DNA of 64,000 nucleotides from an uncultured bacterium (GCA_963848965.1 CAWKFG010000004.1:480001-544000), one strand, 5' to 3'. Shown: positions 1 to 64,000, counted from the stretch's first letter. A program made the numbers and translations. Notes: a model not told the origin generated them from the sequence alone.

Positions 1-2
1 CT

Positions 3-89
3 AGGCTGCTTTTAGAGCAGCATAACTTTGTTTCTAAACTCTCTGCTGAACAAAAAGAAAAGCTGAAAAAGCTTATTGAAGATCTTTAA
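3..89 (+). CDS. 3' end of a gene entering from the left edge (RLLLEQHNFVSKLSAEQKEKLKKLIEDL*)
   Basis: Open frame from the window edge to TAA at 87-89, followed by a hairpin. Confidence 0.5.
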   Translation, partial: RLLLEQHNFVSKLSAEQKEKLKKLIEDL

Positions 90-129
90 AGTAAATACCG
101 CCGACTCTGTCGGTAGTTCTGTCAAAACT

Positions 130-153
130 AATAGGCGCCTCCGGGCGCCTATT
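130..153. terminator. Intrinsic terminator between convergent genes, probably bidirectional
   Basis: AATAGGCGCC-TCCG-GGCGCCTATT perfect 10-bp stem. Confidence 0.75.
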
Positions 154-957
154 TTATTTACTTAATGTTTTTGCTCGTGCTTGTAATGCACTAAGTTGCG
201 TTGTAAAAGAGCCAAGGTAATGAGGCTCATAAAAAACCTTTTGAGAAGCTTGTATCTTATATGGTTGTGCATATATATAAAGCGAAAGTACTCCTGTTAT
301 ATCTTGTATACCAAGCCTAGAAAAAGCGAGTTCTAGAGCTTCAAGTCGCACTTGTAAAAGTTCTATATTGATAGTTTCTTCATCTGGTGACAAAAGAAAG
401 ATACCGTACTGCTCACACAATGAAAGATATTCGTGAAAAAGAGGGACAACTCTGTTATTAATAATAAAATGAGAAGAAGCTACCATAGAAGGTAAAAGTC
501 CTTTAAAGAGTCCAGCAATAAAACCGGTAGCTGGCTCAAAAAGTGTAAAGCGTGATAAAAGAAGAGGATGCAGTACTTCAGTCATAAACTTTTTAAGAAC
601 AGAATAAGTAGAAAACTTGTTGCGTAGCGATCTATCGATATCTTGTATATTAGGTATATACTGAGCGATATCTGCACTAGTTCTTGTTATTTTCTGTTTA
701 ATAAAACGATCCAGTTTTCTATTAATAAGCTCTGAAACTATAATCTGCCTTTGTAGAGCCTTTTCTTGAGCAGAAGAAAGCTTATCTTGTAGTTTTTGCT
801 TTAGAATTTTAATTCGGTTATTATAAAGAGACTCTGATGGATATGCAATACCTACTAACTGTACTTGCCCTACATAAATACAAGGATCATGAGTACTTTG
901 TTGCTCCATTGCTTTTAAAGAGCTCATTATGATTATAAAAAATATAACTTTTTTCAC
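154..957 (-). CDS. Hypothetical exported protein (signal peptide ...LKA|MEQ)
   Basis: GTG start at 957 preceded by GGAGGTT; hydrophobic N-terminus; this start avoids overlap with prmC. Confidence 0.7.
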   Translation of the reverse strand: MKKVIFFIIIMSSLKAMEQQSTHDPCIYVGQVQLVGIAYPSESLYNNRIKILKQKLQDKLSSAQEKALQRQIIVSELINRKLDRFIKQKITRTSADIAQYIPNIQDIDRSLRNKFSTYSVLKKFMTEVLHPLLLSRFTLFEPATGFIAGLFKGLLPSMVASSHFIINNRVVPLFHEYLSLCEQYGIFLLSPDEETINIELLQVRLEALELAFSRLGIQDITGVLSLYIYAQPYKIQASQKVFYEPHYLGSFTTQLSALQARAKTLSK

Positions 958-975
958 GATAACCTCCATGAAATC

Positions 976-1884
976 ATGAACACTATTGACGAACTGCTTT
1001 ATAGAATCATGCACGAACTAACACCTGTATATCATTCAAAAGAGCATGCTCTTTGGGTCGCTTGGTGGATCCTTGAGCTTGCCACAGGTCTTTCTCGTAC
1101 TCAATTAGTTGCAAAGGGTTCTTTAGTACTACAGCCTGATCAAGAGAAAAAATTAACTTTTATTTTAGAGCAGCATATAAAACATCATATGCCTCTCCAG
1201 TATCTTGCAGGCTCTGTTCCTTTTCTAGATCTTTCTATTACCGTGCGTCCCCCTCTACTTATTCCACGGCCAGAAACAGAATATTGGTGCTCCCTTATTA
1301 TAGAATGCCTTAAGAAGCTAAAAAATCAACCGCTCACTATTTTAGACCTTTGTACTGGTACAGGTTGCATTGCCCTCTCTTTTGCTCATACATTACCTGC
1401 TGCTCACGTATACGCGGTTGATATAGCTGCGCAAGCATGTGCTCTTGCTCAAGAAAACAAAGAGAAAAATAGCATATCTAACGTTACCATTATTCAATCA
1501 GATTTATATACATCATTATCATCAGGTCTTTCATTTGATCTTATTGTAAGCAACCCACCATATATAAGTAGAAGTGAATGGCAAGCATTAGAACCTATGG
1601 TAAAAGAATGGGAAGATCCACAAGCACTTATTGCAGAAGCCCATGGCCTTGCCATCATTGAAGCTATTATCCAAGAAGCTCCTCAATGGCTTAAAAAACC
1701 AATTCCGAATATACCACAGATAGTTATAGAAATTGGTCATACTCAAGGACCTGCTGTAAAGAAGCTTTTTGAAGCATCGGGCTTTAAAAATAGTGTAGTA
1801 CATCAAGATCTTCAAGGAAACGATCGGTTCGTTACTGCATCAATAAAAGAAAGTGCTCACTTTTGTACAGATATTATGAAATGA
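976..1884 (+). CDS. prmC: Peptide chain release factor N5-glutamine methyltransferase
   Basis: PLQY, LIPRPETE, LDLCTGTGCIA (SAM-binding) and SNPPY motifs. Confidence 0.95.
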   Translation: MNTIDELLYRIMHELTPVYHSKEHALWVAWWILELATGLSRTQLVAKGSLVLQPDQEKKLTFILEQHIKHHMPLQYLAGSVPFLDLSITVRPPLLIPRPETEYWCSLIIECLKKLKNQPLTILDLCTGTGCIALSFAHTLPAAHVYAVDIAAQACALAQENKEKNSISNVTIIQSDLYTSLSSGLSFDLIVSNPPYISRSEWQALEPMVKEWEDPQALIAEAHGLAIIEAIIQEAPQWLKKPIPNIPQIVIEIGHTQGPAVKKLFEASGFKNSVVHQDLQGNDRFVTASIKESAHFCTDIMK

Positions 1885-1959
1885 ACATTGCAGTATTTTT
1901 CTACTAATATTATAATCAACTTAATGAATTTCGAACAGCTTTTAATGAAAGAGGAAAAG

Positions 1960-2670
1960 ATGATCAGACGGTTTCTTTTTATCTATTGTATTCTTTCCTT
2001 AGCATCATTTTCTTCAAGCAATGCTATGCGGCTACAAAAAAGTCCTCAAAGCTCTATTGAGGATGAAATTCAAACTCTTAAAGAACAATCAGATGAAACT
2101 ATAACACTATTTATTAATCAACACCTGATACCAAATGATGCACTAAAAACAAGAACTGAAAAACTTTGTCGCCACATTGTAAGTTATGGTGGTTCAGAAG
2201 AATTGGCGCATTTTATTCTTGCTTTTGAAGTTAAGTTTAGTCTTAATTTTTCTACTAGTTCTTCCTTGTCCGAAGAAGAGTGTAAGGGTAAATTATATGG
2301 TTCAATCTTTATGAAGGAATTTGGCAATTACTTTAGATGGAAACGAGTTACACCTGAACAGATAAACCATATTCCGCTGGCCTTACGTCCTGGTATGGAT
2401 TTTCGTTTAACCACTGGTATGCTTGAAGTTATTGTCAAAGAGATACATGGCTTTCATCATGACATTCTTATAGAACTTTTTAAGCTCCATTCGCACCCTG
2501 AGCTTACAATTGAATTTAAAAATGAATTCAGAGAATATTTAACGTTCTTATGTAATGAGGCAATTAAACGTAGTAAATTGTTACATCTTATTCGGCCTTT
2601 TATTTTAACATGTAAAGTTATTTTCAATAAGGTACATTTTGATGCAGAAGAAGAAAGTAAAGGCACATAA
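1960..2670 (+). CDS. Hypothetical exported protein
   Basis: ATG at 1960 after GAGG; signal peptide ...SNA|MRL. Confidence 0.7.
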   Translation: MIRRFLFIYCILSLASFSSSNAMRLQKSPQSSIEDEIQTLKEQSDETITLFINQHLIPNDALKTRTEKLCRHIVSYGGSEELAHFILAFEVKFSLNFSTSSSLSEEECKGKLYGSIFMKEFGNYFRWKRVTPEQINHIPLALRPGMDFRLTTGMLEVIVKEIHGFHHDILIELFKLHSHPELTIEFKNEFREYLTFLCNEAIKRSKLLHLIRPFILTCKVIFNKVHFDAEEESKGT

Positions 2671-2696
2671 AAAGACGATCGTATAATCTTATAAGT

Positions 2697-3323
2697 ATGT
2701 ACTCATTATCACCCTTTATTAGTATTATATGTAGTGATTCTGCGCTTATATGTAGTAGTATTATATTAAAAAATAATATTCCTTTTATAGAAGTACAGCA
2801 ACAGTATATGCTTGAAGATTATAGTATTGAAGGATACTTGTTTAATTATAGTAAGGTTCTGCATCAGCTTTCTACTTTTATCTCCGATCACCATCTTAAA
2901 AATCCAATCATTGCGTTGAGTCTGCATAATTCTTCAGTGAAAGAAGAATTTCACCGCACGTCATATGAAAAAGAAAACACCTACAATGGTTACTACTGGC
3001 AAGAAGTACAGCTAGAACATGATCTTTTTTATAGAGTAGGCATTAAACATGAAGTACTTTTTCAATATCATCTTCTTATGTTTACTGGAAAATTAAATGT
3101 AGTAGTACTTACTACACCATTGATGGCTCTTATTTCTTTTCATAAAAAGTATAATGCTCATATTCCTTTACCCCAGTGTTTATCGGTCAAAGACTTATAC
3201 TCATTTGTACTCAAAACAGCAGAAGCATCTCTTTACAAAGATTCTTTTATTCAAGATAGGGGTATACTTTTAGAAGCGGTAGGATTATACTCGCTAGCCA
3301 GGAGTATTTATGAAACCAGTTAA
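2697..3323 (+). CDS. Hypothetical protein, possibly a divergent PilM/GspL cytoplasmic-domain protein
   Basis: Overlaps the downstream PilN-like gene; ends in AVGL-like motif; weak resemblance only. Confidence 0.4.
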   Translation: MYSLSPFISIICSDSALICSSIILKNNIPFIEVQQQYMLEDYSIEGYLFNYSKVLHQLSTFISDHHLKNPIIALSLHNSSVKEEFHRTSYEKENTYNGYYWQEVQLEHDLFYRVGIKHEVLFQYHLLMFTGKLNVVVLTTPLMALISFHKKYNAHIPLPQCLSVKDLYSFVLKTAEASLYKDSFIQDRGILLEAVGLYSLARSIYETS

Positions 3324-3834
3324 TTTTATCTTCCCTTTTATTACCACCTCTTATTCAGTACGGCAGTGGCTCGTATATTCATTATGCATTATAGGTATAA
3401 CACTATTAGGCATAACGTGGTTAACATATTCTCAGCTGTGTATTTTACTTCCGCTCAAGATTGAATGCACAAAGCTTGAGAAGGAACAAGCTTTACATGA
3501 AGATGAAGCTCCTTCAAAGCAAAAGCTTATCTTTCAATACAAAAATATAAAAAAACTCTATAAGCTTCTTTCTACTAAAGAAACATTGCCTTATAAGTTT
3601 TTACTATCGCTTGCACAAGCTATTGGCCACGATATGTGGCTCGATGAAATTCATTGTATCCGTGCCAAAAAAGTTGTTCTTAAAGGACAAACGTATAATT
3701 CATTCTCTCTAGCACCCTTTATTACAGCGCTTTCTGAAAAACTACCGCAAGCAAAAATCTCGATGAACAATTTTACTAACAAAGAGAAGTATTTTTCCTA
3801 TGAGCTTGAAGTACTTTTTAGAGAGATACGTTAA
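3310..3834 (+). CDS. PilN/GspL-like membrane protein
   Basis: N-terminal TM helix, coiled coil, then 'DMWLDEI...VVLKGQT...FITALS...FSYEL' ferredoxin-like pattern typical of PilN. Confidence 0.6.
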   Translation: MKPVNFIFPFITTSYSVRQWLVYSLCIIGITLLGITWLTYSQLCILLPLKIECTKLEKEQALHEDEAPSKQKLIFQYKNIKKLYKLLSTKETLPYKFLLSLAQAIGHDMWLDEIHCIRAKKVVLKGQTYNSFSLAPFITALSEKLPQAKISMNNFTNKEKYFSYELEVLFREIR

Positions 3835-4007
3835 TTGATACTGCAATTACCAGCAAACAAAAGTAAACTATCTCATGCTTCAAATCATTTCATTGCTTAC
3901 AAGTTAACAAACTACTTTTCTATAAAATCATAATACTATTGATTACTTTTTTTAATTTCTATTATAATTAAAATTAGAAATAAATACGTCACCAAAAAAG
4001 GAGAAGC

Positions 4008-4385
4008 ATGAAAAAACAGCTCTTATTTCTTACGTTTGGTTCTTTAGTAAGCACTTCTCTCTCAAGTATTGCCGCACAATACCAAGAAGCTGAGCCAGCA
4101 GGTACTACAGAATATACTGATGTAGAATACACGCCTGGTGCTTACAGAAGCTACTATCGTCAAGGAGCTCCATGGTTTGGAAGCTCTCATGATCGTTGGG
4201 GTTACCATTGGCGCCATGCAGATACGCCTTATCGTACCGGATGGCATGATAAGAGGCACCATCGTAAATGGGGCCGTCATGGATTCAATGGAAGACAGCA
4301 CGATTGGCGTCATAAAAGCCACAGACGTCATCATGGTAGCCACAATCACCACAGTGAACATCATAGCGGTCATCACAGACACTAA
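4008..4385 (+). CDS. Secreted His/Arg/Gly/Trp-rich low-complexity protein
   Basis: AGGAG RBS, signal peptide, His-rich C-terminus, downstream hairpin. Confidence 0.75.
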   Translation: MKKQLLFLTFGSLVSTSLSSIAAQYQEAEPAGTTEYTDVEYTPGAYRSYYRQGAPWFGSSHDRWGYHWRHADTPYRTGWHDKRHHRKWGRHGFNGRQHDWRHKSHRRHHGSHNHHSEHHSGHHRH

Positions 4386-4392
4386 TAAGAAA

Positions 4393-4419
4393 AAGGGGCC
4401 CTGTATAGAGGGCCTTCTT
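4393..4419. terminator. Hairpin between convergent genes
   Basis: GGCCCT...AGGGCC stem flanked by A/T-rich runs. Confidence 0.55.
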
Positions 4420-6513
4420 CTATACCTTAGTTAGTAAAAAAGAAACAACTTTGTAAAGAGTATGTGAAAGTGACCAGGCAACAAAAATAAGTTTTGAAAA
4501 AGCATATCCTAAAATAAGAAGTCCTATATAACGAATGTATGGCCTGCTATAGAGTATTCCGTAAGCACATAACAAAGCTGAACAAGTACCATAATATAAG
4601 GTGAGCATACATGCTAGTATCTCCTGCTTAAAGCTTGTAGAAAGTGCATAAAAGAAATGCTTATCATCAATAACTTTGTGTAATGCACCATAATAATCAG
4701 CCCATCCTATAATATACATACGAGCCCATGCAAATAACGAAACAAAAAGAGCAGCTCGACAGCACACTAAAATCCATAGTCCCTTGCGATTCAGGGGTGC
4801 AACACGATTGAAAAAGAGTGTAAGACTTAAAAATACAAAAGAGAAAGAGCCAAATAACCAAGTAAACTCAGAAATGGTCTGTAATGATGATGCTATCCAA
4901 TAATACATACCAAAAAGATAGAGCCCCTCTGCAAGCGAAAGTATCCCTAAAGCAAAAAGTAATCTTCTTTCATAAAGATATCCTCCCATTATCAATAAAG
5001 ATCCATAAAAAGCACACGCTATTGATAGGTAAGGAGTATGTACATGTGTGTTTAACCAATAAAAGCCTACAAGCGTTGCAGCTGCTTCAAGGAGCTCTGG
5101 CAAAAGAAGCTCTTGGTTACTTAATTGATCTTTAAAACGATGAGCAACTAAAGAAGTAAGCCCCAACATTCCACCGGTCATACCAAGCGCTAAGGAAGTA
5201 TTATGATAAAAAAGCGATGCTACTTCTTGTTGATAAAATATATGACTTATAAGTTGAAAAAATGAGCTCATCCATACAAAAAAAGAAAAGAAGCGCAGAT
5301 ATTTTTCTTGTATAAGAAAGCTTATCCCAAAAAGAACAAGAGCATAACTTTGCAGCGCAATAATAAGAGCTTTTGCAGTAAAATGAAGACCAATTACTCC
5401 TGTATAGAATCCTACTGCCAATGCTAATGTTGTACTTGTTAACGCCCGAGGAGCAGAAGTAAATACATGCACTATTACCGCTACTATACTATAAAGAGTA
5501 CCAAAAAGAAGACATAAATATTTGGCAAATTCTAATGAAGGACCTGTAGGTAAGAGTTCAAACAGTCCTGTCTGCATAAGAGTATAACGACAGAGCTGTA
5601 CATGAAAGAATAAAAAACTTACCAACGTAGAAGATGCAATAAGAAACACGTTAAATAATGAAAGTGTTTTTGGTCGTACTAAAAGAGAGCAAAAAGGAAT
5701 ACCTGTACACACAAGAAATAAGAGAGTACCAAAAACACTCATATAAGGTACTGACAGCGTAGCACCACTCATCCCATATACTGCAAGTCCACCAAGCGAG
5801 AGAAGCTGTACGTATCTCCACTCTTGCCAAAAAGAAACGCCAAAAGCACTTATACCTGCTGCAAATACGCCCATAAGAACTTGTAATGAATCAAGCCCTG
5901 GTATTACTAATGGCATTACCACTGCTCCAATAGTACTAAATGCTAAAGGCACAGAAATAGTATAGCGCAATGTAAAAATAAAGCTCACTATCCATGCTCC
6001 TACACTCAAAGCTACAGCTGTAACAGGACTTATTAAAGAGTAATAAACACTTGCACAAGTAGTAATCCACAAAAGAGCGCTACTTGCAGTAGCAGTATAA
6101 GAAGTTCCTTTATAAGAGCGGTTTTTTGCATATTCAGCACTTACACCAAGCATTAGAGCACTTGCTAAAGCACAAAGCATCTGTGCAAAAGCAGACGGTA
6201 GTCCATAACTCATAAAGTAGCGAAGAGAAAGAAGGCCACATCCGATCGTCCCTACTGATACCATAAAAATAAAACTGTTTATCTTTTTTATACGATCAAA
6301 CACAGAGGCTTTTTTAGGAACCTGCTCTTGTTGAGTTTCCTCTGCAATCGCTTCACGCACTACAATAGATTGTAACTCTTTAATAGTTTCATACGTAAAT
6401 GTTGCTGCTGGCAAAAATTTCTCAAGATTCTTAAGACGTTCTTCTTGCTCAGAAAGTTTTCCATGAAGCTTTTGAAGAGCATCAAGTAATTCTACGGCCG
6501 TTCTTTCTTCCAT
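4420..6513 (-). CDS. Polytopic membrane protein, DUF2339-like
   Basis: N-terminal coiled coil followed by many TM helices; C-terminal 'RYIGL..KL...LYKVVSF' pattern. Confidence 0.7.
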   Translation of the reverse strand: MEERTAVELLDALQKLHGKLSEQEERLKNLEKFLPAATFTYETIKELQSIVVREAIAEETQQEQVPKKASVFDRIKKINSFIFMVSVGTIGCGLLSLRYFMSYGLPSAFAQMLCALASALMLGVSAEYAKNRSYKGTSYTATASSALLWITTCASVYYSLISPVTAVALSVGAWIVSFIFTLRYTISVPLAFSTIGAVVMPLVIPGLDSLQVLMGVFAAGISAFGVSFWQEWRYVQLLSLGGLAVYGMSGATLSVPYMSVFGTLLFLVCTGIPFCSLLVRPKTLSLFNVFLIASSTLVSFLFFHVQLCRYTLMQTGLFELLPTGPSLEFAKYLCLLFGTLYSIVAVIVHVFTSAPRALTSTTLALAVGFYTGVIGLHFTAKALIIALQSYALVLFGISFLIQEKYLRFFSFFVWMSSFFQLISHIFYQQEVASLFYHNTSLALGMTGGMLGLTSLVAHRFKDQLSNQELLLPELLEAAATLVGFYWLNTHVHTPYLSIACAFYGSLLIMGGYLYERRLLFALGILSLAEGLYLFGMYYWIASSLQTISEFTWLFGSFSFVFLSLTLFFNRVAPLNRKGLWILVCCRAALFVSLFAWARMYIIGWADYYGALHKVIDDKHFFYALSTSFKQEILACMLTLYYGTCSALLCAYGILYSRPYIRYIGLLILGYAFSKLIFVAWSLSHTLYKVVSFLLTKV

Positions 6514-6832
6514 TGCTTTTCCTACCCACTCTTAACTTTTTTACTTACTTCATAACCATACTCCAATTAAAGTGCGTTTGCAATCCATCTTTTATACCTT
6601 TCTTTTTATCTTCTATGAGTAGAACTACAAGCAAAATAAGCGAGGAAAGTAAAACAGTTTCACCTTTTGTTGACAAATGTTGTTTAATTCTTACTTATTA
6701 AATGCAAAACATAACTAAATTATTATAATAAAGTAAGCTTAAAATCTAGCAGCACTTTCTATTCGTTTTTCTTTTGAAGGATCATCATCAAAAAGAGTTG
6801 TAAAAAAATTCATGCTCCTTTAAAAACCATAA

Positions 6833-7300
6833 TTAAAGTTTTGAACATACTGCTTTTATGGTAGCCAGTTCTTGAGCTAATTTTCGAGTCCAGTATTTAA
6901 CCGAGTTAAATGTATTAAAATTATCTTCTAAAACAGTAGCAATAGGGAGCCACAAGACTTCACTTGATTCAACTTGATTTAACACAAGCTCTTTTGTGCT
7001 TTCTGCAACCGCTAAATAAATGAAATCTATATGCTCACGAACACCAGGAATAACAGGATTAAGTTGCATACCATATGGCCTCATAAGCCCACCACCTACA
7101 GGAGAACGTTCTCCTATGAGTGTTATGTTCACCCCAGTTTCTTCAAAGCATTCCCGAACAGCTGCTTCATCGGGCAGCTCATTTGGGTCTACTTTACCTC
7201 CTGGCGGTAACCATTTTCCCAATTTACGATGGTTAAGAAAAAGCGTTTGTGTACCTTCTTTATCGAACACATACACAGTTACACAAAATAGTCTTTCCAT
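6833..7300 (-). CDS. NUDIX hydrolase
   Basis: Nudix box GGKVDPNELPDEAAVRECFEETG; HRKLGKWLPPGG and HIDFIY motifs. Confidence 0.9.
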   Translation of the reverse strand: MERLFCVTVYVFDKEGTQTLFLNHRKLGKWLPPGGKVDPNELPDEAAVRECFEETGVNITLIGERSPVGGGLMRPYGMQLNPVIPGVREHIDFIYLAVAESTKELVLNQVESSEVLWLPIATVLEDNFNTFNSVKYWTRKLAQELATIKAVCSKL

Positions 7301-7472
7301 TGATTCTTTCCTTGCTATAGCCTCACTTCTTAAGCTCTATACAACTTATTTTCCCTCATAAGATTCAATTTGGCAAGTCGTTTGTCCTGCTTAGATATCA
7401 AATAAGTATGTGCTATACTAAGTAACAATAAAATTTTATAATTTATACAAAGTAATTTCTTGAAAGTATACT

Positions 7473-8447
7473 ATGGTAACAAAATTATTTGCTCTTATTT
7501 TACCTTTATCATGTTTTATGCCTCTTCTTAGTATGGAAGAGCCTGTAAGCACCTGTGCAGAAGTACTTATCAAAGCAGTACGTGAAGGAAATACTGCTCT
7601 TGTACAATCTCTTATTGAACAAGGAGTAGATGTTAATAACTGCAACAAATACAGTTCAACTGCTCTTCATGAAGCAGCACATAAAACGAGGCCCCACCCT
7701 AAAATGTCACTCAACCATTCTCACACTGAGGTTGAAGAGCAAACAAAGCATTGCAACTTTATCAATGAACAAAAGATTGTTATAGCTCAGATCCTTATTG
7801 CATCAGGAGCCGATATTAATAAACAAAATACTTCAAGAAGCACTCCTCTTATTAATGCTTCTTCTTCTGGCAATGAGCCTGTAGCTCACTTATTACTACA
7901 ACAGCCTGGTATATTAGTTAACGTACAAGGCGCTAATGGCGACACCGCTTTTGAATGGGCACTTATTAATCACCACTATAGTATTGTTGATTTGATTATG
8001 GATCATCCATCATTTGTTCCTCATCCTGCAAGCCCTTACCATAGATCCACTGTCTTACATCTAGCTGCAGCACAAGGTGAACACAAGATAGTAGAAAAGC
8101 TTTTAAAAATAGCACAAGACAATCTTACTACAAAGGATCATGAAGGGAATACACCCCTGCATCTTGCAGCCATCACTGGTAAAGATAAAGTTGTAGCAGC
8201 ACTTATAAAAGACGGTAGTATAGATATGCAAAATAATAAAGGGAATACTCCACTACATGAGGCTATTTTAGGAAACCATATAGCAATTGTTACCATGCTT
8301 GTTAATGCAAGAGCTCGAACTAACCTTAAAAATAATAATAATCTTACGGCAGTAGAACTCGCTACACAGCAAGTAGGCTATTTTGATTGGGCAATCAACC
8401 AAACTCGTCGTGCAATCTGGCTTTTAGTATCTTCAAAAAAGCCTTAA
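7473..8447 (+). CDS. Exported ankyrin-repeat protein
   Basis: Signal peptide; repeats TALHEAA, GNTPLHLAA, GNTPLHEAI. Confidence 0.9.
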   Translation: MVTKLFALILPLSCFMPLLSMEEPVSTCAEVLIKAVREGNTALVQSLIEQGVDVNNCNKYSSTALHEAAHKTRPHPKMSLNHSHTEVEEQTKHCNFINEQKIVIAQILIASGADINKQNTSRSTPLINASSSGNEPVAHLLLQQPGILVNVQGANGDTAFEWALINHHYSIVDLIMDHPSFVPHPASPYHRSTVLHLAAAQGEHKIVEKLLKIAQDNLTTKDHEGNTPLHLAAITGKDKVVAALIKDGSIDMQNNKGNTPLHEAILGNHIAIVTMLVNARARTNLKNNNNLTAVELATQQVGYFDWAINQTRRAIWLLVSSKKP

Positions 8448-8513
8448 ATAGCTCTATATAAATATTATTAATTACTACAAAGAGCTCAGTTTCAACGCTT
8501 TCTGGAGTCTATT

Positions 8514-10655
8514 ATGAAAACAATACATATAGTATATACCTTATTAACACTTTTGCTTGTTTGTCCTCTACAGGCAATGGAGCATACCTCATTAAAGCAC
8601 CTTAATACTCTTCTTATTCAAGCATGTATAAGGGGATTTAAAGAAGAGGCAAACAGTCTTATCAACTTGGGAGCTGATATAAATCAGTGCGACGCTCAAC
8701 GTGGGTTTCCCCTTATGTGCGCAGCACATTTTGGACACACCGAACTTGTAAAATTTCTTTTGTTAAAAAAAGTAGATGTCAATACTACATTTAAAGGTCT
8801 TAATGCACTTACTTACGCAATAGTTGGCACCACCTATCTTCAAAAAGATAAACATATACCTTCTGATAGAGCAGAAGAAATAATGCTAGAAATAGTGGAA
8901 ATGCTTATTAATGCAGGTATTAATGTAAGACTTTATAATGAAGATAATACAACAGCTCTTCATTATGCAACACACTATGGAACTGCACGTATTGCACAAG
9001 TACTTATAAATGCTGGCGCAGAAGTTAACATACAAACAAAGCAACTAAAACTTACTCCCTTAATGGAAGCAGTAATATCAGGACATGTAGATACGGTTAA
9101 AGTACTACTCAAGGCAGGAGCATCCCTTGAGGCAGTAACCTTATCTGGTAAAACGGCCTTAGATATAGCTCATTTTGAAAAGCATAAGGATATCGCTGAT
9201 CTTTTAAGACAGGTAAGTCAACAAGGAATGGGGCATATACTTGGAGAAAGAGAAGTACAACATCTTGAGAAACAGTGCATGACATGCAAAAAAGAACCGT
9301 GTTCTTTACTATGTAGTATTTGTAAAAATGCCTATTACTGTTGCAGGAGTTGCCAAGTTAAACATTGGGCTATTCATAAAGCTATCTGTAAAAGACAGGA
9401 TTCTGTACATACTTCATCTTGTATGCCTCACTCTAGCGATTCTACAAAAAATATCACAGAGTATAAACAACAGTTTTTTCAAGCAGCACTCGACGGCAAT
9501 GAACAAGCTATAAAGACGCTCTTTACCAAAGTAAATATCAATGCACAGGATAAAAAAGGGCGTACTGCTCTTTATTTAGCGGTAAAAAATAATCATTATT
9601 CATTAGTTACATTTCTTTTTGAAGCAGGAGCATCTATAGAAATGGGTACCAACAAATGTAATGTGACACCCCTTATGAAAGCATTAAAAGAAGGCTATGA
9701 AAAAATTGCGCTTTTTTTACTAGAGAAAGGAGCCCGGATAAACGCCACAGATATTTATGGTACAACTATGCTTCATTGTGCTGCAAAGGGTGGCTGCCAA
9801 GACGTTATCTCACTACTTATAAAAATGGGTCTCACGAGCAATGCCACTACCATAGAAGGTATCTCAGCCTTAGCGTGTGCTACAAGAAGTAATTCTTTGG
9901 GTATTATAAGTAGGCTTGTGGCAGCAGGCGCTCATCTTACTATTGAGCAAATAGTAGAACATGCTTTTACTAGAAATGAACAGAAGCTAAGCAATAAGGT
10001 AGAAAAGATATTTGGTGATACAACAACTGGTATACAGCTTAAAGAAACTATCCAGAAAGATTTTTCTCAAGCAAAAAATCATGTGTTTAACACTATGCAT
10101 AAAGATGCTTTAGAATTTATAAAGATGTTAAGCAATTATCATATTCAAACCTATCTTAAAGATCCGCATGCTCACTACAATTCTCTTGCTTCTACTGTAT
10201 ACAAGGAGTGCTTTAACCAAACAGTACTAATATGGGCATGTGCTCTAGGCCATAGTGAAGTTGTAGAAACTGTTTTAGGAAGAGCGCCCTCTTATGAATT
10301 TGTTCATGCACAAGATACTTATGGCAGAACTGCTCTTATATACGCGATTATGTGTGGTTACGATACTATTGTTGATGCATTATTAAGTATTGTACATTAC
10401 TTACCAGAACATCTTAATATTCAAGACAAAAAAGGTAATACTGCACTTATGTATGCAACTGCACAAGGAAACTTTAGTTTATCACGAAGACTTATACGAA
10501 CGGGAGCGCTCTTTGCTCCCGGTGATATTGAACGTGTCATACAACTTGCCACAAAACCAGAAGTACAAAAGATGCTTAATTCTTTTCTTGTACTTTCTCA
10601 GTTGCACATGCTTTATAATACGAAAAATACGCACAGACAACCCTTTTCTCTATAA
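8514..10655 (+). CDS. Exported ankyrin-repeat protein with internal MYND-type zinc finger
   Basis: Many ankyrin repeats; CMTC..CSIC..YCCRSCQVKHWAIHKAIC at 9276-9389. Confidence 0.9.
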   Translation: MKTIHIVYTLLTLLLVCPLQAMEHTSLKHLNTLLIQACIRGFKEEANSLINLGADINQCDAQRGFPLMCAAHFGHTELVKFLLLKKVDVNTTFKGLNALTYAIVGTTYLQKDKHIPSDRAEEIMLEIVEMLINAGINVRLYNEDNTTALHYATHYGTARIAQVLINAGAEVNIQTKQLKLTPLMEAVISGHVDTVKVLLKAGASLEAVTLSGKTALDIAHFEKHKDIADLLRQVSQQGMGHILGEREVQHLEKQCMTCKKEPCSLLCSICKNAYYCCRSCQVKHWAIHKAICKRQDSVHTSSCMPHSSDSTKNITEYKQQFFQAALDGNEQAIKTLFTKVNINAQDKKGRTALYLAVKNNHYSLVTFLFEAGASIEMGTNKCNVTPLMKALKEGYEKIALFLLEKGARINATDIYGTTMLHCAAKGGCQDVISLLIKMGLTSNATTIEGISALACATRSNSLGIISRLVAAGAHLTIEQIVEHAFTRNEQKLSNKVEKIFGDTTTGIQLKETIQKDFSQAKNHVFNTMHKDALEFIKMLSNYHIQTYLKDPHAHYNSLASTVYKECFNQTVLIWACALGHSEVVETVLGRAPSYEFVHAQDTYGRTALIYAIMCGYDTIVDALLSIVHYLPEHLNIQDKKGNTALMYATAQGNFSLSRRLIRTGALFAPGDIERVIQLATKPEVQKMLNSFLVLSQLHMLYNTKNTHRQPFSL

Positions 10656-10676
10656 CTCTATGATAAAGGATTCCCT

Positions 10677-11069
10677 ATGAGTATAAAAAAAATGTTATCG
10701 AGTATCCTTATAGCTTGTGCCATATCTACTATACAGGCCATGGAAAAAGATGAAAAACAATCGTTAAAAAAAGAAAAGCAGGCTGAACGCCCTGCGCGAC
10801 AAGATTTTGCAGATATTATCTGGAAGCTCTTACAAGATTCAGTAATAAATTCTTTAAGCATTCTTTACTCAAAAGCAAAACAACAGCACACATCAAGCGC
10901 TTTAGCTTTATATGAATTTTTTAAAGCAGTTCAAGGAAAACATAAAGTAAGTAATGCAAGTATAGGGATTTTAAGAGACTATGGCCTAAGCGATGGTTAT
11001 GGTACTATTCATCCAGATATAGCAGAAATAGCTCGTAACGTTCGGTTTGCCGATGATCAAAAAGAGTAG
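10677..11069 (+). CDS. Hypothetical exported protein
   Basis: Signal peptide ...IQA|MEK. Confidence 0.7.
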   Translation: MSIKKMLSSILIACAISTIQAMEKDEKQSLKKEKQAERPARQDFADIIWKLLQDSVINSLSILYSKAKQQHTSSALALYEFFKAVQGKHKVSNASIGILRDYGLSDGYGTIHPDIAEIARNVRFADDQKE

Positions 11070-11214
11070 TTTTACCTGATCGATAAAAGCATCTGGGGTA
11101 TCTATCATTTATAGCTCGCAATGACTCTAGCTTATAATAAATGCAAATTTTTGCTATAATTAACTGTGTATTATAAGAAAATTTTCTATACCTTTTTATT
11201 CTGATAGTTATACT

Positions 11215-13089
11215 ATGGCAAAAATTAAACAGCTATCTTCAGTTGAAGCACAAAAGATTGCTGCAGGTGAAGTTGTAGAACGACCTGCTAATGTTGTTAA
11301 AGAGCTTGTTGAAAACTCTTTAGATGCAAAAGCTACTGCTATTACTCTCTATATTGAAGATGGTGGCAAGCAGCTCATTCGCATTATTGATAATGGGTAC
11401 GGTATGGATGCAGAAGATGCTCGTATGAGTATAAAGCACCATGCAACAAGTAAAATTATTTCGGTAGATGACTTAGAAACTTTAGCAACATTTGGCTTTC
11501 GTGGAGAAGCACTTTCAAGCATCTCGGCTGTAAGCAAAGTTTCTCTTACAACCAAAGAAACAGATGCACAAACAGGTATCTGTCTTGAAATTGAAGCAGG
11601 TACTGTAGTAAAAGAAGAAGTAATTGCAGGCAATGCAGGGACAGATATCGCTATTGTAGACCTTTTTTATAATGTTCCTGCACGGAAAAAGTTTTTAAAA
11701 ACAAAAGAGACCGAATGGCGCGCTATTGTACAACTTTTTTCTGCCTTTTGTCTTGATTATCCACAGATACATTTTAAACTTTATCATGATGGAAAATTAG
11801 TACATAATTTTCCAAGCGCAACCGATTTGAGCATGCGATTAGCCCAAATGTATGAAAAGGCACTTACACAGCATATGCTTTCAGTAGATATCAAAGATGA
11901 TAAGATGAATTTGAGCATTAAGGGCGCTATTTCTACACCACAGTACCACAGGTATGACCGCAATCAGCTTTTCTTTTTCGTCAATCAACGATGGGTAAAA
12001 AATCATAAACTCTCACAAGCCTTGTTACGTGGCTACCAAAATATCTTACAAACAGACCGGTTCCCTGTTGCCTTTATTTTCATCTTGCTTGATACCGATG
12101 CTGTTGATATCAATATTCATCCACGCAAAGAAGAAGTACAATTTTTGCATCCTCGAATTGTAGAGAGCCTTTTAGAAGCAGGAGTGAAAAAACGGCTTGA
12201 AGAGCATTTTTCTCACACTCTTGGAGCCTCACCGCTTATAAAAAGTACTTTCAGTATACCACAATCTCCCTTTTCAAAACCTCTTGAATATACCTCTCAA
12301 GAAGCAAAGCAGTTAAAAACTGCTGCAGAACAAGCTCAAGATGAAAAGGCATTTTTAGAAATACTTGAAAAAAGCTTTGCAACAGAGCCATTTTCTCCAG
12401 CAACTACTCAGTTGGCTGCGCAGTCATCTGCGTCACAAGCTATAGCACAACAATCAATAGCCCAAACAACGCTCGCTCAATTACCTCATGAGGAAGTTCA
12501 CAGACTTCAGTATCGATTACTTGGTCAAACACTTTTAACATATATTCTTCTAGAAACTTCAGAAGGACTTGTGCTTATTGACCAACATGCTGCACATGAA
12601 CGTATACTATACGAAAGGCTTAAAAAGAATTTTTCTCAAGTTCCTCAAATAAAGCTTTTATTTCCAGAAATTATTACTCTTTCTACACATGATATTACTA
12701 CTTTAGACCCTTATTTTGAGCTTTTTAAACAGTTTGGAGTAAGCATTGAACAACTGAGTCCTACAGAACTTGTCGTTCAAGAAACACCAGTGTTTTTAAA
12801 GAATCAAAAGCTTGATGACCTGGTAAAGCAGGCTCTTGGATGGATCCATGAAGCTCAGCATATTGAGCCTGCACAGCTAAAAAAAACTATGCAAGAAAAA
12901 TTGCATGCACAGCTCAGCTGTAAAGCTGCAGTAAAAGCAGGTGATGAACTTTCTCATGCAAGTATGCATGAACTTATTAAAGATTTATACGCTAGTGAAA
13001 ATAAACTCACCTGCCCTCATGGCCGCCCTACCGTATGGTCACTCACTAAGGCAGAAATAGAAAAGAAATTTAAAAGAGACTATAGATAA
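11215..13089 (+). CDS. mutL: DNA mismatch repair endonuclease MutL
   Basis: IAAGEVVERP, GFRGEAL, DQHAAHERILYE and CPHGRP motifs. Confidence 0.98.
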   Translation: MAKIKQLSSVEAQKIAAGEVVERPANVVKELVENSLDAKATAITLYIEDGGKQLIRIIDNGYGMDAEDARMSIKHHATSKIISVDDLETLATFGFRGEALSSISAVSKVSLTTKETDAQTGICLEIEAGTVVKEEVIAGNAGTDIAIVDLFYNVPARKKFLKTKETEWRAIVQLFSAFCLDYPQIHFKLYHDGKLVHNFPSATDLSMRLAQMYEKALTQHMLSVDIKDDKMNLSIKGAISTPQYHRYDRNQLFFFVNQRWVKNHKLSQALLRGYQNILQTDRFPVAFIFILLDTDAVDINIHPRKEEVQFLHPRIVESLLEAGVKKRLEEHFSHTLGASPLIKSTFSIPQSPFSKPLEYTSQEAKQLKTAAEQAQDEKAFLEILEKSFATEPFSPATTQLAAQSSASQAIAQQSIAQTTLAQLPHEEVHRLQYRLLGQTLLTYILLETSEGLVLIDQHAAHERILYERLKKNFSQVPQIKLLFPEIITLSTHDITTLDPYFELFKQFGVSIEQLSPTELVVQETPVFLKNQKLDDLVKQALGWIHEAQHIEPAQLKKTMQEKLHAQLSCKAAVKAGDELSHASMHELIKDLYASENKLTCPHGRPTVWSLTKAEIEKKFKRDYR

Positions 13090-13091
13090 AC

Positions 13092-13862
13092 ATGAATACA
13101 GAAAAAAAGCTTGATCTTATTATTGCAACAATAAAAGGAGATGTAAAAGCTGTTAAAGAGCTTATTGCACAAACAGTTCCTGTAGATGCTCATGACACTG
13201 ATGGCAATACTGCACTTACGCATGCAGCACGTGAAAACAATAAGCCTATAGCTCGTTTGCTTTTACAAGCTGGAGCTGACCCTAATAGTAAAAATAGTTA
13301 TGGACATACCCCTTTTGCTTTTGCACTTCACCACAAGGATCGCACACTTTTTAAAGAAATGGAAAAAGCAGGTGGAGATCTTACAGTATGCCCTTATATA
13401 CTCATTTGTGCCATAGAAGGAAATCATAGTAGGCTCATTACCTCTTTGATAAAAGAGCCGCATACTCTTTTGCAACGTGATCAAGATGGAGCTACCCCAT
13501 TGTTTGTTGCATGCGATCTTGGCGATAGCACAATCGTTAAAAAGTTATTACGAGCAAAAGCTCCTCTTAATGATCAAGATAAAGAGGGCAATACACCTCT
13601 TATAATAGCTATAATTCGCTATAAACTAGAGGTTATTAAGCTTCTTCTTTCTGCAGGCGCTAATCCTCACATAGCTAATAAAGAGGGAATGACTGCGCTT
13701 GATATAGCTGCAACCGAAAGTAAAGAGATGGTAGAACTGCTTTTACAACATTGCTCATATACCACTATTGAAAAAAAGAGAGCGCTTACACACGCTCTTA
13801 AAACTAACTATAAAGAAGCACGAAAAGCTAGCAAACTTCTAGAATCAGTAATTGGACAGTAG
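13092..13862 (+). CDS. Ankyrin-repeat protein (no signal peptide), cotranscribed with mutL
   Basis: GNTALTHAA, GATPLFVAC, GNTPLIIAI repeats; starts 2 nt after the mutL stop. Confidence 0.9.
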   Translation: MNTEKKLDLIIATIKGDVKAVKELIAQTVPVDAHDTDGNTALTHAARENNKPIARLLLQAGADPNSKNSYGHTPFAFALHHKDRTLFKEMEKAGGDLTVCPYILICAIEGNHSRLITSLIKEPHTLLQRDQDGATPLFVACDLGDSTIVKKLLRAKAPLNDQDKEGNTPLIIAIIRYKLEVIKLLLSAGANPHIANKEGMTALDIAATESKEMVELLLQHCSYTTIEKKRALTHALKTNYKEARKASKLLESVIGQ

Positions 13863-13935
13863 TGTTACTGCATGCTGTATATTAAAATGTACACAGATTT
13901 TCGTATCAGAGAAGTTACTATGCACTTATACCCTC

Positions 13936-14142
13936 TTAACGCAATTTCATTAACCAATAACGAACGAGTAAAGTAAGTGGCGGTAAACGCCGTAAGCCTA
14001 AACCGTAATTGATAAGAATAAAACCGAGTACAACTTGTAATACAGAAGCTATAAAAGGACTTATACCCCATATAACAAGAAGTGCTCCTCCTATAATAGC
14101 AAGCCAACTAATAATAGTGTCTGACTGACGATAACGACTCAT
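13936..14142 (-). CDS. Small two-TM membrane protein
   Basis: ATG at 14142 with AAGGA upstream; two hydrophobic helices. Confidence 0.6.
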   Translation of the reverse strand: MSRYRQSDTIISWLAIIGGALLVIWGISPFIASVLQVVLGFILINYGLGLRRLPPLTLLVRYWLMKLR

Positions 14143-14341
14143 AACATCCTTTAAAAAGAGATACAATAATAGCTTCCTTGAGTTTAATAGCACATTGAAA
14201 AATAGCAAGGCCTCTTCACTCAAGCATAGATAAAAATGTGCTTTTATGCTATATTAATTAGTATAATAGAATTATATACCATAACGCTCTACTAGTAAAT
14301 ATTCTCAAAAGAAAGGCAGCATACTCGATGCTGAAAAAGTA

Positions 14342-15472
14342 ATGGAACCACTCGCTTCAAAAATACGACCTAAAACGCTTGATCAGTTTATTGGCCAAGA
14401 ACATTTAGTTGGTCCTGGAAAGCCACTTAGAAGAGCTATTGAAAACAAGTATATGTTTAGTTTTATCTTATGGGGCCCTCCAGGAGTTGGCAAGACTACT
14501 TTAGCTCGTATTTATGCACAATCTTTAGATGCTGCTTATTATGAACTTTCTGCAGTATCAGCAAGCAAAGAGGACATTAGAAAGATTATTGAAAGCAAAG
14601 AAGAACAACCTAAAGTGCTGTTTCTAGATGAAATTCATAGATTCAATAAAGCACAACAAGACTTTTTGTTGCCCTATGTTGAATCAGGAGAGTTAACGCT
14701 CATTGGTGCAACAACTGAAAATCCAAGCTTTGAAGTTATACCTGCCCTTCTTTCTCGCTGCCAAGTATTTGTGCTAAAAGAGTTATCTGAGCATGAGCTG
14801 TTTACGATTATCGATCGCAGCGGTTTTACACTGAGTGATGATGTTAAAGAGTATATTGTAAGAGTAGCAAATGGTGATGCTCGACAAGCACTTTCTCTAT
14901 TAGAAAAAACCGCTCAACTGTACGATACTATTACCTTGGAGACCATACAAAGTACCTTACAAAGCGCTCACTTGCGCTACGATAAAAAGACGGAAGAGCA
15001 TTATAACACTATCTCAGCATTTATTAAATCTATGCGAGCATCACAACCTGATGCAGCCTTGTATTATCTTGCTCGTATGGTTGAAGCAGGTGAAGATCCT
15101 AAATTTATAGCACGTCGTATGGTTATCTTTGCCTCTGAAGATATTGGCCTTAAAGATCCACAAGCCTTAACTCTTGCTAATGCTGCATTTAGAGCAGTTG
15201 AGATACTGGGTTATCCTGAATGTGCAATAAACTTAGCACATGTAGTATGCTATCTTTCTTACGCTCCAAAAACAAAAGCATCTTACTATGCTTATTTTAA
15301 AGCTGTCGATGATGTTAAAAAGTATGGTAACCTTCCTATTCCAATGAACATCAGAAATGCACCTACGAAGCTTATGAAAGAGCTAGGATATGGCAAAGGA
15401 TACGAAAAGTATACTCGAGAAGACTTATTGCCCGAGAAATTAAAGGGTAAGAAGTATCTTACTGAAGAGTAA
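14342..15472 (+). CDS. rarA: Replication-associated recombination protein A (MgsA/RarA AAA+ ATPase)
   Basis: [41 protein letters not shown] and [13 protein letters not shown] motifs. Confidence 0.95.
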
Positions 15473-15516
15473 CTCATTGTCATATACCAAAATCCTCTGA
15501 AATCTATCTCACAATC

Positions 15517-15544
15517 TTGACTTTAACGCGCTATACAGTATTCT
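15517..15544 (+). promoter_or_regulatory. Putative sigma70 promoter
   Basis: TTGACT-N16-TATTCT. Confidence 0.45.
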
Positions 15545-15599
15545 TATAAAGATATTATTTCTCTTAATTTCCCTCTTATATGTTCATTGGAGGCGTTGT

Positions 15600-15626
15600 A
15601 TGAAAGTTCTTACTTACATCATCTAA
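15600..15626 (+). CDS. Putative 8-aa leader peptide MKVLTYII
   Basis: GGAGG RBS 6 nt upstream of ATG, between the promoter and the GNAT gene. Confidence 0.4.
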   Translation: MKVLTYII

Positions 15627-15729
15627 ATTGCTAACAAAGAGTTCTTAACTCTGGGCCTTAGCATATTCTTATTATTTTCTATACATCCCTTTAGGGATAA
15701 GTAATCTTTATAGCATTAAAGGATATTCA

Positions 15730-16557
15730 ATGCATTATGCTTTTTGCATACAGGCATCTTTATGCCTTTGCATAACAACCTTTGCACTAGAAGGTTCTGA
15801 ACTTCAACATACAGAAAGACCAAAAACAATGAACAATCAAAAAGAACAACTATCACAGTGGCTCACACATATTCAAAAAACAACTTTCTATCACGGATCA
15901 TTTACAGCTCAAGATACATCTGGCACTACTATTACCTTAGAATGGGAACGAATCGACGGACAGTCTGCAAAACTTACGCAAAAGGTTAAAAGTTTTGCAG
16001 AGATTTTTGCTCACACGTATACAAAGCAGGAGATAGAATTTGCCCGAAAGCATCCAGAAAGAGTCGTACATGAGCACTTTCTAAAAGTGCTCGAACCTCT
16101 TTTTAAAAATGGTAACGATAAAGTAGATTGGAAACAAGCAGAAGAACAACTCTTAGCGCTCTTCAGACAAGTTTTTACAACTACAGATTTTGCCCAGTTT
16201 TCAGGTTCTGACGATATTCATCTATTTGTTATAGCAAAAGAAAAAGAGATTCCTCTTGGAATAATTCAATTTCTTATTACACCTGAATATGCTTATGGTA
16301 CTATCAAAGCTGGCTACTTTGGTATAGAAGCAACTGCACACAATCGAGAGTTAGAAAAAGAGCTTATGGGCTCAATCTTTAAAATACTTCCCGAAACTCA
16401 GCGTATTTTCCTACATACTCGTTCAACGCATAAAAAAGCTCTTAGTATGTATCAATCTTGGGGCTTTAAAGAAGTTCAAGGTCCGTTACCTTATTGGACT
16501 GATTTAGAATACTCTACAGCACATTCTTCTCAATTACAAAAACAACTTGGAGAATAA
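15730..16557 (+). CDS. GNAT-family N-acetyltransferase-like protein with signal peptide
   Basis: C-terminal 'RIFLHTRSTHKKALSMYQSWGF' GNAT motif B; acetyl-CoA motif is degenerate (HNRELEKELM). Confidence 0.7.
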   Translation: MHYAFCIQASLCLCITTFALEGSELQHTERPKTMNNQKEQLSQWLTHIQKTTFYHGSFTAQDTSGTTITLEWERIDGQSAKLTQKVKSFAEIFAHTYTKQEIEFARKHPERVVHEHFLKVLEPLFKNGNDKVDWKQAEEQLLALFRQVFTTTDFAQFSGSDDIHLFVIAKEKEIPLGIIQFLITPEYAYGTIKAGYFGIEATAHNRELEKELMGSIFKILPETQRIFLHTRSTHKKALSMYQSWGFKEVQGPLPYWTDLEYSTAHSSQLQKQLGE

Positions 16558-16569
16558 ACTAAATTCTTT

Positions 16570-16594
16570 GTAGAGCAGCTATAAGCTGCTCTAC
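16570..16594 (+). terminator. Intrinsic terminator
   Basis: GTAGAGCAGCT-ATA-AGCTGCTCTAC followed by TTT. Confidence 0.75.
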
Positions 16595-16645
16595 TTTCTG
16601 CTATACTAGATAAAAACTCTTTACCAATTTTGCAAAGATATAACT

Positions 16646-17242
16646 ATGCACCACCCTCTTCTACATGAACAAGATCAACAGATTTTGTATGATGCTTTAC
16701 ATTACATGAAAGTTTCGGAACTGAAAAGTTGTTGCCAGAGCCTTAGATTGCCTGATGTAGGAAAAAAAGGCGAACTAATACAAAGAATTATGAACTTTAT
16801 TAAGACCGGTACAATAAAAGAACAACAACAAATACCACCTTCATCACATGCAAAGCACCATCTCCCTCAGCCTATTTCCAAGCATGCACTCATGCTCTAT
16901 GTAAGCTACAAAAACGACACAGAAACTCGTATATTTTTCAAATCGCTTATTGGGCCTCATTTTCATTTTACCGCCTTTGGTATTGACTGGCTTAACGAAA
17001 GGTGGCAACAAGGCAATCCTCCTACATACCAAGAATTTGCTGATTTCTGGATCACAGAGACTGAAAGACGTAAGCATACGAAAGCAGAACCAAAAAAAGA
17101 ATGGGCTTATATCAACTTTCTCCAACAAAACAATGAACTCTCTGCATCAGAAGCAATTCTTGCATGGAAAAAGTTGCGTGCTCAGAAAGCACTTCTTGCA
17201 AGAACTATTATTACTACTCTTACAGCACAAATAGTTACCTAA
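16646..17242 (+). CDS. SAP-domain protein with DUF6434-like domain
   Basis: MKVSELKSCCQSLRLPDVGKKGELIQRI (SAP); RIFFKSLIGPHFHFT..W..G..PTY. Confidence 0.7.
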   Translation: MHHPLLHEQDQQILYDALHYMKVSELKSCCQSLRLPDVGKKGELIQRIMNFIKTGTIKEQQQIPPSSHAKHHLPQPISKHALMLYVSYKNDTETRIFFKSLIGPHFHFTAFGIDWLNERWQQGNPPTYQEFADFWITETERRKHTKAEPKKEWAYINFLQQNNELSASEAILAWKKLRAQKALLARTIITTLTAQIVT

Positions 17243-17410
17243 ACTTCAAAAACGCTTAAGAGCCTTTCTAATACATGGTAAACCCAGGCAAACCTTTTCT
17301 ATTTTCTTATATATGACTTTCTTCTACATCTAATTTACGATAGACAAAAAACATATTTTTGATATTATGAAAAATATGTTTTATTATAAAATAAAAATTA
17401 AGGAAGCTAT

Positions 17411-18685
17411 ATGTTGTATATATTTTTTATTTTTTCTCTTTTTTATTGCTCTTTCCAATTGCAGTGTATGGAGCAGAGCACTAATACACTATCTTCAGAA
17501 TCTTTATCAAAGAAGCAAATGGACACCTTACTTATAGAAGCAGCACAGCTTAAAGATCTTACTGAAATTGAAGACTTTCTTCTAACAAAACTAAAAGGCA
17601 ACAAAACTCTCTATGAGCAAAGAGGCTATACGGCTTTAATGTGGGCTACATGGAATGGCTATACCGAGTTAGTAAAACTACTATTAAGTAAAGGTGATGA
17701 TCCTAATAAAAAAAGCAAAGAAGGCGCTTGGACTCCTTTATTATATGCAACACAAAAAGGCCATAAAGATATCATAGAGTTACTTTTAGCTCATGGAGCC
17801 GATGTTAATACTCAAGACAAATCTGGCAAAGCTGCTTTAATGCTTGTTGCTTATAAAGGTTATAAAGATATTGTAGAGCTACTTTTAGCCTATGGAGCTG
17901 ATGTTAATACCAAAGATAAGAACTGGGAAACAGCCTTAATGTATGCTTCACTATTCAACCATAAAGAAGTTGTGGAGCTCCTCATTAATCATAATGCTCC
18001 CATAAATTCTCTCGACTGTTATGGTGGTACTGCTTTAAGTAAAGCAGCCCAAAACAAACATAAAGAAATAGCTGCATTTCTTATAAGCAAAGGAGCAGAT
18101 GCTAATGCTAACGTACATGATAACGTCGCACATGGCTTTACCGCTCTAGATTATGCTCGCATAAAGGAATGCAAGGAACTTATTCATCTTTTAGAGTTAT
18201 GCAATGATGCTGAAGTACAAGCATATCTTAAAGATCCTCAAGGATATGCTGAAAAAAAACAGTATGTCACTGATACCGTAACAACACTTATGCTCGCATG
18301 TGCCTTTGGTCATACTAACATTATCTCCTACTACAAAAATCACCCTTCCGAGTATATTAATGCACAAGATAGTAATGGCTACACAGCCTTTGACTATGCT
18401 TTACACTTTAACAAAAGAAGCGCTGCTACACTTATTCATACTTTTGGAAATAAAATTGATAAAGTAAAAAATAACAAACAAGAACTTCTTAAAGATGCAA
18501 TAGAACAAAAAGATGTAGGATTAATTACAGCTCTTTTAAATGCGGGAGCAGCACCTCTAGGAATAGCTCAAACCCAAGAAGCTGGATTTTTAAATATTCT
18601 ACCAAAAGATATTTTTGCTTATCTTCTTCTCTTTTTAAACAGCACAACAAAACCAAAAGATAAACCTCAGAACTCTCCTGAATAA
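17411..18685 (+). CDS. Exported ankyrin-repeat protein with C-terminal F-box-like motif
   Basis: Signal peptide; tandem ankyrin repeats; GFLNILPKDIFAYLLLFL near the C-terminus. Confidence 0.9.
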   Translation: MLYIFFIFSLFYCSFQLQCMEQSTNTLSSESLSKKQMDTLLIEAAQLKDLTEIEDFLLTKLKGNKTLYEQRGYTALMWATWNGYTELVKLLLSKGDDPNKKSKEGAWTPLLYATQKGHKDIIELLLAHGADVNTQDKSGKAALMLVAYKGYKDIVELLLAYGADVNTKDKNWETALMYASLFNHKEVVELLINHNAPINSLDCYGGTALSKAAQNKHKEIAAFLISKGADANANVHDNVAHGFTALDYARIKECKELIHLLELCNDAEVQAYLKDPQGYAEKKQYVTDTVTTLMLACAFGHTNIISYYKNHPSEYINAQDSNGYTAFDYALHFNKRSAATLIHTFGNKIDKVKNNKQELLKDAIEQKDVGLITALLNAGAAPLGIAQTQEAGFLNILPKDIFAYLLLFLNSTTKPKDKPQNSPE

Positions 18686-18693
18686 CTATAAGC

Positions 18694-18719
18694 GAGGCCA
18701 CTATTTTATTAGTGGCCTC
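18694..18719 (+). terminator. Hairpin after ankyrin gene
   Basis: GAGGCCACTA-TTTTAT-TAGTGGCCTC. Confidence 0.65.
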
Positions 18720-18746
18720 AATTTAAGCTATAATTCACTTTTAAGT

Positions 18747-18827
18747 CTGATTTTTATACATATTACCACAAAACTTACCCTGATTTTTATACATAATTGA
18801 CCAAAACTTAGTCTGTTTTTTATACAT
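18747..18827 (+). repeat. Three direct repeats CTG(A/T)TTTTTATACAT at 33-bp period
   Basis: Copies start at 18747, 18780 and 18813, just upstream of the ATG at 18839. Confidence 0.85.
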
Positions 18828-18838
18828 GAAGGGATTCA

Positions 18839-19219
18839 ATGAAGAGAATAATAGACTCTTTTTTAATGGATTGGAAAAATCAAGGAAATAGAAAGCCTTT
18901 ACTCTTAAGAGGAGCCCGACAAGTTGGCAAAACTCATGCAGCAAGAAAACTTGGACGATCTTTTCCTCATTTTGTCGAAATCAACTTAGAGTCAAATGAA
19001 GCTGCCCGAAAAATTATTGAAAAAGATCTGGATATTGATCGTATTATTTGCAACTTTCTGAACTGTTACAACTCTCCCTATGGAATACGATTTTGGGCAC
19101 ACAATGAAGAAATTCAAAGTAAAATACATTTATATCCTTTATACGTTATAGCCAAGCCATTACTTGACGGTAATGGACATATGCATAAAGCTATAAAGAG
19201 CTTGGTAAATAGCATCTAA
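18839..19219 (+). pseudogene. Internally deleted AAA_14/DUF4143 ATPase
   Basis: N-terminus RKPLLLRGARQVGKT...VEINLE matches the 23710 gene; no Walker B; jumps to a C-terminal-type 'GIRF...YPLY' segment. Confidence 0.8.
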
Positions 19220-19375
19220 TATATAATGATCAGAGCATATCAAATTTGAAAACAAGTCTTAAAATCATAATTACCCAGCAAAGCAAGTAATAATCCTATC
19301 AGAGCCTAAGCAGCTTGACACATTACAAATCTTGTGAAAAACTAATATTAGTCATTTTATAATTGAAAGGTATTT

Positions 19376-20275
19376 ATGAAAAACGTTTTATATTTTATGA
19401 GCATAATATTTTTATCTTATGCACCTATTTGTCATCCAATGGAAAGAGACATAACTACTAACCAAGCCCTAGCTGAAGAAGTTATTAAGGCTGCACATAC
19501 AGGCAATGTTCCGAGGCTCAGAAAGTTAAGCAGACAGACTAATATTGCTCATGTTGTTGACGAAACTTTTGGAGCAAGTCCACTATTCTGGGCAATTGAT
19601 GCTAACTCAGAAGAAACAGTTAAATTTCTATTAGATGAAACAACTATAGATGTTAATAAACGAAATAAATTTCTTACTACTCCATTGCTATTTGCTGTTG
19701 AAAAGCCCGGTAAACTAGCTATTGTAAAGCTCCTTTTAGCAAAAAATGGTATAGATCTTGAAGCAAAAGGTAGTGGTAATGTAACTGCATTGCAACGAGC
19801 AGATGCAGAGTATAAAGAAATATTAAAAGCTGCTGGTTCAGATATTAGCTGGAATCCCTATGAATTAGCACAAGCTATTAACTTAGGTCAAATAGAAAAG
19901 CTCAGACAATTTATTAAAGAGCATCGCTCAAAATTCACTAGCACTCATTTTATAGAAGCCATTTTAGTTGCTAAACGACATCCTGAATCGCTTGAAATTC
20001 TCTTACAAGAGTTTTTTGGATCTACACTAGTACGCGTTATGTGGTCTGCAGAAGTAGCAACACACGAAAATTTTGATCAATTATTTGATAAATGCACTGA
20101 AATTGGAGAGCTTGTATTGTTAGATCATAACTTAAATTTTATCGCTATGTGGTTGAGACCAGAAAAGATGAATGGTATTGATCAGGAAACTTATAAAAAA
20201 AATGTATTGACTGGTAGGGTACTACAATCTCCAACAAATCCTAACATCCTCATACTAATAACAAAAAAGATTTGA
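19376..20275 (+). CDS. Exported ankyrin-repeat protein
   Basis: Signal peptide; GASPLFWAI, TTPLLFAV repeats. Confidence 0.85.
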   Translation: MKNVLYFMSIIFLSYAPICHPMERDITTNQALAEEVIKAAHTGNVPRLRKLSRQTNIAHVVDETFGASPLFWAIDANSEETVKFLLDETTIDVNKRNKFLTTPLLFAVEKPGKLAIVKLLLAKNGIDLEAKGSGNVTALQRADAEYKEILKAAGSDISWNPYELAQAINLGQIEKLRQFIKEHRSKFTSTHFIEAILVAKRHPESLEILLQEFFGSTLVRVMWSAEVATHENFDQLFDKCTEIGELVLLDHNLNFIAMWLRPEKMNGIDQETYKKNVLTGRVLQSPTNPNILILITKKI

Positions 20276-20301
20276 TAGCGGTATAAAAAGATACTATAAG
20301 G

Positions 20302-20329
20302 AAAGAGCCTCAGTAAACTGAGGCTCTTT
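20302..20329. terminator. Bidirectional intrinsic terminator
   Basis: AAAGAGCCTCAGT-AA-ACTGAGGCTCTTT between convergent genes. Confidence 0.8.
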
Positions 20330-20334
20330 TTATT

Positions 20335-22443
20335 TTACGTGTTAAATAATCGAGGTAATTTTGCATCAGCCTTAGGATGAGTAGCATCATTAACTAAAGC
20401 ACCATAAGTTTTAGCAGAAGCAAAGAGAAGATTCATCATCATCTGTTTGTTTTGCAGACGCGATGCAAGCTCTATACATTTTGTTTGTACTTTAGCTCCT
20501 CTGCTTAAAAGAGCATTAACGAGCTTTATATCTCCTGCTTTTACCGCATAATATAACGCAGTATTATCATACTTATCTCTTTTATCAACCTCCACCACAA
20601 AAGATTCTAATCCATCCTTGCCTTGAGTTTTTAGAGATAGTAACTCTTGTATAAGAGCATAATTCTCACAAATGATAGCATACATAAGCGGTGTTCTTTT
20701 GTGTTTATCTCTTGTATTAAACAATGTTCTGAAATGAGGATACTGTTCACCCGCTTCTTTTATTAGTTTTACTATATCAGCATGATTAAAAATACAAGCT
20801 AATTGTACAGGGTTGCATTCTATCACATTTACCTCAGTAAAAAAATGAGCGGCTATAAATGCTTGTGTAAAAGCTTTAGGATCTTTCAGATAGTGCCTTA
20901 CCTGCTCTTGTGCACAGAGGTTCATAATATCTATCAAGTCTTTATTACCAGTCATCTGTGCAAGCTCAATAACATTTTTCCTCACTATACCAGTTGACCA
21001 GACCTTGTTAGCATCAGCATAAGTATGAACCTCAACATGTGCCTCTGGTTTCTGGATATCTGCACCAGCTGCTAAGAGTATAAGTGCTGTTTTAAGCTTG
21101 TTCTTTTTGACTGCGTATGCAAGCGCTTTATCCAAATCTTTACTACCAGCTTTTATAAGCAAATGAACCATTTCACTGTGTTCGTTTCTTGCAGCTGCGC
21201 CTAACGCGCTCACCTTTCTTTCATCTGTTTCATCTATACCAGTACCTCGCTCTATAAGCGTTTTAACGGCTTCAACATGTCTTTGTTCTGCTGCTAGTAT
21301 TAAAGGTGTAGCATGCCAATGAGTAACAACATTAATATCAGCTCCTGCATCAAGCAATGTTTTAATGAGCTCTGTATCTCCTAAATATGCTGCACCAAGC
21401 AACTTTTGATTATCACTGCTAGTAAGTTGCATTAACCTTTGTACTATATTTTTATGATTGCGCATTATAGCAGTCATCATAGGATTTTCGTCGTAATCTC
21501 TATCTAATACGCTAGATACGTCTGATTCATGCTCAACAAGAGCATTAAGTATCTCAAGATTACCGCGTGCAGCTGCATGATGCAAAGCAGTTACCCGACG
21601 AATGTTTTCATCTGGCGCTAAAACATCCGCCCCTGCATCCAGAAACTTTCTTACTGTTTCAGCATTTGCCTTCTGATTCTTGTTAATGTAACCTGCTAGT
21701 ATATCTGAATCTTGACTCGCATCTGCACCATTATCTAAAAGAAGATTGATCAATTCTTCATCATTATCTAATTCAAATATTGTCAAATCTAATGGTGTTC
21801 TATTATCATTATCGCTTGCATTCACATCTGCATTAGATGCAATAAGCATTTTAGCTATAGCTTTGTTCTTATTAATAATAGAGCATATTAAAGGGGTCTC
21901 TGAGCAACTATTTGAGTGTCGCCTATAAGTAAAAGTAAAATTAGGAGTTGCTCCACTACGCAAAAGAAGCTCTACTATCTCTGCATAATTCTGCATTACA
22001 GCTAAAGACAAAGCTCTCTGCCCATTTTTATTTTCAATATTAACATTTATTCCGCTTGCAATAAGTGCTTTAATAACTGGCATATCTTTTGCAAAAACTG
22101 CATGCATAAGAGCAGTTGATCCATCATGCCCTTGGGTTAAAAACCCTGCTTGTACAAGCATCTTTATAAATTCTGGTCGCCCAGAATCTAGAGCACTTTT
22201 ACATGCAATATAGTCAAGAACACTAACAGGATAGCGCTTAAGGCACTCTTTTACGAGTTCTATATTACCATCACGAACAGCCTGTATAATATGTGCCATA
22301 GGCTGTGTAAGTTGAGCCATTGCATTATTAAGAGCAACTTTTTTACTTGGTTCTTGCCTCTCATCTTGATTACTCCTTTTCATACAGAAAGAGTTACTCA
22401 TTATGAGCGATAAAACTATAACACTACTTAGTATATAATGCAT
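20335..22443 (-). CDS. Exported ankyrin-repeat protein
   Basis: Signal peptide; many ankyrin repeats; basic patch MKR..PSKKV after the signal. Confidence 0.9.
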   Translation of the reverse strand: MHYILSSVIVLSLIMSNSFCMKRSNQDERQEPSKKVALNNAMAQLTQPMAHIIQAVRDGNIELVKECLKRYPVSVLDYIACKSALDSGRPEFIKMLVQAGFLTQGHDGSTALMHAVFAKDMPVIKALIASGINVNIENKNGQRALSLAVMQNYAEIVELLLRSGATPNFTFTYRRHSNSCSETPLICSIINKNKAIAKMLIASNADVNASDNDNRTPLDLTIFELDNDEELINLLLDNGADASQDSDILAGYINKNQKANAETVRKFLDAGADVLAPDENIRRVTALHHAAARGNLEILNALVEHESDVSSVLDRDYDENPMMTAIMRNHKNIVQRLMQLTSSDNQKLLGAAYLGDTELIKTLLDAGADINVVTHWHATPLILAAEQRHVEAVKTLIERGTGIDETDERKVSALGAAARNEHSEMVHLLIKAGSKDLDKALAYAVKKNKLKTALILLAAGADIQKPEAHVEVHTYADANKVWSTGIVRKNVIELAQMTGNKDLIDIMNLCAQEQVRHYLKDPKAFTQAFIAAHFFTEVNVIECNPVQLACIFNHADIVKLIKEAGEQYPHFRTLFNTRDKHKRTPLMYAIICENYALIQELLSLKTQGKDGLESFVVEVDKRDKYDNTALYYAVKAGDIKLVNALLSRGAKVQTKCIELASRLQNKQMMMNLLFASAKTYGALVNDATHPKADAKLPRLFNT

Positions 22444-22641
22444 ATTACTTCCTTTATTTAAAATGATATATATAAAATAAGGTCTAAAAGTAGGGATTTG
22501 TTAGTTTATCACATTTAACAAATTTATCAAGTATAAATTAATATAACAACGCTCTTTTCAATTTGTATTACGAAAAATAGTGGGCAAAGTCCACAAGATA
22601 TACTGCTTAGCTTAAGCCACTAAGCTCCCTTTCATTAGAAG

Positions 22642-22851
22642 TTAGCTATCTTCTGAATATTCTAAAAGATCACCCGGTTGACAGTTAAGCGCTTTACATA
22701 GTACTTGTAGTGTGGAAAACCGTATTGCTTTTGCTTTTCCTGTTTTTAAAATAGATAAGTTAGCTTCGGTAATATCCACAAGCGTAGCAAGCTCATTAAG
22801 TCGTATCTTACGACGTGCCATCATTTCATCCAATTTTACAATAATTTTCAT
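22642..22851 (-). CDS. XRE/Cro HTH transcriptional regulator (YozG-like)
   Basis: ITEANLSILKTGKAKAIRFSTL..LC..L.CQPGDLLEY signature. Confidence 0.92.
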   Translation of the reverse strand: MKIIVKLDEMMARRKIRLNELATLVDITEANLSILKTGKAKAIRFSTLQVLCKALNCQPGDLLEYSEDS

Positions 22852-22860
22852 AGGACCCGC

Positions 22861-23418
22861 TTATATAGTAAGATCTTGCTCTTTTTTAAGCTTACTTCCC
22901 TCTTGTATAAGCGCTGTAATAAGCACAAAACAAATAAAAATAACTATATTAATAATATCTCCTGTGCTCACTTCAACAGCTAATACACGGTTGCCAGAAC
23001 CTTTATGGAGTGTGGTAATTACGCTTAGTAGCATTTTTCTTAATGGAGAGTAAAGTACCCAACATAAAGCAATTTTGCTTAAAGTATGTAATACTTGTAT
23101 AACACGTGAAGAGAAAAACTCACTTGTCTGAAAATAATTTATAAGACGGTAAAAGAATACCACTCCTGCACATAGTATACTAAATGCAATACCATCTACC
23201 ATAAGCCCAAGCACTCTGTGAACAAAGGGAATTGCAGATAATTGTGGTACCCATGATTGAGAATCAAACGTATATGAAAGTCGAAGATAATACTCTTCTA
23301 AAGGGATACCAGGAACCATGTCAAAAAACCACCGTACGCAGGTAACAACAAACATACAAACAACAAATGCCACACTTATAATTTGAAGGGCATATGTATA
23401 TTTTTGCAGCTTATTCAT
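22861..23418 (-). CDS. DUF2975 membrane protein
   Basis: Four TM helices, C-terminal 'EGSKLKKEQDLTI'; the usual pairing with a YozG-like HTH. Confidence 0.85.
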   Translation of the reverse strand: MNKLQKYTYALQIISVAFVVCMFVVTCVRWFFDMVPGIPLEEYYLRLSYTFDSQSWVPQLSAIPFVHRVLGLMVDGIAFSILCAGVVFFYRLINYFQTSEFFSSRVIQVLHTLSKIALCWVLYSPLRKMLLSVITTLHKGSGNRVLAVEVSTGDIINIVIFICFVLITALIQEGSKLKKEQDLTI

Positions 23419-23602
23419 AAAAACTCCTTTTAAGGTAATGACGTAAACTTTGAAAAACAATAGCACATATTTTATCGAATTTCAATAATTTTATATCGTT
23501 AATCAATAAATAGTTGAGCGGGATTCCTTCCTCAATAAAATTGTCTTCCTAGGTAAATGATAGTATAAACTTATAGTACATAAAGTATGAGCGCCTTATA
23601 TC

Positions 23603-23658
23603 TTTAAAAAAGAACCGGTTCTTTTTGAGGTCAGATTTAAAAAAGAACCGGTTCTTTT
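23603..23658. repeat. Two copies of palindrome AAAAGAACCGGTTCTTTT at 33-bp period abutting a promoter
   Basis: Cores GAACCGGTTC at 23612 and 23645; TTGACT-N17-TATCCT follows at 23660. Confidence 0.85.
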
Positions 23659-23709
23659 GTTGACTTACTGCTTTTAAAAGAGTATCCTTAAAAATAAGGA
23701 GGTATTACA

Positions 23710-25083
23710 ATGCAACGTACCTGTATGGTTTTTCTTAAGGAATGGCTCCAAGCAAGTAACCGTAAACCGCTTGTCATTCGCGGAGCACGACAAGTAGGCA
23801 AAACATGGCTTGTACGCCATTTAGCAGAATCACAAGGATACAATCTCATAGAAATTAATCTTGAAAAACGGCCTAGTCTAGCTTCACTTTTCTCGACAAA
23901 CGATCCTCATCAAATACTCTTGAACTTAGAAGCTGCACTCAATGAACGCATTGATCCTAACAAATGTTTACTATTTATTGACGAAATTCAAGCAACTCCA
24001 GATATTTTAGCTAAACTGCGCTGGTTTGCCGAAGATATGCCAGAGTTACCTGTTATTGCAGCAGGCTCTCTTTTGGAATTTGTTTTAACTGAGCATACTT
24101 TTAGTATGCCCGTAGGACGAATCAATTATATGCACCTTGAGCCTCTATCATTTGAAGAATTTTTATTGGCATATAATAAACAGCATCTTATTGACTACAT
24201 AAAACAGTATACACTGGAGCATGAGATACCTTATGCACTTCATGAACAGTTAATGATGCTGTTTAAAGAATACATAATTATAGGAGGGATGCCTCAAGCT
24301 GTATCCAGCTGGGTTACCACACAATCTTTGCAAGCAGTAAGCCAAATACATCATGATCTTATAGCTACCTACCGAGATGATTTTGCAAAATACAGTGGAC
24401 GTATAGCAACGGAACGATTAGATGAAATAATTATGGCAGTTCCCAAATACTTAGGAAAGAAGTTCGTTTACAGCAAGATTAATCCAGTAACACATAGTAC
24501 TACTATCAAACGGTCGTTGAACCTCTTATGTAAAGCAAAAGTCTGTCATTGCATATTTGGCAGCGCTGCTAACGGAGTACCACTGGCAGCAGAAATTCAA
24601 GAAAAGTACATAAAAGTAATTCTATTGGACGTAGGATTATGTTCAACCCTCCTTGGACTTTCATTTGATCAAGTAAACACAACTGCTGAGCTCGATTTAA
24701 TTAATAAAGGCAGTATCGCTGAACAGGTAGTTGGACAACTTTTGCGCACTATTACTCCTCCTTATATAGAACCTGCTCTCTATTATTGGCATCGTACAGA
24801 AAAAGGTTCTGATGCAGAAATCGATTATGTTTTTCAACATGGCGCTCATGTAGTGCCTCTAGAAGTTAAAGCAGGACGCACAGGAACTTTAAAATCATTA
24901 CATCTCTTTATGAGATTAAAGCACCTTTCACTTGCAGCTCGTGTTAACTCAGATATACCACGTACAATCAACGTCACCTTAAAAGACAATCAAGGTAGTC
25001 CTGTTAATTACGTTCTTTTATCTCTTCCTTTTTATCTATTGAGTGAGCTACACCGCCTTCTTCAAAAAGCTTTTCAAAGCTAA
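23710..25083 (+). CDS. AAA_14 ATPase with DUF4143 / PD-(D/E)XK-like C-terminus
   Basis: GARQVGKT Walker A, FIDEIQ Walker B, GGMPQAV, AEIDYV..PLEVKAG. Confidence 0.9.
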   Translation: MQRTCMVFLKEWLQASNRKPLVIRGARQVGKTWLVRHLAESQGYNLIEINLEKRPSLASLFSTNDPHQILLNLEAALNERIDPNKCLLFIDEIQATPDILAKLRWFAEDMPELPVIAAGSLLEFVLTEHTFSMPVGRINYMHLEPLSFEEFLLAYNKQHLIDYIKQYTLEHEIPYALHEQLMMLFKEYIIIGGMPQAVSSWVTTQSLQAVSQIHHDLIATYRDDFAKYSGRIATERLDEIIMAVPKYLGKKFVYSKINPVTHSTTIKRSLNLLCKAKVCHCIFGSAANGVPLAAEIQEKYIKVILLDVGLCSTLLGLSFDQVNTTAELDLINKGSIAEQVVGQLLRTITPPYIEPALYYWHRTEKGSDAEIDYVFQHGAHVVPLEVKAGRTGTLKSLHLFMRLKHLSLAARVNSDIPRTINVTLKDNQGSPVNYVLLSLPFYLLSELHRLLQKAFQS

Positions 25084-25229
25084 GAATCTAGTCTTTTGAC
25101 CTTTAAAAAGCTATAAATCAGTATGTGTTCTTCTTTTTCATTTAGATGCCATAGCAATTTATTGATTTTATGCTATACTGTAATTAGATTTATTAAAGAG
25201 TATTCATCATTTCTTAAAAGTTAAAACTC

Positions 25230-26297
25230 TTGAGCACTCAACGTATTGTAAAATTAGTACCTCCTCGCATTTCTCCGGATCACATTAAAGAAAAAGTTGT
25301 CTGTATTCGCGCACATCGTGAACGTATATTTCAAGTATTTGAACAAAAGCATGAAGGTAAATGGATATTCCATAATTATGGGCACGGTGGCGCTGGATGG
25401 ACATTTCTTTTTGGGTGCGTTAATGAATCTATAAGGCAATTTGAACAACGATTAATGCAGGACAACAGTTTAAAGAATAAACAAGTATGCATTATTGGTG
25501 CTGGATGTTATGGCCTTTTAACTGCAATTACCTTAGCACGCAAGGGACATACCGTACGAATTATTGCAAAAGATACTGCTGATATCCCTTCTTATAAAGC
25601 TGCAGGATTCTTTTTTCCTCGAGCACGCAAAATGTCAACACCAGAAGAAATCAGCATCTTTCAAGCACGTGGTATGGAATCATATAGTACATATTACAAA
25701 ATTGCACAAGGGGCTCACCCTTTTATTCAAGAGGGAGCAAAGCTTTTGCCGGGATACTTTGGACTTAACATTGATCCTGGATTTAAACCCTATATTGAAA
25801 AAAAACTTATGCCAATTCCAGAAGAAGTTACTATCGACTTTGGCAATGGAAAAGCATATAAAGCTCAAGAATATAAAACAATTTTTATAAACTCAGTTGT
25901 AATGATGCAAGAATTGCACACTACTTTACGCGAGTTAGGCATTACTATTACCAAGGCAGAAATAGCTAGCTTTAGTGAAATTTCTGAAAACATTATTTTT
26001 AACTGTGCTGGATTAGGTGCCAAAAAGCTTACTGGAGATGAGCGTATAATACCTGTACAAGGTCATCTTATCACCCTTAAAGATCAACCTCCTATAGAGC
26101 ATTTACAATATATGATCAATGCTCAAGTTACTATGACCAGTATTCGTGGTACTCTTCGTGATGAATTAATCTATTATGCACCAAAAGATTCTGGTATTCT
26201 TGGCATTACCTTCATGCGAGGACAAGACTCGCTAACCGCAAACTACCATGAGTTTGATCGACTTTTACAGCGATGCCAAGATTACTTCGGTGCATAA
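25230..26297 (+). CDS. FAD-dependent oxidoreductase, D-amino-acid oxidase family (permuted motif order)
   Basis: HNYGHGGAGWT, IIGAGCYGL Rossmann motif, IFNCAGLGA and PVQG. Confidence 0.85.
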   Translation: MSTQRIVKLVPPRISPDHIKEKVVCIRAHRERIFQVFEQKHEGKWIFHNYGHGGAGWTFLFGCVNESIRQFEQRLMQDNSLKNKQVCIIGAGCYGLLTAITLARKGHTVRIIAKDTADIPSYKAAGFFFPRARKMSTPEEISIFQARGMESYSTYYKIAQGAHPFIQEGAKLLPGYFGLNIDPGFKPYIEKKLMPIPEEVTIDFGNGKAYKAQEYKTIFINSVVMMQELHTTLRELGITITKAEIASFSEISENIIFNCAGLGAKKLTGDERIIPVQGHLITLKDQPPIEHLQYMINAQVTMTSIRGTLRDELIYYAPKDSGILGITFMRGQDSLTANYHEFDRLLQRCQDYFGA

Positions 26298-26302
26298 TAA
26301 TT

Positions 26303-27511
26303 TTATTCTACAAAACTGATCGCTTGTCCTACTTTATCTGCTCGACCGGTTCTACCAATTCTGTGAATATAATCTTCATACGTTTGAGGCAAATCAAAGT
26401 TAATAACGTGAGATATATCTGCAATATCTATTCCTCGAGAGACAACGTCTGTTGCTAAAAGGATTCTGAGCTTATTGTCTTTAAATAATGACAAAGCCTT
26501 AGTTCTTTGCGATTGTGTTTTGTCTCCATGAATTATGGCAATTCTAAAGCCACGCTCACTTAGTATCTTTGACAGCTTATCTGCAGCTCGCTTTGTTCTT
26601 AAAAAGATTATACCTTTTTTAAACTCTTTTTTAATCAATAAGTCATGAAGTAAGTCAACTTTATTGTTTTGACCGACTTGTATTACATCTTGATTTACAT
26701 TTTCAGCGGATTGCCTTGTCTTTACGCTTATTGAAACAGGACTTTTCGAAAAACCAACCATTAACTCTTTAAGAGCTGTAGGTATAGTTGCTGAAAAGAA
26801 TACTGAATGGCGCTTTGCTGGTAATCTTTGAAGAATATATCTTATATCCTTTATAAACCCCATATCAAGCATTGTATCTACTTCATCTAAGACAATAGAA
26901 GTATATCTATCAAAATGGATACTATTGTTTTTTTCTAAATCGAGTAACCTACCTGGTGTACCTATTACAAATTCAGGATCATGTCTTAATTCCTTTATTT
27001 GCTGAACAATATGTGTTCCACCAATACACACAAGTGAAAAAAGACCAGTTTTATGTACAAAACTATCAAGTTCATCTTGAATTTGATGACATAATTCTCT
27101 TGTAGGAGCAATAATTAAAACTCTCTCAGTCTTTTTTGTTAAAACATTATTTATTAAAGGAATTAAGAATGCTGCTGTTTTACCTGTACCAGTATTGGCG
27201 GTTGCTATAACATCTTTACCTTCTAACAAAACAGGAATTGCTTGATCTTGGATTGGAGTAGGTATTTTATATCCTTTATTATTAATGTTTTCCTTCAGTT
27301 GCTCTTCTATTAAAAAATCTACAAATGAATTTTTAGGAGTATATACAGCAGACGGCGCTTGCTCTTCTACTCGCTTCATAAACAGTGAGGGATCAAACTT
27401 TTTAGCCACTCTTTTGGATTGGCGAGGATAACGGGAGCCCTGCGATCCATAGGACGCTCTTGTACCTCTTGTATTACTATTTTTTGTATTGTTTGCTTTA
27501 TAATAAGTCAT
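26303..27511 (-). CDS. DEAD-box RNA helicase
   Basis: PTPIQ Q-motif, TGTGKT, PTREL, TPGR, DEVD, SAT and HRIGRTGR. Confidence 0.95.
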   Translation of the reverse strand: MTYYKANNTKNSNTRGTRASYGSQGSRYPRQSKRVAKKFDPSLFMKRVEEQAPSAVYTPKNSFVDFLIEEQLKENINNKGYKIPTPIQDQAIPVLLEGKDVIATANTGTGKTAAFLIPLINNVLTKKTERVLIIAPTRELCHQIQDELDSFVHKTGLFSLVCIGGTHIVQQIKELRHDPEFVIGTPGRLLDLEKNNSIHFDRYTSIVLDEVDTMLDMGFIKDIRYILQRLPAKRHSVFFSATIPTALKELMVGFSKSPVSISVKTRQSAENVNQDVIQVGQNNKVDLLHDLLIKKEFKKGIIFLRTKRAADKLSKILSERGFRIAIIHGDKTQSQRTKALSLFKDNKLRILLATDVVSRGIDIADISHVINFDLPQTYEDYIHRIGRTGRADKVGQAISFVE

Positions 27512-27893
27512 TTTTAGCCTTTTCTTTAATTTATTTGATCTAATTCTTAACACAACATTCTGTTTTTTAAGAATTTAAAGTTAATTCAATGCATTTCTTG
27601 CTATAGAGATAAGTATTTCAAACTTATAGGTTTGAACTATAACTCCTTCTCTAGTCCTTACTTTGCTGTATACGATAGACCATCATAATTATAGATAGTT
27701 AAGGCCCTTTTAGATTCTTAATCTGGCACTTTAGGCCTTTTAAGAATTTATTCTAGACCAAACTCTATCATTTCTGTCCACTGTCTTTATGCACTAGTCC
27801 CTTTAGTGATCATAATTTTTGCATCTACTAATCGTTCTGATAGATGCTAAAGACGTCTATAGGCAGAGGTATAATTGTGATAGTCAATAGAGA

Positions 27894-27989
27894 TTACTTA
27901 GTTGATGTGTTTAGGAACGATCAAATAAAATTTGAGAGAGCCTTCAAGACATGAAGATAGTTTTTTCAACTAGCTTACGATTAACCTAA
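27894..27989 (+). mobile_element. Degenerate copy of the att-like junction / orphan tail (YLVDVFRNDQIKFE / SLQDMKIVFS)
   Basis: TTACTTAGTTGATGTGTTTAGGAACGATC differs at 1 of 29 nt from 41614-41642; peptide similarity continues after a frameshift. Confidence 0.65.
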
Positions 27990-28204
27990 GAATAAAGAAC
28001 ATTCTTTAAAGTATACATAATTAAGTATACACCTATTTTATATAAAAGCAACGAAATAAAAGCCACGTTAGTATTATTATCACTAACAGCTTCGAGGACA
28101 TAAGACCGCTCTAAAGTATAAATGTGGAAAAAACCTTACTCTTGCATTAAGGTAATCCTGATATTTATGCTATTCTATGAACCATTTTTCTAAGGAGTGC
28201 GTGT

Positions 28205-29164
28205 ATGGAGAATCGGTCAAATCTAGAAATTGCTACTTTTGCCGGTGGCTGTTTTTGGTGCATGGTGCAACCCTTTGAAACACAGGAAGGGGTTATTGAG
28301 GTTATTGCAGGATATGCAGGCGGTACAGGAGAAAACCCTACCTACCAAGACTATGCAGAAAAAGGATATACTGAAGTGGTTCAAGTCACTTATAATCCCA
28401 AAAAAGTGAGCTATGACACGTTGCTTGATATCTTTTGGCGTCAAATAGATCCTACAGACGTCGGTGGACAATTTGCCGATAGAGGACCAGGATATAAGTC
28501 TGCCATTTTTTACCATACTCCTGAGCAGAAGCAGCAAGCAGAAGAATCAAAACAAAGATTACAAGACTCAGGAAAATTCTCAAAAAAACTTGTTACTCAG
28601 ATTATTGAATTCTCGAATTTCTACCCTGCAGAGCAGTATCACCAACAGTATTATAAAAAGAACCCTGAACATTATAAAATTTATAAAACTCTGTCAGGAA
28701 GAGAACGATTTTTAGAAAACGTTTGGAACAATAATCGAGCGCAAGAGGATCCGCTACGAAAACAACTTACTCCGCTACAATATGACGTTATTTGCTGTGA
28801 TGCAACAGAACCTCCATTTAATAATGAATACTGGGATAATAAAGCACTTGGTATTTATGTAGATCGAATCTCTGGTGAACCACTGTTTAGCTCGTTAGAT
28901 AAATATGATTCTGGTACTGGATGGCCAAGTTTTACCAAACCTCTTGAGCCTACTAATATTGTTGAAAAAGAAGACATTACTTTAGCTATTCCACGCACTG
29001 AAATTCGTAGCAAAAAGGCAGATTCACACTTAGGACATGTCTTCAATGATGGTCCAAAGCCTGGTGGATTACGCTACTGTGTAAACTCAGCAGCACTCCG
29101 TTTTATCCCTCTTGAAGATCTAGAAAAAGAAGGTTATAGAGAGTATAGAACGTTGTTTGAGTAA
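28205..29164 (+). CDS. msrAB: Bifunctional methionine sulfoxide reductase MsrA-MsrB
   Basis: FAGGCFWC (MsrA); [15 protein letters not shown] and RYCVNSAAL (MsrB). Confidence 0.95.
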
Positions 29165-29378
29165 TATCCCTCTCACAATTCTTACAAGATTCATTTTAAA
29201 CTATCTTGAGCATTTTTTAAAAATGTTCGAAAAAATTTTATAGTATAAAATGCATTTAATTATAAAAATATTTACTGCCTGTCAATAAATTTGCTATGCT
29301 TCACTATAAATAACTCGCAATACAAGAGAGTACTTATAAAGAGCTATAAAAACTAATTATTAATAAAAAGGAGTTTCT

Positions 29379-29939
29379 ATGAACCATATATATAAAATGA
29401 TGTTTGCTTTATTCTCTATAGCAGGCATTAACCATCTAGCCTTTGGGTATGAATATACCTTTTCTAACCATATTCCGGACAAAACCATTGAAGTTCAAAT
29501 TAAACTTTTAGGTGTAAATGAACCTTGGTATAAGCAAACAATTAAACCTAATACAACTGCAACCTTCTTATGGAAAGCATTCAGCAAAGATAAAGATCCA
29601 CTTGAATACGCAGAATGGAGAAAATCAGGACTTTGTTTGCAAAGTATTCAATATAGAACAGCAGGAACAGCTTGGAGAGAAACTGACATAACTTTTGCAG
29701 ATTCAGATGCATACAAGAGAATAGTAAATGCTGCTGAAAATCTAGGAGAAGGAACTGCTAGTGTAGCTCAATTTGCAGCAGCTGTTTCAGGAGTTCCTAC
29801 TGAAAAAGTAAGTGGTGGCTCTTTAGCAAAAGGTATCGCTGAGCTTATTGGAACAAGTGCTTGCCGCGATAGACACTTTGATATTGCTCCAGATAAAACT
29901 GATCCTAAACAAATCGCATTCTATTCAATTGCAAAATAA
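29379..29939 (+). CDS. Hypothetical secreted protein
   Basis: AGGAG RBS, signal peptide ...LAFG|Y, downstream terminator. Confidence 0.75.
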   Translation: MNHIYKMMFALFSIAGINHLAFGYEYTFSNHIPDKTIEVQIKLLGVNEPWYKQTIKPNTTATFLWKAFSKDKDPLEYAEWRKSGLCLQSIQYRTAGTAWRETDITFADSDAYKRIVNAAENLGEGTASVAQFAAAVSGVPTEKVSGGSLAKGIAELIGTSACRDRHFDIAPDKTDPKQIAFYSIAK

Positions 29940-29944
29940 CGTAT

Positions 29945-29967
29945 AGCCCAGCAAAGCTGGGCTTTTC
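29945..29967 (+). terminator. Intrinsic terminator
   Basis: AGCCCAGC-AAA-GCTGGGCT followed by a T-run. Confidence 0.75.
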
Positions 29968-30113
29968 TACAAATAATTCTTTTCACTTATCTTTTCTGAC
30001 AATCACATTTTTCAAAAAATTCAAAATCATATTGCTTGCAAATTGTATTTAATATGGTAAAATGCTAATTAGCCAATAAAAACAAAAATTAAAATATTTA
30101 CCAGGGGTTAATT

Positions 30114-31205
30114 ATGTATAAAAAATTATCATTCCTCTTTCTTACCGCTTATATGGCAGTAAACAGTTTACAGGCAATGGAACCGGCAAATCCAGAACCA
30201 GCTAAAGACATGTATATACCTCAAACTGCATGTCCACATCCAGTATACCTTATCAACGATTCTGATGAAGATTTGGACATAACAATTATCATAGATTCTA
30301 ACACTGTAACAGAACAGAATGCTTATATTTTAAAAGCTATTTTGGCAGGAATTACAGGATTTCTTCCGTGTCATGACTTGGAAGAAAGAACAGATCAAGC
30401 TATTGTAACTAAGTTTAAAGGCGCAAAGTTTGAATTTACTATCAAACCACATGACAGCCTTTTACTTCCAGGTCTTGCTACAGGACAAAAAATTGCACTT
30501 TGGAAAAAGAGATGGGGTATAAATACGCTTGCGTATCAACTTCCCTTACAGGAAATCGAAGAGCTTGTAAAATCCAGCCATGGAGATCGAAAAAAAATTG
30601 TACAAGTCTATGTCAAACCATGCCTTGGTCTTAATTATGGTTTTAATTTTCAGCAATGTTTAACAGAGCAAGAAGATAATTATAATCTAAAGCAATTGAA
30701 TCAAAGAGCTATACCTCTTGATCCTGCAGCTATAGCAGATGATATACCTGTATGTCTTGATCCAGTTAGGCTTTTTAACAAGAGTGAGGAAGATTTAAAT
30801 ATAAGAATTATAACCAATCCTAACAACACAATAACCAAAAATGGTAATCTTCTTCAGTTCATCTTGGTTTCACTTACAGCAGGCTTAAACCTTGATGATA
30901 TGAATGGCATTATGGCACAGAATATACAAGACAAATTTAGAAAAGCTGAGTTCGATTTCTCTATAAAGCCAAGCGATAATCTTTTAATTCCTGGTATTGC
31001 TGCAAAGCAGGAAATCCTTGTATGGAAAAAAAGAGGCGGAACAGACGTCAAGTCTTATTCTGTTCCTCTTAACAAAATAGAGCAGTCACTTAGTGTTATA
31101 AATCGTAAAGACATGAAGAATACAGTACATGTATTTATCACCCCAAGCATTTATCTTTGGGGCTTCTATTTTGATGTGTCTACAGTACAAGAAAAAACTG
31201 CATAA
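30114..31205 (+). CDS. Exported protein made of two tandem ~170-aa homologous domains
   Basis: Signal ...LQA|MEP; CPHPVYLINDSDEDL..KF..A.FEFTIKP.D.LL.PG..WKKR repeated as CLDPVRLFNKSEEDL..KF..AEFDFSIKP.D.LL.PG..WKKR. Confidence 0.8.
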   Translation: MYKKLSFLFLTAYMAVNSLQAMEPANPEPAKDMYIPQTACPHPVYLINDSDEDLDITIIIDSNTVTEQNAYILKAILAGITGFLPCHDLEERTDQAIVTKFKGAKFEFTIKPHDSLLLPGLATGQKIALWKKRWGINTLAYQLPLQEIEELVKSSHGDRKKIVQVYVKPCLGLNYGFNFQQCLTEQEDNYNLKQLNQRAIPLDPAAIADDIPVCLDPVRLFNKSEEDLNIRIITNPNNTITKNGNLLQFILVSLTAGLNLDDMNGIMAQNIQDKFRKAEFDFSIKPSDNLLIPGIAAKQEILVWKKRGGTDVKSYSVPLNKIEQSLSVINRKDMKNTVHVFITPSIYLWGFYFDVSTVQEKTA

Positions 31206-31223
31206 AAAACATCTTTATTGAGT

Positions 31224-31248
31224 AAGAAGGGCCTATAAGGCCCTTCTT
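31224..31248. terminator. Bidirectional intrinsic terminator
   Basis: AAGAAGGGCCT-ATA-AGGCCCTTCTT. Confidence 0.8.
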
Positions 31249-31431
31249 TGTTTACATAGTACAACCGAATAAATGCATAACGATATTGCTCTTATAATAG
31301 ATAATGCTAAGCTTACAGAAACTTTTTATCTATATAAAGATGCCTCATATAAGGATGGTATAAATCATAGCCAAGATCCTCTTGCCAAAGAGAGAACCAT
31401 TTTAGCTAAGCAAAAAGAAAAAACTCAAAAA

Positions 31432-32100
31432 TCATAAATTTACGATGAGCTCTTTTATTTGCTGAGCTATCTCTTTGGCACTATTTTTTTGAGAGTTTAC
31501 CCGTAAATCATAGGTTTTTGTTCCATAGACGGTAAAATAATGACTACGCGCATGTCCTTTAGGAGAAGTTCCACGAGCGTCTTCACGCTGTTCTAGCGTT
31601 TCTAAAGGAATATCTACTGCAATATAATAGGTTTTAAAGTCTTTAAGTTGCTTTTCAAGGTCTTGAAACCACTCTTTCTTGTAAGCAATATAGTCAACAA
31701 TAACATTGCAACCGCTCTTGGCATATGCTGCAATAGCGCTATTCATACCGTATGCTACCTTATCTCCTTCTGGGCCTACAAAAAGTGTGATAACGTTACT
31801 ACCTTCAGCATCCTTTGAGCTTTCTATCCAACGGATAGGGTTTTGTGACTGCCAAAAATTCATATTCTCTAGATTAATCTCTGGCAATACACCGTCAAAG
31901 AGACTATCAATACCAACTCTAATCCATAAGTTTGGCATCATAAGCTTTTGAAATTCCTTTTGTATAGAACTTTTACCTGATCCTGAAGGACCGTTAAGAA
32001 TAATTACGCGTCCCGATATCGTTTTCGTTTTGTTAAAGCTGAACATAGCAATAAGCCCTATAGTACTTAAAGCGAAAAGAAAAATTATAATATTTTTCAT
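31432..32100 (-). CDS. Chloramphenicol phosphotransferase-like P-loop kinase with N-terminal hydrophobic segment
   Basis: IILNGPSGSGKSS, GID, NVIVD, LEQREDARG and YDLRVNS motifs. Confidence 0.8.
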   Translation of the reverse strand: MKNIIIFLFALSTIGLIAMFSFNKTKTISGRVIILNGPSGSGKSSIQKEFQKLMMPNLWIRVGIDSLFDGVLPEINLENMNFWQSQNPIRWIESSKDAEGSNVITLFVGPEGDKVAYGMNSAIAAYAKSGCNVIVDYIAYKKEWFQDLEKQLKDFKTYYIAVDIPLETLEQREDARGTSPKGHARSHYFTVYGTKTYDLRVNSQKNSAKEIAQQIKELIVNL

Positions 32101-32172
32101 AAGCTCCTCTATGTTTTACTTACTTTATGCTTATATTTAACTTTATACCTTTATTTAAAAAAATGTCAAAAA

Positions 32173-32722
32173 TCAATTCCTATTGTTTAAGTTAGCCTTA
32201 CAAGATAAAAATTGTTCTAACCGTGCTAATACCTCAGGCATATTTGCTCTACCAAATCCTATTCTAAAATGATTTGATGCAACATTATAGACAGAATCAG
32301 GGAGCAAAAGAGTATCTACTTGTTTGGCAATTCGCTGACAAAAAGAATCAACTGATTCTGTACTCTTGTACTTTACAAAACCAGTACAACCTCCTTGTGG
32401 ACGAACCCATCAAAAAAGATCTGCATAGTGTTCAAAAAACCTATCAAGTAACGTAAGATTGGTATGCACAATAGCATTATTGCGTTTTAATATGATATCT
32501 TTGTTTTGAAGTGCAATTAAACTAAGAATCTCTGAAAGACCGCCATTACAGATGGTTATATAATAGCGATTTTGCACTATTTTTTGTAATATCTCTTCAT
32601 TCTGAGATACAATCCATCCAATACGCAAACCAGGAAGACCAAAAGATTTACTCATAACATCTAACGATATTCCTTTAGCATAGAGGCAAGCTGCAGGTAG
32701 AGCCCATCCTTTTTGAGGTAGC
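32173..32722 (-). pseudogene. 5'-truncated duplicate of the adjacent aminotransferase 3' half
   Basis: High nucleotide similarity to about 33555-34065; in-frame TGA at 32410-32412 (ADLF*WVRP versus ADFFLWVRP). Confidence 0.85.
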
Positions 32723-32833
32723 CTACAACACTTCTAAGAAAATAATCCTAATAAAAACTTTTTATATCTCTTGTTTTAAACATTTAAATTTATTTATACT
32801 CTAGTATATAATTAATAACAAAAGGGGTCTCAT

Positions 32834-33421
32834 ATGAAAAATTTTTATTACTTTATTTATTTATCTCTTACTTTTACAGCAAGCCATGCTCTCTATAGCA
32901 TGGAACCGACTCGACCTTCACTATCTATTGGGTCTGAGGAATGGCTTAAAGAGCAAGCAGAAATACTTCGTAAGAATGTAATAGAAAGGGGTATTATTAA
33001 TATGTATATAGACCCGGCGAAAGCACACTCTATACAAGCAGCTTCACCAAGCATAGGCATTGAAGATCTTTTTAGCAAACTTCAACCATCTATAGAACTT
33101 ACTAAAGCATTTACTCATATTACACCTTCTAAAGTATGGGTAATTGGTACTCGAGGACCGGATGCCCTATTACTACTCTATAATCAAATGGGTCAACTAG
33201 ATACAAGTTTTTTTAACCCTCAGAAAACAGATCATTATCTTATGCCAGGCGTTATGACTATTAACTCTGTAATGTTAGGTATAGATCCATCAACTATTAA
33301 ATCAATAACTATAACGAATATTGAGGAAGATTCTACGACAAAAACAGTAAACGGAACCCTTCAGATAACTCTTAATCCACCGCATAATCAAACCATAACA
33401 AGGTATTTTACGTTATCTTAA
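32834..33421 (+). CDS. Hypothetical exported protein
   Basis: Signal peptide ...LYS|MEP; GQLDTSF motif reminiscent of delta-60 repeats. Confidence 0.7.
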   Translation: MKNFYYFIYLSLTFTASHALYSMEPTRPSLSIGSEEWLKEQAEILRKNVIERGIINMYIDPAKAHSIQAASPSIGIEDLFSKLQPSIELTKAFTHITPSKVWVIGTRGPDALLLLYNQMGQLDTSFFNPQKTDHYLMPGVMTINSVMLGIDPSTIKSITITNIEEDSTTKTVNGTLQITLNPPHNQTITRYFTLS

Positions 33422-33497
33422 TAGATTACCTTTCACAGCCAGATCTAAAAAGTAAAATGTGCGCAAAGTCAAAGAAGTGAAGCATAGGAAAGGCTCA

Positions 33498-34658
33498 TTA
33501 TATACTATGCTTCCTCACTGAGGTTATGCTAGACGAAAAAGATTCATTTAAAATGAATCGTTCTAACTGTGCTAATGCTTCGGGCATATTTGCTCTACCA
33601 AAACCTACTCTAAAATGATTTGATGCAATATTGTATACAGAACCAGGGAGCAAAAGAGTATCTACCTGTTTGGCAACTCGCTGACAGAAAGAATCAACCG
33701 ATTCAGTGCTCTGATATTTTACAAAACCTGTACAACCTCCTTGTGGACGAACCCATAAAAAGAAATCTGCATATTCTTCAAAAAACCTATCAAGTAACGT
33801 AAGATTGGAATTCACAATAGCATTATTGCGCTTTAATATAATCTCTTTATTTCGAAGTGCTATGAGGCTAAGAATTTCTGAAGGTCCACTATTGCAAATG
33901 GTTGTGTAATAGCGATTTTGAACTATTTTTTGTAATATCTCTTCATTTTGGCACGCAATCCATCCAATACGTAAACCAGGCAAGCCAAAGGATTTACTCA
34001 TAACACCTAATGATATTCCTTTTGCGTAAAGAGATGCTACAGAAGCAGCCCAGCCCTCTTGAGGAGCACCAAGCAGGCGATACACTTCATCAGAAAATAA
34101 CCAAATACCATGATCTTCAAGTAATGTTACCAGCTGAGTCAATTCAGCAGGCGTCATTACCTGTCCAGTAGGATTGTGTGGAAAATTAATAATAACGCAT
34201 TTAGTGTTTGGCTTAATAGCCTCTTTAAGAGCATGTATATCAATGCGCCAGTTATTTTCTTCCTTAAGCTCAATCGTCGTAAGCTCGGAACCCACAAACC
34301 TTGGTATTTCCATGAGAGACTGATAGCACGGTGTAAAAACAATAACATGATCTTGTGGTGTACAGAGAGTAAGGAGGCTGCAAAAAATTCCTTCTTCTGC
34401 GCCTGCAAAACATAAAATATTACGTGCATTTAAACCTGGATATAACTGTTGTGCTATGGTTTCACGTAATAAGGGGAGTCCTCTTGTCTCTGTGTAACCT
34501 AACCGTTGAGTATCCCACAATAACTTCTCTTCTGAAGTTGCCATCTCTAATAATTCTTTAAGAGACCAACTTTCTGCGTCTGAACTACTAAGCATATATT
34601 TTGTTGTAAACTCGTATTTTGCATAATAATCTTCTAGTTTAAAAGTCTTAAATTGCAT
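33498..34658 (-). CDS. PLP-dependent class I/II aminotransferase (capreomycidine-synthase-like subgroup)
   Basis: NFPHNPTG, FSDEVYR and MSKSFGLPGLRIGW (PLP lysine). Confidence 0.9.
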   Translation of the reverse strand: MQFKTFKLEDYYAKYEFTTKYMLSSSDAESWSLKELLEMATSEEKLLWDTQRLGYTETRGLPLLRETIAQQLYPGLNARNILCFAGAEEGIFCSLLTLCTPQDHVIVFTPCYQSLMEIPRFVGSELTTIELKEENNWRIDIHALKEAIKPNTKCVIINFPHNPTGQVMTPAELTQLVTLLEDHGIWLFSDEVYRLLGAPQEGWAASVASLYAKGISLGVMSKSFGLPGLRIGWIACQNEEILQKIVQNRYYTTICNSGPSEILSLIALRNKEIILKRNNAIVNSNLTLLDRFFEEYADFFLWVRPQGGCTGFVKYQSTESVDSFCQRVAKQVDTLLLPGSVYNIASNHFRVGFGRANMPEALAQLERFILNESFSSSITSVRKHSI

Positions 34659-34667
34659 GATTATCCT

Positions 34668-34850
34668 TTTTAAAGTCTCGTAAATAAGTGAACTATCTCC
34701 ACCTAAGAGGTGGAGGCTGCCTAAGAACTCCTGAGCAACCTCAGGATATTGATTAGGCTATCCCCGTGATCCCCACGGTTCTAATATTTCTAGCAGCATT
34801 GATATCTCTCTCTTGAGAGTACCCACAATGCTGACAATCATACCATCTTT
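34668..34850 (-). ncRNA. Predicted TnpB omegaRNA (scaffold from tnpB 3' end to the right end, plus flanking guide); 5' boundary approximate
   Basis: Established TnpB architecture; hairpins CCTGAG..CTCAGG and CTCCACC..GGTGGAG; guide would read UUAUUUACGAGACUUUAAAA. Confidence 0.55.
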
Positions 34851-35981
34851 CTGATAGTTCTAGACTTTCTTTTATACTACCGCATGAAGAACACATCTTT
34901 GATGAAGGAAACCATTTGTCTATCTTTATAAGCTGTTTGCCTCTCTCTGCCAATTTATAGCCAAGCATAAAAACAAATTTGCCCCATCCGTTATCATGAA
35001 CAGATTTGCCAAAGTTTAAGGCCTGGCTCATTGCTTGCATATTAAGGTCTTCTAGTATAATGGCATCATATAACTCTACTAATGTATAGCTCAGTTTATG
35101 AAGAAAGTCATTACGTAGACACGTTATGTGCTCATAAAACCGTGCAAGTTTAAGTCGAGCCTTATGCCAGTTTTTACTTCCTTTTACTTTACGAGAAAGA
35201 GATTGGCACAACTTTACGAGTTTCTCTTCTGCTTTACGGTAGTATCTTGGATAATTGGCTTTCTTACCCTCACTACTTACGTATAAAGAAGTCATTGAAT
35301 AATCTAATCCTAGTACTTTATCTAAAGCTATTGGTACTTGCTCTTGGTATGATATACCTTCAACAACAATGCTTATGTAATAATTATCAGATGCTGTTTG
35401 TGTTACCGTACATCTTTTTATCTTTTCATGAGTCTTTATCTGCCTATGCATAACCATCTTAACAAAACCAATTTTAGGCAACCGAATGTAATTACTTTCA
35501 ATACGAATAGCGTCTGATGCCTCTTGGTTATTCGTTGTATAACTCTTCTTAGCATACTTTTTATTCTTGAAATGAGGAAACTGCGCTAACCCATTAGAAT
35601 AACGTTTAACAGCTTGTTTAAGAAAAAGCTGAACATTAGCAAGAGCAAGGCTATCTACTTCTTTAAGAAAAGAGAATATATTTTTAAATTGAGCAGGAGT
35701 AAGAATAAAGCCATGCTGGATAAGGCAAGCAAGGAGCTTATTCCAGATAAAGCGAGTACAACCAAAAGTCTTGGCAAAGAGTATGCGCTGCCCTTTAGTA
35801 GGCAAAAGCCTAAATTTGTATGCTTTATTATACTTTTTCATTATTTACCATTCTTGCAAATAATTAAGCATATACTAGTAGTTTATAGCAGTAATATGAA
35901 AGAAGCAATAGGGGTTCTAGTGCACATTTTTGCGATTCATCCCCTACTTACAGAAGATAGGGGACTGCTCGCTTCCCCTTG
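34688..35981 (-). mobile_element. IS200/IS605-family (IS1341-like, tnpB-only) element
   Basis: Left end follows TTTAA (minus strand) with subterminal hairpin CCCCTA..TAGGGG; right end ...CTCCACCTCTTAGGTGGAGATAGTTCAC; no tnpA. Confidence 0.85.
34753..35841 (-). CDS. tnpB: RNA-guided endonuclease TnpB
   Basis: KAYKFRL..FGCTRFIWN N-terminus; RuvC GLD, LEDL and RDINAA; Zn finger CSSC..CQHC. Confidence 0.95.
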   Translation of the reverse strand: MKKYNKAYKFRLLPTKGQRILFAKTFGCTRFIWNKLLACLIQHGFILTPAQFKNIFSFLKEVDSLALANVQLFLKQAVKRYSNGLAQFPHFKNKKYAKKSYTTNNQEASDAIRIESNYIRLPKIGFVKMVMHRQIKTHEKIKRCTVTQTASDNYYISIVVEGISYQEQVPIALDKVLGLDYSMTSLYVSSEGKKANYPRYYRKAEEKLVKLCQSLSRKVKGSKNWHKARLKLARFYEHITCLRNDFLHKLSYTLVELYDAIILEDLNMQAMSQALNFGKSVHDNGWGKFVFMLGYKLAERGKQLIKIDKWFPSSKMCSSCGSIKESLELSERWYDCQHCGYSQERDINAARNIRTVGITGIA

Positions 35982-36011
35982 TTAAAAAACCTTAAAGTTT
36001 CCTTGTAAGAA

Positions 36012-36045
36012 TGTAACAAAATATGTATACTTATTTGTATACAAA
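36012..36045. promoter_or_regulatory. Likely TA-operon operator
   Basis: Palindrome TTTGTATACAAA (36034-36045) plus related TGTATAC and TGTAACA boxes upstream of the antitoxin. Confidence 0.55.
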
Positions 36046-36066
36046 ATCCAACTAAAAGAGGCTTTT

Positions 36067-36315
36067 ATGTCAAAAATGGTAAGATTATCCCATAATGCAG
36101 CTGAAGATCTTGAAAACATATCAAATCTAACAGGTAAATCCAAACAATCAATTATTGAAAAAGCTCTCAGTAAATTATATAGAGAAGAATTTTTAAAAAA
36201 AACAAATGAAGAATTCGAAATCTTAATAGCTGACCCTCAACTATGGGGAGAAGAATTAAAAGAGCGTGAATTATGGGATGCCACATTAAATGATGGGTTA
36301 GACCCTTATGAATAA
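36067..36315 (+). CDS. Antitoxin (ribbon-helix-helix-like) of a MazEF-type pair
   Basis: Small acidic protein overlapping the toxin start; C-terminal 'WDATLNDGL'. Confidence 0.8.
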   Translation: MSKMVRLSHNAAEDLENISNLTGKSKQSIIEKALSKLYREEFLKKTNEEFEILIADPQLWGEELKERELWDATLNDGLDPYE

Positions 36316-36658
36316 TAAAATAATAGTACGAGGAGATGTGTGGCTTGTAGATTTAGATCCTACAGTAGGCCATGAGCAGGCAAAAAAAAGACCGTGTATT
36401 GTTATTTCTGCAGATTTATTTAATAAAGGCAAGCACGGATTAGCTGCAATAATGCCCTTAACATCAAAATATAAGCCTTTATCTTGGTTGGTAAAAATTG
36501 AACCACCCGAGGGTGGTTTAAAAGTAGTCTCTTACGCTATAGGCTACCAAATAAGGGTAGTCTCAATTGATAGGTTCCTTGGTAAAAGCCTTGGGCGTTT
36601 ACAACCTAGAACTATACAAGAAATCGAGCAAAAGCTCCGTATCTTATTAGCTCTTTAA
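36308..36658 (+). CDS. mazF: PemK/MazF-family toxin
   Basis: RGDVWLVDLDPTVGHEQAKKRPCIVIS...PLTSK...QIRVVSIDR. Confidence 0.92.
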   Translation: MNNKIIVRGDVWLVDLDPTVGHEQAKKRPCIVISADLFNKGKHGLAAIMPLTSKYKPLSWLVKIEPPEGGLKVVSYAIGYQIRVVSIDRFLGKSLGRLQPRTIQEIEQKLRILLAL

Positions 36659-36659
36659 A

Positions 36660-36792
36660 AAAGAAAAAGCTCAAATTGCAGAGCGTCTGTCAAAAATAAA
36701 AACTGACGATTATTTCGGTGACCATAAAGATGTTGCTGAGTATATTTGAGAGTTAAGATGGAAAAATGGTCGAAGGCTTTATTATGCATACA
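36660..36792 (+). pseudogene. RelE/ParE-superfamily toxin remnant
   Basis: QIAERLSKIKTDDYFGDHKDVAEYI*ELRWKNGRRLYYAY; no start; TGA at 36747. Confidence 0.65.
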
Positions 36793-37301
36793 AGAAAGAT
36801 AAGAAATGTAGTTTACCGGATTATGCTACCCATGTTATTGGGGTTGCAGGCTTAGTAATTGATAAAAACAGTAATGTTTTAGTTGTGAAAGAAAAGTATA
36901 AACCTGAATTAGGGTACAAACTACCTGGAGGTGGCGTTGAAAGAGGAGAAGATCTCTGGGCTGCTGCACTAAGAGAAGTAGAAGAAACAGGAATTAAGAC
37001 AAAATTTTTGGGCGTAATAGCTTGGCGCCAAAGCCACCCTTTCGCTAATGATCATGTAACTGACCTTTATTTTGCCTGTTTACTAGAGCCTACTACCGAT
37101 AAAATTATCATACAAGAAAGCGAAATAATAGAGGCTTTATAGATGCCTTATAATCAATTCAAAGCGTTAGCTAAAAATTCCTGCGCTCAATTTTTAGCTG
37201 CTTACGAGGCTACTCAGCACCCTCAAATACTCTTTAAAGTTACACTAGATGGTTCACGATCCCAGATAGAGCTTTATGCTCACCCTGAAACTAAGATATA
37301 A
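36793..37301 (+). pseudogene. NUDT6-like Nudix hydrolase fragment
   Basis: LPDYATHVIGVAGLVID..VLVVKEK..KLPGG..REVEETG; 5' truncated, Nudix box one residue short, internal TAG at 37140. Confidence 0.75.
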
Positions 37302-37304
37302 GTA

Positions 37305-38198
37305 TTACGCACCAAGCTGACATATATTTGCTTGCGTTACATTTTGCGGCAACTTTGACAATGATTCTTTTACTTCGTCTTCACTTAACCACTTTTCGTG
37401 CTTGACTAAGTAATCCAACTGAAATTTTGCTATATCATAATCTAATGTATTTGCTATAGTGTCAGCCCGTGTGTAATGGAAACCCTGAAACGAGATCTTA
37501 CGCGTTATGGCTTCATCTCTTACTGATAGCACGTTTTCCAGCCTATCATCAAAAAAGATTATAGTGCCCGGTTTATAGTTTAGCTCATCAAGGAGAGCTC
37601 CTAAGACTATCCCTTTATCTTCTTCATTTGAAAGTAATATACCGTTATAAAAAGTAGGATAAGCATTAAAACGCCAAGGAAACTGCTTGAAAGTCAAATT
37701 TTGACTAAAGCTTGAATGAAAATTTAAGCCTAATCTTTCAAGTTGAGCGAAACGATATTCTGCCAAACTCTCAATCTTGCCATAAGGCCCTGCCTGCATT
37801 TTCGTTAATGCGATAACTTTAACGTTTTTATCCTGCAACATTTTTATTGCAGTAACAATATGCGGCTCTATAATCTCTCGCTTTGCTTGCAATAAGACAT
37901 TGCTCCAAATATGTTCAACTCTGTCACCAACAGCTTTTTCAAATTCTTGCTTAAGATCTCTCCCTTTACCCTCTAAAAAGAATTTGGGTAAATGTATCCT
38001 ATCAGTAGGTATAATTAATGTCTCATCTACATCAAAAATAACAAGGGTTTGGCTATCTACTTTCTCTAAGATATGTTTTACTTCCTCTATTGAATTTATC
38101 TGGCTAATAGTATGATCATGAGCTACTAACATACAAAAGAACATCAATACGGTAAGCAAAACCAGAGTCTTTAGTTTATACAGAGAGAGCGTCTCCAT
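37305..38198 (-). CDS. DUF2608 (HAD-like) exported protein
   Basis: VIFDVDETL, IALT, KG and IIFFDD HAD motifs; signal peptide. Confidence 0.85.
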   Translation of the reverse strand: METLSLYKLKTLVLLTVLMFFCMLVAHDHTISQINSIEEVKHILEKVDSQTLVIFDVDETLIIPTDRIHLPKFFLEGKGRDLKQEFEKAVGDRVEHIWSNVLLQAKREIIEPHIVTAIKMLQDKNVKVIALTKMQAGPYGKIESLAEYRFAQLERLGLNFHSSFSQNLTFKQFPWRFNAYPTFYNGILLSNEEDKGIVLGALLDELNYKPGTIIFFDDRLENVLSVRDEAITRKISFQGFHYTRADTIANTLDYDIAKFQLDYLVKHEKWLSEDEVKESLSKLPQNVTQANICQLGA

Positions 38199-38249
38199 TT
38201 AGATCCTTTCAATAGAATTTGCATATAGTTTATTAAGTGGCTCTGAAGT

Positions 38250-38620
38250 TAAACTTTCAGCCTTGAAGCTTTATTGCCTTTACCAAAAAATCCTTCTTTC
38301 GGATTAGCTTTAGCATCACTGAAAACTTTAAACCGATAATCAAGCTTCGGCCTTGCTCAAATACACTATTGTTAGGTTGTATTGTAAGGCGATTCAACAC
38401 TTCCTGGTCAAAATCGTACTTACATTACTTAAAAAAAGCAAGGCTCATCTATTATGCGTTTTATGATGCTAGCTTTGAGATAATCTATATCTTGCAAACG
38501 GTAACGCTTAGAAATAATACCATTTCTTAAAGCATAGGCATTTTTTAATGAGTGTGAAAAAGTCGCGCAAGCCGCGCGATAATCATATGGCCTATCTATT
38601 TTTACTATTACTCTGGGCCA
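38250..38620 (-). pseudogene. Possible fragmented ORF of unknown function
   Basis: Two ~60-codon open stretches (PRVIVKIDRPYDY..., KYDFDQEVLNRL...) offset at a T-run. Confidence 0.3.
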
Positions 38621-38802
38621 AATTTACAATATCCCTCAAGTGACTAATTCACCTAAAAAATCAGCATATCCTAATGAGATAGCAAAGATCTGCGTTAATT
38701 TCTGCAACCAGCGGTTGCAGTTTTATTTGTTTAGTAAAGCACTAGTGATTTACAGCCAAAAGCTATGAAAGTATTTTTGCAAATAAATTGATTCCTCTTT
38801 CT

Positions 38803-38942
38803 GCGCTCTTTAGGGCTTCCCTCCTACGCCTATTGGGCTACGGCGGTTAACCTTCGCTTGGGTTATCCATATTATTCACTACTTTAAACCAATCACTTAA
38901 AGAAACTGGCCTGCCAACTGAAGCTTTAGCGAAGGTTGGCGT
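38803..38942. repeat. REPIN-like double-hairpin module, copy A
   Basis: CCTCCTACGC..GCTACGGCGG-AACCTTCGCT-spacer-TGGCCTGCCAACTGAAGCT..AGCGAAGGTTGGCGT. Confidence 0.85.
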
Positions 38943-38972
38943 TACTTAGTTAATATGTTTAGAAACAACCAA
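38937..38972 (+). mobile_element. att-like junction with truncated orphan tail WRYLVNMFRNNQ
   Basis: TGGCGTTACTTAGTTAATATGTTTAGAAAC, homologous to the 41609 copy. Confidence 0.7.
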
Positions 38973-39150
38973 TTTAATGGATGCCGCTTTCTTTAACCGG
39001 CCAGGTGTAGTAAAACCGTTACTTGAACATGATGCTGATATTACTATTAAAAATGACGAAGGTAAAACAGCGTTAGATATAGCTCTAGAAAAGGGTAATA
39101 AAGAAATTGTTAAGCTTTTAGAGGATGTAATGGCTAAACAACAAAAGTAA
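38965..39150 (+). pseudogene. Ankyrin gene 3' fragment (last repeats plus terminal helix)
   Basis: TTNLMDAAFFNRPGVVKPLLEHDADITIKNDEGKTALDIALEKGNKEIVKLLEDVMAKQQK*. Confidence 0.8.
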
Positions 39151-39338
39151 GATAGAGGCTAGAGCTATAGCCCTTTTTTTATGCATGGTAAGTACCAGGA
39201 TCCTGTGGTTAGGAAGATTACTTGATTAGCCGAGGGGCCACAGGTATCTTAATGTAAAATCCAGAGTCCGATTTCGAATTTTACGAGAGGATATAGCAAG
39301 CGTTCCCCCTAGAGCTCCTATGTCCCTTGTGCTTTGTC

Positions 39339-39419
39339 TTGAATATTAAATTGGTAAAATGGTATAATAAGAGCTGAAGGTAAGAATTTTTCTTACCTTC
39401 AGCTTCCAAATTGGTAAAA
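39339..39419 (+). promoter_or_regulatory. Promoter-like sequence followed by a perfect 15-bp hairpin, bracketed by 12-bp direct repeats
   Basis: TTGAAT-N18-TATAAT (extended TG); AGCTGAAGGTAAGAA-TTT-TTCTTACCTTCAGCT; AAATTGGTAAAA at 39348 and 39408. Confidence 0.55.
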
Positions 39420-39445
39420 GTTAAAAATTAAGTGTAGAAGTAATA

Positions 39446-39658
39446 GGATCTACAGCTTTAATGGTTGTATCAAGAAGCAATTATCCTCAAAGAGTACTAC
39501 AAATAGCAAAACTGTTACTTGATCATGGTGCTGACTCTAACATCAAAAACCGAGAAGGCTTAACAGTGTTAGATAGTGTCCAACAAAAAGGTAATCAAGA
39601 AATTATTAAACTTTTAAAAGAGGCGATAGCTAAATGGCAAAAAAGTAAAACAGGCTAG
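39446..39658 (+). pseudogene. Second ankyrin gene 3' fragment
   Basis: GSTALMV..IAKLLLDHGADSNIKNREGLTVLD..GNQEIIKLLKEAIAKWQKSKTG*. Confidence 0.8.
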
Positions 39659-39836
39659 GATTATAAACCTTATTACCTTGATTATATTCTGATTATTATG
39701 CCCGGCAAGTGATGCTGATAAAAAGGTGGTGATTACCGTAATTTATGATATTAATTATCAGAATTTGCACATCATTAAAGGATAGGAAGTTTTTGCTTCT
39801 CCTTGGGATCTTAGTAGGAAGAATCCTTGAGGATAT

Positions 39837-40745
39837 TTAGCTCTTGCTTTGTTGCTGTTTAACCATTGCATCTTGCAGTATTTCGATCATTTCCTCATTA
39901 TGATTGTCTTGAGCTTTGCGTAATGCAGTTGTGCCAAACTTGTTTTTGATATTAGGATTAGCTCCATGCTCAAGAAGTAACTTTACTATATCAGTATGAT
40001 TATATAGTGCTGCATTTATTAAGGCAGTCCATCCTTCACTACTTTGAGCATTGACGTCAGCTCCATGCTCAAGCAAAAGTCTTACAATTTCTAAATTTCC
40101 CTGTAGTGCGGCCTCCATTAAAGCAGTCGTGCCATACATATTTTGAGCATTAACATTAGCTCCATGTTCAAGTAAATATTGAGCTGCCTCTAAGGAAGAT
40201 CCTAAAGTTGCTTTTATAAGAGGAGTGTTTAAGTAAACCCCTCTAATATTAGGGTTAACATGTTGAGCTATAAGTTGTTTTATTGCATTCATATTTCCTT
40301 CACGTACAGCCTCCAAAAGTTGTAACTGTTGAGGCCACACTTCCTTAAGCCAACGTTCTGCACCTTCAACGCTCTCCTTTTTAAGAGCTTCAGCAATCTC
40401 ATTTGGAGCTACCTTGAACTTTATGGCTAAAGCGTAAATAATCGGTTCAAGAGATTTTAAATCTTTAAAGTAACGGGCATGAATTTTTGGATCAGCAAGC
40501 ACCTTTAGCTTTTTAATTGCTTCTTTAAGGTCCTTAGATGATTCTATTGCTTGACGTATTCCAATAAAATGCTGTAGTTCATTGATAAGTTCTCTTGGTA
40601 AAGTACTTAGATAAGAGCTTTGCTCTTTCCTTAACTGTTCAAGTACATACTCTTGTTCTTCCTGCATTGGTTCAATGATTTGCTTCATTCCAAAGCTAAG
40701 GCTAGGTAGAACTAAAAGTATTAATATCAGATATTTCCAAATCAT
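39837..40745 (-). CDS. Exported ankyrin-repeat protein with N-terminal F-box-like motif
   Basis: Signal ...SFG|MKQ; YLSTLPRELINEL; ankyrin repeats LLEHGANVNAQ. Confidence 0.9.
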   Translation of the reverse strand: MIWKYLILILLVLPSLSFGMKQIIEPMQEEQEYVLEQLRKEQSSYLSTLPRELINELQHFIGIRQAIESSKDLKEAIKKLKVLADPKIHARYFKDLKSLEPIIYALAIKFKVAPNEIAEALKKESVEGAERWLKEVWPQQLQLLEAVREGNMNAIKQLIAQHVNPNIRGVYLNTPLIKATLGSSLEAAQYLLEHGANVNAQNMYGTTALMEAALQGNLEIVRLLLEHGADVNAQSSEGWTALINAALYNHTDIVKLLLEHGANPNIKNKFGTTALRKAQDNHNEEMIEILQDAMVKQQQSKS

Positions 40746-40937
40746 ACTATCTTCCTATACAATAAATTTTACTTATTAATTACCCTTAGTATAATCAATA
40801 AAGGTAAAATAAATCAATAAGTAATAAATTAGAATCAGGATAATGGCATTAAAAATTTTGCCTTTAAGCATTTTTGTTGGCTTAGCCAAAAAATAGATAA
40901 AAGAAATTTGGCGAAGCTTTTAAAAAAAGCATGCTAC

Positions 40938-41177
40938 TTAAAAAGCAATTCGCTTTAATAATTCTTCTGCTATTTTTATATCTTGAACATTCCTTTGATA
41001 ACCTACATGTCGCTTATCTCTTTCCATTTCTTGTCGCATATAAGAGATCTTAAATAGCATAATCTCAAAAAGATAGGCAGAATCCCAATCTTCATCTTTC
41101 CATAACACTGGAAACCAGGCAATAAATCTTTTTATTCTTCTATATCCATTGCGAAAGTAGTATGATGGAAATCCCAT
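40938..41177 (-). CDS. Small hypothetical protein (possibly a truncated phage-type gene)
   Basis: GGAG RBS; 79-aa ORF with WFPVLWKDEDWD motif. Confidence 0.5.
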   Translation of the reverse strand: MGFPSYYFRNGYRRIKRFIAWFPVLWKDEDWDSAYLFEIMLFKISYMRQEMERDKRHVGYQRNVQDIKIAEELLKRIAF

Positions 41178-41230
41178 GAATTTTAATCTCCATTTTTATA
41201 GCGTTTAATAAGACAAAAGAAACGTTTAAG

Positions 41231-41473
41231 TTACCATAAACGTTTCTTTGCAAATGCTCTACCTGAATGTGACTTTAAGTATTTTTCAAATTCTAAAGCC
41301 TTTTGTTGATCCCTAAACGCAATGTAGAATATTAACTCCCACGGTCTATCATCACTTGTATAAACGGATCCACCGGAATTATGAGTTTCTAATCTTTGTT
41401 TCAAATTAATGGTATAACCAATGTAAATTTTATCACTAGACTTTTTTGATTGGATTAAATAGACGTAGTACAT
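41231..41473 (-). CDS. Stand-alone GIY-YIG nuclease (80 aa), copy 1
   Basis: YVY..YIGYT..RL..HN.G..T..RPW..EKYLKS.SGR. Confidence 0.92.
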   Translation of the reverse strand: MYYVYLIQSKKSSDKIYIGYTINLKQRLETHNSGGSVYTSDDRPWELIFYIAFRDQQKALEFEKYLKSHSGRAFAKKRLW

Positions 41474-41490
41474 TATAGTATATTTGATTA

Positions 41491-41614
41491 GGGCCGGTCC
41501 GTCTACGCTTATAGCTTCGCCGGACAGTCTTCGCTTTCGCTCTCAATATCAAATTATTATAATTTCCTTTTACTGGCCTGCCAGGCGTAGCTCCGAAGGA
41601 GCGAAGACTGGCGT
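41491..41614. repeat. REPIN-like double-hairpin module, copy B
   Basis: GTCCGTCTACGCT..AGCTTCGCCGGAC-AGTCTTCGCT-spacer-TGGCCTGCCAGGCGTAGCTCCGAAGGAGCGAAGACTGGCGT. Confidence 0.85.
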
Positions 41615-41713
41615 TACTTAGTTGATATGTTTAGGAACGATCGAGTAGAGATTGAAATTAGTCTTCAAAGTATCCAGACAGCTTTTTCAATGTTGAAAAT
41701 TCAGCTTAGTTAA
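41609..41713 (+). mobile_element. att-like junction with intact orphan peptide tail WRYLVDMFRNDRVEIEISLQSIQTAFSMLKIQLS*
   Basis: Begins with TGGCGT, identical to the antisense 3' end of tRNA-Glu; conserved at peptide level with the 27894 and 38937 copies. Confidence 0.7.
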
Positions 41714-41859
41714 AAAAACTTACGCTTAAACAAGGACTACTCCCTTCGCTTTTAATAAAACGCGTAAGTGTAACCATCTTGGTAATTATATCTTTAATTT
41801 AGCAGTATCTTAGTATCGGCAAACTAAGTACCATTTCTAAGAAGTTTTACCATAACCTG

Positions 41860-42020
41860 AACCCCGAAAACAACCCCGAAATTCTACTCTCTAAAAATTT
41901 CGGGGTTAATTTTAAGTGTAGATCATAATATTCAATCAAACTCCCGATGAATCGATTATAGGCTAATTTTAAGAGGGTACTTTTGAAATAAATATAGAAA
42001 AAAATATTTAGAACCCCGAA
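41860..42020. repeat. Four copies of AACCCCGAA (three direct, one inverted)
   Basis: 41860, 41872, 42012 direct; 41899-41907 inverted. Confidence 0.75.
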
Positions 42021-42036
42021 AAATTTCCCTTAATAT

Positions 42037-43413
42037 TTAGTTATTTTTGATTAAGGTAAGTAAAGATTGGGGTAGTTTAAAAGTTTTATAAGGATCAAAA
42101 GCAGATGTTGCTAATTCAACCAATAATCCTTCATCTACCATTTGCTTTAAGCGTTTTGTTGCAGTTCTATCACTTACTTCCCATAAATCTTGAGCCTGCT
42201 TTGGTGAGATTTCAACATGCTCTTTCAAAAACTCAATAATAGGTAACTGCCAGCTTTCTCTCGGTAATAATTGACGTGGAGCATTATAAAGAGTTGCTCT
42301 AAAAAAAGTGCCTCTTTCCTCGAATTTTGGAGGTTGCACGCCTTGTTGCTTAGATATCTGTATCATTCTTCCCAACCCAGATCCCCAACGCTCAATAAGA
42401 TCAAGTTCTCTAAATACGTTACCGATAACTTTATTTCTAAGTAAGGATATACCATTAAGCGCATCATCTAAAGTTAGCCCCAGTGGCAACGCCCCAGGAT
42501 TAGTAACTTCAATTCTATCATCAAATATAGCAACGGTAATCGAAGCTCCTTGAATTGAATAATCTGTATGAAGGAGAGCATTAATTATTGCTTCTCGAAC
42601 CACTTGTGTATTGTATTCAGGGATATCTATTCTTCTCATTTCACCAAATTTGGCAGCGGTAGAAGTATGCCTTTTTATAAAATCAACTATAGGATCCAGT
42701 GCTATAGAAATAGGGATTTCTAAGTCTTTATGGTCAAGGATTTCAGCTTTGGTTAGACCAATAAATCTACCCAACCGAATCATTGCGTCAGGAAAAAATT
42801 CTTTAGGGTTTCGTCCAAAGAGTAGAACTGCAGCGTTTGAAGGAAAAGGCTTGCCTTGATACTTCACGATCAAATCTAATGATTGGGCTGTTTGCTCTGA
42901 AAAACTTTTATGGACTTTTTCAAATAATTGTTTTGCTAAATCGAATTGAATACGATCAAGTGGGCATTCAGCATTGGGCTGTCCATCAAAAAATCTACGC
43001 TGCTTTGATTGTCTAATTTCTTCAATCATATGCAAATCTGCAGGTCTGTTGGTTGAACCTAACCGCATAAAAGTACTATGTTCAATTCCCTTCGCTTTTA
43101 GATAATAAGGACCAAAACTGTGATCTACAACAATAATAAGAACATCACGCTTTCGCCATGTATATCTATGGAAAGTAGGAATCAATAAAGGCTCTATAGA
43201 TTCTGCGACTGCATTTGCAATTTTTTCTTCATCTTTTTGTATATCTTGCAAACCTATTACTTCTTTGGTTTTATCTTGAACGCCTACAATAAGTGTCCCA
43301 CCTGCAGTATTTGCAAAGGCTATTATAGTTTGAATAATCTTTTGAAGCGATAAGGTATTTTCTTTAAACTCAAGAGTTTTGCCTTCGTCTCTGACTAATA
43401 ATTCTTCAAGCAT
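42037..43413 (-). CDS. Schlafen/AlbA_2 + HATPase_c_4 (RecG-C-like) + wHTH protein
   Basis: EGKTLEFKE, AFANTAGGTLIVGV, REAIINALLHTDY, DDRIEVTNPG, ERWGSG and C-terminal HTH. Confidence 0.9.
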   Translation of the reverse strand: MLEELLVRDEGKTLEFKENTLSLQKIIQTIIAFANTAGGTLIVGVQDKTKEVIGLQDIQKDEEKIANAVAESIEPLLIPTFHRYTWRKRDVLIIVVDHSFGPYYLKAKGIEHSTFMRLGSTNRPADLHMIEEIRQSKQRRFFDGQPNAECPLDRIQFDLAKQLFEKVHKSFSEQTAQSLDLIVKYQGKPFPSNAAVLLFGRNPKEFFPDAMIRLGRFIGLTKAEILDHKDLEIPISIALDPIVDFIKRHTSTAAKFGEMRRIDIPEYNTQVVREAIINALLHTDYSIQGASITVAIFDDRIEVTNPGALPLGLTLDDALNGISLLRNKVIGNVFRELDLIERWGSGLGRMIQISKQQGVQPPKFEERGTFFRATLYNAPRQLLPRESWQLPIIEFLKEHVEISPKQAQDLWEVSDRTATKRLKQMVDEGLLVELATSAFDPYKTFKLPQSLLTLIKNN

Positions 43414-43509
43414 TGTAACCTTCCTAATGTTTTTAAAAAAATAACTTAGAAAGCTAAGAACGTCAAAGACTTGCAATACCATAAGTGGTGGTTTCGATTT
43501 CTTTTAATT

Positions 43510-43529
43510 TCTGCCACCGCTGGTGGCAG
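43510..43529. promoter_or_regulatory. Palindrome upstream of the AlbA-family gene and downstream of GIY-YIG copy 2 (operator or terminator)
   Basis: CTGCCACC-GCT-GGTGGCAG, with an extra GTGGTGG half-site near 43486. Confidence 0.5.
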
Positions 43530-43570
43530 TTTTTCTTTACCCTTTGAAAATCGCATATTCCCAGCAAAAA

Positions 43571-43813
43571 CTACCATAATCGTTTCTTTGCGAATGCTCT
43601 ACCTGAGCCAGACTTTAAATATTTTTCAAAGCTAATTGCAGCAGCTCTCTCTTTAAAAGCAATACATGTTATTAGTTCCCAAGGCTTGAATGATGAAGTA
43701 TGCACTGAACCACCAGAATTATGCGTTTGAAGTCGCTCATTGACATTATCTGTGTAGCCTATGTATGTTTGATCTGGATTATTTATTGATTTGATAAGGT
43801 ATACGTAATACAT
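43571..43813 (-). CDS. Stand-alone GIY-YIG nuclease (80 aa), copy 2
   Basis: Same motifs as copy 1; about 54/80 identical by manual count; GAGG RBS. Confidence 0.92.
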   Translation of the reverse strand: MYYVYLIKSINNPDQTYIGYTDNVNERLQTHNSGGSVHTSSFKPWELITCIAFKERAAAISFEKYLKSGSGRAFAKKRLW

Positions 43814-43840
43814 AATACCTCACTATTGATTAACATTCTA

Positions 43841-43971
43841 GGGACGGTCCTCCTTCGCTCTTTAGGGCTACGGCGGACAACCTTCGCTTAGGCTATAAAT
43901 ATCACCCCTTATTTTAAATCAATCCTTTAAAGAAATGGTCTGCCAACCGAAGCTTCAGCAAAGGTTGGCGT
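43841..43971. repeat. REPIN-like double-hairpin module, copy C, overlapping the tRNA-Glu CCA end
   Basis: GTCCTCCTTCGCT..GCTACGGCGGAC-AACCTTCGCT-spacer-TGGTCTGCCAACCGAAGCTTCAGCAAAGGTTGGCGT. Confidence 0.85.
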
Positions 43972-44043
43972 CCCTAAGGGGATTCGAACCCCTGTTTTCG
44001 CCGTGAAAGGGCGATGTCCTAGACCAGGCTAGACGATAGGGAC
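43966..44043 (-). tRNA. tRNA-Glu (TTC)
   Basis: GTCCCTA acceptor, anticodon loop CTTTCAC, GGTTCGAATCC T-arm, encoded CCA. Confidence 0.97.
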
Positions 44044-44079
44044 ATACTGTATACCAGTTATAGCTCAAAGAGCAAAAAC

Positions 44080-44155
44080 TGGTGAGCCGCGTTGGATTCG
44101 AACCAACGACCCACAGCTTAAAAGGCTGTTGCTCTACCACCTGAGCTAGCGGCTC
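44080..44155 (-). tRNA. tRNA-Lys (TTT)
   Basis: GAGCCGC acceptor, anticodon loop CTTTTAA, GGTTCGAATCC, encoded CCA. Confidence 0.97.
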
Positions 44156-44555
44156 ATTATGGTAAGCATACTGTATTTCAAGTATAGTACCATTATAGAT
44201 TATAATTATGCTTTTAGCAAGCTTATTTTTCAACAATAATGAGCTAGAAGCGAGCTTTTTGGCTCACTTTAGTGCTTACCATTATTTTTAGTATAACATA
44301 GAATAAGAGCTTTTTGAAGCCTCTTAGTAACCTTTCTTCTCTTGCATTGCTCCACCTCAAGCACTCTAAGTTCTTGACTAATCTGTCTTATGAAAGATTT
44401 TTTACTTTTTATGATAAAAACTCAGGTAAGAGACTCCGCGAGGTAAATACTATACTTCTGTTTACTATAATAAAGTTCTTATGAATCTATTGCAATTTTA
44501 TTATCTCAATTAGTATTATTAAAATAATAAATTCAATTACACCCAGGGAGTCCTT

Positions 44556-45314
44556 ATGAAAACCTTATATTCTCTCTTTATCGGAGTTTCCTTCTTTAGT
44601 ACTAGCTTTGCTATGCAACCTTCTTATTTACAGCTTTTACCTACAGATATAGCAACTGAACAACTTACTCGTCTTATAACTGCTGCACCGACACGTGAGG
44701 AAGCAATAAATCAAATAAACACATTAAGTAAAGTTCCAAAGTTTAGCGCAAGTCCCTTGTTTAATGATGCAAAAGGTACTGCTCTGCTTCTTGATGTTCT
44801 CTATACACGGTTTCACCTACCTCAAGGGCCGATAATAAGGCCAGAAGAACTAGCTGCAAGAATTACTACTCCAGGAGCTCAAGAATGGTTAACAAAGATA
44901 CGGCCTCAAGAAGAAGAACTTTTCAAAGCAGTTCAAGCAGAAGATTTATCTAAAGTAAAGAAGCTTCTTGCACAAGGGGTTAATCCAAGTGCTCGACAAG
45001 ATGTCCTGTATAGAACTGCTCTTATGAATGCTATCAACAGGAACTATTTAGATATAGCCCAAGAACTACTCAATAAAGGAGCAGACGTTAATGCTCAAGA
45101 TATTAAAGGAGAAACTGCATTAATGCGTGCTATTAATAGCGGTAATGCTTCAGCAACAAAATTACTTCTTGACAAAGGAGCTAACCCACATATACGGGAT
45201 TACAACAAGAAAACTGCACTTGACCACATTCAAAATATTCTGCCTGTAATTCCTGATTATAATCCTGAAGTAATTAAAGCAATTCAAGAAGCAGAAAAAC
45301 GTACATCAAAATAA
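44556..45314 (+). CDS. Exported ankyrin-repeat protein with N-terminal F-box-like motif (paralog of 39837-40745)
   Basis: Signal ...SFA|MQP; SYLQLLPTDI; shared 'GA..WL....PQ...L..AV' segment; ankyrin repeats. Confidence 0.9.
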   Translation: MKTLYSLFIGVSFFSTSFAMQPSYLQLLPTDIATEQLTRLITAAPTREEAINQINTLSKVPKFSASPLFNDAKGTALLLDVLYTRFHLPQGPIIRPEELAARITTPGAQEWLTKIRPQEEELFKAVQAEDLSKVKKLLAQGVNPSARQDVLYRTALMNAINRNYLDIAQELLNKGADVNAQDIKGETALMRAINSGNASATKLLLDKGANPHIRDYNKKTALDHIQNILPVIPDYNPEVIKAIQEAEKRTSK

Positions 45315-45329
45315 GTACTTTTATAGGAT

Positions 45330-46691
45330 TTAATAACCAAGAATCAGCTGACTAATAGTACAATAAATGAGAAGACCTAGAATATCCATAATAGTAGCAA
45401 GGAATGGACCTGCAGAAAGAGCAGGATCTAGATTAAATCTTTTAAGAACGAGAGGAATAAGGCTTCCAAGCATAACAGAAACAAGAACTATAACACCAAG
45501 AGAAAAGCTTACAGCCACGTTACCCCATACATTACCAGTATGAGTAACATACACACGGGCAAACGAAACAAGCCCGAGACTTATACCAATAGCAAGAGCC
45601 ATAAAAAATTCGCGCCGTAAAAATTTAATCATATTATTATCACTAATCTCTCCAGAAGAAAGGCCTTGAATCACTAATGCAGAAGTTTGACTACTGCTAT
45701 TACCTCCTGTGCTTGTAAGCATAGCATTAAACTTGATAAGAAAGCCCTCAAGGAGTTTTTCATAACGAGTAATAATGATAATAGAAAACGTTTGCATTAA
45801 TAAAAGAATAACCAGAATGGATGCACGCTGGTAAAAGAGACTCGTAAATGGTGTCTCAAAATACGTATTTTTAATAGGCGTTAATGCAGAGATCTTATAG
45901 ACGTCCTCAGCTGCTTCTTGCTCAATAATATCTACCAACGTATCGCTTGGAATCACTCCCAAGAATACCGATCCGTCACCTACTACAGGCACTGTCATTA
46001 ACTTATAACGAACCATCTTTTGTGCTACTGTTTCTCTATCTTCTTCAGATTGTACTACAAGCTCGTTTTTACGAAGTATTGATGATAATCGTGTTTTTGG
46101 ATTTTTAAGCAACAGGTCTTCTAAGTTTACGTGCCCTACTAACTCATTGTCTTGATTGGTAACATAAATTTGCTGATGAAGCTCTCTACGTGGCTGTAAG
46201 CGCTGAAGGATTTGAATCCCCTTTTCAACAGTAAAATCTTGCATAAGCGTAAGAACATCAGTATGCATTAACCCTCCAGCAGATTCTGGATTAAAACGCA
46301 TTAAAGAAAGCACCTGCTCTCTATCTTTTTTGTGTAAAAGCTTAAGGTATTTTTTAAGCTCTTCATCAGAAAGTTCATCAAAAAAATCGGTAAGCTCATC
46401 AAGAGGAAGACTGCTTAACAAGTATCCTCTATCATAATCACTTAAAAATGAAAGACAAAACACCTGCATAGAAGATGAGAGGTACGAAAATACTTGTAAT
46501 TTTAAAGAGAGAGGGAGTTTTGAAAAAAGTGCTTGTGCGCTAGTTCTTTCTTGGTCGCTAATAAATTGTGCAATATCAGCGGGGTGTAATGAGATAAACT
46601 CTTGCCAAATATGCACCGCCTTAGGTTCATTTTGCGCTATAACTGCATCCAGGTTCTCAGAAACTTCTTCTAAAACTTTTCTTGTGTCCAT
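45330..46691 (-). CDS. mgtE: Magnesium transporter MgtE
   Basis: HPADIA N-domain, CBS pair, GGNSSSQ and DPALSAGPFLATIMD. Confidence 0.95.
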   Translation of the reverse strand: MDTRKVLEEVSENLDAVIAQNEPKAVHIWQEFISLHPADIAQFISDQERTSAQALFSKLPLSLKLQVFSYLSSSMQVFCLSFLSDYDRGYLLSSLPLDELTDFFDELSDEELKKYLKLLHKKDREQVLSLMRFNPESAGGLMHTDVLTLMQDFTVEKGIQILQRLQPRRELHQQIYVTNQDNELVGHVNLEDLLLKNPKTRLSSILRKNELVVQSEEDRETVAQKMVRYKLMTVPVVGDGSVFLGVIPSDTLVDIIEQEAAEDVYKISALTPIKNTYFETPFTSLFYQRASILVILLLMQTFSIIIITRYEKLLEGFLIKFNAMLTSTGGNSSSQTSALVIQGLSSGEISDNNMIKFLRREFFMALAIGISLGLVSFARVYVTHTGNVWGNVAVSFSLGVIVLVSVMLGSLIPLVLKRFNLDPALSAGPFLATIMDILGLLIYCTISQLILGY

Positions 46692-46881
46692 AGTGCAACT
46701 CCCACCGATGACTATTTTACTTTCCTTTTACCAGCATCTTCTTTATTAGAGTACCTCATTAATTGCAAATTGTCCATTTGACTTTGCCTCAAGAATGTTT
46801 ATCTTATTAGCAAAGAGCCCTCTCTCTTACTATAATTTTTCTTAATTGAAAATCAAAGGAAAGTGTAAGAAAGTTTAAAAA

Positions 46882-47823
46882 ATGGAGAAGCCACAGCTTA
46901 TTGCGCCAGAGACCACTATTATCGTACAAGTAGAGTCTCCTGAACCGCAGCGTATTGACCTCTTTTTAACAAAAAAGTTTCTCCCTTACTCACGGAGTTA
47001 CTTTCAAAATCTTATTGAACAATCACTTATAAAGCTTAATGGAACAGTTGTAAAAAAGCCAAGTACTTTAGTAAAACTACCTGATAGCATAGAAGTTTTC
47101 TTTCCTCTAGAACGTCCTTTAGAAGGGCTACCCATTACACAAGATCTTGGAGTTAGAGTTGTTTATGAACATCCAGACTTTTTAATTGTGTATAAACCAC
47201 CCTCTCTTATAGTACATGCTCCTACTCATAAAAGCACTATTGTCACACTTGTCGATTGGCTTATTCATCACTTTAAAGAGCTTAAAAAAGTAGGTCATGT
47301 AGATCGTCCTGCTATTGTTCACCGATTAGATAAAGATACATCAGGAATTCTTATTGTACCTCGCAATAATTATGCGCACACTATTTTTGCCTCACTTTTT
47401 AAAAATCGTTGTATCGACAAAACATATCTTGCTGTTGTACAAGGTCATCCGCCACAAGAAGGTGCTATTGAATTTGCTATCTCACGCCATCCTGTACATA
47501 AACATAAAATGACTCATACATCAGGTTGTGGCAGAGAAGCGCTTACGCATTACAAAGTTCTTGAATACTTTGCAGATAGCGCATTAGTTGAAGTACATCC
47601 TGTCACAGGAAGAACACATCAAATTCGCGTTCATTTTGCTGCCTTAGGACATCCACTCATTGGTGATACAACATATGGTTCATCATCAAAGCTCATTAAC
47701 AGACAAGCGCTCCATGCTTACAAGCTCTCATTTATGTACGAAGAAAAGCTTTATACTTTCTGGTACGAAATGCCTGCAGACATGCGAGCGCTTATCTCTA
47801 CGTTACAAAAACAATCTTCTTAG
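46882..47823 (+). CDS. rluD: RluA/RluD-family pseudouridine synthase with S4 domain
   Basis: S4-like N-terminus, IVHRLDKDTSG, TGRTHQIRVH and RQALHA. Confidence 0.85.
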   Translation: MEKPQLIAPETTIIVQVESPEPQRIDLFLTKKFLPYSRSYFQNLIEQSLIKLNGTVVKKPSTLVKLPDSIEVFFPLERPLEGLPITQDLGVRVVYEHPDFLIVYKPPSLIVHAPTHKSTIVTLVDWLIHHFKELKKVGHVDRPAIVHRLDKDTSGILIVPRNNYAHTIFASLFKNRCIDKTYLAVVQGHPPQEGAIEFAISRHPVHKHKMTHTSGCGREALTHYKVLEYFADSALVEVHPVTGRTHQIRVHFAALGHPLIGDTTYGSSSKLINRQALHAYKLSFMYEEKLYTFWYEMPADMRALISTLQKQSS

Positions 47824-49106
47824 TGTGTAGTGTAAACTGGCTTTTGACGAGCACGTGCCTGTACTTGCTTAAGCCATTTATAGAACACTATTCCTGCAAA
47901 GCCAACTCCTAACGCAGCTCCAACCCGCTTAGACCAAAAATTAAGATTGCTAGATCCTTGAGATGCTTCGCGTGTTGACGTTCTATGAGGCTCTTGCACT
48001 CCTGCAGATGACTCATCTTTATGATGGATCTGTGGTTCCTGAGAGTCTAACACTGGTTCTTGCTGTACCGAAACAGGTTCTGATTGTATTGAACTAGGTT
48101 TCTGTGGTTCAACTTGAGGGACTTCAGGTAATGGAGCATTTTGTACTGGCACAACTTGTGGAGCTACTGCTGGAGCTACAGGATCTGCTGCATGCGCACC
48201 TTGCTCTGCTTGTTGTCTAATAATGCTTGCTACTATAGCAGGTGGAATAATACCTTCTGGACTTGGATTAGGATGAGCATTAATCAGCGACTCAACTGCA
48301 GGATGTACAGAGATAGGTGCAGAAACTTCTATTGATTCTAGCCCACTATGTCTTTGCACAGGAATTGCCACATGCTTTATACCCTGCGCAACTTCTCCAG
48401 CACCACTAGGTCTAGCTGCTGGAACAATATTCTGAGCTAGTTGCATCTCATAAGAAGCCTGTACTTCTGGAGCAGGAGCTTGCGGACGCTCAGGTACATC
48501 TAAATTGTGTGTACTATCTGTAGGCTCTGCTGGTACTATAGGCTGTAAATCAAAAATTGTAGATACTCGCTTTTGAATAGGGTCAGTAACTGATTGTCGT
48601 GTCGCAGTCTCAAAAATCTTTTTTACCTGCTCGTATCCGTTTCTCGTAAAAAGATGGGCTATCGAAAGGTAATTTTTTTGAGGGGGATATAAAGTAACAT
48701 CTGCACCTGATTGTACTAAAAATTTAAAGAGATGTTCATAATTTGAAATATTACATTGCTCTTTTTGACTTTGAAGCGCCCAATAAAGTCCCTTTATAGC
48801 ACAACATATAAGCGTTCCTTTCTCTGGATCAATTGTATTTATTGCATTCGGATCTGGGTTATTTCTAAGAAGCTCTCTTATACAAGCTATATCTCCATTT
48901 TTAGCAGCCTCAAATATAGATACCTTTTTCTTTTCTTTACGAGGTCTATCGCTCCGTACTTGTTGACTGCTTTGCTGTTTTGGGGGTAAGGAATTTTGGG
49001 AAATGCGCGCGCTTCTTCCTGTAGACCTTCCTTCGTTCTCCATCCCAATTACATAACCTTGTATACAGCTTGATAAAGCACCAATAATAAATATTTTTCT
49101 AACCAT
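47820..49106 (-). CDS. Exported protein: short ankyrin-like module, Pro/Gln-rich linker, C-terminal TM anchor
   Basis: Signal ...VIG|MEN; IFEAAKNGD, GTLICCAI; C-terminal VGAALGVGFAGIVFYKWLK. Confidence 0.8.
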   Translation of the reverse strand: MVRKIFIIGALSSCIQGYVIGMENEGRSTGRSARISQNSLPPKQQSSQQVRSDRPRKEKKKVSIFEAAKNGDIACIRELLRNNPDPNAINTIDPEKGTLICCAIKGLYWALQSQKEQCNISNYEHLFKFLVQSGADVTLYPPQKNYLSIAHLFTRNGYEQVKKIFETATRQSVTDPIQKRVSTIFDLQPIVPAEPTDSTHNLDVPERPQAPAPEVQASYEMQLAQNIVPAARPSGAGEVAQGIKHVAIPVQRHSGLESIEVSAPISVHPAVESLINAHPNPSPEGIIPPAIVASIIRQQAEQGAHAADPVAPAVAPQVVPVQNAPLPEVPQVEPQKPSSIQSEPVSVQQEPVLDSQEPQIHHKDESSAGVQEPHRTSTREASQGSSNLNFWSKRVGAALGVGFAGIVFYKWLKQVQARARQKPVYTTH

Positions 49107-49427
49107 TAGTTCCCCATGTGTGTATGTTTTTACTTTATCATTAGCTTATAATAGCTTCTGAATTTCTCATTAAGATCAATAAGTTGCTAAAATTGACTTA
49201 AATCATACCATTTTCCCCCAAGTAGTACAATAACTCTTGCCTACAATGCACTCTCCTTCATTTCTTTATGGTTTGTTGCATCAGCACAGTGTAGATTAAG
49301 AGAGAGTACACGAGCACATATTTTTACTGTTAAAGTAGAGCACCTTGATAGCTTGTACTCTCTAGCACAAAATGCGCCCGCATACTTCTACGCGGGCGCT
49401 TGTCGATACATTACAAAAGCAAAAGTC

Positions 49428-51335
49428 TTATACTCCACCATGAATTGGCTTCTGACGAGCACGTGCTTGTACTTGCTTAAGCCATTTATAGAACACTATT
49501 CCTGCAAAACCAACTCCTAATACGACTCCAATCCGGTTAGACCAAAGGTTTAGATTTCTAGATCCTTGAGAAGCTTCTTGCATTGGCGTTGGACGAGGCT
49601 CTTCAACTCCTGCCGATGCTTCATCCTTATCATGAATATGTGAAGTTTGCATATCAACCACTGGTTCTTGTTGCACAGAAACTGTTGGTAATACATGAGG
49701 TCTTTGTGGTGCCCCCTGTGGCATCTCAGGTAATGGTTCACTATGTACCATTTGTGGAACTACCGGTGGCACTATTGGCTGTACAGCATGTGCACCCTGC
49801 TCTGCCTGTTGTCTTATAATACTTACTACAATAGCAGGAGGAAGAGCACTTTCTGAAACCGCAGATGGACGAGCATCCACTAACTTTGAAACCATCGGAT
49901 GAAGCGATATAGATGCAAAAACTTCTACAGGTTCATTCGGCCTTTGTATAGGAACAATTGGTCTTACAACTTCAAAAGCATTACTTTGAACAATCAGAGC
50001 CTGCTCTTCAAGTACTGGTCTATGTAAGCGCTCAGGTATATCTAAGTTACGCACGCCATTTTCAGGTTGAGTAAATTTTGCCCTTCTTGCAGCCTCAAAG
50101 TCCTCAAAATAAACAGCTTTGCTAACATCTACATGTGACAGATCTACAGAAGCAGAAATATCATTCTGAATAACCGGCATACGATGAGGAGCTTGTATTT
50201 CTGGCACTGAAGTATCTTGATGTATTTGTCTATCTACAGGTAGTAGAAGTTCTGCCGCTGGTAGAGGTACACCCAATGCTCGTTCGGCATCAACACGGTC
50301 CTTAAAATAGAGATTCGTTCTAGCATCGATTTGTCCTGGAAGTATATCTGCAACTATAGGGATGTCTTCCTGCTCTATTAGAGGAAATACCATACTTTGA
50401 GCAAGCAGATGAGGATTATTAACTGCTACAGGCCGTTCCTTTTCAACAAACGGTTTTTTCAGAGTCGATGGTACAGGATCTTGAAATAAACGTTGACAAA
50501 CGGAAGCTCTTCGTTTACTTATTGTAGATTCTGAAGGAGAAAGGATTATACTGTGAGCAGGAGAAGCACAATCATTCTTGCTAGATGATGCCGAAAGATC
50601 TTGGTCTCCTAAAAATTGTGATCGTGCAAGATCTGTTTTTTGTTCTGCTTTATTCTCTTTATTATTACCATTTTCAAGCTTTTGTTCTACCCATGAACTC
50701 TTTGAAGCTGAATTTTGTGCTTGTGCCTTATCATCATCTAGTAGTACAAACTCCTCTACATCTTTTTCTACGCTTAATGTTTTGCAAAACAATTCTTTTA
50801 TTTCTCGATAATGACCTGGCCACTGAAGGAGTTGGAGCACGCTTACTGGTGGTGGCTTATGAGGTCTGGTCTTCTTAGATACTAATTTTATATCTGCTTT
50901 TCGCTCAATTAATAATTGAAAGAGGGCTTTATATCTTTCTAGAGGAATAGGCCTATTATTAACTTTAGCTAAAACAGCGCCATGAATAGCGCAATGCAAA
51001 AGTGTATTACCATGGCTGTTAAATTTATTTATTGCATCTGGATGTTCATCTAAATATTTTTTCACTTTTTCTACTTCACCTTGAGCTGCTAGTTGAAATG
51101 AAGAAAGCTCTTTATCTACCTGTGGAGAAGAAGGAGATTCTACAGGAGACTGAACTTCGGCAGAAAAGGAGGCTTTTTTTCTTTTTTTCTTTTTAGGATG
51201 AGGGGTATCTACTCTTGGCTGCACTAAACTTTGATGGGGAGAAAGTTGCTCACCGTTACCTGCTGGTTGCATACCAAACAGTGCTTGAGAGAGCCCGCTT
51301 AGTAAACAAATAAAAAGTACCCTTTTATATGCCAT
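49428..51335 (-). CDS. Longer paralog of 47820-49106
   Basis: ATG at 51335 after GGAGG; GNTLLHCAI; KKKKRKK; near-identical C-terminal LGVGFAGIVFYKWLKQVQARARQKP. Confidence 0.8.
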   Translation of the reverse strand: MAYKRVLFICLLSGLSQALFGMQPAGNGEQLSPHQSLVQPRVDTPHPKKKKRKKASFSAEVQSPVESPSSPQVDKELSSFQLAAQGEVEKVKKYLDEHPDAINKFNSHGNTLLHCAIHGAVLAKVNNRPIPLERYKALFQLLIERKADIKLVSKKTRPHKPPPVSVLQLLQWPGHYREIKELFCKTLSVEKDVEEFVLLDDDKAQAQNSASKSSWVEQKLENGNNKENKAEQKTDLARSQFLGDQDLSASSSKNDCASPAHSIILSPSESTISKRRASVCQRLFQDPVPSTLKKPFVEKERPVAVNNPHLLAQSMVFPLIEQEDIPIVADILPGQIDARTNLYFKDRVDAERALGVPLPAAELLLPVDRQIHQDTSVPEIQAPHRMPVIQNDISASVDLSHVDVSKAVYFEDFEAARRAKFTQPENGVRNLDIPERLHRPVLEEQALIVQSNAFEVVRPIVPIQRPNEPVEVFASISLHPMVSKLVDARPSAVSESALPPAIVVSIIRQQAEQGAHAVQPIVPPVVPQMVHSEPLPEMPQGAPQRPHVLPTVSVQQEPVVDMQTSHIHDKDEASAGVEEPRPTPMQEASQGSRNLNLWSNRIGVVLGVGFAGIVFYKWLKQVQARARQKPIHGGV

Positions 51336-51759
51336 ATGCCCCTCCGGAAATAAGAAAGATAAGAATTTTTTTCTCAACTTTCCTTAGTATGCCATAGGAT
51401 CGTAAACTTTACTACTGTTACCGAAAGAATGTTTTTTTAGCAGTATTGCCTAATTAAGAAAAATCTTTATACTATGTCAATAGCTATAACTCGGCACAAA
51501 AGAGTTAGCTACATCCTTTTGCTAGGATTTTAAAAAAATTTATAGTAATCCCTTGATTTTTTTCTCAAGAAACAATAGCATAGTCCTAGCTAGGAAGGAA
51601 TTGTAGTAATGAAGCCCTTGCAGTTTCTTCTTATGCTCTCTTATAAAAACACCTTTCCAGAAGGCATTTTATCACTTTCATTATGGAAAAAATTAAATTT
51701 TAGAAAGTGCTGAAACCTACAAAAAGTGTATTTCCTTACCAGAGCTTTAAATTATTATT

Positions 51760-52473
51760 TTATATCGGAAGCCATCTTCTTAGCTCTCTCCACAAAGATT
51801 GTAGACCTTTTGTGTCAAGACCTCTGTTTACCGTCTCTGACCGATATGCTCCTTGGGGACCACTTATTAAAAGAGACCGAGTCTTAAGTACTTCAAACTG
51901 TTTAAGATATTGTTCTGCAATACGTTTATTATCAATAATAAGAACATTTTCTTGATTTCGTGTTGTAGCACGCACTGTAAAATTATATGATCCAGTCCAT
52001 ACAATAGTTTTGTTCATGATATTATCTTCAAAAACACAAAACTTATTGTGCATTAAAGAAGCTTCTCTATCAGCTCCTGTTTGATAGACCCACACAGGAA
52101 TCTTATCATTTGCAAGAAGCGACACTTTACTATATCTATCACCACCATAACCAGGATCTACTACACATTCAACACGTACACCCCGCTTGTGTGCACTTAC
52201 AAATGCTTGTGCTATATCTTTATAAGTAAGCGTATAAATAGCAACACAAATACGTTTCTTTTCTGCAGCAATAAGACTTATTAAAAGTGATTTAATATCA
52301 TCATCAGGCGCAAAAAATGCCTTTGCAATGTTTTGATTTTCATCAACAAGTGTTTTTATCAAATACTGTTCAGGATCTTGAGCTTTATGAATGATATAAG
52401 CAATAGTACCAAATCCTGCTAGTACAAGACAAAACACTCCTACAAGAATAAGTCTACGAAAAAGGGAAATCAT
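51760..52473 (-). CDS. Single-HKD phospholipase D/nuclease (Nuc/Zucchini-like) with N-terminal TM anchor
   Basis: MHNKFCVFED..VWTGSYNFT..A..NQEN. Confidence 0.9.
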   Translation of the reverse strand: MISLFRRLILVGVFCLVLAGFGTIAYIIHKAQDPEQYLIKTLVDENQNIAKAFFAPDDDIKSLLISLIAAEKKRICVAIYTLTYKDIAQAFVSAHKRGVRVECVVDPGYGGDRYSKVSLLANDKIPVWVYQTGADREASLMHNKFCVFEDNIMNKTIVWTGSYNFTVRATTRNQENVLIIDNKRIAEQYLKQFEVLKTRSLLISGPQGAYRSETVNRGLDTKGLQSLWRELRRWLPI

Positions 52474-52564
52474 AGTTTTTTCCTTACCAATACTTCCAAG
52501 CATAATATATAAAAGTAGTGTACCGTCTTTAAGACCTTGCAATCAACAATTGCTGCTACTCAAA

Positions 52565-55285
52565 TTAAAACTTCCAACGCATCTCTACTTCACCTGAAAG
52601 CGTTCCTTTATCATCCTTAGTAGCTTTTATGCTTACATCATCTGAGATGCTATACTCTACTTCAACTTGTGTATCATCTGAAAAATTAAGATTATTCTGT
52701 ACTTTTGCTCGTAATCGATCGTTAACGTCAATCTCTAAAGCTCCTTGGAACCCTTTACCCTCTGCAGTTTTGTCGCTCAACGTAGGAATAATACGCACGC
52801 TTTTAAGAGGTTTAAGCATACCTTTTAGATAACGCTGCACTTTTGATGAATTTTCATCTGATCCAAAGAGCAAGCTTTCCATATTTTGCATTATCATATT
52901 TGGCATCACAAGATACAGGCTTCCTTCTTCAGAGCCTGAAAGTAAAAGTGTGATAATCTGCTCTTCCTGCAAGCTTGGTGAAGAGTCAAACGTAATTTTT
53001 GGCTGCTGCAACGATCCTGAAGCATGTAAACTTACCGTATACTTTTTAATTTTATTTTTCGCATGTAATTCAATAGAAGGATCATCAAGCTGATGTGGCA
53101 TAAGATGAATCTTGCCACTTGTTATATACAGCGGTTTATAAGGAAATCCAAGCGATCCTTCAAAAAGCTCAATAACTCCTGAAAGTTCCGGATTAAAAAG
53201 AGTTCCTCTAAGCGCACTATGAACATGTGCTTTTGTTTCAAGAAACGGTGTTTTTACCTCAAGTGGATTACGTGTGTTGAGCTCTATATTAAGATGCACA
53301 TCTTTCTTATATGAAGTTAGTGAGCGTACAGTACCCCCTACAAAATTACGTTGCACTTGTGAAGAGAGAAGGTTACTTCTAAAAGTCGATTTTTCAAGTA
53401 GTATATGTCCCGTACATTCAGAGGCACCGTTCTTATTATAGGTACCAGTAACAGCTCCTGAAAGAAGTCCAAAAAAATCTTTCTGCCAACTTACAAAACA
53501 ATTAAAAAGAGTAAGCGGCACATGGGCATACACAAGCTCTCCATCCTGAGAAAAGGTAAGAGTACTACAAAGCGATCGAGCTCTTCCCTTGTGAAGATAT
53601 ACAATAAGATCTTTCATAAGCACTGTATTATGCAATAAATCGACTTTTATTTCAGTTTGCGCTCCTTTTACAATATTATAAGTATAAGGTACGCGAATAT
53701 TACTGTTTTTAAACGTTATATGACCTGTAAGAACTTTAGATTCATAGTCCCCTTTAACATCTACTTGCCCCTCTCCTGGTAATTCATAGCCATACAGAGC
53801 CTTGACAAAAGATTTTATAGCGCTGTATTCAAGAGTCCCTTCAAGCACCTCTTTTCTCTTAAGCTCTATGAGCGTTTTACCTGTAGTATCTTTATAGTGC
53901 AGTGCTGTAAGTTTTTGTTTCTCACTATCTCCACTAACAATATAGGTACCTGAAGCATGTTTTCCTTCAAGAGAAAAATGATTCCCTTTTAAGTGCCCTG
54001 TTCCTGAAAGCATATGCTTACCTAATTGTGGATGAGATAGCTCTACTGTATAGCGAGTAGAAAGATCAGTATCATGCATATCTATATACCACTGTGATCT
54101 TCTTTGCTCAACACGCACCGAGCATGGCAACTGAATCGGCTGTGTAAGCATAAACTCACCAGTAAAATGCTTTTCTGCAAACGTATAGTTCCATGACCCA
54201 TTACAAGAAACATTGTATGCTTCACCTAACTCTACACTTCCCTGCGCTTGTGCACTATCTCCTTGCGCTATAAGGGTACATTTTTTGATCGGTACTTCTT
54301 TGTAAAGTATATTTTCAGCAAAGCAGCTTCCTGAATACTGTAACTTCCCTGCTTGATATACTATATGGCTTGAAAAAGAGCTATCTCCTTGTGCCTGTTG
54401 TAATGCCGAATCTAAAGAAAAAAGCTGAGCAAACACAGGCAGAGCTCCTTGTGCTTGTATATCAAAATCCCATTTACCATTATGATACTCCATATGTATT
54501 ACCTTGGCGTGTATTAAACGATCGTTATGATAAAACTCTCCAGAACCACTACCATTCTTATACGTGCCAAAACAGATAATTCGTTTCTGAGTAAGATTAA
54601 GGTAAGGAATATCGGCTGCAAGATGAAATTTAACTCCTATATTTCGAGGTTGTGCATCTGGTATATCGAGCGTACAGGTACCTGAAATTTTTTGAGCATA
54701 TGCAACTCCTTTTTGCTTAATAAGACCATCTACACAAAAGAAGTTTGTAGAAACTGCTGCTTCACGATTTGAAGTTGTGCTTGAGAAAAGCAGAGTAAGC
54801 TCTCGTGCTGTCTCTTTTTCATAAGCCTTTAAAGAAGCTTTTTGCACAATACACTGCTTAAGCTTTAAAGGAACAGATGATGGCGCATTTATCAAAGCCA
54901 TAAAAGGCTCATTAATTGCAAGCGCAGAATCCTTTATCTCTGATTCAACTGCCGGCTGATAAAAGGTTATATTCGTAGAAAAGAGAGAGTGCATAAGAAA
55001 GCTAAACCAGGAAAAGTGGACACTCATAAGCGGACAGGTAAACGACCACCTTCCTTGTGGATCTTCTGCTTTAATATTCTCAAAAAAGACCTCTCCTGCC
55101 AAAAGATTAATCTTTTTAATAGTGCAGAGAAAGGGAGCACGAATAATTTCGCTAAAGCTATCTCTTAATGTATGCTCAAGCTTCGTTCTGAGCCATACAT
55201 CTTGCTCAAGGATAATAAAAGCACAGAATAACCCTAATAAAAGGGCTCCATGAACTCGCACAATAACTTTAAGATATCTTTTCAC
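52565..55285 (-). CDS. tamB: Translocation and assembly module TamB-like protein
   Basis: N-terminal TM, beta-rich body, C-terminal 'LRGTL.NPEL.G', 'GSLQQPKITFDSSPSL..EQII.LL' and terminal RWKF. Confidence 0.8.
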   Translation of the reverse strand: MKRYLKVIVRVHGALLLGLFCAFIILEQDVWLRTKLEHTLRDSFSEIIRAPFLCTIKKINLLAGEVFFENIKAEDPQGRWSFTCPLMSVHFSWFSFLMHSLFSTNITFYQPAVESEIKDSALAINEPFMALINAPSSVPLKLKQCIVQKASLKAYEKETARELTLLFSSTTSNREAAVSTNFFCVDGLIKQKGVAYAQKISGTCTLDIPDAQPRNIGVKFHLAADIPYLNLTQKRIICFGTYKNGSGSGEFYHNDRLIHAKVIHMEYHNGKWDFDIQAQGALPVFAQLFSLDSALQQAQGDSSFSSHIVYQAGKLQYSGSCFAENILYKEVPIKKCTLIAQGDSAQAQGSVELGEAYNVSCNGSWNYTFAEKHFTGEFMLTQPIQLPCSVRVEQRRSQWYIDMHDTDLSTRYTVELSHPQLGKHMLSGTGHLKGNHFSLEGKHASGTYIVSGDSEKQKLTALHYKDTTGKTLIELKRKEVLEGTLEYSAIKSFVKALYGYELPGEGQVDVKGDYESKVLTGHITFKNSNIRVPYTYNIVKGAQTEIKVDLLHNTVLMKDLIVYLHKGRARSLCSTLTFSQDGELVYAHVPLTLFNCFVSWQKDFFGLLSGAVTGTYNKNGASECTGHILLEKSTFRSNLLSSQVQRNFVGGTVRSLTSYKKDVHLNIELNTRNPLEVKTPFLETKAHVHSALRGTLFNPELSGVIELFEGSLGFPYKPLYITSGKIHLMPHQLDDPSIELHAKNKIKKYTVSLHASGSLQQPKITFDSSPSLQEEQIITLLLSGSEEGSLYLVMPNMIMQNMESLLFGSDENSSKVQRYLKGMLKPLKSVRIIPTLSDKTAEGKGFQGALEIDVNDRLRAKVQNNLNFSDDTQVEVEYSISDDVSIKATKDDKGTLSGEVEMRWKF

Positions 55286-55593
55286 ATTTGTAACCGATCT
55301 ATAAAAAACACCTACTATTCTAGTGTAAAGGAAAGGGGAAAATTGAGCAAAAGCAATAAAAATGAGGAGGATGTACTTACTCCTGATTCAACAAAAACTT
55401 AAAACTAATAATTATGTGCTTATGATTGTTATCTCCTTGATTTGTTCACGTCCAAGATAGTACGAAGCACCCATAAAAGTTATAATTACACTATCTATTG
55501 TGCATGTTCAACAGGATTCTTTTTTGACTAAATTAACAAATTTAACTACAATAAACAATAAATTATTTCATGTTAGTAAAAATTGGGTATGCT

Positions 55594-57723
55594 ATGTATT
55601 TTTTTAACAAACAAAACGTTCTCTTATCTATCTTATCTCTTTGCGCATTATGGAACATACGTGCAATGGAAGTAGAAAAAACTCGTGACGAACCTATGAC
55701 CTTAGTTGAGGCTCTGAAAAGCCGTAATCTTAGCAAGGCACAATTTTTCTTACAGCAAAGTGCTGATATTAATACGCCAGACGAGCAAGGTCAAACTCCT
55801 TTAATGCTTGCTGCTCAATGGGGAGAAGATTCCTTAGTAAAAAGTCTTATAGCACAAGGGGCACATGTAAACGATAAAGATATGTGTAAGGCCTCCGCCT
55901 TGCTAAAAGCAGCAGAACAAGGTCATAAAGATATAGTAGAGGTACTTATAGCTCATGATGCTGAAATTAATACTCAAGATATGTGGGGTAATACAGCACT
56001 ATTATTGGCTACAAAAAATGACTGTGAAAGTGTAGTAACTACCCTTTTACAAGCAGGAGCAAATAGCACCATAAAAAATGCACTTGGACACACTGCCCTT
56101 TTAGAAGCAATAATAAGAAAGCGGAACAATATTAGAAGAAGAATTAAAGGAGGTACATTAGGAGAACTACTTATCGCTCATGGCGCAAATGTTAATGCTC
56201 AAGATAACAAGGGCCGCTCTGCTCTCATGGTCTCCAGTCAAGATAATGATGTAAAGCTCGTTATTAAGCTACTCAATGCAGGAGCATCCCTCTCTTTACA
56301 AGACAACGAACAACGAGATGTTTTCTTTTATGCTTGTCATAATGCCCTTATTACACGTTTATTAACTTCTTGGGTACATAAAGAGCATCCAGAAAAAGTG
56401 CTTATGCATATAGCACAAGAGGGAAACTACCAACAAGTACTTCAGCTCATACAAGCAGGAGTAAGCATACGAGAACTTATACACTCAGAAGAAGGATTAA
56501 AAGCCCTTTTTGCAGCAACTACTTATAACAATCGCTTCCACTTAGGACAACTTCTCATTAATGCAGGATTTAGTGCAGAAGACCTCTATGAATTTGCTCG
56601 AATACACAACTATACTGAGATACTACCGTCCGTTACACCACCCTTTTCGCATGAAAAATGGGGCTACCTTACACGGTTACCACAAGAGCTACGATATGAA
56701 CTTTCTTATTACTTACAACCGCCTTCTTACCGTATTACACAGATCAATCAAAAATATTTGCAAGCAGCTCTTGATGTCATTTCTTTAGTGATTCATTCAA
56801 AACAGTATGCTCTTTTTAATGCTATTCTAGCTGGAAATCAAGAAGCCTTAAATACCAGTGCTCAATTTTTTGAACTTTTGACATATGCAGCTCTTTTAGG
56901 AAATCACGATGCAGTTAAGTTACTTTTAAAGCGTACTAACAACCTTGATGCAGCCACTAACTCCATACTCACACCACTTATTGCTGCAAGCGCTGAAGGA
57001 CACTCAGATATAGTAAAGACGCTCATAGATGCAGGAGCTGATGTTAATGTAGGAAATTACCAAGGTAATACAGCTTTCACCTATGCAACAGAATTTGGCC
57101 ATACTACTTGTATAAATCTTCTTAAGGCGCATATCATTGACAATAATCATCATACTACCTCTGCTCTACCTCCTTTACTTTCTATTTCAGAACTTATAAA
57201 AACCCCTGGATTTTTACAGTATGTAGAGCACCTTGAAATTTATCTAAACATTGATAAATCTTTTGAGAGAACCAAGCGTACTGCCGAGGGTGCACAGAAA
57301 GGGGTAAACACTCTACTTAAAAGAGAAGCCATAAGCAAACAGACAGTGCTTATGTGGGCCTGTATGTTTGGTCATACACAAATAGTACAATCGCTGCTTA
57401 AGCGAGGGGTTCCTCAATGGTATATTAATGCCCAGGATAAATATGGTCGTACAGCACTTATGTATGCTATACTCTTTGGAAGAGCTGATATTGTGAAAGA
57501 ACTTTTACCTTATTGTGGAAATGGCGCTAACCTTAAGGACTTTACTTATAACAGCGCTCTTATTTATGCAATAAGAACAGAAAACATGCGTATAATAGAG
57601 GAACTTTTAAGGGGACGAGTAAAAGTCTCTGTACAAGCACTTAAGCTTGCAGCCCAGATGGAAAATAATATCGCTACTATTTTAGTTTTCCGTCATTTAG
57701 GATTACCACGCATATTTTTCTAA
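55594..57723 (+). CDS. Exported ankyrin-repeat protein with internal F-box-like motif
   Basis: Signal ...IRA|MEV; many ankyrin repeats; YLTRLPQELRYELSYYL. Confidence 0.9.
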   Translation: MYFFNKQNVLLSILSLCALWNIRAMEVEKTRDEPMTLVEALKSRNLSKAQFFLQQSADINTPDEQGQTPLMLAAQWGEDSLVKSLIAQGAHVNDKDMCKASALLKAAEQGHKDIVEVLIAHDAEINTQDMWGNTALLLATKNDCESVVTTLLQAGANSTIKNALGHTALLEAIIRKRNNIRRRIKGGTLGELLIAHGANVNAQDNKGRSALMVSSQDNDVKLVIKLLNAGASLSLQDNEQRDVFFYACHNALITRLLTSWVHKEHPEKVLMHIAQEGNYQQVLQLIQAGVSIRELIHSEEGLKALFAATTYNNRFHLGQLLINAGFSAEDLYEFARIHNYTEILPSVTPPFSHEKWGYLTRLPQELRYELSYYLQPPSYRITQINQKYLQAALDVISLVIHSKQYALFNAILAGNQEALNTSAQFFELLTYAALLGNHDAVKLLLKRTNNLDAATNSILTPLIAASAEGHSDIVKTLIDAGADVNVGNYQGNTAFTYATEFGHTTCINLLKAHIIDNNHHTTSALPPLLSISELIKTPGFLQYVEHLEIYLNIDKSFERTKRTAEGAQKGVNTLLKREAISKQTVLMWACMFGHTQIVQSLLKRGVPQWYINAQDKYGRTALMYAILFGRADIVKELLPYCGNGANLKDFTYNSALIYAIRTENMRIIEELLRGRVKVSVQALKLAAQMENNIATILVFRHLGLPRIFF

Positions 57724-57851
57724 TGTGCTTTGCTCAGTAGACTATTCTTTTGAGAAAGATTCTTACTAGCGCCAAGAACAGTAAATTTTGCTGTTCTTGT
57801 AGTTATTCCTGTATTATAAACCTGCCTTGTAAGAGCTCATCACAACAAGTG

Positions 57852-58346
57852 CTACTCAAGCAGTATCCATCTATTTTTATAGGTATAGCGGCGAAGGTAA
57901 GGAACCTGAGAAATACCTGATGTAAGTGCATACAAACAAGAATGTTTATGATCTGTTAAATACACTGCACCAGAGCTTATAGTACCATCAGGATAGAAAA
58001 TAGCTTTATGTTCTACAAATGTTATAGAATCTTTAAGAGTATATACAGCATCTGAAGGTGGTCCTTTGACATCCTTTCGAATACCAAAGCGTACAGCTGG
58101 AGTAAGCTTAGTGCATTGTGTATCAGCAGTATAGCTATGCTCTTTAAGATTGAACGTGAGAACTTTTTGTTTCTGCTCACTACAAGCTCGTGCCTGCACG
58201 TAAAGCATGCAAGCACGTAATTTTTCTAGCTCTGCTCGTACATAAGCAGTATCTGTTACCCTTATAAATGAGAGTGAAAAAGCAGTGATAATACTAAACA
58301 GCATTATTACTACAAGAACTTCAAAAAGAGCAAATCCCCATCTCAC
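57852..58346 (-). CDS. Type II secretion pseudopilin (GspH/FimT-like)
   Basis: Prepilin motif G|FALFE plus hydrophobic helix; IFYPDG motif; overlaps the gspE stop. Confidence 0.85.
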   Translation of the reverse strand: MRWGFALFEVLVVIMLFSIITAFSLSFIRVTDTAYVRAELEKLRACMLYVQARACSEQKQKVLTFNLKEHSYTADTQCTKLTPAVRFGIRKDVKGPPSDAVYTLKDSITFVEHKAIFYPDGTISSGAVYLTDHKHSCLYALTSGISQVPYLRRYTYKNRWILLE

Positions 58347-60052
58347 GCATCTACTCTATCTTGTGAAGATGCAACAGAAAGCACTTCTTCAATAGTAGTA
58401 ACACCCTGCTTAATTCTGCGAATACCATCATCAATCAAAAGAGACATACCATCTTTTACAGCTTGTGCTTGAATAAGCGCTGTATCTGAACGTTCTAATG
58501 TAAGACGTGCGATCGGTTGTGTCATTACCATTATCTCAAAGATAGCCATTCGTCCTTTATATCCCGTTTGTGAACATTCTTCACAGCCTACTGGCTCATA
58601 GAACGTAATATTCTTAATCTCTTTTGGATTAATAGGAAGTCGCTTAAGAGCTTCTGGTGTTGGCTTATACTGTCGTTTACAGTTTTCACAGAGTCTACGC
58701 ACAAGACGCTGTGCTACTACTGCAATAATCGTAGAAGCTATAAGAAACGGCTCTATACCCATATCTATTAAACGAGTTATAGTCGCTGCAGCACTATTAG
58801 TATGTAAGGTACTTAATACAAGGTGACCAGTAAGTGCTGACTGAATAGCAATTTGGGCCGTTTCTTGGTCACGAGTTTCACCGATCATTATAATATCAGG
58901 GTCTTGTCGCAAAATAGAACGTAATGCGGCTGCAAAAGTAAGCCCTATACTCTCTTTTACCTGCACCTGGCCAATGCCTGCCATTTGATATTCAACAGGA
59001 TCTTCTACTGTTACAATATTTACTTCAAGAGAGTTAAGAGTACCTAAGATTGAGTAGAGAGTAGAGGTTTTACCAGAACCAGTAGGACCGGTGATTAAGA
59101 GAATTCCGTTTGGCTGCGAGATAGCATTTTTAATAACGCTATAATCGCGCTCACTAAAGCCTAGTCTATCCAGAGCTCCAAATGTTCTCGTTTTATCTAA
59201 AAGACGCATAACTACCCGCTCACCAAATGTTACTGGAAGAACGGATACACGAATATCAATAGCTTTATCTGCTATTTTAATTTGAATACGACCATCTTGA
59301 GGAATACGTTTCTCTGCAATATTAAGATTCGCCATAATTTTAATACGAGAAATTAAGGCTGCCTGTGCTCGCTTTGGTGGCGTAAACGCAGGATACATAA
59401 TACCATCAATACGATACCTTATACGCACCTCTTTTTCAAAAGGCTCTATATGGATATCAGAAGCACCGCGCTTTACTGCTTGATAAAAAATATGGTTTAC
59501 AAGCTTAATAATAGGAGCTTCGCTTGCCATACCAAGAATATCTTCTTCTTGAATAGTACCAAAATCAAGCTGATCAGCAATTTCTTTTTCCTCTTCAAGC
59601 TCTTCAATCATTTGCTTAGTGCCTTCAAGAGGATAATATCTATTAATTGCATCGATAATGATATTACGTGTAGATACTGCAGTGCGCACATCACCTTCTA
59701 GTAAAAGCGTAAGCTCGTCTATTGGCTGAAAATCAGTAGGATGTGCAGTAACAATAGTAATATGATCATTATAGAACACAGGTATAACACTATGCTCTCG
59801 CAAGAATCTCAGAGGTATCTTTGACAATAAGTCTGGATCAGCCATTTTTTCTGAAATACTTTCAATATAAAGAATACCAAACTGCTCAGCATAGGCTCGA
59901 GCAAGATCTTCATCTTTAACTAATGAATGAGCACGCAAATAATCTTCAAGCGACCGGTGCTCTGCATTACTTGCATTTTGATAATCTTCTATTTCTATAG
60001 GGGTAAAGAGTTTTTTATCAACAAGAATTTGTGCTAAACTTTTTCGTACCAT
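58343..60052 (-). CDS. gspE: Type II secretion / pilus assembly ATPase GspE (PulE/PilB family)
   Basis: ASDIHIEP, EKRIPQDG, GPTGSGKT, EDPVEY, LRQDPD, GHLVLSTLH and tetracysteine motif. Confidence 0.93.
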   Translation of the reverse strand: MVRKSLAQILVDKKLFTPIEIEDYQNASNAEHRSLEDYLRAHSLVKDEDLARAYAEQFGILYIESISEKMADPDLLSKIPLRFLREHSVIPVFYNDHITIVTAHPTDFQPIDELTLLLEGDVRTAVSTRNIIIDAINRYYPLEGTKQMIEELEEEKEIADQLDFGTIQEEDILGMASEAPIIKLVNHIFYQAVKRGASDIHIEPFEKEVRIRYRIDGIMYPAFTPPKRAQAALISRIKIMANLNIAEKRIPQDGRIQIKIADKAIDIRVSVLPVTFGERVVMRLLDKTRTFGALDRLGFSERDYSVIKNAISQPNGILLITGPTGSGKTSTLYSILGTLNSLEVNIVTVEDPVEYQMAGIGQVQVKESIGLTFAAALRSILRQDPDIIMIGETRDQETAQIAIQSALTGHLVLSTLHTNSAAATITRLIDMGIEPFLIASTIIAVVAQRLVRRLCENCKRQYKPTPEALKRLPINPKEIKNITFYEPVGCEECSQTGYKGRMAIFEIMVMTQPIARLTLERSDTALIQAQAVKDGMSLLIDDGIRRIKQGVTTIEEVLSVASSQDRVDA

Positions 60053-60170
60053 ACATTACTCCATTGGTATGTTCTTGGTTAACCATACCATACTCTCTTG
60101 TTTGTTGATAGAGAGTATCTTACACTTTTATGGATCTTAGTATTATTAACCTTACTATTTTATAGACTAT

Positions 60171-60415
60171 ATGTTCATAAATAAGCAAAGCTTTTTCATA
60201 GCCTTCTCCTTCTTTTGTCTTCATACAAACCTATTCGTATATCTAAACAGTACTCCCTACATCACGCTTCTTATGAAAGCACAAAAGCAGATCTGCCTTA
60301 TATAAAAATCGACTTAACAGGTCACAAGCCGATTAATGATCAGCTCTCTTCTAAAGCCGAAATCTACAGAGCAAAAAAACATTTTTAGACGCTCGTCCTA
60401 CAGCTTCACGATTAG
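60171..60415 (+). pseudogene. Possible frameshifted small secreted-protein gene
   Basis: Signal-like MFINKQSFFIAFSFFCLH.. followed by an open stretch in another frame. Confidence 0.25.
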
Positions 60416-60639
60416 ATCTTGTAGAAACTCATATACCTTCACCGCAAGAGCGTTTTACACACGAGAGAAAAGAGATAACAGAATGGAGCAAAAGAATAAA
60501 AGAACAAAGCTAAGCTTATATGTATAGTATACTATTTTTTTAAAAAAATGTCTATACTGAAGAGCTTTCTCCTCAAGTTGCTCACACTGAAAAAAGCAAA
60601 AAAGTCCCAGAATTATCTGAGGCTCTTAGCTCTATGTTT

Positions 60640-61761
60640 TCAATGAGCAGAAGACATGCTATGACTAAGGATTTCTTTGATCTTATTCACTTCTTGTATA
60701 ACGCTAAAAAAAGGATCGTATTTTACATACATTAAAGCGGTTAAACCTTTCTTATCTGTAATATGAGGATTTGCACCACGAGCTAATAACAGTTCTATGA
60801 CTTGCGTATTATTATTTTCTGCAGCAATCATAAGAGCTGTCTTACCCTTATTGTCTTGTGCATTAATACAACAATCTGCACCACGATCTAGTACTAATCT
60901 TACTATTTCTTCATTGCCTTGAGCTGCAGCAACCATTAAAACAGTTAAACCTTCATTAGTTTTAGCAGCAACATCAGCTTTATTATCTAAGAACATTTCT
61001 ACTATGTCTTTACGTCCACTTCCTACAGCATCCATTAAGGCACATCCAGCCTGACTTGTTCGTGCATTAACATGCGCCCCTTTCTTGAGAGCTAGTTCTA
61101 CTACTTTTTCATAGCCTTTTGCTGCAGCAACCATTAAAGGAGTAATGCCATCTTCGCTAAAAAAAGAATTTGATTTATACGTAATATTAACATCTGCACC
61201 GGCATCTATAAGCAGCAGTAATACCTCTTTATTATCTACATTTGCTTGTGCTGACAGTGCAAACGTCAAAGCTGTAAAGGTATCTTTTGCTCTATGATTA
61301 ACATCCGCTTTTGCTTGAAGAAGAAGTTTTACTATCTGCAGGTAATTTCGACCAGACGCTTCCATAAGAGCAGTATAGCCTCTAGAATCACATGCATTCA
61401 CATCAGCTCCTGCTTGCAAAAGCAATTCTACTATTTTTACATGACCTTCGTTACATAGCTTTCTTGAAGCAACTGCCACTAATAAAGGAAGCCTAGCTTG
61501 GTCATTGAGATCATGTGCAAATGCAGCATTAGGATTACCACCTTGCTTTAGGAATTGCTCTAGTATCTGGGGAAAACCTCCACTTATAGCGGTAAAAAGG
61601 TTTGAATGATAGGGAACTAGATCCTCTTTGCTTATCTTAGGCTTTTTACAAACGTCAGTGTACTTAAGTTCTCCTTTATCACTCGTTGTCTTGTCTTCTT
61701 CCATACCCCACATATACCAAGAAGCGAGAAAAGGAAGGACAAATAGTATTATTTTTATCAT
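60640..61761 (-). CDS. Exported ankyrin-repeat protein
   Basis: Signal ...MWG|MEE; GYTALMEAS, GITPLMVAA, GKTALMIAA repeats. Confidence 0.9.
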   Translation of the reverse strand: MIKIILFVLPFLASWYMWGMEEDKTTSDKGELKYTDVCKKPKISKEDLVPYHSNLFTAISGGFPQILEQFLKQGGNPNAAFAHDLNDQARLPLLVAVASRKLCNEGHVKIVELLLQAGADVNACDSRGYTALMEASGRNYLQIVKLLLQAKADVNHRAKDTFTALTFALSAQANVDNKEVLLLLIDAGADVNITYKSNSFFSEDGITPLMVAAAKGYEKVVELALKKGAHVNARTSQAGCALMDAVGSGRKDIVEMFLDNKADVAAKTNEGLTVLMVAAAQGNEEIVRLVLDRGADCCINAQDNKGKTALMIAAENNNTQVIELLLARGANPHITDKKGLTALMYVKYDPFFSVIQEVNKIKEILSHSMSSAH

Positions 61762-61958
61762 TATAGAGCCCTTTTTAATTATAAAGATCCGAAATAATCA
61801 TTTTTATCTATCATTCTATGCCATTTATCATATTTGTCAATAAATCCATGCGACTCTTTTTTAAGGAATTGAAGCTGAAAATCATTCCCTACTTGCTGCA
61901 AAGTTAATCATGTGGTACCTTAAAAGAAAGATAATTAACTCTCTAACTAGTGTAATTT

Positions 61959-62906
61959 ATGGATAAAAATCTACGTGCTTTACTTTGTATTACCCCTCTT
62001 ATTTTACTTACAAGTTGTACAACAAAACAGACAAAATTTTATCAAAGCAACTATACTCGCAGTCACCAGCCTGGTGGCAGTCAAGAAACTACCACAGAGC
62101 CAGCTCCAACACCACTAGCTCATGTGACACGGCGTACAAAGCAGAGTTCTTTTACCCCCATAGTTCACCACGATCCACACATAAAGGCTCCTTCCAAGTC
62201 CATTAAAGATATGAGCTTTAAAGAAGCTTTACAAGCAAAAGCATATCATCAAAAAATGCAAAATTCTGATATGATGATAAGATGTGCGCAACGGATGCTT
62301 GCAGTAGGTGGTGATCCTGAAGAGATGCGTAAAACACGCTTAGAACTCTCAGAGCTGTTTTTAGATAAAAATGATTATAAAGAAGCTGAAAAGTATGCAC
62401 TTGAATATCAAAAGCACTATCCTGGAAGTACTGAAGCTCTTGTTGCAGGATATACTGCTATTAAATCAAACTTTTTATCAAAGTTAAGTTCTGATAGAGA
62501 TCAAACAAAAACAGAAGCGACTATAAAGCTTTCTCAAGCATTTCTTGAAAAATATCCGCAGAATACTGAATATACGCAAAGCGTTAAAGATATGATGGAA
62601 GTATGCTATAAAGATCTCCTTGAAAGTGAAGTACATGTTATTAAGGCACAGCTTAATAAGTACAACATCACAAAAAGGGAAGCAGTACTCAGTGGTGCAC
62701 ATAAACGCATAGCGTATATCAAGGAAAAACTTCTTCCTCATGTACAAACTGAAACACCTCGTATTTTAGAGCTTGAGCTTACACTTGCACAAGTTACTGG
62801 CAAGCAAGAAATCATAAAGGCAAAAGAAGAAGAACTACGCGCTAAGTTTCCTGAACATAGCACTCTGCTTGCCCAAGCTTCTAAAAAATGGTGGCAGATA
62901 TTTTAA
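61959..62906 (+). CDS. Outer-membrane assembly lipoprotein BamD-like (TPR)
   Basis: Lipobox LTSC; 'Y..HYPGS', 'DRDQTKT..A...FLEKYP' pattern. Confidence 0.7.
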   Translation: MDKNLRALLCITPLILLTSCTTKQTKFYQSNYTRSHQPGGSQETTTEPAPTPLAHVTRRTKQSSFTPIVHHDPHIKAPSKSIKDMSFKEALQAKAYHQKMQNSDMMIRCAQRMLAVGGDPEEMRKTRLELSELFLDKNDYKEAEKYALEYQKHYPGSTEALVAGYTAIKSNFLSKLSSDRDQTKTEATIKLSQAFLEKYPQNTEYTQSVKDMMEVCYKDLLESEVHVIKAQLNKYNITKREAVLSGAHKRIAYIKEKLLPHVQTETPRILELELTLAQVTGKQEIIKAKEEELRAKFPEHSTLLAQASKKWWQIF

Positions 62907-64000
62907 AGCACAGTTTTAATATGCTCAACTGCTTGATTAAGTTGTACCATCTGTGCTTCAGTCTGGTTGCGAGCTTTAAGCTCAACACTGTTTTGCGCTA
63001 GTGTTTTTGAACTTATAATGACTCGCCATGGCATTCCTAAAAGATCTGCATCAGCAAACTTTTCACCTGCTTGCACATCTTTGCGGTCGTCATAAAGTAC
63101 CGTAATTCCTTGTTCCTGTAACTGCTTATAAAGCATTTCTGCTTTCTCTTGCTCTTCTGGACTTTTGACAAGTGAAATAAGGTGTACTTTAAAAGGAGCT
63201 ACTGAAGCAGGCCATATGATTCCTTTATCATCATGGAGTACTTCTACAATTGCACCTACCAAGCGTGAAGTGCCCATACCATAACAGCCCATCATTACTG
63301 GGCGTTGCTTACCTTCTTTATCGGTATAAGTAAGCTCAAATGCATCAGAAAAACGAGTCATAAGTTTAAAGATGTTACCAACTTCGATTGCTTTGCGCTC
63401 AATAAGCTCTGCTGTTTCACAGCCTGGACATGTCTTTTGGTCTTCAATTATCTCTTGGTTAATAGCAAGTTTGCATTTCTCACAGACAAAAATAATATCT
63501 TCACCATAAGGAGTAATCGTTTGAAATTCATGTGAGTATTTACTAAAAATACCGCCAGATGCATAGGTTAAATACGTAATATCTCCAAGACCGCAACGAG
63601 AGAAGATCTTTTTATACGCTTCTGTAACTCTTTCATAATAAGCATCAAGATCTTCAGCATTCGTATGAAATGAATAAAGATCTTTCATACGAAATTCACG
63701 ACCGCGTAAAAGACCAGATTTTGGTCGAGCTTCATTTCTAAATTTTGTTTGTACCTGATACACAGCTTGTGGTAAATCTTTATATGATTGTATATAAAGC
63801 TTTGCAAGCGGTGTTACTATTTCTTCATGCGTAGGACCTAAAGCAAGCTCTTTTTCTCGAACTTCAAGTTTGTAAAGCACATCTACTTTGTCCCAACGTC
63901 CGGTTTTTTCCCAATTCTCTTTAGGTTGCAATGCAGGCATAAGCAATTCTTGTCCACCTACAGCATTCATCTCTTCACGCACAATACGCTCAATGTTATT
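62903..64000 (-). CDS. proS: Proline--tRNA ligase (5' part outside the window)
   Basis: LGPTHEE, FRNEARPKSGLLRGREFRMKDLYSF, IEVGNIF, MGCYGMG and anticodon-binding domain. Confidence 0.97.
   Translation of the reverse strand, partial: NNIERIVREEMNAVGGQELLMPALQPKENWEKTGRWDKVDVLYKLEVREKELALGPTHEEIVTPLAKLYIQSYKDLPQAVYQVQTKFRNEARPKSGLLRGREFRMKDLYSFHTNAEDLDAYYERVTEAYKKIFSRCGLGDITYLTYASGGIFSKYSHEFQTITPYGEDIIFVCEKCKLAINQEIIEDQKTCPGCETAELIERKAIEVGNIFKLMTRFSDAFELTYTDKEGKQRPVMMGCYGMGTSRLVGAIVEVLHDDKGIIWPASVAPFKVHLISLVKSPEEQEKAEMLYKQLQEQGITVLYDDRKDVQAGEKFADADLLGMPWRVIISSKTLAQNSVELKARNQTEAQMVQLNQAVEHIKTVL

Follow-up and report, generated by a model that had tools for sequence, protein, structure and literature searches.

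A tRNA-Glu 3' end as a probable integration hot spot, marked by orphan tails of large serine recombinases

Organization of the tRNA-Glu locus

How has a tRNA-Glu gene come to stand at the end of a row of unrelated genes in which the antisense of its own 3' end recurs between one group of genes and the next? The question is raised by positions 27.9-44.0 kb of the window, the 64,000-nt stretch of DNA analyzed here, which belongs to a genome designated G000 (contigs C1, C2, and C4 are mentioned below). The anchor of the locus is tRNA-Glu(ttc) (43966-44043, minus strand), with tRNA-Lys(ttt) (44080-44155, minus strand) as its upstream neighbor; an Rfam scan of the window found these two tRNAs and nothing further. 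The 3' end of tRNA-Glu, ACGCCA, reads as TGGCGT on the plus strand and would be the recombination core, and consequently the B' half of an attB-like site.

TGGCGT is present on the plus strand at 38937, 41609, and 43966. The frequency of the hexamer is unremarkable (16 on both strands versus 10.2 +/- 3.1 expected, with 16 reached in 3 of 100 shuffles), but its context at these three sites, unlike its count, is not due to chance: a homologous double-hairpin module precedes all three, and a homologous tail, an open frame lacking a start codon, follows two. The repeat comparison, which confirmed the initial annotation on TGGCGT, module, and start-less tail and on a hairpin-less tail at 27892, aligned the module at 38830-38905 with 43860-43935 (D4, 78%) and at 38896-38949 with 43925-43978 (D6, 80%), recovered three module copies at 38905, 41572, and 43934 (D9), and matched the tail at 27894-27935 with 38942-38983 (69%) and 41614-41655 (86%) (D3).

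The region is divided into three units. Unit A (41609-43965) runs from tail 3 to the module adjoining tRNA-Glu. Tail 3 (41609-41713, plus strand), at its left end, consists of the TGGCGT core, 34 codons, and a stop, and the cargo is a gene for a 481-aa AlbA_2 (Schlafen-type) plus HATPase_c_4 protein (42037-43482, minus strand). A terminator-like GC-rich stem with a T run (43500-43533) lies just past GIY-YIG gene 2 (43571-43813, minus strand; 80 aa), which is downstream of the tRNAs and in the same direction; the double-hairpin module (43838-43965) completes the unit. Unit B (38937-41608) has at its left end tail 2 (38937-38996, plus strand), shortened to the core plus 19 codons, and contains ankyrin-like fragments, an ankyrin gene (39837-40745, minus strand), and orf79, together with GIY-YIG gene 1 (41231-41473, minus strand; 80 aa) and variant B of the module (41490-41608; GCCAGGCGTAGCTCCGAAGGAGCGAAGACTGGC). 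Unit C (27892-38936) is bounded by tail 1 (27889-27954, plus strand), the outermost scar, which is degraded (RDYLVDVFRNDQIKFERAFKT, then a stop) and has neither TGGCG nor a hairpin. Its cargo comprises MsrAB, two unknown proteins, a CPT-like kinase, an aminotransferase and an aminotransferase fragment, as well as TnpB, MazEF, a NUDIX fragment, and DUF2608. The module of this unit (38800-38936) has no GIY-YIG gene, and the terminator-like hairpin kept beside it (38695-38724) matches the stem at 43500-43533 (D12, 83%). Pfam agrees with the cargo calls made earlier (MsrAB, CPT-like kinase, aminotransferase, toxin-antitoxin, ankyrin, and AlbA family), with hits for MsrAB, CPT-like kinase, aminotransferase, MazF, ankyrin, and AlbA_2/HATPase_c_4; the gene for the last has a scattered distribution, being present in 14 of the 121 genomes of the order (G000 counted).

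In principle, direct repeats of module plus tail could arise by local tandem duplication, or the repeats could represent a small conserved gene or regulatory element unrelated to recombination. Such an origin carries almost no probability, given that the cargo is wholly different from unit to unit, the two GIY-YIG genes of the window are only 67% identical in DNA, and the tails are start-less and, elsewhere, continuous with genes for large serine recombinases (LSRs).

Identity of the start-less tails

The tail frames are WRYLVDMFRNDRVEIEISLQSIQTAFSMLKIQLS at 41609, WRYLVNMFRNNQFNGCRFL at 38937, and (RD)YLVDVFRNDQIKFERAFKT at 27889/27892, each followed by a stop codon; none of the three contains a start codon, and the open codons upstream number at most 18. 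When a profile built from 16 tails was run against 1.84 billion proteins, 48 proteins matched at E<=1e-3, LSR C-terminal fragments among them; the window tails themselves score 61 bits (41609), E 1.3e-4 (38937), and E 9.5e-7 (27892). In public protein fragments, the zinc-ribbon/coiled-coil region of an LSR is continuous with W-x-P-LVDMFRN. In P0035, a stretch of 152 aa is 63% identical to residues 346-497 of L070, an integrated LSR, and WLPLDDMFRN... follows; P0009, P0041, and P0016 align with integrated LSRs at 59-65% as far as the W, with the tail thereafter. The alignment of P0020 with integrated LSRs is weaker (24% over 202 aa, E 8.5e-10).

These alignments identify the window tail as the orphan C-terminus of an LSR, which would contain a P' half-site. 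The initial annotation had suspected an orphan integrase C-terminus, with the attachment site in the integrase 3' end. The profile search, the alignments, and 26 of the 30 LSR loci discussed below support this suspicion and show the enzyme to be an LSR; the genome has one LSR, at tRNA-Arg(tcg). Furthermore, the tails evolve as coding DNA. Entropy by codon position, summed over 38 tails, is 39.0/26.8/45.2; Arg is encoded by AGG, CGG, AGA, CGC, and CGA, and five to six Leu codons are in use. Among the 121 genomes of the order, G000 counted, tails are present in 35 and LSR homologs in 41.

Geometry of LSR genes at tRNA ends

The sole LSR of G000 lies outside the window, at tRNA-Arg(tcg) (C1:377112-378569, minus strand; 486 aa, where about 450-550 aa is expected of an LSR), and its three Pfam domains are all above cut-off: Resolvase (PF00239, 75 bits), Recombinase (PF07508, 52.7), and Zn_ribbon_recom (PF13408, 33.3). 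Its NCBIfam matches, CcrB, CcrA, and XisF, are weak and below cut-off (75-78 bits for the Ccr models, whose cut-offs are 700-900). A tblastn search of the window with this LSR as query found no LSR, and a PF00589 search of G000 gave two Xer-sized hits, both on C1, a contig other than that of the window. The earlier statement that there is no integrase is therefore correct for the window but not for the genome.

The G000 LSR ends in ...NDRQAW/RAR and a stop, on the CCA end of tRNA-Arg(tcg), and four tails lie beyond it. Of 30 LSR loci in this order, 26 have an in-frame TGG that supplies the initial three bases of a convergent tRNA gene (Glu 11, Asp 6, Arg 6, Gln 1, Met 1, and Asn 1), and in 11 LSR loci of relatives, this W codon falls exactly on the CCA-antisense position of tRNA-Glu. 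Because the in-frame TGG is the antisense of the tRNA CCA, integration cuts the LSR gene, and the tail goes to the far end of the element; attP lies inside the LSR coding sequence. The searches yielded fragments, and stumps of 130-170 codons fused to tails, but no full-length unintegrated LSR with its tail. The window tails have WRY, relatives mostly WRP, and therefore the identity with tRNA-Glu is just 6 bp here. When the outer part of the tail consensus is compared with the tRNA consensus, an offset of +5 is best (0.416 versus 0.16-0.31 at 11 other offsets, the scores being descriptive), and an attP/attB shift of this kind (+5) is described for serine integrases (PMC3783163).

The same locus in relatives

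For relatives, the comparison covered the interval from the DEAD helicase to MgtE, in which the tRNA-Lys/tRNA-Glu pair lies beside MgtE. The order in G018 is GIY-YIG, hairpin, TGGCGT, tail, 4.8 kb, LSR, TGGCGT, tRNA-Glu; in G004, it is hairpin, TGGCGTCCC, tail, about 19 kb, LSR, tRNA-Glu. In G018, attL and attR have 8 bp in common; in G004, the shared stretch is 9 bp. In G008 and G011, the tRNA-Glu site is empty. Relatives thus have both occupied and empty sites, a presence/absence difference bounded by TGGCGT, as had been anticipated. None of the window cargo genes is found in the locus regions of these four genomes.

Role of the GIY-YIG/hairpin module

Both GIY-YIG genes pass Pfam PF01541 (residues 1-72 of 80); an NCBIfam search with the protein gave no match, and its closest solved relatives are SLX1 and UPF0213 BH0048. 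It is a putative SLX1/UPF0213-like nuclease. Copies of gene 2 plus module, 92% and 88% identical, are present at C2:10043-10442 and C2:4881-5269 of G000. The terminal hairpin of the tRNA-Glu module, GCCAACC...GGTTGGC, pairs with the GCCA end of the tRNA, and that of variant B is 97% identical to the hairpin adjoining tRNA-Asp (C4:219892-219926 of G000). Across the whole of G000, members of the hairpin family adjoin the 3' ends of tRNA-Ala, Leu, Lys, Asp, Glu, and Ser or precede tails, and none lies away from these. The link to tRNA ends and tails, which the initial annotation had noted within the window, is strict.

The initial annotation also took the units for non-autonomous elements, with the module in the place of the integrase; in such a scheme, the nuclease would drive insertion at TGGCGT. 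The window module does occupy the tRNA-adjacent place that the LSR has in relatives, and GIY-YIG enzymes include homing endonucleases and hairpin-specific Ssn nucleases, according to PMC11893778. However, in relatives, it is the LSR that holds the tRNA-side position, and the module flanks the empty site in G008 and the attL (far) side of the LSR-bearing elements in G018 and G030; consequently, it is not part of those elements. In addition, the loci of two arrays, an eight-tail array at tRNA-Arg(tct) and a six-tail array in G021, have no module, and the LSR alone accounts for the tail. The G021 locus further suggests that arrays may grow where no GIY-YIG gene is present. A module acting as integrase is thus very unlikely, and the units could be decayed autonomous elements instead of non-autonomous ones.

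Rather than an integrase substitute, the module is a separate cassette family abutting tRNA 3' ends. The GIY-YIG gene of relatives follows a tRNA in six of seven loci and precedes a tail in the seventh. In G122, a 32-nt hairpin lies inside a tail, and so the hairpin can insert on its own. This distribution suggests that the module is mobile. LSR stumps, cut at differing points, adjoin hairpins at C1:392721-392777 (LSR aa 94-112, a weak match with tblastn E 7.7) and in P0030 (LSR aa 1-22).

Arrays of tails and an integron-like alternative

A further possibility is that the units are live cassettes, as in an integron. Their site would be the left module-core-tail, with a B-type left half and a P'-type right half; an LSR acting in trans, such as that at tRNA-Arg(tcg), would excise between neighboring sites and insert at the left module-core-tRNA, the tRNA end playing the role of attI and the junctions that of attC. 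The left half of every internal junction is indeed of the same kind as that of the tRNA junction, the hairpin occurs in both Glu and Asp arrays, and three GIY-YIG/hairpin modules that are 88-92% alike end three units of unrelated cargo. Likewise, in the tRNA-Arg(tct) array, the internal left halves, ..TTCTAAAGAAGAC, parallel the tRNA flank, ..TTCTAAACGAAGC. An IS110-family element lies at the same junction point in three tails, and IS1111-type elements insert likewise in the attC sites of integrons. In G021, the six tails are spaced 0.7-0.85 kb and form five short units, each of which holds ORFs with toxin-antitoxin domain hits, and an intact LSR is at the tRNA end. These five units look more like captured cassettes than the outcome of random decay, which favors the integron-like alternative. 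However, the left halves in G021 have just ..AC before TGG in common and so do not form a conserved site, and the LSR stumps beside hairpins and tails point to the decay of whole elements. Neither a circular form nor an empty variant was seen for such cassettes, and the serine integrases studied so far need a directionality factor for recombination of an attL-type site with attB (PMC3783163). Overall, live cassettes are an unlikely explanation, although one that keeps some weight.

A model for accretion at tRNA-Glu

We consider it quite likely that integration has repeatedly targeted the tRNA-Glu 3' end and that the 27.9-44.0 kb interval is a hot spot made up of the remnants of at least three LSR-driven elements with an interleaved cassette; a build-up of several insertions against a tRNA agrees with the initial annotation. 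In this model, the crossover site would lie inside the LSR gene at a Trp codon, about 26-46 codons before the end (the range of full tails). Integration by attP x attB would split the gene at the TGG that is the antisense of the tRNA CCA; the truncated LSR body would then read into the tRNA (attR), and the last codons, the tail, would be displaced to the distal end of the element, beside the old tRNA flank (attL). In the window, all three LSR bodies would have been lost, leaving the tails (41609, 38937, and 27892; 20-34 codons) and the cargo. The window itself yielded no LSR remnant, and we therefore infer the past LSR of the three units from the relatives.

Since the module is a separate tRNA-end cassette, module-TGGCGT-tail can be read as the scar of an attL, and module-TGGCGT-tRNA has the look of a vacant attB. 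Recombination of attR with attP is not known for classical serine integrases; thus, for an array to grow in tandem at one tRNA, attB would have to be restored or the enzyme would have to be relaxed. Restoration could occur if, after each LSR insertion, the module, itself mobile, returned to the tRNA end at the expense of the LSR gene, which would provide a target for a further insertion and lock in the earlier cargo. The conserved F-R-N codons of the tail may be the outer (zinc-ribbon-domain) motif of the attP half-site, a motif that would copy the tRNA T-loop 5 bp further out.

Relation to known systems

Literature searches found no description of elements of this kind. In the attP/attB model for serine integrases (PMC3783163), the outer motif of the element half-site is some 5 bp more distant than that of the host half-site, and the best-scoring offset here, +5, may reflect such a shift. 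Phage and island integrases of the large serine class (phiC31, Bxb1, A118/LI) share with the present enzyme the Resolvase, Recombinase, and zinc ribbon domains and a short common core, and sites of this class are simple, with a 2-bp crossover; in contrast to these, the window family targets the tRNA CCA end, and its crossover would lie inside its own integrase gene, so that integration removes the last codons (34 in the full tail of the window). The SCC elements of staphylococci, with CcrA/CcrB, are LSR-driven islands for which the 3' end of rlmH (orfX) is the site of tandem accumulation. A tandem of LSR islands at the 3' end of one conserved gene is common to both, but here the target is a tRNA rather than rlmH, there is one recombinase rather than a pair, and the recombinase gene is split on integration.

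An attP inside the int gene, together with a tRNA target, is known from the SSV-type integrases of archaeal viruses and from IntP of Myxococcus phage Mx8, in which the integrase gene is severed or acquires a new tail on integration, with a piece of it remaining at the opposite end of the element. These enzymes are tyrosine recombinases with long common cores. The window family shares the attP inside the integrase coding sequence, but its enzyme is a serine recombinase, without the tyrosine recombinase fold, and its core is 6-9 bp. In the integration-dependent immunity of mycobacteriophage BPs and its relatives, attP is also in a coding sequence, and integration alters the C-terminus of the protein (PMC4557955). 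The gene cut in those phages is that of the repressor, and their integrase is a tyrosine enzyme, whereas here it is the integrase gene itself that is cut.

The module resembles the Ssn family (PMC11893778) in having a minimal single-domain GIY-YIG protein whose gene is flanked by hairpin-forming repeats. The SRM motif given there has two matches in G000, none at a module, and the window differs from Ssn in that its hairpins are only at tRNA ends or tails and in the solved relatives closest to its protein, named above. Finally, the likeness to integrons in the initial annotation holds for the architecture alone. There is no IntI-type tyrosine recombinase, no attC-type site, and no attI beside the integrase; units measure 0.7-11 kb, often with several genes in both orientations, and junctions consist of flank, tRNA-end core, and coding tail rather than imperfect attC palindromes with R/L boxes that separate single promoterless cassettes. 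What the two have in common is a one-ended array of unrelated cargo with a repeated boundary site and a fixed anchor, in which toxin-antitoxin units are common.

Tails and hairpin modules at tRNA-Glu

The window corresponds to C4:480001-544000 of the source genome, G000. At the right of the array, ARAGORN and Rfam both detect two minus-strand tRNA genes, tRNA-Glu(ttc) (window 43966-44043) and tRNA-Lys(ttt) (44080-44155). A pattern scan finds TGGCGT, antisense to the ACGCCA end of tRNA-Glu, on the plus strand at 38937, 41609, and 43966. The hexamer alone is unremarkable (16 matches vs 10.2 expected, with 16 reached in 3 of 100 shuffles). All three copies are preceded by a homologous module of about 130 nt consisting of two inverted hairpins, and two of the three lead directly into a homologous start-less frame, the tail; a further tail at 27892 lacks both TGGCG and hairpin. 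Immediately left of two modules Pfam identifies an 80-aa GIY-YIG gene on the minus strand (41231-41473 and 43571-43813), while the module at 38800-38936 has lost this gene and retained the terminator-like hairpin that follows it. The hexamer positions, homologous modules, and start-less frames are thus as described in the initial annotation, and Pfam bears out its cargo identities (MsrAB, CPT-like kinase, aminotransferase, toxin-antitoxin, ankyrin, and AlbA-family genes).

A profile search of the source genome, G000, in six frames (66,552 segments) returned 19 tails at E<=0.05, none within an open frame of more than 59 codons. They form one-directional arrays oriented toward tRNA genes: three tails at tRNA-Glu in the window, eight at tRNA-Arg(tct) (contig C4:435229-453551), and four at tRNA-Arg(tcg) (C1:382349-396685), with a single tail at tRNA-Asp (C4:216919) and two on contig C2, where no tRNA is detected. 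The bases preceding the conserved tail peptide track the local tRNA, being TGGCGT at Glu, TGGTGTCCC at Arg(tct), and TGGCGG at Asp. Across the order, tails are present in 35 of 121 genomes (G000 counted) as short, frequently arrayed frames.

Summed entropy at the three codon positions of 38 tails is 39.0, 26.8, and 45.2, and conserved residues are written with many synonymous codons (arginine as AGG, CGG, AGA, CGC, and CGA), which together indicate that the tail evolved as translated sequence. Two other origins were considered and rejected. A decayed tRNA 3' half is recognized by neither ARAGORN nor Rfam, and tails from the Glu, Arg, and Asp arrays resemble one another more than their own tRNAs; a tmRNA-like tag would not fit a frame antisense to the ACGCCA end.

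The tail as the C-terminus of a large serine recombinase

It had been proposed that the tail derives from a recombinase C-terminus. Because a word-based search of the tail peptide against longer proteins gave no match, a profile of 16 tails was searched against 1.84 billion proteins. It matched 48 at E<=1e-3, mostly ORFs of 35-130 aa ending in the tail; the longer matches are C-terminal pieces of large serine recombinases (LSRs) that continue directly into the tail, in agreement with the proposal. One public protein, P0035, aligns over 152 aa with residues 346-497 of L070, an integrated LSR, at 63% identity, and three others (P0009, P0041, and P0016) are 59-65% identical to integrated LSRs as far as the W. 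P0020, which has a zinc ribbon and coiled-coil region, is a weaker match (24% over 202 aa, E 8.5e-10).

The sole LSR of G000 (C1:377112-378569, minus strand; 486 aa) has Resolvase, Recombinase, and Zn_ribbon_recom domains above cut-off and resembles XisF and CcrB/A weakly. Its product ends in NDRQAW followed by RAR and a stop. The W codon coincides with the CCA end of tRNA-Arg(tcg), which is convergent, and beyond this end lies the C1 tail array. LSR homologues occur in 41 of the 121 genomes, G000 counted. At 26 of 30 loci retrieved, a TGG codon in the LSR frame coincides with the first three bases that belong to a convergent tRNA (Glu, 11; Asp, 6; Arg, 6; Gln, Met, and Asn, 1 each). Of the four remaining loci, one has no detected tRNA, two carry fragmentary genes, and in the fourth a distant LSR overlaps tRNA-Asn, but out of register. 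This register, together with the identity of the tail as the LSR C-terminus, places the attachment core within the LSR gene. As read from the sequence, the truncated LSR gene stays next to the tRNA on integration, and the tail is carried to the opposite end of the element. The gene would be complete only when excised or in tandem, a design that could act as an inherent switch between the free and the integrated state.

Metagenome contigs searched with P0035 yielded 80 loci, one of which (L089) was recognized by the G000-based tail profile. Among 12 inspected, two are integrated LSRs, ending on tRNA-Asn (L083) and tRNA-Asp (L082), most others are LSR 3' stumps fused to divergent tails, and none is a full-length free form. 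Contigs filed as viral gave a single locus with LSR residues 2-65 and neither tail nor tRNA nearby (L081:6001-6192; only the first 65 codons of an LSR of this family, 70% identical, with unrelated ORFs after them).

Occupied and empty sites in relatives

The order of the DEAD-box helicase (window 26303-27553) and MgtE (45330-46691) genes is conserved in four relatives, G004, G008, G011, and G018, at a distance of 18-28 kb. In G018 the site is occupied and reads GIY-YIG (minus strand), hairpin, TGGCGT, tail (WRHIVETFRN...), 4.8 kb, LSR, TGGCGT, tRNA-Glu; in G004 it reads hairpin, TGGCGTCCC, tail, about 19 kb, LSR, TGGCGTCCC, tRNA-Glu. The tail-side (attL) and LSR-side (attR) junctions have 8 bp in common in G018 and 9 bp in G004. 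The site is empty in G008 (GIY-YIG, hairpin, TGGCGT, tRNA-Glu) and in G011, where hairpin and GIY-YIG are both absent. A contig of another relative (G030:C42) carries GIY-YIG, hairpin, tail, 3 kb, and an LSR continuing to the contig end. None of the window cargo genes was found in the four regions, the only common genes being DEAD, GIY-YIG, MgtE, and RluD. Presence and absence at this site indicate insertion at the core, bearing out the accretion at tRNA-Glu that had been proposed; the window probably contains serine-integrase integrative elements in a decayed, multi-unit state. The module-TGGCGT-tail arrangement is a former tRNA flank joined to a tail, that is, an attL, and the module-TGGCGT-tRNA-Glu arrangement of the window looks like an unoccupied target (attB). 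The suggestion that the module takes the role of the integrase does not hold, since the module also flanks the empty site in G008.

The tail of about 100 nt is a cheap annotation marker for old insertions, delimiting islands in genomes that, like the window, have no remaining integrase.

Resemblance of tail and target

Aligned at the T of TGG, 32 tails give the consensus TGGCGtCcCCTaGTtGACACGTTtAGGAAC and 26 target tRNAs give TGGCGtcCCcgAnGGGAtTCGAACCC. Outside the core, the best tail-tRNA match is obtained with the tail shifted 5 bp outward (0.416 vs 0.16-0.31 at the 11 other offsets tried, compared as plain values). In A118-type integrases, according to PMC3783163, the zinc-ribbon-domain motif lies 5 bp closer to the centre in attB than in attP. 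The F-R-N codons, the most conserved of the tail, would double as a copy of the T-loop. If the tail does imitate the universal T-loop, displaced outward by 5 bp, retargeting among at least six tRNA species would be explained, and such mimicry would be of interest for serine integrase engineering.

The GIY-YIG/hairpin module

By BLAST and pattern scan (17 matches in G000, 7 of them outside the family), the CGTAGC...GCGAAG hairpin family is confined to two kinds of site, and is thus tied to tRNA ends and tails rather than scattered. The first comprises the 3' ends of tRNA-Ala(ggc), Leu(taa), Lys(ctt), Asp, Glu, and Ser(gga); the second lies before tails, at C2:5264, C2:10437, C4:216919, 38937 and 41609 of the window, and C1:392664 together with its copy on C3. 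In the stem, GCCA of the tRNA is always paired with a downstream UGGC, and the variable inner stem changes in a compensatory manner across copies and genomes. Rfam has no family for these hairpins. At six of seven loci in relatives, the GIY-YIG gene lies after a tRNA (Glu, Arg, or Asp), and at the seventh it lies before a tail; the nearest solved relatives of its product are SLX1 and UPF0213 BH0048. As in the Ssn nucleases described in PMC11893778, a minimal GIY-YIG gene lies between hairpin repeats, but the SRM motif given there has no match at the modules. In G122, another relative, the 32-nt hairpin lies within the tail, 18 nt past TGG, an arrangement present in three copies, which indicates that the hairpin is able to insert on its own. 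Two unrelated selfish elements meet at one tRNA nucleotide, which may be a general route for accessory genes into reduced intracellular genomes.

Possible modes of array growth

Repeated attP x attB events alone cannot yield three attL-type junctions together with a free-looking terminal attB. The module may have been re-established at the tRNA end after each insertion, with sacrifice of the LSR gene. This is suggested by LSR stumps with differing cut points that directly abut hairpins, such as P0030 (aa 1-22) and C1:392721-392777 (aa 94-112; a weak match, tblastn E 7.7), and by the module copies: the second GIY-YIG gene and its module occur three times in G000, 88-92% identical, each closing a unit with different cargo.

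Alternatively, flank-core-tail could itself be the working site and the units cassettes moved in trans. Left halves are alike within one array, for example at Arg(tct), and G021 (C8:34346-38242; L162:1347-5243) has six tails spaced 0.7-0.85 kb apart, with an intact LSR at tRNA-Asp downstream. Its five short units each match toxin-antitoxin domains (ParE/RelB, Gp49/HTH, PIN-like domain, antidote-type HTH, and ParE/RelB). Identical sequence lies ahead of the first and last of these tails. The staphylococcal Ccr recombinases are comparatively lax and build tandem SCC islands. In published work on serine integrases, recombination between any pair of sites except attP and attB requires a directionality factor (PMC3783163). 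Movement of the units as cassettes in trans is considered quite improbable.

A broader proposal, considered unlikely, is that an integron-like system built on a serine recombinase exists in the order. The tRNA CCA end would be the fixed insertion site, and the flank-core-tail junctions would act as cassette sites. Each genome would have a single LSR, made whole only once its gene has rejoined a tail, and this enzyme would act in trans on small cassettes with toxin-antitoxin pairs or with defence-like and host-interaction genes. A second selfish cassette, the GIY-YIG gene with its hairpin, would turn the tRNA end into a fresh target again and destroy the resident integrase gene, hit-and-run insertions thereby becoming a growing gene array. 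Public reads (run X1, 1/20 of sampled words) gave 14 short contig pieces and no joints over 27000-46900; this coverage affords no view of circles or empty sites and is neutral as evidence.

Cargo and neighbouring elements

An IS110-family element (DEDD_Tnp_IS110 and Transposase_20; 314 aa) has its end at an identical position in three tails of G000, at C1:386035, C1:396685, and C4:452130 (loci L013:6059-7003 and L013:16709-17653, both minus strand, and L011 near 18130). The junction reads TTAACACA followed by ATCGTTGAC or ATCGTTTAC, the W-x-x codons being replaced. Since at least two of these tails are clearly different, the element seems to target the tail junction. A Rep3_C plasmid initiator ORF (C1:383002-383658, minus strand; L013:3002-3658) within the tRNA-Arg(tcg) array hints that the elements are integrative plasmids.

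The 11-kb unit of the window contains a TnpB/IS605 OrfB-type gene (34753-35841, minus strand; HTH_OrfB_IS605, OrfB_IS605, and Cas12f1-like TNB), with no adjacent TnpA among the ORFs listed. A 300-nt direct repeat, 89% identical (32210-32509 and 33556-33855), reflects a partial second copy (ORF 32410-32655) of the aminotransferase gene (33498-34658). A plus-strand MazE-like and MazF (PemK_toxin) pair of 82 and 116 aa occurs at 36067-36658 and, in a different unit, at C2:8704-9295; a ParD/ParE pair (C2:3974-4564) immediately precedes a GIY-YIG module. Positions 1-13000 of C2 hold two tRNA-Glu-type module-TGGCGT-tail junctions, although ARAGORN detects no tRNA on this contig and gives a tmRNA (42158-42518) as the sole hit; this could reflect a rearrangement, a second haplotype, or a break in the assembly. 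Short plus-strand ORFs at 38977-39150 and 39461-39658, which by reading alone resemble C-terminal ankyrin-repeat pieces, adjoin the full ankyrin gene (39837-40745, minus strand). AlbA_2 homologues, taken as a tracer of cargo movement, showed a patchy distribution and no shared junction.

Relation to known systems

Insertion into tRNA genes is classically the work of tyrosine integrases. In an entire order of protist-dependent bacteria it is here done by serine integrases, in single-base register with the CCA end. Literature searches on serine recombinases of Dependentiae, and on their mobile elements together with tRNA and integrase, found no description of such elements, and among the papers listed on large serine recombinases with an attB in a tRNA gene none deals with them by title or abstract. 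The split integrases of SSV viruses and IntP of Mx8 are among the nearest known parallels in logic. The nearest published logic is that of integration-dependent immunity (PMC4557955). New here are arrays of orphan tails that lack any integrase, the convergence of two element families on a single nucleotide, and the 5-bp outward relation between tail and tRNA.
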